NCBI RefSeq assembly: GCF_900095195.1 | Contig: NZ_LT606950.1 | Coordinates: 1,099,945-1,131,944, forward strand | DNA: 32,000 nucleotides | Source of the DNA: Polynucleobacter necessarius | Lineage (GTDB): Bacteria > Pseudomonadota > Gammaproteobacteria > Burkholderiales > Burkholderiaceae | Direction: 5' to 3' | In this document: positions 1 to 32,000 of the stretch, piece after piece | How the letters are laid out: each line of letters starts with the position of its first letter | How positions within the stretch are numbered: position 1 is the first letter of the stretch | The notes under the pieces: generated by a model | What the model was told of the DNA's origin: nothing | Databases searched by the model: none | Seen by the model: the letters and a program-made list of their open reading frames with translations, nothing else | Made by a program: the position numbers and the translations under genes

Positions 1-369
1 CTTCTTGATCTCGCCGTAAATCAAGAACACTGGATTGATTCAGCCACTTTCGCAGATTATTTTGCTATTGCGCAAGCTGCACCAGGACCCAATTTCATGA
101 CAGTCACTCTAGTCGGCTGGCATGTTTATGGGTTAGCAGGAGCCATTCTAGCCTCCATCGCAATATGCTGGCCTCCCTCAGTGAGGGTTTTATTTCTTGA
201 GCGCTACATCACGAAAATTCAAGACCACGAGAAGAAAAAAATTATTCAATACGCAGCTGCGGCTCTAGCTATTGGCTTAGTGCTTACCTCATCCTGGAAG
301 CTTACTGTTGGTTTTAATGATCATTGGACTGCAATTGTATTAACAATTTTTGTCGCAGTCGTTACGTAA
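1..369 (+). CDS. chrA: Chromate transporter (CHR/ChrA family), C-terminal part; the 5' end lies outside the window
   Basis: Frame 1 is open from base 1 (LLDLAVNQEHWIDSATFADYFAIAQAAPGPNFMTVTLVGWHVYG...). It has the AQAxPGPN motif and the hydrophobic helices typical of ChrA. Stop TAA at 367-369. Confidence 0.75.
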   Translation, partial: LLDLAVNQEHWIDSATFADYFAIAQAAPGPNFMTVTLVGWHVYGLAGAILASIAICWPPSVRVLFLERYITKIQDHEKKKIIQYAAAALAIGLVLTSSWKLTVGFNDHWTAIVLTIFVAVVT

Positions 370-393
370 TTTTCCAAGATACACCCGCTCTAC

Positions 394-419
394 CTGATAG
401 CGCTCGGAGCGCTAATCAG
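394..419. terminator. Imperfect GC-rich hairpin between convergent chrA and tctA ends
   Basis: ctgatagcgctc-g-gagcgctaatcag is an inverted repeat with one bulged A. There is no clear T-run on either side, so terminator function is uncertain. Confidence 0.35.
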
Positions 420-434
420 AGGCGCAGGCTTAAT

Positions 435-1922
435 CTAAACAGCTGCTTTGCGAGATCTCACTAGGCGTAAAACATTTGGGATAACCAGCAAAGCAATTGC
501 AATCACCATCAATGTGCCCGATATTGGTCGCGTAAAAAATGTGGACCAATTTCCCTGACTGATCGTTAGGGCTTGTCGCATAGACTGCTCTGCCATTGGA
601 CCCAAGATTAACCCGATAATCATCGGCGCAGCGGGAAAATCAAAACGTCGCATGCCAAAGAAATCCGAAGAAAAATAAAAGTCCAACATCGAATACAGAA
701 TTAGGGGATCCGTAAACCCCAGCTACTGAGATCACAACGATGCCAGCATAGAGCCATTGAGGAGGTATCTTTAATAACTTTACCCAAAGTCCAACTAGCG
801 GCAAATTAAGAACCAACAAAATGATATTGCCGATATATAAACTAGCAATCAAAGTCCAAACCGCTTTGCTGTGCAAACAGTGTAGGACCAACCTGAATAC
901 CATAGGATTCAAAGGCGGATAGGATAATCGCTGCTGTTGCCGATGTGGGAATACCCAAAGCCAGCAAAGGCATAGGCACTCCTACCGCGGAAGCATTGTT
1001 AGCCGCCTCAGGACCTGCGACTCTCTCTATGGCACCCTTACCAAACTCTTCTGGCTTTTTGGATAATTTCTTTCCCGTAAAGTACGAGAGCAATGTGGGT
1101 AACTCTGCGCCGCCAGCAGGCATTGCACCAATCGGAAAGCCTAATAAACCTCCCCGAATCATGCTTTCCAGGGTCTGGAAAAATCTTCTTTAGACAGCCA
1201 CAGGCTGTCCGATACTGCAAGCATCTCTGATTTCTTATTTTCCTTGCCTTGCAAGCTAGATATAAGGCCTCACCAATTGCAAAAAGCCCCACCGCAACAA
1301 TTGTTACCTCAATACCATCCAAAAATTCAGGTTGGCCAAATGTAAAACGGGGCTGTCCAGTTTGCAAATCAATGGCGATGAGTCCAAATAATAAACCTTG
1401 CTACTAATCTGATGAGACCTCGCAGAGCAGAACTTCCTAAAACGGCAGATACTGTAACCAAAGCAGAATCATGAGACTGAAATACTCTGCAGGCCCGAAA
1501 GCGAGTGCTGCATCAACTACCCAGGGAGCGAAAAACGTCAAAGCGATCGTGCCAATTGTTCCGGCTACAAAACGTCCAATTGCAGCCGTTGCTAGCGCAG
1601 ACCCTGCCCTACCGCGACGTGCCATCTTATTTCCTTCAAGCGAAGTCACAATCGTTGCTGATTCACCCGGTGTATTTAAAAGAATAGAAGTCGTTGAGCC
1701 ACCATACATTGCGCCGTAATAAATTCCGGCAAATAAAACAAAATAGCGGTTGCAGGAACCTTAAATGTTAATGGAAGCAATAATGCAATCGTCAGCGCCG
1801 GTCCAATGCCCGGCAATACGCCCACTAAGGTACCAACCAAGCAACCTAAGAACCCATAACATTAAGGTCATAGGTTCCAAAGCAACAGCAAACCCCTGCA
1901 TGAGGGAGTCAAATGAGCTCAT
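435..1922 (-). pseudogene. tctA: Tripartite tricarboxylate transporter large permease TctA, multiply frameshifted
   Basis: Six ORF fragments (1761-1922, 1437-1709, 1038-1367, 842-1162, 640-912, 435-689) lie in different frames. Together they spell a colinear TctA of about 496 codons (MSSFDSLMQGFAVALEP..., [35 protein letters not shown]..., [23 protein letters not shown]..., FDFPAAPMIIGLILGPMAEQSMRQAL...). At least 5 frame changes are needed. Confidence 0.85.
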
Positions 1923-2398
1923 AACTGTCTTTGCTTCAAAACTAAAACTGATTAATCGCCCCAAATCCACACCAAGGAGCACTGAGAATAAAGTCCAAAA
2001 AGCACCTGCGATACCCAGCACCATCAACATAGTTTTGATATTGAGCTTTGCATCAAAAGCCATTGATACACCCAAACCACACAATGTCGCGGGCATTAAA
2101 AAACCAATTACTTTTGCGAGAAAGATAAAAACAAATCCACCACCAAAAGATATATCACGCGCATTGAACCGCCTGGAAGTGGCCGCCCCTCTTCCTCATG
2201 TACACAGTCAGGCGCTTTATTCGTAATAGCGCTCAACAAATAAAAAACGCCTAATAAGGAAAGGAGTGCAACCAAAATTGACGGGGCTAATACTGGCCCT
2301 ACCTCGGAGTACATCGTAGACTCAGGAATGCTAAGAACTTGCCAAATTGCCACGCCACAAAACACCAGTAGAAAACTGGCCACCAGACGTGTACTCAT
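1923..2398 (-). pseudogene. tctB: Tripartite tricarboxylate transporter small membrane subunit TctB, frameshifted (3' boundary approximate)
   Basis: The 96-aa N-terminal fragment (2108-2398, MSTRLVASFLLVFCGVAIWQVL...) stops prematurely. The hydrophobic continuation (GGFVFIFLAKVIGFLMPATLCGLGVSMAF...LGIAGAFWTLFSVLLGVDLG) is readable only in another frame, with the shift near 2147. The ATG overlaps the tctC stop (ATGA at 2395-2398). Confidence 0.7.
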
Positions 2399-3373
2399 GC
2401 CAAACCTAACTCTTTGAGGACGGTTTCGGTTTCAGAAATGTACTTCTTAAGCTGCGCATCAAATGCAGTTCCCGATGCAAAAGCATCAATCCATTTTCTC
2501 TTTTCAAGCGTCTCTGCCCAACCCTTAGTGGCATAAATTTTTGTTGCGAGATCAATCAAGGCTGTCTTTTGGGCGGCATTAATGCCAGGCGCCCAAAAAT
2601 ACCGCGCCAATTTGCTGCAGTGACATTGACTCCGAGCTCCTTTAGGGTGGGCACATCTACGCCCGGAATTCTTTTACTACTCGAAACCGCTAGGGCCTTC
2701 ATTTTCCCCGCCTTGATTTGCTCCGCAAACTCAGAATACCCTGAGATTCCAGAAACCACTTGTCCGCCTAAAATTGCGGCATTTGCGGGGCCCCCGCCTG
2801 CAAAAACAACATATGCCGCATCCAGCGGATTCTTACCAAGCGCTTTAATGATTAAACCCAAAAGTTGATGATCTATACCGCCTGCGCTGCCACCTGCTAC
2901 CGAGACTGATTTTGGGTTTGCTTTAATAGCCTCTTCAAATTCTTTCCAAGTTTTGATCTTGCCGTCAGTAGGAGCCACAATGATTCCGGCCTCCTCAGTC
3001 AAACAAGCAATGGGAGTAACATCAGACATAGTTACTGGACTTTTATTGGTGATTGCTGCACCAACCATTACAAAACCGCCAACCATCAATGCATTAGCTT
3101 GCCCTTTACGTTGATTAACAAAACGGGGGAGCCCCACCATTCCACCAGCGCCACCAACATTTTCAAATTGAAATGACCCGACTAGACCGGCGTCTTTAGC
3201 AACTACTTCAATTGCCCTACCCGTGGTGTCCCAGCCACCTCCTGGAGCAGCAGGAATAAACATATTAATAGATTCAAACAGCGGTTTATTTTGAGCAAGG
3301 GCAAAGGAGGGGATTGTATTTACTAATGTAAATTTGAACCATAAACCAAAAATTCTCTGCGTGTTGTCTTCAT
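2395..3373 (-). pseudogene. tctC: Bug/TctC-family periplasmic tricarboxylate-binding receptor, two frameshifts
   Basis: An ATG at 3373 with a GGAGA RBS gives MKTTRREFLVYGSNLH, then TAG at 3323-3325. The signal peptide and mature protein continue in another frame (..FKFTLVNTIPSFALAQNKPLFESINMFIPAAPGGGWDTTGR...). A second shift at about 2592-2599 separates ..ANWRGIFG from APGINAAQKTALIDL...KELGLA. Total length is 979 nt, about 326 codons, which is typical for the family. Confidence 0.85.
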
Positions 3374-3469
3374 TTTTGTCTCCAAATTGACTTAGATTGC
3401 GAATCTAAATTCATATTAATTTAGTTTTCTAGAACTATACCTAAATTTAAGCTTAAGTAGCATTGATTT

Positions 3470-3880
3470 AGCGTAACGACTGAAAAGTCCAAATACCGAG
3501 GACTCGGAGCGCTTCTACGCGCATTTTTCAATAGCCAGTCTGCCAACGTAGTTTCGATTATTCCTTTGGGCACGTTACTTTCAAATATGGTGGGCGGGTT
3601 ATCTCATCGGTATCGCACTGGCTTTTTTTGGGGCAATCCAAATCTCTCACCGGAATGGAAATTGTTTGTCATTACAGGATTTTTAGGTGGCTTAACCACG
3701 TTTTCAAGTTTTTCCGCAGAAGTCGTCTCATTCGTCCAGCGTGGAGAGTTAGGGTGGGCTATTGGAACGGCGCTACTCCATTTGGAGGGATCTGTTGTTC
3801 TTACCATGCTCGGCCAAAGAAAATTGCAAGAATGGAACCCCACATTAACTTTGCCTCCTTTATTGAATAGTAAAGCCTAG
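3470..3880 (+). pseudogene. crcB: Fluoride channel CrcB/FluC, start lost and internally frameshifted
   Basis: Family motifs are present (..GLGALLR..IPLGTLLSNMVGG, then GYLIGIALAFFGA only in an alternative frame, then SPEWKLFVITGFLGGLTTFSSFS). No start codon precedes the first helix, and there are two frame switches around 3595-3650. The 3' end is extended and overlaps the neighbouring gene. Confidence 0.75.
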
Positions 3881-4641
3881 CATGCTAATTGAGCCCATCT
3901 CAATGCCATCTACGAAAACATTTGCAACCTCGCCCTCTTGTCTTAACGCCATTGCGTATAGAGCTGGCCAATAGTGCTCAGCAGTTGATATGGATAAATG
4001 GGCAGCTTCACCGTAACTACCATAATCAATCAGCGCATCGTATGCATTAGATTAAAGATTGTTAGCAAAGTAATTATTGGAGTCGACCGCCCACGGGTAA
4101 GGTGTGGAATCATCTCGCCAGTCAATAAGACGTAAATTGTGCATCACATTACCACTGGCGAGAATCAATATATTCTCATCACGCAAGGGCCTTAATTGTT
4201 TTGCAAGCTCGAAATGTTCTCTCGCTGTCTTTGGGCTGTCGAGACTTAATTGCACAACAGGCACATCCGCATTGGGATAAAGGTATTTCAGAATTGACCA
4301 TGCGCCATGATCAATACCCCATTCATTCTCCTCAAGAACAACCGGTACACCGAGTAACTCTTGAATACGATCCGCTAGCGCGGGACTTCCCGGCGCAGGG
4401 TATTGAATATCAAACAAAGCTTGAGGGAAGCCACCAAAGTCATGAATTGTTTTGGGGTTCGTCATCGCAGTAACCCAAGTCCCACGAGTCACCCAATGCG
4501 CAGAAATCGCCAAAATAGCATCAGGTCGCTGAAGTGATTCTCCAAGAGGGCTCCACAAGCCGCAGTAAAACAGTTGGGCTCTATGGCATACATCGGACTG
4601 CCATGGCCAGCAAATATTGCAGGTTGGCGATGGCGAGCCAT
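3860..4641 (-). pseudogene. ygiD: 4,5-DOPA dioxygenase extradiol (YgiD/LigB class III) homologue with a 2-nt insertion and an in-frame TAA
   Basis: MARHRQPAIFAGHGSPMYAIEPNCFTAA is in one frame. WSPLGESLQRPDAILAISAHW follows only after skipping a duplicated TG (plus-strand CACA at 4554-4557). An in-frame TAA at 4052-4054 is followed by 64 more open codons (SNAYDALIDYGSYGEAAHLSISTAEHYWPALYAMAL...). Length 782 nt minus 2 gives 260 codons. Confidence 0.85.
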
Positions 4642-4650
4642 TAAAACAAA

Positions 4651-4788
4651 TTAGCCAAAAACGTAACCAGTGTGAGCAGCCACCAATGCAAACAAAATTG
4701 CCAAACTTGTTGCAGCACCCAATATGACGATCAAGGTAATGATCTTCTTATTGATTTCCTCTTTAGATTCGTTATGCCATTCGTTCAT
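4651..4788 (-). CDS. Small hypothetical membrane protein (45 aa), not in the supplied ORF track
   Basis: The ATG is preceded by AAAGAGGA (SD-like) 7 nt upstream. Sequence: MNEWHNESKEEINKKIITLIVILGAATSLAILFALVAAHTGYVFG, a polar head followed by one clear TM helix. Stop TAA at 4651-4653. Confidence 0.45.
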   Translation of the reverse strand: MNEWHNESKEEINKKIITLIVILGAATSLAILFALVAAHTGYVFG

Positions 4789-4838
4789 GCTAAATCCTCT
4801 TTAAACACGTTCAGATTAATAATGGCCATGATTATCCA

Positions 4839-5006
4839 CTATCGACCGCGGCCAGCCTTACGCATCATGCCTTTTCCGCCACCAAACCCTGCCTGAGGCC
4901 TGCCAGCAGGTCCTGATGGGCCTTTTGGCGCTGGCGGACGGGCTGGTGGTTTTGAGATAACCGGCTTTGCTGGAGTTTTGGGGTTTGGTTTCTTATTGTC
5001 AGTCAC
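4839..5006 (-). CDS. Small basic Pro/Lys/Gly-rich hypothetical protein (55 aa, GTG start), not in the supplied ORF track
   Basis: GGAG lies 6 nt before the GTG. Sequence: VTDNKKPNPKTPAKPVISKPPARPPAPKGPSGPAGRPQAGFGGGKGMMRKAGRGR. It sits in a locally GC-rich stretch, 50 nt upstream of the 45-aa ORF on the same strand. Low complexity makes the call tentative. Confidence 0.35.
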   Translation of the reverse strand: MTDNKKPNPKTPAKPVISKPPARPPAPKGPSGPAGRPQAGFGGGKGMMRKAGRGR

Positions 5007-5034
5007 TTTGAGCTCCTATGGATATCATATTGCC

Positions 5035-5697
5035 ATGATTACCGACTATTCTATCCAAGCCGTCGCCATTAATGCGATTCCCTTGATTTTTGCTATCGCC
5101 ATCCACGAGGCAGCCCATGGTTATGCAGCCCATAAATTTGGGGATAACACCGCATACATGCTGGGCCGAGTAAGTCTTAATCCAGCCAAACATATAGATC
5201 CCGTTGGCACCATTTTGATTCCTTTGGCGCTTCTCTTGACGGGCTCACCGTTTTTAGTAGGTTACGCCAAACCAGTCCCTGTCAACTTTGGCCGCTTACG
5301 CAATCCTAGAATCGATTCCATTTGGGTTGCTTTAGCTGGTCCTGGCTCCAATTTCTTCCAAGCGCTGATTTGGGCAATATTCTTAATCCTGCTATTGGGT
5401 TTTGGAGTAAATGAGAAGTTCTTTATCTCCATGGCGCAAGCTGGCATTACCTGGAACTTGGGTTTGCTCGTCTTTAATCTTTTCCCCCTCCCGCCATTAG
5501 ATGGCGGGCGCATTCTTTCTAGCTTACTGCCAGCACGTCAGTCAATCGCATTAGGGAGATTAGAACCTTGGGGCTTTTTTATTGTTCTTGCCCTCGTATT
5601 TACCGGAATTATTGGCAATCTCTGGATGGAGCCATTAATGGCCTTTTTTAAATGGGTCGTATACCTATTTACGATGCCTCTGCAGAGGCTCTTTTAA
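5035..5697 (+). CDS. Site-2 protease family (M50) membrane metalloprotease
   Basis: HEAAHG (the HExxH motif) lies in the first TM region, and NLFPLPPLDGGR is the second conserved motif. I prefer the ATG at 5035 (MITDYSIQAVAINAIPLIFAIAIHEAAHGY) over the TTG at 4978 in the ORF track. Confidence 0.85.
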   Translation: MITDYSIQAVAINAIPLIFAIAIHEAAHGYAAHKFGDNTAYMLGRVSLNPAKHIDPVGTILIPLALLLTGSPFLVGYAKPVPVNFGRLRNPRIDSIWVALAGPGSNFFQALIWAIFLILLLGFGVNEKFFISMAQAGITWNLGLLVFNLFPLPPLDGGRILSSLLPARQSIALGRLEPWGFFIVLALVFTGIIGNLWMEPLMAFFKWVVYLFTMPLQRLF

Positions 5698-5738
5698 TTC
5701 GATTGTCATGCCAAATTCTTCGTTCTGGAGTATCCTGA

Positions 5739-5754
5739 TTTCACTTTAGTGAAA
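5739..5754. promoter_or_regulatory. Perfect 6-4-6 palindrome TTTCAC-TTTA-GTGAAA upstream of cytochrome c', candidate operator
   Basis: The inverted repeat is seen directly, 43 nt upstream of the cycP ATG. A TATAAAT -10-like element follows at 5764-5770. The regulator is unknown. Confidence 0.3.
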
Positions 5755-5796
5755 ACCATGCTGTATAAATTAATCAATATGAATAACGAGGTTTAT

Positions 5797-6249
5797 ATGA
5801 AGTTCCAAAAAATGATTCTTGCTACTACCGTTAGCGCTCTCACCATTGGGTCTGGTGTCGCGTTTGCGCAATTTCAAAAAGCTGAAGACGCAATTAAATA
5901 CCGTCAAAGTGTTTTTACCGTGATGGCAAACTCTTTTGGAAAAATCGGAGCTGTGGTGAAGGGTGAAGCCCCGTACATCAAAGATGAGGTCGCAAAAAAT
6001 GCTGCTGTTGTAGCAACCCTTTCAACATTACCTTGGCAGGCTTTTGGCCCGGGAACCGAGGGTGGCAAAGCACAGTCTGATGTTTGGTCCGATTCCGCAA
6101 AGTTCAAAGCAGCATCCGAAAAGATGCAACTAGCGGTAGCTAACTTGAACAAAGCCGCTCAATCTGGCGATCTCGGTAGCATCAAGAAATCTTTTGGAGC
6201 CGCTAGCCAGCCTTGCAAAGGCTGTCACGACGATTTCAAGAAAAAATAA
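5797..6249 (+). CDS. cycP: Cytochrome c' (class II c-type cytochrome)
   Basis: The ATG at 5797 follows GAGG. The signal peptide is MKFQKMILATTVSALTIGSGVAFA|QF. The body is helical and ends in the C-terminal haem site CKGCH (..PCKGCHDDFKKK). Confidence 0.85.
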   Translation: MKFQKMILATTVSALTIGSGVAFAQFQKAEDAIKYRQSVFTVMANSFGKIGAVVKGEAPYIKDEVAKNAAVVATLSTLPWQAFGPGTEGGKAQSDVWSDSAKFKAASEKMQLAVANLNKAAQSGDLGSIKKSFGAASQPCKGCHDDFKKK

Positions 6250-6916
6250 GATAACCAACCACTACAGCAATAACGCTTAAGAGAATTAGCGCGAAAGCGC
6301 GTTGTAAAACCCCATCTTTGGATGGCTGACCCAAGTCAGAAGGCGAATAGTCAGCCTCCTCGTTTGGGTCAATTTCTTTATCGCCCAACAACATCGGCTT
6401 GATTAAGTTTTCACCCTTATATTTCTTATAAAACCAAATGGCAGCGATATGAATGGTAACTAAGGTATAGATCAACACCTGATTACCTTCATGTATCTCC
6501 GACAAGAATGAAACTACTGCGTTAGGAACATATTTTGCTAATGGTCCCTGAAAAGCAATTTCATTGTCAACAAAAAGACCTGTTATCACCTGAACACTTA
6601 AAACAAATAACAAGGCAAAAACTGAAAGAGCGCCAATCGGGTTATGTCCCAAGTAGCGCGGCGACCTTCCCTGGAGATAACCTAAAATAGCCGACCGAGT
6701 CGGAAAGAATGCGGCAAAGCGCGCATGTTTTGAGCCAACAAATCCCCAAAGAATTCTGAAGATCAATAAGGTCAATATCGAATAACCAAAATAGGCATGC
6801 CACTCAATCGCATTACCGCCGATATTGACGCTAATGAAGCTCCCTGTAATACAGAGAACTAATAGCCAATGAAATAAACGAATCGGCAAATCCCAAACAC
6901 GAATAATTTTCTTCAT
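6236..6916 (-). CDS. Cytochrome b561 family / Ni-hydrogenase-type b cytochrome membrane protein
   Basis: MKKIIRVWDLPIRLFHWLLVL..., with four TM helices and conserved His residues (RLFHW, WHAYFGY, GHNPIGA, TIHIAAIW). It is convergent with cycP and overlaps its end by 14 nt. Confidence 0.8.
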   Translation of the reverse strand: MKKIIRVWDLPIRLFHWLLVLCITGSFISVNIGGNAIEWHAYFGYSILTLLIFRILWGFVGSKHARFAAFFPTRSAILGYLQGRSPRYLGHNPIGALSVFALLFVLSVQVITGLFVDNEIAFQGPLAKYVPNAVVSFLSEIHEGNQVLIYTLVTIHIAAIWFYKKYKGENLIKPMLLGDKEIDPNEEADYSPSDLGQPSKDGVLQRAFALILLSVIAVVVGYLIFS

Positions 6917-6958
6917 ACTTTAAGGATAAAGCACATTACCCCTTAAACTCACTGAAAT

Positions 6959-8160
6959 ATGAATCCAGGAAAAGCATTTAGAACCCTACCAATCTACCGC
7001 ATCGGAGCGACCTTAAGCTATCAAATTACGATGGTGGCGGTTGGGTGGCATATTTACGAGATTACCAATAGCGTCATATCGCTTGGCTTGATTGGCCTCG
7101 AGGAACTTGTGCCCTACTTCGCTCTAGCTCTTTATGCTGGTCATGCGGTCAATCACCATTCACGTAAATTGATTTCTGCCATTGCAGCAATCATTCATTT
7201 TCTTGTCGCACTTTTTCTTTGCGCCATTGCCCAAAACTGGCTATCACCTCCAGTGCCGTTGATTTACATCGCTATAGGATTCATCGGCATCGCGAGAGCA
7301 CTACTTCGACCCTCATACCAAGCATTATTTGGACAAATCATCCCGCGCGACCAACTAAGCAAATACATGGCTTATGGAAACGTCTCCTTTCAAATCTGTG
7401 TAGTAGCGGGTCCCGGATTAGGGGGTTGATGATTGGTTTCACAGGCTTAACCGCTACTTATGGATTGGCTGCGCTCTGCGGATTAATGAGTCTGTACGGC
7501 GTATCGTTCATTCAGGCGAAATCAGAAAAATCCAAACCCGCAGAAAACCTTTTGAAAAGCTTTAAACAGGGGTTTGATTACGTTCGCAAACATGACCTAA
7601 TTCTGAGCACGATGGCTTTAGATATGTTTGCCGTGCTATTTGGTGGTGCCGTCTCAATACTCCCTGCATTTGTGAGCGACGTTCTGCATGCCGGCCCCGA
7701 GACACTTGGTATTTTGAGGGCTGCTCCAGCGGCAGGATCGGTACTCATGGGCGTCTATCTTGCAAAACAGCCTATATTGCACAACTCCGGGAAATATTTG
7801 CTTCTATCGGTGGCAGGCTTTGGTCTCTCAATAATCTGTTTTGGACTTTCAACACAATTGTGGATTTGTGCTTTCTTTCTTCTGCTTTCAGGGTGCTTTA
7901 ATTCCGTCTCTGTAGTAATTCTAAGCAGTATCGTTCAATTAACAACACCCGATAACATGCGTGGAAGAATAAGCGCTATTAATGGAATATTCATCGGGCC
8001 ATCGAATGAATTAGGCGCTCTAGAGTCAGGTATTGCAGCCAGTCTTTTGGGTTTAGTCCCATCCATTATTTTTGGATGAGCTGCAACCTTACTGATTGTA
8101 TTGATCACGTATAGGCTTGCGCCAAATTTATATCGATTTCTTATCCGCGATATCACTTAA
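6959..8160 (+). pseudogene. MFS transporter (EntS/MFS_3-like) with a frameshift and an in-frame TGA
   Basis: ..VVAGPGLGG stops at a G5 run (7421-7425), and the sequence continues as LMIGFTGLTATYGL... in another frame. An in-frame TGA at 8077-8079 (..VPSIIFG*) is followed by 26 open codons encoding the last helix (AATLLIVLITYRLAPNLYRFLIRDIT). Length 1202 nt plus 1 gives 401 codons. Confidence 0.85.
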
Positions 8161-9090
8161 TCTCAGGCAAATCCTTTTGAATGATTTTCAGGCCCTCACG
8201 TAAGGCAGTTTGATAGCGCTCACGCTCTGCTTTCATGGATTCCGAAGTCCAAGAATAAAACCCTTCGCCTGTTTTCATGCCAAACTTGCCGCTTTCAACC
8301 CGACTGCTGAGACACTTTGCAATCGTTGGTGAATTATTTAATGCGGGATAAATCGTAGCCCCTCCAGCAGCATGAACTTCAAGACCAGCGTGATCGTGCT
8401 GCATTGCGGGGCCAGCGGCTATGTAACGAAATCCAAAACCAAACCGTACAGCCTTATCAATATCCTCTGGGGTACAAATTCCTGCGTCAACCATCGCAAA
8501 CGCTTCACGAGACAATGCATGTTGCAAACGATTTGCCAAGACCCTGGCAAATCTTTTTTTACAGTGACTGGAACCCATGCCACACAAGGTCATAAAACGA
8601 GACAAACTCTCTGCAACCATACGGGATGTCTTTTCACCGTACACCACCTCAACACAGGGAACTAAATGTGCCGGCATAAAAAATGTAACCCAATCATCCG
8701 AGCAGCAGTTTTTAAATCGCCGGCGATTTGACTAATCGGAAAGCTAGTGCTGTTACTAGCTAGAACTGCTTCGGATTTTGCGTATTGCTCTAGTTTGGCA
8801 AATAACTCTTGTTTCATATCCAAGCGCTCTGGTACACATTCAATGACCAGATCGATGTCCGCCCAATCCACCTCCTCCAAAGAGCCCGCTATCGAGAGTA
8901 AATGGATACGGCGTTGTATCCCAATTCCGTCATTGGTGTTCGTAAAGTAATCCGGCAATAGCGCACGACGTTCTGTGGTGGGCTCCACTACCTGCACCGC
9001 ACAACCGCCACGAGCGCAGACGGCAGCAACATCAGCGCCCATCGTGCCGCCACCAACCACCACCTTGGTTTGAGCTGGGGTAAACAACAT
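8153..9090 (-). pseudogene. 3-hydroxyacyl-CoA dehydrogenase family (HCDH / lambda-crystallin-like) oxidoreductase, frameshifted
   Basis: An AGGAG RBS precedes the ATG at 9090. The Rossmann motif VVVGGGTMGADVAA is present. ..RMIGLHF breaks at a T6 run (plus-strand A6 at 8678-8683) and resumes as MPAHLVPCVEVVYGEKTS. The conserved VPVTVKKDLPG block is readable only in an alternative frame between about 8540 and 8578. Length 938 nt plus 1 gives 313 codons. Confidence 0.8.
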
Positions 9091-9171
9091 GATTTTTCTC
9101 CTAAAAGGTAGGACTTTTTTCAAAATCCCCATATAATGGGGCCATTATTCCAATAAAAATCTGAGACAAAC

Positions 9172-10099
9172 ATGATTCCCGTCAATTCGGTGTTACAGGT
9201 CGGTTTTTTCCTGAGATTATGCAGGCGGAAATTAATCGTCGCCTAACACCGGTTCGTCAACCAGATGCGAGCGCCCCACCACCATCTGGGAATTTTGAAG
9301 CAATTTTGGTGCGCTCCATACAGCCCTTCCTGAAGCGCTCGTCAAACAGATCCCCAGTATTCGCATGGTATCGACTTGTGGTGTTGGTTATGACAACCTG
9401 CCCCTGAGCTATCTCAAACAACATGGAATCAAAGCAAGCAATACCCCTGGCGTTCTAAATGACGCAGTGTGTGAATTAGCCATCGGCATGATGCTGAGCC
9501 TATTACGACACATTCCCGAATCGCAAGAACATGTTAAATCTGGCGCTTGGTCTAAAGGCGTATTCCCACTCACCACCACATTGGCAGGCAAAAGAATAGG
9601 CATTGTCGGCATGGGTCGCATTGGCCAGGACTTAGCAAGTCGTTTGGAACCATTTAAGGTTGAGATTGCCTATACAGGACCGAGCCCAAAGCCAGTGCCA
9701 TACACCTATTACCCACAAATACTGGATCTAGCCAAAGCGTGCGATGTCATGTTCATAGCTTGCCCAGCGAGTCTGCAAACCGATCGTTTAATCAATGCCA
9801 AGGTGCTAGATGCCCTGGGAAAATCGGCGTATTTAATCAATATTGCACGCGGCAGTGTTATTGATGAAGGAGCACTTTTAGGTGCACTGCAACATAAAGT
9901 AATAGCCGGTGCTGCGTTAGATGTCTTTAACAACGAACCTAATCTCAACCCCGCATTTTTAGATCTTGATAATATCTTACTGACACCCCACATTGGAAGT
10001 GCTACCTTAGAAACACGGATAGCCATGACAAACTTAGCTATAGATAATTTAGAGGCATTCTTTAAAAAACAACCACTTCCCTCAGAAGTGCATTATTAA
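9172..10099 (+). pseudogene. D-isomer-specific 2-hydroxyacid dehydrogenase (glyoxylate/hydroxypyruvate reductase-like), two frameshifts in the N-terminal domain
   Basis: MIPVNSVLQVGFF is in frame 1. The frame shifts at the T6/CC run (9204-9211) to ..MQAEINRRLTP..FEAILVRS in frame 3, then shifts near 9318 to TALPEALVKQIPSIRMVSTCGVGYDNL...GMGRIGQDLA...HIGSAT in frame 2. Length 928 nt plus 2 gives 310 codons. Confidence 0.85.
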
Positions 10100-10112
10100 A
10101 TTGGAGACAGTA

Positions 10113-10135
10113 TGACCATCGCTTGACCATCGCTT
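10113..10135 (+). repeat. 11-bp perfect tandem duplication (TGACCATCGCT x2) across the start of the dapA-like gene
   Basis: The sequence reads A-TGACCATCGCT-TGACCATCGCT-T. The SD-proximal ATG (10112) now reads ATG ACC ATC GCT TGA, a 4-codon ORF. The second copy provides TTG (10123) followed by ACC ATC GCT TTG CAT.., the same MTIALH N-terminus. Confidence 0.9.
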
Positions 10136-11052
10136 TGCATCCCTCAACTTTGCCAGCAGTGGTATCGCCTGTGTTGACGCCCTTCAAGGCAGATGGCAAT
10201 CCTGATGCTCAAAAACTTCTGAAGCAATGTAAATGGCTGGAGTCGAATGGAGTCGGTCAGGCCGTCTTTGGCACCAATTCAGAGGCAAACTCAATGTCCG
10301 CCCCCCAGAAGATGAGCACACTCACGACATTGATTGAGGGCGGCCTAAATCCAGCCCACATGATGCCAGGTACAGGCGCAACCTCTATTGACGCTACGGT
10401 CAATATGACACGTCATGCAGTGAACCATCAATGCGCTGGTGTGCTCATGCTTCCACCGTTCTACTACAAAGATGTAACCGATGATGGTTTGTTTGCTTAC
10501 TTCTCCGAAGTGATTCAAAAAGTAGGGAGTTCAGCGTTGCAGATTTATATCTACAACATGCCGCCGGTTACCAAAATCAATCTCAGCCTATCGCTGCTCG
10601 AACGCTTAACAAAAGAATATCCAAAAACGGTTGTGGGCATGAAAGATAGTTCTGGCGATTGGGCTTATACCGAATCTGTCATTAAGCTTCTAGCCCCCTC
10701 CAGCTTCCGCGTTTACGCTGGTAGCGAAGTATTCTTGATACGCACTCTGCGAGCAGATGGTGTCGGCTGTATTTCAGCTACTACTACTAATGTGAATCCA
10801 CAAGCAATTGCTGATCTTGCTGCACACTGGCGCGAATCCAATGCGGATGAACGTCAAGCTGTGCTCGATAAAGTTCGCGGCGTATTTGCAAAATACCAAA
10901 TGATTGCTGGCATGAAAACAGCCGTAGCGCATTACAGCAACGATCCCGAGTGGTTACGTGTTCGGCCCCCGCTAACGCAATTAAGCGCTGATCAACAAGC
11001 GCAATTGTTAAGCGAATTAAAGCAAATTCAATTTAGTATGCCGGGTCTTTAA
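10123..11052 (+). CDS. Dihydrodipicolinate synthase family (DapA/KDG-aldolase-like) lyase; start displaced by the duplication, so possibly impaired
   Basis: The 309-aa ORF runs from the TTG. Family motifs include GTNSEANSMS (GTTGE-like), YIYNMP and GMKDSSGD (the Schiff-base Lys context). The body of the gene is uninterrupted. Confidence 0.7.
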   Translation: MTIALHPSTLPAVVSPVLTPFKADGNPDAQKLLKQCKWLESNGVGQAVFGTNSEANSMSAPQKMSTLTTLIEGGLNPAHMMPGTGATSIDATVNMTRHAVNHQCAGVLMLPPFYYKDVTDDGLFAYFSEVIQKVGSSALQIYIYNMPPVTKINLSLSLLERLTKEYPKTVVGMKDSSGDWAYTESVIKLLAPSSFRVYAGSEVFLIRTLRADGVGCISATTTNVNPQAIADLAAHWRESNADERQAVLDKVRGVFAKYQMIAGMKTAVAHYSNDPEWLRVRPPLTQLSADQQAQLLSELKQIQFSMPGL

Positions 11053-11086
11053 TTAACAATCTAAACAGTATTCACAGGAGACAACT

Positions 11087-12037
11087 ATGAAGCTATTCAA
11101 ATGGATTGCACTATCCTTCACTTTTATATGCGCTAGCGTAAGTGCACAAAACCTTTCAATCGCTACAGGCGGCACTGGCGGTGTGTACTACCCGATGGGC
11201 GGTGGTTTAGCCGCCGTTCTATCGAGCAAAGTCCCTGGCATGTCAGCCACCGCCGAGGTTACTGGGGGATCTGTTGATAACTTGAAATTGGTTGGCACAG
11301 GAACACCATATGTTGCTTTTTCAATGGCTGATGCTGCCAAAGACGCCACATCCGGTGCCGATAAATTTAAAGATAAACCTATCGATATTCGAACCCTTTT
11401 AATTCTTTATCCAAATCAGATGCATGTTGCTACTGTTGAATCAACAGGTATCAAAACCATGGCGGATCTTAAGAGCAAACGAATAAGCACTGGGTCTCCT
11501 GGAAGCGCTACTGAAGTCATGGCATTCCGCCTTCTTGAGGCTGCAGACATAGATCCAAACAAAGACATTAAGCGTGAGCGTTTAAGTGTGGCGGAATCCG
11601 TTAATGCAGTAAAAGACCGAAAAATTGACGCGTTTTTCTGGGTAGGCGGCTTGCCAACAGCAGCAGTGACAGACTTAGCCAATAGCCCCGGAATGAAGAT
11701 CGTCATGATCGATACCGCTGCAGAAGTGCCAGCCATGAATAAGAAATATGGCAACCTATACTTTCCCTCAGTGATTACTAAACAAACATATAGCGGCATG
11801 GCTAAGGACAACAATGTGGCGGCTGTAGCGAATTTACTGGTGGTAAGCGCTTCCATGTCAAATGATGAGGCCTACAAAATTGTCAAAGCAATATTTGACA
11901 ATCAATTGGACTTAGTAAGATCACACGCGGAATATCGTAATGTGAAGTTAGATGCGCAAAAAGCAAGCGCAACTCCAATCGCCTATCATCCTGGCGCATT
12001 AAAGTACTTTAAAGAAAAAGGTATCAAGGTCAATTAA
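11087..12037 (+). CDS. TAXI-family TRAP transporter solute receptor
   Basis: A CAGGAG RBS precedes the start. The signal peptide is MKLFKWIALSFTFICASVSA|QN, and the hallmark TGGTGGVYYPMGGG is present. At 316 aa it is full length for the family. Confidence 0.9.
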   Translation: MKLFKWIALSFTFICASVSAQNLSIATGGTGGVYYPMGGGLAAVLSSKVPGMSATAEVTGGSVDNLKLVGTGTPYVAFSMADAAKDATSGADKFKDKPIDIRTLLILYPNQMHVATVESTGIKTMADLKSKRISTGSPGSATEVMAFRLLEAADIDPNKDIKRERLSVAESVNAVKDRKIDAFFWVGGLPTAAVTDLANSPGMKIVMIDTAAEVPAMNKKYGNLYFPSVITKQTYSGMAKDNNVAAVANLLVVSASMSNDEAYKIVKAIFDNQLDLVRSHAEYRNVKLDAQKASATPIAYHPGALKYFKEKGIKVN

Positions 12038-12053
12038 GCTGACATAGGCCAAT

Positions 12054-12076
12054 AGGGGTGAGTTAATCTCACCCCT
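12054..12076 (+). other. Stem-loop in the receptor-permease intergenic spacer
   Basis: AGGGGTGAG-TTAAT-CTCACCCCT is a 9-bp perfect stem, 17 nt after the receptor stop, with no T-run following. This resembles the intercistronic hairpins often seen after binding-protein genes (mRNA stabilisation or partial attenuation). Confidence 0.45.
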
Positions 12077-12120
12077 TCTGCATTAAGAAACGCATAAATA
12101 TAAAAAAGATAGGTTGAGAC

Positions 12121-14133
12121 ATGAACCAAAACACCATTGATCATGAGACCCAAGAAAAATTAGATGCCTTTATCAAGCAGGAAGAGGGCGACCCAAATGA
12201 TTACAAAGGTTTATTAGCTAAGTTCATTACTTTGGTTGCCGTGGGCATGTCTTTGTTTCACCTATACGCTGCTTTCTCGATTGTTCCAACTCAACAGCTG
12301 CGGGTAATCCACGTCGCTTTAGTCTTGTTTCTGGTCTTCTTGAGCTTTCCAAGCATGGCTCGCTTTAAGAAACGCCTGATGCCATGGGATGTGATCTTTG
12401 CCCTTGGATCCATTGCCATCGCATATTACATTTTGTCTGGCGGCGATGATTTCATGGACAGAAATACCGCACCCAACTCTACAGACGTCATCGTGGGTAT
12501 TGGGCTAATTATCCTGATACTCGAGAGCGTTCGCAGAACCAATGGTATGGTGTTGGTAACCGTGACGGTATTATTTTTGCTGTACGCATTATTTGGTAAT
12601 TATTTGCCAGCCCCATGGACCCACAAAGGCTATGGCTTAGATCGTCTGGTAGGCTATATGTACATGACGCTAGAGGGTGTTTATGGAACAGCCGTGGATG
12701 TCTCTGCAACACTGATCATTCTGTTTACTATCTTTGGCGCCTTTTTACAATTTACAGGCGCCGGAAAATTTTTCATTGATTTTTCATTTGCAGCAATGGG
12801 TGGAAAATCCTCTGGTGTTGGAAGAACCATTGTTCTATCGTCTTTCCTAATGGGCGGCCCCTCTGGGTCAGGCGTTGCCACTACGGTAACTGTAGGCTCT
12901 GTTGCGGCACCAATGCTCGATAAGGTTGGCTACGAAAAGAATGCTGCAGGTGGCCTCCTAGCTGCAGGTGGTCTTGGTGCCATTATTTCACCGCCTGTAT
13001 TAGGAGCAGCTGCATTTTTGATTGCAGACTTTCTCAAGATCTCTTACTTGGATGTATTGCTGATGGCAACCATCCCCACCATTCTGTTTTATTTGGGTTT
13101 ATTTGTCATGGTGGAAATCGACGTGCGCAAATATGGCATGAAAAATATTCATTTTGAATCTGCTGAATCCGCCTGGCAACTAACTAAAAAATACTGGTTC
13201 CATTTCTTTTCACTAATTTCGATTGTGGTATTCATGATGTTCGGCTTCTCGCCAGTCATGTCAGTGTTCTGGGCGACAGTTGTTTCATCATTCTCCAGCA
13301 TGCTGCGAGAAGATACCGCGATCATCCCCTGGGCCTGGTTTAAGGGCAAAGAACCCATCTTATCCGGACTATACAAATCCAACCTAACTAGTGCTTTAGC
13401 TTCCGGCTCAACTGGCGTGTTAGCCATTGCGGCAACTTGCGCCGGAGCTGGTCTCTTTGTTGGTACAGTCACACTAACTGGACTGGGATTGAAATTTAGT
13501 TCGATTGTGATTCAATATGCTGGTGGCTCTTTGCTTCTAACTGCCATCTTCACCGCCCTCATTGTTTGGATTGTTGGTCTTGCAGTTCCAGTAACGGCGT
13601 CTTACATTATTTGTGCAGTCATCGCCGCACCCACCCTAATTAATTTGGGCGTACCGGCATTTGCTGCTCATATGTTTATCTTTTATTACGCCGTTTTATC
13701 GGAGGTTTCTCCTCCAACTGCGTTGTCCCCTTTTGCAGCAGCAGCCATTTGCAAAGGAAATCCCTACAGAACAATATTGCAAACCTGGAAATATGTTGCC
13801 CCAGCAATTTTGGTGCCATTCATGTTCGTTCTCAATAAGTCAGGCGTGAGCTTATTGTTGATGGGTTCCAGCAATGCGCTTGAACAAGCAGATTGGTCTC
13901 AGATTGCATGGATTTCATTTACCGCTGTGATTGGGATTATCTGTTTGGCAGGCGGATTGCAAGGCTGGTTTATTGAGAAGACCAAAACCTTTGAGCGCAT
14001 CATGATGGTTGTATCCGGGGTTGCGCTTGCCTACCCTTCCACAGAAGCTGACCTCATTGGCTTTATTGGTTTTGGAGTGGTGCTTATTACACAAGCTCTC
14101 ACCTATTTCAAACTGAATCGCAGATCATCCTAA
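12121..14133 (+). CDS. TRAP transporter fused permease (4TM/12TM fusion type that partners TAXI receptors)
   Basis: An uninterrupted 670-aa polytopic membrane protein. Its length and position directly after a TAXI receptor are typical. Confidence 0.85.
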   Translation: MNQNTIDHETQEKLDAFIKQEEGDPNDYKGLLAKFITLVAVGMSLFHLYAAFSIVPTQQLRVIHVALVLFLVFLSFPSMARFKKRLMPWDVIFALGSIAIAYYILSGGDDFMDRNTAPNSTDVIVGIGLIILILESVRRTNGMVLVTVTVLFLLYALFGNYLPAPWTHKGYGLDRLVGYMYMTLEGVYGTAVDVSATLIILFTIFGAFLQFTGAGKFFIDFSFAAMGGKSSGVGRTIVLSSFLMGGPSGSGVATTVTVGSVAAPMLDKVGYEKNAAGGLLAAGGLGAIISPPVLGAAAFLIADFLKISYLDVLLMATIPTILFYLGLFVMVEIDVRKYGMKNIHFESAESAWQLTKKYWFHFFSLISIVVFMMFGFSPVMSVFWATVVSSFSSMLREDTAIIPWAWFKGKEPILSGLYKSNLTSALASGSTGVLAIAATCAGAGLFVGTVTLTGLGLKFSSIVIQYAGGSLLLTAIFTALIVWIVGLAVPVTASYIICAVIAAPTLINLGVPAFAAHMFIFYYAVLSEVSPPTALSPFAAAAICKGNPYRTILQTWKYVAPAILVPFMFVLNKSGVSLLLMGSSNALEQADWSQIAWISFTAVIGIICLAGGLQGWFIEKTKTFERIMMVVSGVALAYPSTEADLIGFIGFGVVLITQALTYFKLNRRSS

Positions 14134-14157
14134 CGAGATTTTCTGAGATGCATGGAA

Positions 14158-14189
14158 TTCAGCCCGCTATTGTGGGCTGAACTCTTTTT
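14158..14189 (+). terminator. Rho-independent terminator of the TRAP operon
   Basis: TTCAGCCC-gctattgt-GGGCTGAA is followed by CTCTTTTT (T5 at 14185-14189). Confidence 0.7.
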
Positions 14190-14216
14190 AAGAGAGGCCT
14201 CTTACAAGACTCATCC

Positions 14217-15348
14217 TCAGGAAATCTTAGTCCAAGGAGATTTGCCAGCATATTTCTGTATTGACGCTTCATCAAACTCAAATCCAAGACCTGGGGTTTT
14301 ATGCAAAATGAGATCCCCATTTTTAAATGCCAACTGCTTATTGATTAATCTGCGGAAATTGAGCACCTGATCGTCCAAGAAAAATTCTACGAAGCGTGCG
14401 TTAGGTGTTGCCGCTACTAGTGGCGCATGCAAATCATGAAACCAATGCGGGCACGCTGCAATCCCTTTGACATCAGCATAGGCAGAAATACGACGCCATT
14501 CGGTAATACCACCACAAACAGCGGCATCGGACTGCAAAATAATCGCACCACCAGATTCAATGAGCTCTCTAAAGCGCCAACGACCCGCCTCCATTTCTCC
14601 GGGCGACATTGATGGTAGTTTGTCGAGCTAGCGCAGCATGCAAGTCAATCGCATCTGGAGAAAATGGCTCTTCTATCCAATACGGGTTATAGGCCTCAAA
14701 CCTGCGGACATACTCTAGCGCTGTGGGCAGATCTCGCCAGGCATTGTTGGCATCCAGCGTCAATAGAACTTCATCACCAATGGCTTTGCGTACAGCCTTA
14801 ACACGTGTTTCCTCTTCTGCAGGCGATAAACGTCCGACTTTCATTTTGACGGCCCTAAAGCCTTGCTTTACATACGACTCCACATCCTTACCAAGCTTGG
14901 CCGGCGTTTTTCCATCAAGGTAGTAGCCACCACTCGCATAAGCAGGCACACGATCATCAACAACCGATCCGAGGTATTGGTGTAAAGGTAGCCCAGCAGA
15001 TCGGGCATTTAAATCCCAAAGAGCAGTATCTAATATTGAAATCCCCCGCATTACAGCACCAGTACGCCCTTGCAAAATGGATTCGCTATACATTTCCATC
15101 CAGAGGCCCTCGGAGCGATGGCTGTTCTGACCAATCAATTTTGGTGCCAGCAGTTGCTGAACAGCAATTTTGGCAATTTCACCGCCTGCACTACCAACAT
15201 AGCAAAAGCCCATTCCCTCATTGCCATCCTTGCCGCAGACTTTTACTAAACAATAATGTCGCTCAGATACAGTGCGAGTGGAAAATGAGGTGACCTTATC
15301 GAGAGGTACTGCGACTGATGTTACCTGCACTGATTCAATAATCGGCAT
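14217..15348 (-). pseudogene. Enolase-superfamily enzyme (mandelate racemase / muconate lactonizing enzyme family, probable acid-sugar dehydratase), frameshifted
   Basis: The N-terminal 259 codons are intact in sequence (AVKMKVG, LTLDANNAW, WIEEP). After ..ARQTTINVA the frame breaks near 14600, and the protein continues as GEMEAGRWRFRELIESGGAIILQSDAAVCGGITEW... in another frame. Confidence 0.85.
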
Positions 15349-15389
15349 CTGAACTCCTTAATCAAAAATTTATTTTATCCAGTATTCCA

Positions 15390-16922
15390 ATGCTTGATTT
15401 GGCAGCATTTATGGCAATTTATTGCACTACAACAAAAGAATTCAGCCATGGTTTCACATTATTAGATAATGATTCTGTGAAAAAAATTGTGTCCGCTTAT
15501 CGCCTCCTTGCCAGAAAGCTCGCATTTATCCTGAGGGGCAGCCTCATTGGCCTGACTTTAGGCTTTAGTCAGATATCTGAAACTAAAACACCAGCTCAAA
15601 AATCCAACGAGAACCGCCAAAAGGTGACGGTGCAAAACACAAAATCGGTGGGGTTTAAGGATAAATCTGTAGTAACCAACTCTAAAACTAACAGCATGAG
15701 CATGAGCCTGAATCCATCGCTCTTTCAGAAAAAAAGTCCGGATGAGTTGATGCTCAATATAGATGCGAATCTAGACTACCGAGTCTCGCAAGGTTGTCTC
15801 CAGCGTAGCTTTTTTGAAGGTAACTTACCGGCAAGCATTGGGATTAATAACCCACAGTTTTCTGAGTTTTTCAAAAGCCAAACGAAAAACTTTTTTGAGA
15901 AGATGCGTGGCAACTGCATTCCATATGCTGTGGCATTCACCACTCGCAATAAGTTCGACTCTCTCAGCATCATGAATGGCCCTATCCAAGATAGCAAAAC
16001 CGAAGTTTGGACATTTACGCCATCTGCTTTTGGCGGGTTCTTGGTGCAGCAAGATTTTCTACGCAATGAATCTAAAAATCTCACCGAAATTCGCGTACCA
16101 CTCAAAGAAGTTTTATACGACCCTCGCAAATTGGGAGACAAGTTACCAGTCGAGTTAGTTTGGGAGCTTAATTCGATCATCAAGCAGATTTACCCAGAAG
16201 CAAATAACTCACTAGAGAATACCAACAGCATCGTGCGCCTCATTGTTGATTTTGGAGACCGTGAAAAGTGGGCGCAAATTTGGGCGGCGGAGATTATTGA
16301 CCTTTCCAATAAGGAAGTATTTGCTAGCGCCTTTTGGGTTGAACGCAACGATATACCGGGCGCTTTCTTCACGAGCAACGGCGAATCCCTTGAGCAATCA
16401 TTTTGGACCAATCCACTAAGTTATCGCCGTATCTCACGCGGTGTCGGCATGGTCCGTGCTGGTGCCCCGAAACGATCCAAGAATAATCCTGCCGTAACTC
16501 AACTCGCACCCACAAAACAACGCTATCGCACCCACATGGGCATCGACTATGCCGCTCCCGTGGGAACACCAATCTTTAGTGTAGCCAATGGCAAAGTGGT
16601 CCATCTTGGCTATAGTGGCGCATTCGGAAAATTAATCGTTTTAGAGCATCCTGGCGGATATCACACTTACTATGCTCATCTGAGTGGCTACAACTCAGAG
16701 CTAGACGTCGGTAATGAGATACGTCGCGGACTAGAAATTGGTTATGTTGGATCTACCGGTAGATCCACAGGTCCACATCTGCATTTTGAACTACGAAAAA
16801 ATGGTATCTATGTTGATCCATATGCTACTAAGACACAATTAGATCTGTGGTCAATGCGCGATAGTGAAAGCGGGCAACTTACTCGCGAGATATTGCTTTT
16901 TGGCAGTCCAATGTCACGTTAA
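15390..16922 (+). CDS. M23/LytM-family metallopeptidase with a long N-terminal domain
   Basis: The C-terminal catalytic domain reads HMGIDYAAPVGTPIFSVANGKV...YYAHLS...GSTGRSTGPHLHFELR. An N-terminal hydrophobic anchor (LAFILRGSLIGLTLGF) is present. The start is uncertain (ATG 15390, ATG 15411 or GTG 15478) and no clear SD is seen. Confidence 0.8.
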   Translation: MLDLAAFMAIYCTTTKEFSHGFTLLDNDSVKKIVSAYRLLARKLAFILRGSLIGLTLGFSQISETKTPAQKSNENRQKVTVQNTKSVGFKDKSVVTNSKTNSMSMSLNPSLFQKKSPDELMLNIDANLDYRVSQGCLQRSFFEGNLPASIGINNPQFSEFFKSQTKNFFEKMRGNCIPYAVAFTTRNKFDSLSIMNGPIQDSKTEVWTFTPSAFGGFLVQQDFLRNESKNLTEIRVPLKEVLYDPRKLGDKLPVELVWELNSIIKQIYPEANNSLENTNSIVRLIVDFGDREKWAQIWAAEIIDLSNKEVFASAFWVERNDIPGAFFTSNGESLEQSFWTNPLSYRRISRGVGMVRAGAPKRSKNNPAVTQLAPTKQRYRTHMGIDYAAPVGTPIFSVANGKVVHLGYSGAFGKLIVLEHPGGYHTYYAHLSGYNSELDVGNEIRRGLEIGYVGSTGRSTGPHLHFELRKNGIYVDPYATKTQLDLWSMRDSESGQLTREILLFGSPMSR

Positions 16923-16943
16923 GCCTTCAAGACACCGAATAAA

Positions 16944-16965
16944 AAAAGGGCTCATGAGCCCTTTT
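16944..16965. terminator. Bidirectional rho-independent terminator between the M23 peptidase gene and uspA
   Basis: AAAAGGGCTCA|TGAGCCCTTTT is a perfect palindrome, with an A-run on one side and a T-run on the other. Confidence 0.8.
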
Positions 16966-16986
16966 GCTTTTCAAGTTCTACAACGA

Positions 16987-17427
16987 TTAACCAAGAACGA
17001 GAACCGGTAATTTCGAGTGCACGATTACTTTATGGGTCTCGCTACCCAGTAGCACCCCTTTGATGCCAGTACGCTTGTGGGATACCATCACAATCATATC
17101 CGCCTTTGCCTTTTTAGCACCGTCCAAGATACCTTCTGAAAGATTCGTATTGGCGATATGCAATGAATTGGCTTTTACGCCGGATCCAAGGGCGGTAGCA
17201 GCTTTCTTAAAAACATCCTTAGCGTAAGCATCGCATGCTGCCTTATGCTCTTTAGCCGATACGCCGTAGCCCATCGTGCTATCTGAATACACCAATGGAG
17301 GTAGGGGATCGGAAACATAGACCAAAGTAACTGCCGCACCATCCGCCTTTGCTAATTCAGCGACTTTCTTCAAAGAATTTTTACTAACATCCGAACCATC
17401 GACTGGTACCAATAAATGCTTAAACAT
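16987..17427 (-). CDS. uspA: Universal stress protein (UspA family)
   Basis: MFKHLLVPVDGSDVSKNSL...MIVMVSHKRTGIKGVLLGSETHKVIVHSKLPVLVLG is a classic Usp fold signature. AGGAGATAGG precedes the ATG. Confidence 0.9.
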   Translation of the reverse strand: MFKHLLVPVDGSDVSKNSLKKVAELAKADGAAVTLVYVSDPLPPLVYSDSTMGYGVSAKEHKAACDAYAKDVFKKAATALGSGVKANSLHIANTNLSEGILDGAKKAKADMIVMVSHKRTGIKGVLLGSETHKVIVHSKLPVLVLG

Positions 17428-17504
17428 ATGCCTATCTCCTAAAAAATTAAACTATTGGCCTGTTATTTCCATCATAATCCTTATTATTACGCTATCAAAG
17501 CACA

Positions 17505-17917
17505 AAGGGTAAGTTAATTGCTCAGGTATTTGGAATCTACCTCTCTTTCTTGGTCACTCTCATCGCAGTGGATTTGGTGTAGATTCTTGGAATCGCAAAA
17601 AACCTATATCGCCATGAAATGGGGGATTTAATGGCGAGCGACTGAAGTTACTTGCGGGGCTGGCCTTTTATCTTCTTTATGCCTTGGGTGTCTGTATTTT
17701 TGTTATTGCCCCAGCACTTTCAAAACAGTCACTTTCGCACGCCTTGTTATATGGGGCTCTGTTCGGCTTGTTTTGCTATATGACCTATGATCTCACTAAC
17801 CTAGCGGTTATTCGTGACTTTCCTACCAAACTGGCATTCATTGACATTGCTTGGGGCTCTTTAGTTACCGCTTTTTCTGTGGGGCTTGCCTACTGGGTAG
17901 GCAATCGACTCTCTTAA
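17505..17917 (+). pseudogene. DUF2177-family small membrane protein: start lost, in-frame TAG and a frameshift
   Basis: ..LIAQVFGIYLSFLVTLIAVDLV is followed by TAG (17580-17582, at the position where I expect a conserved Trp). The sequence continues ILGIAKNLYRHEMGDLMASD, then shifts frame near 17640 to LKLLAGLAFYLLYALGVCIFVIAP...YDLTNLAVIRDFP... No ATG, GTG or TTG start precedes the first helix. Confidence 0.7.
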
Positions 17918-17924
17918 AACGTAC

Positions 17925-19553
17925 ATGTTCTTTCAACCCAAAATTATTGATTGCTTAAAGTATTATAACCGCGCTTCATTTTTCAATGATGCTGTCGCCG
18001 GTATCACGGTCGGAGTAGTTGCTCTGCCGTTAGCGATGGCTTTTGCCATCGCCAGCAGACTAACTCCAGAAGCGGGAATTTTCACGGCCATCATTGGCGG
18101 CGGCTTGGTTTCATTGCTAGGGGGTAGCCGCGTACTGATTGGCGGACCTGCTGGAGCATTCATTGTCATTGTGTATGGAATTGTGGAGCGCTATGGCGTG
18201 CCAAATCTCTTATTAGCCACAGTAATGTCTGGAATATTTTTGTTGCTCATGGGAGCTTTAAGACTGGGAACATTGGTCAGATTTATTCCAGTTGCGGTCA
18301 TTATTGGTTTTACTAACGGCATTGCCGTATTAATTGGCTTGTCACAAGTAAAGGATTTCTTTGGCTTATCAATCGATAAAATGCCAGCACAATTTTTTCA
18401 AGCAATACAGACGCTTTACCTTGCCGCTAACACTGTAAATCCAGTTGCACTGAGCCTTGCGTGCGGTAGCTTAACGCTCATCCTTCTTTGGAAGATGTTA
18501 CAAAAGCACCTCGGCTGGCTTGGTCATTTACCCGGAACAGTAGTTGCCATGATCAGCGCTACAGTCGTCACCGCACTATTTAATCTTCCCGTTGATACGA
18601 TTGGCACACGATTTGGCGGCATTCCTTCAAGCCTCCCCCATTTTGAATGGGTATCTATCACCTGGGGTACCGCACAGTTCATGATCGCGCCTGCCTTGAC
18701 GTTGGCATTATTGGGCGCTATCGAATCTTTGCTGTGTGCTCGTGTTGCCGATGGCCTCATACATGACCGACACGAATCCAATCAAGAGCTGATGGCACAA
18801 GGAATTGCAAATATTGTGACTCCATTTTTTGGAGGCATGCCAACGACTGGCACGATCGCCCGTACCGTGACAAATATTGAAAGCGGCGCCAACAGCCCAG
18901 CTGCTGGAGCTGTTCATGCACTCACTTTATTACTGGTCGTTTTATTTGCAGCGCCTCTTGCCAAAGACATTCCACTAGCGAGTTTGGCGGCAATCTTGAT
19001 GTATGTCGCTTGGAACATGGGTGAATGGAAAAAATTTATCGATCTCAAGCAATTCCGACTGCCTTATCGGCTAACGATTTTGAGTGTCTTTTTGCTCACC
19101 GTCATTTTAGATCTAACCGTTGCGATTCAAGTCGGCCTGCTTTGCGCATTCATTACATTTATCTATCGCATCTCCAGCTTATCGCGTTGCGAACCTGCAG
19201 ACCCCACACTTTTCCCAGCGCTAAACCCACATCAGGGCCGAATCGATGCCTATCGTATTTATGGCGCCATCTTTTTTGGCGCGGTTAGGCTCTTGGAAAA
19301 GATTGAAGAAAATCTTCCATCACAAACATTGATACTCGATCTAAAAAATGTGATCTACGTAGATACCTCGGGTATGGAAACCATTGCAGAACTCACTCAT
19401 CTTTGCAAAGTCCGTAATATCAAGCTGATCATTTGTGGCTTAGACCACCAACCTTACGAAATGACTCAACGAAGTGCTTATCTGGAAACCATTTCCGCAG
19501 ATTGCCTCTACCCCGATTTAGCCTCAGGGATTGCAGCAGCCACAAATAACTAG
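17925..19553 (+). CDS. SulP-family inorganic anion (sulfate/bicarbonate-type) transporter with a C-terminal STAS domain
   Basis: A 542-aa uninterrupted ORF with the N-terminal motif DAVAGITVGVVALPLAMAFAIAS. The C-terminal STAS-like segment (..ILDLKNVIYVDTSGMETIAEL..) is present. Confidence 0.85.
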   Translation: MFFQPKIIDCLKYYNRASFFNDAVAGITVGVVALPLAMAFAIASRLTPEAGIFTAIIGGGLVSLLGGSRVLIGGPAGAFIVIVYGIVERYGVPNLLLATVMSGIFLLLMGALRLGTLVRFIPVAVIIGFTNGIAVLIGLSQVKDFFGLSIDKMPAQFFQAIQTLYLAANTVNPVALSLACGSLTLILLWKMLQKHLGWLGHLPGTVVAMISATVVTALFNLPVDTIGTRFGGIPSSLPHFEWVSITWGTAQFMIAPALTLALLGAIESLLCARVADGLIHDRHESNQELMAQGIANIVTPFFGGMPTTGTIARTVTNIESGANSPAAGAVHALTLLLVVLFAAPLAKDIPLASLAAILMYVAWNMGEWKKFIDLKQFRLPYRLTILSVFLLTVILDLTVAIQVGLLCAFITFIYRISSLSRCEPADPTLFPALNPHQGRIDAYRIYGAIFFGAVRLLEKIEENLPSQTLILDLKNVIYVDTSGMETIAELTHLCKVRNIKLIICGLDHQPYEMTQRSAYLETISADCLYPDLASGIAAATNN

Positions 19554-19560
19554 AAGAAGT

Positions 19561-20280
19561 TTAAAAAATACAAAAACCGTCTTTGAGTAAAGCCTCTGGC
19601 AATACCCAAGCGCGGTACAAGCCAAATCCACCGGCAATCAAAAGCAGTAAAGCGGCTAAGTAACGCACCAAGAGGTACTGACCAAACTGCGTCAAGGCTG
19701 CAGAAAATTTTGATATTAATAATAAGTTTGGCATCGTGCCTAAACCAAATGCCAACATCAATGCTGCGCCAGTAAATACATCACCCGATAAGAAAGCCAA
19801 TGGCAAAACACTGTAGACCAAACCACAAGGCACCAAACCCCAAAGCATCCCACTAAACCAACGCGAGGGACCACTAGCAAAACGACCAAGATATTTAGCC
19901 CAGTAGCCCGCAATCCGGGAACCCAACCAATTTCCGCCTAAGCGTGACTCTGATGAACCTCGGGTCAGCAATCGAATGCCCATATAAATTAAGAGCAAAG
20001 CTGTCAGCACAAAAAGTCCTCTTTGAATCGGCGATAAGCTCTGCTGCCAAACAACCACTCCAGCCCATGCCGCCAACGCTCCCAAAAGGACATAGGTTGT
20101 TAGGCGTCCTAAATGCATGATGAGCTGAAGATGAAAGAGCTCCGATTTAGGCCTCAATCGAGTTTCGACGGCACTTGGCCGCTCGATGGCAGCAGCAATC
20201 CCGCCGCACATCAGAGCGCAATGCCAACCACTGACCAGCGCACCCAGAAATACTGCCGTGAGAAGGCTAAAAGTCAGCAT
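19561..20280 (-). CDS. DsbD_2-type (PF13386-like) membrane protein, often annotated TauE/SafE-like and commonly linked to cco/fnr loci
   Basis: The GWHCALMCGG motif lies in the first helix, the protein has about 6 TM helices, and it is divergent from fnr. The family assignment is from memory of that motif. Confidence 0.6.
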   Translation of the reverse strand: MLTFSLLTAVFLGALVSGWHCALMCGGIAAAIERPSAVETRLRPKSELFHLQLIMHLGRLTTYVLLGALAAWAGVVVWQQSLSPIQRGLFVLTALLLIYMGIRLLTRGSSESRLGGNWLGSRIAGYWAKYLGRFASGPSRWFSGMLWGLVPCGLVYSVLPLAFLSGDVFTGAALMLAFGLGTMPNLLLISKFSAALTQFGQYLLVRYLAALLLLIAGGFGLYRAWVLPEALLKDGFCIF

Positions 20281-20350
20281 TTTGGGTAAAAAGATTGGGT
20301 AACTTGCGTGTTCACCCTAATAGAATAAACTGTCTGCATAATTACCCTAT

Positions 20351-21121
20351 ATGAATTACAAGCCAACCGATACCCCTACTAGCAAATGCTCAGTTTGTGT
20401 ACTGGGGCAATTTTGTTTGCCAGTTGGTCTGAGCACTGCCGATGTATCCAAAATTGATACCTTAGTAAAAGAACGGGTGCATCTCCAAAAAGGCAAGAGC
20501 CTCTATCGTCATGGTGATCCCTTAAGCTCGGTCTATAGCGTGCGTTTTGGCACACTGAAAACCGAATACTGCCTTCAAGATGATCGCCAGCAGGTGATTG
20601 GCTTTCATCTCCCTGGAGAAATCTTGGGACTCGACGGCATTGGCGAGGGTCACTACCAATCTGACGCCATCGCCCTAGAGGAGAGTGAAGTCTGCATCAT
20701 TCGCTATGAGGCCTTTGAGGACTTAGCAAGGCAGATTCCCGTTTTACAAAATCAGTTTCACAAAATCATGAGTCGTAAACTTACTCAAGATCAACGCCAT
20801 CTCCTTTCGTTGGGAACAATGCGCGCCGAAGAGAGACTAGCAGCATTTTTACTAAGCCTATCGCAACGTTTAGCTGCGCGCGGCTACCTGAATAACGAAT
20901 TTGATATACGCATGAGCCGAGCTGAGATTGGTAGCTACTTAGGCATCCAAATCGAAACAGTGAGCCGTATGCTCTCGCGCTTTGCAGAATCGGGTCTTGT
21001 TCAAATTAAGCAACGTCATGTCAAACTCATTGATATGAATAGGTTATATGAGCTAGCAGGCATTCCGAACCCTGACAGAACAGCCTGTGTCAGCCCTGAA
21101 ATACCGGTAAAACAGGCTTAA
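20351..21121 (+). CDS. fnr: FNR-type oxygen-sensing Crp/Fnr transcription factor
   Basis: The N-terminal Cys cluster is C-x2-C-x5-C (CSVCVLGQFC), with a fourth Cys in ..SEVCIIRY.. The HTH reads RMSRAEIGSYLGIQIETVSRMLSRF and carries the E--SR recognition motif for TTGAT half-sites. Confidence 0.9.
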   Translation: MNYKPTDTPTSKCSVCVLGQFCLPVGLSTADVSKIDTLVKERVHLQKGKSLYRHGDPLSSVYSVRFGTLKTEYCLQDDRQQVIGFHLPGEILGLDGIGEGHYQSDAIALEESEVCIIRYEAFEDLARQIPVLQNQFHKIMSRKLTQDQRHLLSLGTMRAEERLAAFLLSLSQRLAARGYLNNEFDIRMSRAEIGSYLGIQIETVSRMLSRFAESGLVQIKQRHVKLIDMNRLYELAGIPNPDRTACVSPEIPVKQA

Positions 21122-21133
21122 ATCAAACCTCGA

Positions 21134-21379
21134 TCAATCGGGTTTATCATCCGGCGATTCGATTCCTGGAAGGATGTAAGCAGTTAATGCGCTAGACACA
21201 GCACAAAATGTCCAAATGACAAAGAATCCAATGGTGTAAATACCCTCGTCAGAAATTTCTGGGTGGTATCCAAAAAACAGTAAGTCTTGGGGATAAATGA
21301 CGGTAAAGAGCAAGCCCTCTGCCATGCCAGCCACCAAAAAAGATGGCCATAGAATCCAAATCAGGAGACGGTATTTCAT
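21134..21379 (-). CDS. Small two-TM hypothetical membrane protein, last gene of the cco cluster
   Basis: An 81-aa ORF whose ATG overlaps the upstream stop (ATGA at 21376-21379). Hydrophobic segments are LLIWILWPSFLVAGMAEGLLF and IYTIGFFVIWTFCAVSSALTAYIL. Confidence 0.55.
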   Translation of the reverse strand: MKYRLLIWILWPSFLVAGMAEGLLFTVIYPQDLLFFGYHPEISDEGIYTIGFFVIWTFCAVSSALTAYILPGIESPDDKPD

Positions 21380-21594
21380 TTGGAGACCTGCGATTCTTTT
21401 ATTTGCTCTACTTTTAAGCCCTGCTTCACAACACCATCACGTAGTGGCTTATCAGCATGCATATTTACCGCTAGCCAAATAGTAATAATGCAACCGATCA
21501 TCGCCACCGCAGGCCCGCTGATAAGTAACCATGGCCACAACTGCTTCCACCAAGGCTTTGTAGTTTGCTGTTCAGTCATATACATGCTCTCCAT
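21376..21594 (-). CDS. Short FixH-like membrane protein (N-terminal FixH-type helix only)
   Basis: ..TKPWWKQLWPWLLISGPAVAMIGCIITIWLAVNMHADKPL resembles the FixH/CcoH-region N-terminus, and the gene sits directly after ccoG. The start is ambiguous (ATG at 21594, 21585 or 21579; GGAG favours 21579). Confidence 0.55.
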   Translation of the reverse strand: MESMYMTEQQTTKPWWKQLWPWLLISGPAVAMIGCIITIWLAVNMHADKPLRDGVVKQGLKVEQIKESQVSK

Positions 21595-21605
21595 CGCTTA
21601 TCAGC

Positions 21606-23063
21606 TTAACGGGGAATAATGAAAGTGGATTTTTCATCGCGCTCTCTGGTAATCATCTCATTTCCAGAGAGCTCTTGTGCAACCACATCAAAATGTATCG
21701 GATAATTACCCGGCGGATTTACACCAATATCAGTGCTCACCTTAATTGGCATCAGCAAGTTACTCGCCGGAGCGACTTCAATCTCGGTGACTACCTGCCC
21801 TTGAGAATTCAGGATCTTCAAACCATCTAATCCCGTAGCTTTAACCGACACATTCATATTATTTTCGGATGCGTTCATGATCTGAATGCGATAAATATTC
21901 TCAATCCGTACCCCTTCTACCTCACGTGCTAAAGCGCCACGATCTCGCATCACATCGACTCGCAGCGGGTTACGGGTAGCTAGAGAAATCAAGAAAGCAG
22001 AGGCCAAGACAGTAATGAAAGCAGTGTAAATCAATACACGGGGACGCAAAATATGGCGTATGGCACTCTGATTGGATTCACGGTCTTCTACCGCACGCTC
22101 TGTGGTGTAGCGAATCAGACCTTTTGGATAATTTACCTTTTCCATTACCTGATCACAGGCATCAATACAAGCGCCACAGCCAATACACATGTATTGCATG
22201 CCATCCCGAATATCAATACCGGTAGGGCAAACTTGCACACAGATGCTACAATCGACACAGTCGCCCAATCCTAATGCATTGTGATCGGCTGATTTACTGC
22301 GACTGCCTCTTGGCTCACCACGAACTTTGTCATACGTCACCAAGAAAGTATCTTTGTCGACCATCACGCTTTGAAAGCGTGCATAGGGACACATATATTT
22401 ACAAACCTGCTCGCGCATAAAGCCAGCATTTCCCCACGTTGCAAAGCCATAGAAGCATAACCAAAAGGTTTGCCATGGACCGAGGGATAAATGGAGGAGC
22501 GCCGTGCCCAAGGTGCTAATTGGCGTGAAATAGCCAATGAATGTAAAGCCTGTCCAGAAGGCAACTAAGAGCCATAGCGCGTGCTTGGTGATCTTCAGAC
22601 GCCATTTGCATATGCTCCATGGCCACTCTTCACCATCCAAGCGAATACGCGCAAATCGATCACCCTCGACTTTGCGCTCGATCCACATGAAGATTTCGGT
22701 ATAAACCGTTTGAGGGCAGGCATAGCCGCAAAATAAACGGCCAGCGATCGCCGTAAAGAGGAAAAGAGCTAGCGCGGAGAGGATCAATAACAGCGTGAGA
22801 TAAATCACATCTTGCGGCCACAGCACAAGACCAAAGATATAAAACTTACGCTGAATTAAATCAAAAAGTACAGATTGGCGACCATTCCAGCTAAGCCACG
22901 GCAAGCCGTAGAACAATAATTGGGTAGCAAAAACAAGAATGAGTCGCCAACGCGCAAAAAGCCCAGAAACAGAACGGGGGCAAATCTTACGCCGGACCTC
23001 ATAGAGGGATTCCTCTATGACATCAACTGGAACAGGCGTTCCGCCCGGCGTATGAGTTGACAC
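21606..23063 (-). CDS. ccoG: Cytochrome c oxidase accessory protein CcoG (membrane polyferredoxin)
   Basis: The 485-aa ORF has two 4Fe-4S motifs (CVDCSICVQVCP and CIGCGACIDAC), an N-terminal CxxC-type region (CGYACPQ) and TM helices. Confidence 0.9.
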   Translation of the reverse strand: MSTHTPGGTPVPVDVIEESLYEVRRKICPRSVSGLFARWRLILVFATQLLFYGLPWLSWNGRQSVLFDLIQRKFYIFGLVLWPQDVIYLTLLLILSALALFLFTAIAGRLFCGYACPQTVYTEIFMWIERKVEGDRFARIRLDGEEWPWSICKWRLKITKHALWLLVAFWTGFTFIGYFTPISTLGTALLHLSLGPWQTFWLCFYGFATWGNAGFMREQVCKYMCPYARFQSVMVDKDTFLVTYDKVRGEPRGSRSKSADHNALGLGDCVDCSICVQVCPTGIDIRDGMQYMCIGCGACIDACDQVMEKVNYPKGLIRYTTERAVEDRESNQSAIRHILRPRVLIYTAFITVLASAFLISLATRNPLRVDVMRDRGALAREVEGVRIENIYRIQIMNASENNMNVSVKATGLDGLKILNSQGQVVTEIEVAPASNLLMPIKVSTDIGVNPPGNYPIHFDVVAQELSGNEMITRERDEKSTFIIPR

Positions 23064-23085
23064 TAAATGTACCTAACTACAGAAA

Positions 23086-24012
23086 TTACTTCGTTGTTGC
23101 TGGCTGCTTATTGTTCGATAAACCCCACACATAAGCGGTTAACAACTGAATTTTCTCAGGACTTAATACTTTGTCTTGAGCAGGCATTTGAGCCATACGA
23201 CCTTTGGTAACTGTCTCAATAATTGTCGCTTCAGAACCGCCATACAACCACGTTTTATCTGTTAAGTTCGGTACGCCTAGAGCAATATTACCCTTACCAT
23301 CTGGGCCATGACATGCTGCGCAATTGGCTTTAAATACTTCAGCGCCACGCGCAGCCTTGAAATCATCCGCTGGTAAACCAGATAGACTGCGAACATAGTT
23401 AGCAACATCCACAATTTGCTTACTATCCAATTGTGGGAATGGAGGCATTACGCCAGCGCGTCCATTTACGATAGTAGTTTTGATGTTTTCTGGTGACCCA
23501 CCATACAACCAATCACCGTCTGTCAAATTCGGGAAGCCTTTGGCACCACCAGCATCTGAACCATGACATTGTGCGCAAGAGTTCAAGAATAAACGTTGAC
23601 CCATTTCACGTGCTTTTGGATCAGCAGCAACTTGCTCAATGTCCATCTTTACATATTTTGCGTAGACAGGCTTGAGCTCATCGTTGGCCGCCGTCATGGA
23701 CTTCATTAGTGCGCCGTCAGTGCTATAGCCCAAAACACCTGGATAAGAACCCAGTCCTGGGTAAAGAACTAAATAGACTAATCCAAAGATGCAAGAGATT
23801 AAGAACATCCACATCCACCAGCGTGGCAATGGATTATTCAGTTCACGAAGGTCGTCATCCCATACGTGACCAGTATCTGCCACCTCTCCGTCAGGCTTGA
23901 CCTTCACCTTCACTTTGAGTTGAGAAAATAATAACCAGACGCACCAAACAATACCGACCAATGTTACTAGGGCGATATAGGCACTCCAACCGGCACTAAG
24001 AAAATCACTCAT
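23086..24012 (-). CDS. ccoP: cbb3-type cytochrome c oxidase subunit III, dihaem CcoP
   Basis: Two haem c sites (CAQCHG and CAACHG) and an N-terminal TM with the NPLPRWWMWMF motif. Confidence 0.95.
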   Translation of the reverse strand: MSDFLSAGWSAYIALVTLVGIVWCVWLLFSQLKVKVKVKPDGEVADTGHVWDDDLRELNNPLPRWWMWMFLISCIFGLVYLVLYPGLGSYPGVLGYSTDGALMKSMTAANDELKPVYAKYVKMDIEQVAADPKAREMGQRLFLNSCAQCHGSDAGGAKGFPNLTDGDWLYGGSPENIKTTIVNGRAGVMPPFPQLDSKQIVDVANYVRSLSGLPADDFKAARGAEVFKANCAACHGPDGKGNIALGVPNLTDKTWLYGGSEATIIETVTKGRMAQMPAQDKVLSPEKIQLLTAYVWGLSNNKQPATTK

Positions 24013-24176
24013 GATTTATCCTTACTGAATTCATCGGGTAGATCGAACGGAAGTTCGGCGGATTCTTGATTGGCAGGCTGTCTTTTTGCAGACCAAGCCC
24101 ACCAAACGATTCCTAGAAATACAACCAAGCCAAGCACGGTAGAAAGTGCTGAGAGGTGCGGTGCGATATTTTGCAT
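24009..24176 (-). CDS. ccoQ: cbb3-type oxidase small subunit CcoQ (55 aa), not in the supplied ORF track
   Basis: MQNIAPHLSALSTVLGLVVFLGIVWWAWSAKRQPANQESAELPFDLPDEFSKDKS has a single TM and sits between ccoO and ccoP. Its stop overlaps the ccoP ATG (ATGA). Confidence 0.85.
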   Translation of the reverse strand: MQNIAPHLSALSTVLGLVVFLGIVWWAWSAKRQPANQESAELPFDLPDEFSKDKS

Positions 24177-24195
24177 AGTTCCCAATAGCTAAGAA

Positions 24196-24846
24196 TTACT
24201 TAGCTACAACCTCATCAACAACAATATATCTACGGTTCACGCCAAGATCCTGAAGGTATGCGACCAAGGCATCCAATTCAGTCTTGCCTTCCAATTCTTT
24301 TGGCGCATTGGCAATATCTTCATCCGTGTACGGAACGCCTAAACGACGCATTGCAACCATATGCGACTGAATCGTGCTTGCATCAGCAGCATTCTTAGCC
24401 AAATAGGGGTATGCAGGCATATTTGACTCTGGCACCACATCACGCGGATTATTTAAGTGAATTTGATGCCATGCATCGGAGTAACGACCACCAACACGCG
24501 CCAAATCTGGACCTGTACGTTTGCTACCCCACATAAATGGATGGTCGTAAACAGACTCGCCCGCCAATGAATAAGGGCCATAACGCTCTACTTCGGAGCG
24601 CAATGTACGAATCTGCTGTGAGTGGCAACCTAGGCAACCTTCACGTTGATAGATGTCGCGACCAGCTAAACGTAGTGCTGAATATGGCACCACTCCTGGA
24701 CTAGGTTCAGTGGTTGAGTGCTGGAAAAACAATGGCACGAGCTGCACCAAACCTGCGATTGAAATCACGACAATCGTAGTGATGATCAACCAACCAACAT
24801 TACGCTCAAGCGTTTCGTGGGAGAAAAATCGACGTTGTTCTGACAT
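24196..24846 (-). CDS. ccoO: cbb3-type cytochrome c oxidase subunit II, monohaem CcoO
   Basis: The haem site is CLGCHSQ, there is an N-terminal TM, and the length of 216 aa fits. Confidence 0.95.
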
Positions 24847-24856
24847 GTTCTTATCC

Positions 24857-26299
24857 TTAGTGAGCGGCGATAGACGCTTGTGGAATAGGAGCGTCTACGA
24901 ATTTTTTGTTAACCACTGTTTTGTAGACGTTGTAAGCCATCAACAACATACCGCTTAAGTAGCACAGGCCGCCTAATAAACGAATGACATAGAAAGGATA
25001 GGTCGCTTTCACTGACTCTACGAAGCTATAAGTCAGAGTACCGTCAGGTTCAAAAGCTCTCCACATCAAGCCCTGCATCACACCAGCAATCCACATAGCA
25101 GCGATATAAATTACTACCCCGATAGTTGCGATCCAGAAATGCAGCTCGATTAACTTAGTACTGTACATATCGCGCTGACCTACTAAACGTGGGATGAGAT
25201 AGTACAAAGAGCCAATTGTGATCATGGCAACCCAACCTAGCGCACCGGAGTGTACGTGACCAATAGTCCAATCGGTGTAGTGAGAGAGGCTATTCACTGT
25301 CTTGATCGACATCATGGAGCCTTCGAAAGTAGACATACCGTAGAAGGACAATGCAACTACCAAGAATTTCAGGATTGGGTCACGGCGCAATTTGTGCCAT
25401 GCGCCAGATAAAGTCATGATGCCGTTGATCATACCGCCCCAGGATGGCGCCAATAAGATCAATGAGAACACCATACCCAATGACTGGGTCCAATCAGGCA
25501 ATGCGGTGTGTTGCAGGTGGTGAGGACCCGCCCACATATAAGTGAAGTTCAATGCCCAAAAGTGAACGATCGATAAGCGATAGGAGTATATCGGACGCTC
25601 CGCTTGCTTCGGAATGAAGTAGTACATCATGCCCAAGAAGCTAGTAGTTAAGAAGAAGCCCACTGCATTATGTCCGTACCACCATTGAATCATGGCATCT
25701 TGTGCGCCAGCATAAGCAGAATATGACTTAAACAAGCTTGCTGGCATTTCAATATTGTTAACAATATGCAATACAGCAATTGTCAAAATATAAGCGCCGA
25801 AGAACCAATTTGAAACGTAGATATGTTTTGTCTTGCGCTTGATCACAGTACCAAAGAAGACAATTGCGTAAGCAACCCAAACGACAGTAATTAAGATGTC
25901 AATTGGCCACTCTAATTCAGAGTACTCTTTTGAAGTAGTAATACCAAGCGGCAAAGTGATGGCAGCAGAAACAATCACAGCTTGCCAACCCCAGAATGTA
26001 AACGCCGCTAACTTGTCACAGAAAAGGCGAACTTGACAGGTTCTTTGCACGATGTAATACGACGTTGCAAACAACGCCGAGCCACCGAACGCAAAAATCA
26101 CAGCATTGGTATGTAACGGACGCAAACGACCATAACTTAACCAAGGGATGTTAAACGTGATTTCAGGCCAAATTAACTGTGCCGCAAGGATGACCCCCAC
26201 GAGCATGCCGACGATTCCCCAAAGTACGGTAACGATGGCAAATTGGCTGATAACCTCGTAATTAAAGGTATCTTGATTACTCCCCACGGTAAGTCCCAT
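24857..26299 (-). CDS. ccoN: cbb3-type cytochrome c oxidase subunit I, CcoN
   Basis: A polytopic haem-copper oxidase subunit (..HNAVGFF.., ..WAGPHHL.., ..[10 protein letters not shown]..). I prefer the ATG at 26299 ([10 protein letters not shown]..), which is preceded by AAGGAGAAACC, over the upstream ATG at 26332. Confidence 0.95.
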
Positions 26300-26352
26300 G
26301 GTTTCTCCTTTTTTGTGACCAAACAACGACATAATCCAAATAGACTGATTGA

Positions 26353-26358
26353 ATTATC
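26353..26358 (-). promoter_or_regulatory. Predicted -10 hexamer (GATAAT) of the ccoN promoter
   Basis: On the minus strand, GATAAT lies exactly 22 nt after the FNR box. That places it at -12..-7 if the box is centred at -41.5. Confidence 0.6.
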
Positions 26359-26380
26359 GAATTGAGCCCCTAAGGTGGGT

Positions 26381-26394
26381 TTGATCTATATCAA
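26381..26394 (-). promoter_or_regulatory. Perfect FNR/Anr box TTGAT-CTAT-ATCAA upstream of ccoNOQP
   Basis: An exact match to the TTGAT-N4-ATCAA consensus, centred 88 nt upstream of the ccoN ATG. The fnr gene, whose product carries the matching E--SR helix, is in the same window. Confidence 0.85.
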
Positions 26395-26465
26395 AAAAGG
26401 AGGGGTAAAATAATTCTGGTCAGCAAGAAGAACATTGAGTTAAGTTAACTCTATGTTTTTATTTA

Positions 26466-26645
26466 TTATTTTTGTGAGCTATCACTAACTTTTTGTGGCT
26501 TTGGGACATCATCATCCATCAAAATGGACTCGCCTGGACCGCTCAGATCATCGAACTGACCGCTTTTGACTGACCAGCGCAAAATCCATGCCAAAAGTCC
26601 CACCAATAGCAGCGACAGAGGGATCAAAATAAATAGGCTTTCCAT
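26466..26645 (-). CDS. ccoS: cbb3 oxidase maturation protein CcoS/FixS (59 aa), not in the supplied ORF track in this frame
   Basis: MESLFILIPLSLLLVGLLAWILRWSVKSGQFDDLSGPGESILMDDD.. is the typical CcoS sequence (FxWxxKSGQFDDLxGxxxRIL-like). It starts 9 nt after the ccoI stop. Confidence 0.85.
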   Translation of the reverse strand: MESLFILIPLSLLLVGLLAWILRWSVKSGQFDDLSGPGESILMDDDVPKPQKVSDSSQK

Positions 26646-26654
26646 CCCTATAGT

Positions 26655-29099
26655 CTAAGCTTTTCGCAAACGCCAGGCATTTAAGGTCACCGCCAAAGAG
26701 GAAAGTGACATGCTGATACCAGCAACCCAGGGATTTACCAAACCCAACATTGCCGCTGGAATTGCGAGCACGTTGTAAACCAAGGCCCACAATAAATTCT
26801 CTTTAATAATGGCCTGCGTCTTTTGAGCAAGCCCTAACGTTTTCGCCAATGGCTCGAGTGAGCTTGCAGTCAATATGGCATCAGCTCCTGCGGCAGCTAG
26901 CGGCGCTCCAGCACCTACCGCAATGGATACGTCTGCACGAGCTAATAAGGGCGCATCGTTGACGCCATCGCCAATCGCCCATACAAAGCGTTTCTCATTT
27001 TGCAAACGCTCAATATATTCATATTTTTCTTCTGGAGTGCAGGCGCCTCGAAAATGTTTTATGCCAACATGATCTGCCCACCATGCAACCGTTGCAGGGT
27101 CATCCCCAGAAACTAAATGGACGGTAACATTTTTTGATTTTGCGGCATCTAATAAATTTTTTAAACCAACTCTTGGTGTATCCAAAAATACAAAGCTAGC
27201 TATCAACCCCTGGTCATCAGCAAGAAGTACTTGCCCGTATTGACCATTTTCTCGAGACGGAGACTGATTCTGGACACCTAGCCACGCAGCACTTCCAAGG
27301 CGATATGCCCCAGAGCTCAATCCCTTACCAAGTTGATTCATTACGGGATCTTGTAATTGCGCTGGAGAGAGATTTTCATGCTCAGCTGCTCGTAATAGCG
27401 ATAGCGCTAGAGGATGTCTTTGGCCAGCTTCTAGCGCTGTTGCAAGTGCTAATGCATCTTCACGACGATAACCCTGTCGCAGATGAATAACCTTTTTCAA
27501 CTCAGGCTGCCCCATTGTGAGGGTACCAGTTTTATCCAAAACAAGATCGGTTGCCTTGACTAAGCCCTCTAACACATGCCCTCTCACAATCAGCAATCCT
27601 AATTTGGTTACAGCGCCTTGTGCGGCTGCCATTGCCGTTGGAACAGCTAACGATAGAGCACAAGGACAGCTTGCAACAAGCACGGATACGAGCACGGTCC
27701 ATGCTTGACCAGGATCGAAATACAGCCACACTGCAGAAGAAACAAATGCACTTAATAATAAGAACGCAACAAAATAGGCTGCCCACTTTTCAGCAAGACT
27801 CACCATCACTGGTTTTACCAGCAAGGCCTGATCTAGCAGGGAAGCAATACCCGCAATCCGCGTAGATTGGCCCACTGCATCGATTCTCATGATGAGAGGG
27901 TTCAAAATATTGTGGGTACCAGCATACACACGATCGCCAATTTTTTTCTCAACAGGCTTAGATTCGCCAGTAAGCAGCGATTCATCAAGCGCGCTGGCAT
28001 TCTCAATTAAGAACCCATCCGCAGGTACCACTTCGCCAGGTGGTACACGCAGCATTTCGCCTGGGGCGCAATTGACTACCGGTACAACTTCTACTTCTTG
28101 AGTTTGTGGGTAATTTAGAATACGTTCGCAGGTTGCAGGTAATTGCTTTGCTAACGCCTCTGCCCCACCCTGAGCATCCTGTCGAGCTAATAATTCCACA
28201 TAACGCGCAGCCAAAATAAATGCTACAAACATCGTGATGGAATCAAAATAACTTTGGCCAGAGCCAGCAATTAAATTAATCGTTCCCGCACTAAACGCGA
28301 GTGCAGGCGCCAATGCAATGGGAACATCCATGCTCAACATCCGCGTTTTCTTAAACGATTGCACACTTCGCCATGCCGCTTGAAATATCGGCCCCGCTGA
28401 ATACACCATTACTGGAACGGTGAGCGCCCAGCTGGTCCAGCCCAATAGAGTTTCAAACTCAGGCGTGATGTCGGCATTAACGTAGGTAGGCCAGGCATAC
28501 ATCATGACTTGCATCATGCCCAACATGGCAACACCAAGCCGAGTCAGTAGCTGCCGCTTTTCTTTTTTTGCCCTCTCAAGAGAAAGGGAGGGCTCAAACG
28601 GCCAAGCTTCGTAACCAATGCGCTCAACCTCAAATAACAATCTTGCTAGACTTGTTTTTTCCGGATTAAAGCGAACAATGGCTTTTTGAGTAACGTAATT
28701 AATCTGTACATCCATTACACCAGTAGTGCGACGCAAATGCTGCTCAGATAACCAAACACAGGCAGCACAGCGAATTTTTTCGAGACGTAGCGTTGCTTCA
28801 AGATCACCAGACTCTCCATATACTCTAGTAAACCTACTACGCAGAGATGGATCATCGTAGGGCTTTAATTTCTCTGGAATTTCATTGGATGCCAAGTATG
28901 CCGCGGGCTTTTCACCAATCTGGGGGCGACGCGCATAAAAAACTTCCAGACCTTCCCCGTGAATTGTTTGCGCGATAGCCATACACCCGGGGCAGCAAAA
29001 CTGACGCTGAACCCCCCCCACCTCTGCCTCCAGTAAATCCATTGGCAAAATAGCGCTCGAGCAGTGATAGCAGGAAAATAAATTGCTGTGTGCCATCAC
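26655..29099 (-). CDS. ccoI: Copper-translocating P1B-type ATPase CcoI/FixI
   Basis: The N-terminal region reads CYHC...CCPGC, the membrane motif is CPC (ASCPCALSLAVP), and DKTGTLT, GDGVNDAP and a TGES-like TGESKP are present. The start is GTG 29099 or the adjacent ATG 29096 (MAHSNLF..). Confidence 0.95.
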   Translation of the reverse strand: MMAHSNLFSCYHCSSAILPMDLLEAEVGGVQRQFCCPGCMAIAQTIHGEGLEVFYARRPQIGEKPAAYLASNEIPEKLKPYDDPSLRSRFTRVYGESGDLEATLRLEKIRCAACVWLSEQHLRRTTGVMDVQINYVTQKAIVRFNPEKTSLARLLFEVERIGYEAWPFEPSLSLERAKKEKRQLLTRLGVAMLGMMQVMMYAWPTYVNADITPEFETLLGWTSWALTVPVMVYSAGPIFQAAWRSVQSFKKTRMLSMDVPIALAPALAFSAGTINLIAGSGQSYFDSITMFVAFILAARYVELLARQDAQGGAEALAKQLPATCERILNYPQTQEVEVVPVVNCAPGEMLRVPPGEVVPADGFLIENASALDESLLTGESKPVEKKIGDRVYAGTHNILNPLIMRIDAVGQSTRIAGIASLLDQALLVKPVMVSLAEKWAAYFVAFLLLSAFVSSAVWLYFDPGQAWTVLVSVLVASCPCALSLAVPTAMAAAQGAVTKLGLLIVRGHVLEGLVKATDLVLDKTGTLTMGQPELKKVIHLRQGYRREDALALATALEAGQRHPLALSLLRAAEHENLSPAQLQDPVMNQLGKGLSSGAYRLGSAAWLGVQNQSPSRENGQYGQVLLADDQGLIASFVFLDTPRVGLKNLLDAAKSKNVTVHLVSGDDPATVAWWADHVGIKHFRGACTPEEKYEYIERLQNEKRFVWAIGDGVNDAPLLARADVSIAVGAGAPLAAAGADAILTASSLEPLAKTLGLAQKTQAIIKENLLWALVYNVLAIPAAMLGLVNPWVAGISMSLSSLAVTLNAWRLRKA

Positions 29100-30343
29100 T
29101 TATGCAGGTTTTTTATCAACCCAGCCATTGCGGCGCTCATACATCACAAACATCACAAACAAAACGCCCCACATCACCACGGCAACATATGCCCATACCC
29201 ATGCACTTTGTGAAGCACGAGAGCCAGCAACATCCAACACGAAGCCAAAGATCGCTGGGCCCATTAAGCCACCGCCAAAGCCCATTAATGAATGCAAACC
29301 CATTGCAGCGCCTTTAATATTTTCCTGAGCACTAATGACCAATTCCACCGTTAAGGTAGCGGAGTCAGCCATAATAAAAATGGCATGGCCTATTGCAAGC
29401 GCAACAATGAGCCACCAAGAGTGGCCAGTAGACAGAGCCAACGAAATCCCCATGACTGCACTAGTTAGCATCACAATGCAGACCCATTTTTGTCGCCCCA
29501 CTCTTAGGGTAATCTCATTTCCCAAGATAGATGAAGGGACCCCAAAGAAATTGATTACGCCAGCTAAGGTCGTTGCTGCGAGAAAAAAAGATTCGCCAGA
29601 AGCAGTCGCACAAAAAGCAAAGAACGCCACAATCCAACTTCTAGAAGCAAATAGCTCAAGTGAGTGCACGGTATAACCAAAAATAAATCCCGAAGCTTTT
29701 TTATTTTCCAGTGCTAACTTCCACTTCTCTACTGGAAATGCGTCGTGCAATCGAATTTGGAGGGGGCCCTTCCATTTTTCTTGCGCAAGTGGTGGTATAA
29801 GCAACAACACAATTAAAAATGCTGTAAACGGTCCCAGCGCAATAATCCCAAATACATAATGCCAACCCAGTGCACTCAAAATCCATCCAGAGCATAGGTA
29901 TGAAAACCTGTCCCGATTCCGAAGAAGGCGGTATAAAAAGCAATATGACAAATTAGCTCGCCAGACTGAATTCGATCAGACAAGATTTTTAGTCCAGGCA
30001 TATACGTGCCTGCAAGGCCTGCAGCATTAATCGCCATAAACAATAAAGCGGTCCAAAAATTATGGGCTAATAGAGACATGCCCAACAAACCACAGGTAGC
30101 AGATAGACCGCCAACCAAATAGACTTTTCGTGCGTCTATGCGATCAGTCAATGCAGTTGCCAGTGGGACCGCCAGCATGTAGCCAAAAAAGAAGACGCTA
30201 GCAATCAGACCAGACTCGAGATTACTTAACTGCCACTCATCCTGTAAGGGGGCCAACACTACCGCATAGCAGGCAAAACCCAGCAATGCGCAGGTTTGCG
30301 CCAGGAGCATAAGAGGGGTGTAACCAATTGATCGAAAGCGCAT
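29100..30343 (-). pseudogene. MFS transporter, frameshifted; its stop abuts the ccoI start
   Basis: MRFRSIGYTPLMLLAQ...AFYTAFFGIGTGF breaks at a T4 run (plus-strand A4 at 29903-29906). It continues as SYLCSGWILSALGWHYVFGI...ERRNGWVDKKPA in another frame. Length 1244 nt plus 1 gives 415 codons. Confidence 0.8.
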
Positions 30344-30452
30344 AGAGTATTCGTAAAAACCTAGGGCTATTCTACTCGCCAAAGTGTCACCCCAAGCCCC
30401 ACCCATAACCTGCCATTAACCGCTACACTAATAAAAACAGAATGGAGACAAT

Positions 30453-31436
30453 ATGAAGAAAATACCTTTCCTGCGTTACTGCTTTAGCCTAGGCCTGGGC
30501 GTTGCTTTTAGCTTAATCAGTTCTGCCACGCTAGCAGATAACTATCCTTCAAAACCGATTAAAGCAATCGTTCCATTTGCGCCGGGCAGTTCTACAGATC
30601 AAATTGGTCGTGCATTTGCTGCCAAGATGGCTGAATCCCTTGGCCAACCCGTGGAGATTGAAAATCGTCCCGGCGCCAATGGCATGATTGGCGCTAATGT
30701 AGTCGCTAAGTCACTCGCTGACGGCTACACCCTACTATTTGGTACAAATAGTACCAATGCAGCACTCAAAAGCTTGGTCAAAATTTACCCTATAACCAAG
30801 ACACAGCCTTTACACCAATTGGTTACTTTGGTTCTGTGCCACTCATCGTTGCAGTGAATAATGAACTGCCCGTGAAGTCACTCAATGGGTTTGTTTCACT
30901 AGCAAAAGCAGATCCTGGAAAAATTCCCTTTGCGTATGCCAGTACATCGCAACGCGTTTCCTCAGAAATGTTAGCGAGTGCAACCGGGATTCAGATGACT
31001 GGCGTCTCTTATAAAAGTGGGCCGAATGCCATGACGGATCTCATTGGCGGTCAAGTCAATATGTTTACCGCTGACTTTGCAGTGACATTACCGCAAGTTC
31101 AAGCTGGAAAAATTCGTGGCTTAGCAGTCACCTCACTCAAACGTTCGCCCGCCATCCCAGAGTTACCCACTGCCAATGAAGCATTGGGCATCAAAAACTA
31201 TGAACTCATCGCATTCTTTGCGGCCTTTGGCCCAGCTGGCATGCCAAAAAAATGCCGTTCTGAAACTGAATAAGGCCATTAATGATGCCGCTAAATCAAA
31301 GGACTTAACGGAACGTTTTGCATCCATGGGCTTTGAGACACAACCCGGTATGCCAGAAGCGCTTGCGCAAAAAATTAAACTGGAAACCGCTAAGTGGGCT
31401 CAAGCGATTAAAGCAGCCGGCATGGAAGCTGAGTAA
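30453..31436 (+). pseudogene. Orphan Bug/TctC-family periplasmic binding protein, two frameshifts at A-runs
   Basis: GGAGACAAT precedes the ATG, and the signal peptide is MKKIPFLRYCFSLGLGVAFSLISSATLA. The shift at A4 (30780-30783) turns ..SLVK into NLPYNQDTAFTPIGYFGSVPLIVAVNN.. The shift at A7 (31246-31252) turns ..GPAGMPK into NAVLKLNKAINDAAK..AAGMEAE. The total of 984 nt equals 328 codons (net zero). Confidence 0.85.
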
Positions 31437-31437
31437 C

Positions 31438-31666
31438 TTACAACTCGCTATTAATCTCAATGGACAGGAGCCAGTAGGACAGGCTCTTGCCATGAGAATC
31501 AAGATTTAAAGAGAGATTGACTCCGCCATACGATGAACCATCGATCACAAAATTAAAAGCCATCAAGTTTAATAAATCATAGCGCGTTACTGAGCTAGGA
31601 TTCGAAATCCGAAATGCGCTTTTACCCTCTCCGCAGTTAATTCTTTTTGCAAGAGTTCAAAGTCAT
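31438..31666 (-). pseudogene. Decayed small ORF or C-terminal domain that follows the AtuA/DUF1446-like gene (DUF4387-like by sequence pattern, tentative)
   Basis: An ATG immediately after the upstream TAA gives MTLNSCKKN, then a stop. The plausible protein text (..FELLQKELTAERVKAHFGFRILAQ, then ..VTRYDLLNLMAFNFVIDGSSYGGVNLSLNLDSHGKSLSYWLLSIEINSEL) needs two further frames. Confidence 0.5.
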
Positions 31667-32000
31667 TTATGAGGCCTGAATTTTTTCCCGAGGCATGAAG
31701 CCCACTAGGGTATTGAGTCGAGGCTTTAGGCTAGTGCGAACCCCGCCGCCACCTGCTGGACCACAGGTATAGAGCGCAGTCACCTCACGACATAATTGCA
31801 TCGCTACCAATCGATCTGGATAAGAGGCTGCAATGCGTAGACGAATATCTGTAAAGTGTTGATGAGTAATCTCGGGCCCCTTCCCAGAGTCGCTGGCAAA
31901 TACACTTGTACTACCAATAAAATCTACCCTCAAATGCAATTGATCACCTAGACGATCGCGAATAATCTTTGATGCCAACTCAGCTCGCTTATAGGCACGA
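31667..32000 (-). CDS. C-terminal part of a DUF1446/AtuA-like protein (5' end outside the window; integrity unknown)
   Basis: The reading frame is open from the window edge (RAYKRAELASKIIRDRLGDQLHLRVDFIGSTSVF...LYTCGPAGGGGVRTSLKPRL..). The family assignment is from memory of the GPAGGGG-containing C-terminus and is tentative. Confidence 0.4.
   Translation of the reverse strand, partial: RAYKRAELASKIIRDRLGDQLHLRVDFIGSTSVFASDSGKGPEITHQHFTDIRLRIAASYPDRLVAMQLCREVTALYTCGPAGGGGVRTSLKPRLNTLVGFMPREKIQAS

Follow-up and report, generated by a model that had tools for sequence, protein, structure and literature searches.

The name Polynucleobacter necessarius (NCBI taxid 576610) denotes obligate endosymbionts of Euplotes ciliates. 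The closest described system is strain STIR1, whose genome was reportedly presented by Boscaro et al. in PNAS in 2013 and compared with that of free-living P. asymbioticus, and a parallel shrinking of genomes in Polynucleobacter symbionts of independent origin is said to have been described by Boscaro et al. in Nat Ecol Evol in 2017. Pseudogene-rich genomes of recent symbionts and pathogens are also known from Sodalis glossinidius and SOPE, Serratia symbiotica and Mycobacterium leprae.

Published accounts give the P. necessarius symbiont a genome of ~1.6 Mb with numerous pseudogenes (PMC5018217) and free-living Polynucleobacter strains genomes of 2.0-2.5 Mb (PMC5018217, PMC11253213). They also describe ~18% of the P. 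necessarius genome as pseudogenised and mobile elements as absent (PMC5632650), uptake and assimilation functions as lost in the symbionts (PMC11253213), and genome reduction as having proceeded in parallel across independently derived symbionts (PMC9539572, PMC11253213). A pseudogene-rich, mobile-element-free P. necessarius genome is a published hallmark, and the phenomenon found in the window studied here, by which we mean the whole 32-kb stretch of DNA analysed, is already known. The window strain resembles STIR1 in species label, genome size (~1.55-1.6 Mb) and GC content (~45%), and also in its substantial pseudogenisation, absence of mobile elements and loss of uptake and assimilation functions. 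However, its contig measures 1,550,368 bp, compared to 1.56 Mb for STIR1, and the two are therefore probably different strains. Locally, 13 of 36 genes are pseudogenes, a density roughly double the ~18% quoted genome-wide. GC content of the window was 43-48%, and its relatives in the sequence comparison were Polynucleobacter throughout; proteins that match those of the window exactly or almost exactly are on record under P. necessarius.

The window was searched by tblastn with open reading frames of free-living Polynucleobacter (L002 and L007, P. asymbioticus L083, and the metagenomic L084, L085, L092 and L122), followed by codon-level DNA alignments of the window genes with one to seven intact orthologues. 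Both approaches confirmed that, judged against intact syntenic free-living orthologues, 13 of the 36 genes in our gene model are broken, every one of them interrupted while remaining colinear with its orthologues at near-equal length (Table 1). This agrees with the count given by an earlier sequence-only reading; about a third of the genes are indeed broken, and its estimate of ~11.5 kb affected compares with a measured sum of ~11.1 kb of 32 kb. Each gene was found intact in 10 to 56 free-living loci, except that the second MFS transporter and the Bug receptor had a single comparator apiece.

Table 1 Features of the window and lesions relative to orthologues (minus, deleted nucleotides; plus, inserted nucleotides; lengths are window versus orthologue).
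Feature	Position	Strand	State or basis	Lesions and remarks
chrA-like gene, chromate-transporter family, 3' part	1-435	+	window begins inside gene; orthologue PF02417	premature TAA at 367-369 (codon 172/195)
tctA, tripartite tricarboxylate transporter large membrane subunit	437-1922	-	pseudogene; orthologue PF01970	8 indels; start and stop codons kept; 1488 vs 1500 nt; L085 orthologue 76.5% identical in nucleotide sequence; intact in 52 free-living loci
tctB	1937-2398	-	pseudogene; PF07331	-1 at 2148; intact in 10 free-living loci
tctC	2397-3373	-	pseudogene; PF03401	-1 at 3336, -1 at 2593; intact in 56 free-living loci
crcB, fluoride channel	3464-3850	mixed	pseudogene; PF02537	internal ~310 bp (about 3500-3825) inverted, now on +; flanks 3464-3499 (former 3' end) and 3826-3850 (former 5' end) remain on -; +1 at ~3596, -1 at 3631
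ygiD-like LigB-family dioxygenase	3862-4641	-	pseudogene; PF02900	+2 (TT) at 4558, TAA at 4054; 782 vs 780 nt; intact in 25 free-living loci
conserved small ORF, 55 aa, Pro/Lys/Gly-rich	4839-5006	-	intact	
M50 peptidase	5008-5697	+	intact; full-length stop-free alignment; Pfam	
cytochrome c'	5797-6249	+	intact; full-length stop-free alignment; Pfam	
cytochrome b561	6236-6916	-	intact; full-length stop-free alignment; Pfam	
MFS transporter 1	6959-8160	+	pseudogene; alignment to orthologues	-1 at 7422, -3 at 7532, TGA at 8077; 1202 vs 1206 nt
HCDH, 3-hydroxyacyl-CoA dehydrogenase family	8155-9090	-	pseudogene; alignment to orthologues	-3 at 9058, -1 at 8681, +1 at 8576, -1 at 8542; 938 vs 942 nt
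2-HADH, D-2-hydroxyacid dehydrogenase	9172-10099	+	pseudogene; PF02826 on sister fragment	-1 at 9205, -1 at 9317; 928 vs 930 nt
DHDPS-like gene	10123-11052	+	intact; broken in sister	
TAXI-type TRAP receptor	11087-12037	+	intact	
fused TRAP permease	12121-14133	+	intact; broken in sister	
enolase superfamily (MR/MLE)	14219-15348	-	pseudogene; alignment to orthologues	-2 at 14603; 1132 vs 1134 nt
M23 peptidase	15390-16922	+	intact	
UspA	16987-17427	-	intact	
DUF2177	17518-17917	+	pseudogene; alignment to orthologues	-1 at 17528, TAG at 17580, -1 at 17640
SulP	17925-19553	+	intact; broken in sister	
DsbD_2-family membrane protein	19561-20280	-	intact	
fnr	20351-21121	+	intact	
cbb3 oxidase region, including 81-aa ORF and FixH-like ORF	21134-29099	-	intact	
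ccoG	21606-23063	-	intact	
ccoP	23086-24012	-	intact	
ccoQ	24009-24176	-	intact	
ccoO	24196-24846	-	intact	
ccoN	24857-26332	-	intact	
ccoS	26466-26645	-	intact	
ccoI	26655-29099	-	intact	
MFS transporter 2	29105-30343	-	pseudogene; alignment to orthologue	-1 at 29904
orphan Bug/TctC-family receptor	30453-31436	+	pseudogene; alignment to orthologue	-1 at 30772, +1 at 31246; 984 vs 984 nt
AtuA_ferredoxin ORF remnant	31440-31666	-	pseudogene; PF23544; compared with 108-aa sister ORF	116-bp 5' deletion removing first ~32 codons; additional 1-bp deletion
atuA, 3' end	31667-32000	-	in frame; continues past window end	

The length arithmetic offered earlier was borne out by the orthologue alignments for four of the broken genes (782, 928, 938 and 1202 nt), but the accompanying notion of single small indels applies solely to tctB, the enolase-family gene and the second MFS transporter, the other genes carrying between two and eight lesions each. 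For crcB it had to be abandoned, since comparison with six of six free-living relatives placed the core of the gene opposite to its flanks, the product of a ~0.3-kb internal inversion. The AtuA-associated ORF is broken as proposed, though with 116 bp gone its damage goes beyond small indels. Across the broken genes, indels were biased towards deletion (~24 deletions versus 6 insertions), and start and stop codons were mostly retained. The chrA-like gene, absent from the earlier list of 13, is a possible fourteenth pseudogene: by tblastn and alignment, its premature stop would cost ~22 residues, and the PF02417 domain of the orthologue extends to residue 189.

The genes previously listed as retained (ccoISNOQPG, fnr, uspA, those for the M23 and M50 peptidases, SulP and cytochrome c') all gave full-length alignments free of stops. 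In the cbb3 region these alignments had 84-98% amino acid identity to P. asymbioticus, with Pfam families assigned. The 55-aa small ORF was 85-95% identical at the amino acid level across Polynucleobacter loci and matched no Pfam family.

No repeats of at least 25 nt were found within the window, only two intergenic gaps exceeded 120 bp, and neither IS elements nor unaccounted space were present in the 32 kb; repeat search and gap inventory thus uphold the earlier statement that the window is free of IS elements. Decay here has accordingly come about through point mutations together with indels and inversions of small size. The many full-length pseudogenes with few lesions, the deletional bias and the preserved core energy metabolism recall Sodalis/SOPE, S. 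symbiotica and M. leprae, but in contrast to the IS or repeat expansions of Sodalis-type genomes and M. leprae, the window has neither.

A sister strain, ~98.5% identical, was available from three other data sets (one ENA assembly and two Logan assemblies); its contigs leave out window positions 1-5924 (tctCBA, crcB, ygiD), and the comparison of lesions covers the remainder. At least four lesions are common to both strains: -1 at 7422, -1 at 8542, -1 at 29904 (to which the sister adds further 1-bp indels in the second MFS gene) and the DUF2177 TAG, which in the sister is likewise accompanied by -1 at 17640. At least five occur in the window only: TGA at 8077, +1 at 8576, -1 at 17528, +1 at 31246 (the sister having -2 at 31225 instead) and -2 at 14603, where the sister retains both bases, its copy of the enolase-family gene being damaged instead by a separate 296-bp deletion and a +1. 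The sister has furthermore lost window segments 7505-8031, 8665-9654 and 14930-15225. Independent damage to the same genes was evident between window and sister for the enolase-family, Bug, HCDH, DUF2177 and second MFS genes, and between the window and L001 for ygiD, HCDH and 2-HADH. L001, a metagenome-derived contig, would belong to a symbiont, judging by its pseudogenes. Such independent hits, here within a 32-kb region compared across metagenome-derived contigs, parallel those of the convergently reduced symbionts. Several lesions postdate the split from the sister strain, and decay is very probably still under way. Loss of SulP, the TRAP permease and the DHDPS-like gene in the sister strain, all intact in the window, indicates that the functional pattern of loss is partly stochastic; the proposed concentration of losses in uptake and peripheral catabolism is correct in that such genes are broken, and needs to be qualified to this extent.

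Pseudogenes were 67-78% identical in nucleotide sequence to free-living orthologues (crcB, 61-65%), compared with ~72-77% for the window's long blastn blocks; together with the lesions younger than the sister split, this supports the view that inactivation was recent in relative terms. Between window and sister, substitution density came to 1.75% for pseudogenes, 0.90% for intact genes and 2.3% for intergenic sequence (Fisher p = 2.6e-6), and substitutions in pseudogenes were spread evenly over codon positions (24:26:29), showing that the broken genes evolve near-neutrally. Intact genes had 70 nonsynonymous and 49 synonymous changes, a ratio not significantly different from the 53:26 of pseudogenes in this comparison (p = 0.30), and on the window branch pseudogenes showed a weak excess in relative rate (median 4.0 versus 1.7, one-sided p = 0.049).

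These data bear on the possibility that the genes are otherwise intact and that errors of sequencing or assembly account for the frameshifts and stops, as might be suspected from the many 1-bp indels in short homopolymer runs (e.g. GG-GGG at 7422, GGG at 8576), the lesions confined to the window and the single lesion of the enolase-family gene. Yet four lesions recur in a sister assembled independently from other samples, the same genes are destroyed independently there, with deletions of 0.3-1 kb, and in L001, and pseudogenes diverge at roughly double the rate of intact genes, without bias towards any codon position. Moreover, individual genes accumulate up to eight lesions, nonsense substitutions, the 116-bp deletion and the inversion among the damage, while ~20 kb of intact genes in the same window are free of such errors. 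We consider error as the main source of the lesions very unlikely; single window-only lesions, chiefly -2 at 14603, may nevertheless be errors.

Alternatively, the interrupted genes could still function through programmed frameshifting, transcriptional slippage or split subunits. Some insect endosymbionts partly restore frameshifted genes by slippage at homopolymer tracts, and three genes here with just one small indel, as well as the retained start and stop codons, would suit such a scheme. It is hard to reconcile with lesion positions that differ among window, sister and L001, with several lesions, stops included, in most genes, with the large deletions in three of these genes in the sister and with seemingly neutral substitutions; a recoding signal was neither found nor expected in these families. 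Continued function is thus highly improbable, and sequence and taxonomic label together suggest that the broken genes are non-functional.

The same two sources point to host restriction as the cause of gene decay, and the relaxed selection proposed earlier to follow from it is supported by the P. necessarius identity and the published symbiont genome descriptions. Pseudogenes might also arise if a free-living Polynucleobacter underwent drift or a narrowing of its niche, given that free-living members are themselves streamlined and that the window itself holds no host information. However, species name and 1.55 Mb fit the described symbionts rather than the larger free-living strains, the cultured free-living genomes compared carry none of the interruptions, and even the intact genes show a high proportion of nonsynonymous changes, as fits symbionts with small populations, leaving very little probability for a free-living origin.

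We conclude that the window very probably represents the chromosome of a P. necessarius endosymbiont in early-to-middle reductive evolution, with ongoing, IS-free mutational decay of dispensable genes. The host cytoplasm would render uptake and peripheral catabolism genes dispensable, and selection on them would lapse; such genes have gathered deletion-biased small indels, nonsense substitutions and occasional sub-kb inversions or deletions, in a process that is mutational rather than IS-mediated and very probably continuing. On respiration (the cbb3 oxidase with its assembly genes, FNR and cytochromes), the envelope and housekeeping functions, selection would persist in weakened form.

All thirteen genes that the sequence-only reading had named as broken are interrupted in the window, yet colinear with their families and close to full length. 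ORFs of the free-living loci L002, L007 and L083 (P. asymbioticus CP015016) and of the lake-metagenome contigs L084, L085, L092 and L122 were translated and searched against the window by tblastn, and the DNA of each candidate pseudogene was aligned to one to seven intact orthologues; family names come from a check of the intact orthologues or from precomputed Pfam hits. The pseudogenes sum to ~11.1 kb in a gene model of 36 genes. The length arithmetic of the earlier reading agrees with the DNA alignments, and its picture of single small indels holds for tctB, the enolase-superfamily gene and MFS2, one of the two MFS transporters, but not for the other genes. In particular, crcB is inverted, and 116 bp are already gone from the AtuA-associated ORF. 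Among the indels of the window pseudogenes, deletions outnumber insertions by ~24 to 6, and together with deletions of 296-990 bp in a sister strain this shows both deletional bias and progressive erosion. A further chromate-transporter-family gene (chrA-like), in which homology extends past a premature stop, is possibly a fourteenth pseudogene that the earlier list did not contain.

Lesions and rearrangements in the window, in sister contigs (L164, L081) and in the MAG contig L001
Feature	Position (window unless a contig is named)	Lesion or state	State in sister strain
chrA-like gene	1-435	premature TAA at 367-369; possible pseudogene	
tctA		8 indels; 1488 nt vs 1500 nt in orthologue	
tctB		-1 at 2148	
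tctC		-1 at 3336, -1 at 2593	
crcB	3464-3850	central ~310 bp inverted	
ygiD-like gene		+2 at 4558, TAA at 4054	
55-aa ORF	4839-5006 (-)	intact	
MFS1		-1 at 7422, -3 at 7532, TGA at 8077	-1 at 7422 common; free-living state at 8077
HCDH		-3 at 9058, -1 at 8681, +1 at 8576, -1 at 8542	-1 at 8542 common; free-living state at 8576
2-HADH		-1 at 9205, -1 at 9317	extra indels
Enolase superfamily		-2 at 14603 only	free-living state at 14603
DUF2177		-1 at 17528, -1 at 17640, TAG at 17580	TAG common; free-living state at 17528; extra indels
MFS2		-1 at 29904	-1 at 29904 common; extra indels
Bug receptor		-1 at 30772, +1 at 31246	free-living state at 31246; extra indels
AtuA_ferredoxin ORF		116-bp 5' deletion plus -1	
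Segments inside three pseudogenes	7505-8031, 8665-9654, 14930-15225		segments deleted
DHDPS-like gene, fused TRAP permease, SulP	10123-14133, 17925-19553; L164:2580-6691, 11297-12791	intact	broken
DUF2177 inversion and nested inversions	17513-17735, 17974-18030, 30768-31710; L164:9768-10236, 10236-11292; L081:8222-8270, 21015-22071		inverted
Nested inversions, extent	~17974-31710, ~18030-30770		inverted
L001 ygiD	L001	TAG174, TAG183	
L001 HCDH	L001	TGA77	
L001 2-HADH	L001	TGA217	
L001 enolase-family gene	L001	degraded	

By comparison with six of six free-living relatives, the core of crcB lies inverted with respect to both flanks, and only the first 32 nt and the last 35 nt keep the original strand; the inverted core itself also contains a +1/-1 indel pair. 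No long inverted repeat was found at the crcB junctions, and a search of the inversion junctions for inverted repeats returned just microhomologies of 7 bp or less, not above chance, so that no mechanism is claimed for the inversions. An Rfam scan of the window gave no family at the gathering threshold and hence no fluoride riboswitch with crcB, for which the relatives leave no space, crcB starting ~10 nt after ygiD.

Orthologues of the broken genes are intact and syntenic in 10 to 56 free-living loci per gene (one comparator each for MFS2 and for the orphan Bug/TctC-family receptor), and none of them carries the interruptions of the window. Twenty-six tctA matches in free-living loci scored as interrupted, but the printed examples have no stops; they are apparently distant homologues whose alignments end early, and were excluded as pseudogenes. 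Among the loci compared, stop codons in these genes occur solely in L001, a MAG contig that is ~80% identical to the window at the nucleotide level and thus closer to it than any free-living genome. Its lesions in ygiD, in the 3-hydroxyacyl-CoA dehydrogenase-family gene (HCDH) and in the D-2-hydroxyacid dehydrogenase gene (2-HADH) are all nonsense mutations and all differ from those of the window. Different lesions in the same genes mean parallel decay and no shared programmed feature, and L001 is probably another host-restricted Polynucleobacter lineage within a species-representative set. This contig (L001:1-10887, from the GTDB representative MAG SRP342105_co2_15) also carries ygiD, M50 and cytochrome c' as a block in inverted orientation.

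The retained genes listed by the earlier reading are intact. Full-length, stop-free alignments were obtained for M50, cytochrome c', cytochrome b561, the DHDPS-like gene, the TAXI-TRAP receptor, the TRAP permease, M23, UspA, SulP, a DsbD_2-family protein, fnr and two small ORFs. The same applies to the cco genes, with amino acid identities to P. asymbioticus of 98% (ccoN), 92% (ccoO), 85% (ccoQ), 90% (ccoP), 89% (ccoG), 84% (ccoS) and 85% (ccoI). With a short FixH-like ORF also present, the genes are predicted to form a complete cbb3-type cytochrome oxidase locus (ccoNOQP plus ccoGHIS) in which subunit and assembly genes are all uninterrupted. Between ygiD and M50, a Pro/Lys/Gly-rich ORF of 55 amino acids, 85-95% identical across Polynucleobacter, is still intact in the symbiont; a Pfam search placed it in no family.

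Decay of the Sodalis or Shigella type, in which insertion sequences or repeats interrupt genes, was considered and rejected for the window. It contains no repeats of 25 nt or more and only two intergenic gaps above 120 bp, and syntenic genes account for all of its sequence; given also the empty Rfam scan, no IS element can be present. The decay is therefore point-mutational, as had been proposed.

The broken genes show neutral evolution and a higher rate of change than the retained ones. Between the window and the sister strain, substitution density is 0.90% in genes intact in both, 1.75% in pseudogenes and 2.3% in intergenic DNA, and the excess of pseudogenes over intact genes is significant (odds ratio 1.96, p = 2.6e-6). 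Pseudogene substitutions are distributed 24:26:29 over the codon positions. Pseudogenes also have a longer window branch when two free-living genomes serve as reference, with a median ratio of 4.0 against 1.7 (one-sided p = 0.049). The contrast between 53 nonsynonymous and 26 synonymous substitutions in pseudogenes and 70 and 49 in genes intact in both strains (window 5925-31668 vs L164/L081) is not significant (p = 0.30), likely owing to weak constraint on the intact genes themselves; the 70:49 count would put dN/dS at roughly 0.5 and point to weak purifying selection throughout. Intact orthologues, the neutral substitution pattern and the deletional bias thus support genome decay by relaxed selection.

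The sister strain, ~98.5% identical to the window, is represented by a 38.5-kb contig of the ENA metagenome assembly ERZ27248707 (L081, L164) and by the Logan assemblies SRR32119647 (L082) and SRR8208349 (L165); the comparison spans 5925-31668, the part of the window beyond tctCBA, crcB and ygiD. Four lesions are common to the window and the independently assembled sister contigs, while the sister keeps the free-living state at at least five window lesions and has indels of its own in four of the genes, so that some inactivations are older than the strain split and others younger. Erosion has gone on in the sister within three pseudogenes. Furthermore, three genes intact in the window are broken there, including the fused TRAP permease, for which a protein search had returned no 99% match. 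The sister permease shows no indel against the window but is called as pieces of 482 and 90 amino acids, and we infer that a nonsense substitution broke it. The earlier reading had also held that losses follow function, falling on nutrient uptake and peripheral catabolism. This pattern is present, but it is partly chance, since the surviving transporters differ between the two strains.

The sister contigs are also rearranged. DUF2177 contains a 220-bp inversion, and nested inversions that split SulP and AtuA have exchanged and inverted a 56-bp SulP piece and a 0.94-kb piece comprising the Bug 3' end and AtuA_ferredoxin. The window arrangement matches that of free-living genomes and is thus ancestral. 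One inner breakpoint (30768-30773) coincides with the 1-bp Bug deletion of the window.

The window has an even GC content (43-48%) and no tRNAs, and on its ORF map regions with a single long ORF alternate with long stretches of short overlapping ORFs alone. Its gene order follows that of free-living Polynucleobacter loci, with ~73-75% nucleotide identity, and all close loci belong to this genus. A TRAP permease query against species-representative genomes returned only Polynucleobacter and allied Burkholderiales (best amino acid identity 94%). The M23 protein has a 100% identical match clustering with WP_231968564.1 and CcoI a 99% identical one clustering with WP_114662922.1, both from P. necessarius (taxid 576610), a species of obligate Euplotes endosymbionts, and both encoded on a 1,550,368-bp NCBI contig. 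The emended description of P. necessarius gives a genome of ~1.6 Mb, a G+C content of 44-46% and 'a large number of pseudogenes' (PMC5018217), traits matched here by the 1.55 Mb contig, the window GC and 13-14 pseudogenes in 36 genes. A published comparison, as summarised in PMC5632650, reports ~18% pseudogenisation without mobile elements, and PMC11253213 describes reduced coding DNA, increased pseudogenes and lost assimilation pathways.

Gene decay in the window is thus very probably real and was correctly read, but is an already-known property of P. necessarius; mildly new are only the order in which events occurred, as resolved by strain, and the recurring small inversions. Inversions in this region comprise the ~0.3-kb crcB core in the window, the 0.22-kb DUF2177 and nested 56-bp/0.94-kb segments in the sister, and a 2.4-kb block in L001. 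That sub-kb inversions form a recurrent, under-appreciated lesion class in an IS-free, repeat-free decaying genome, possibly through a particular mutational process in the symbionts, is a tentative and rather unlikely reading; such a process might be, for example, template switching during replication once repair functions had been lost, instead of ordinary homologous recombination.

The main value of the analysis is validation, in that a reader of raw sequence correctly recognised that the genome is decaying by point mutation, and also the likely genus. The biology restates the published view that P. necessarius is a young symbiont with gene loss in progress. What is added is modest and lies at the strain level: two symbiont strains ~1.5-2% apart at neutral sites have some lesions in common, carry others that hit the same genes independently, and retain different intact transporters. 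For modelling early genome reduction, the pair offers inactivation, erosion and rearrangement events as a series that is ordered and can be dated.
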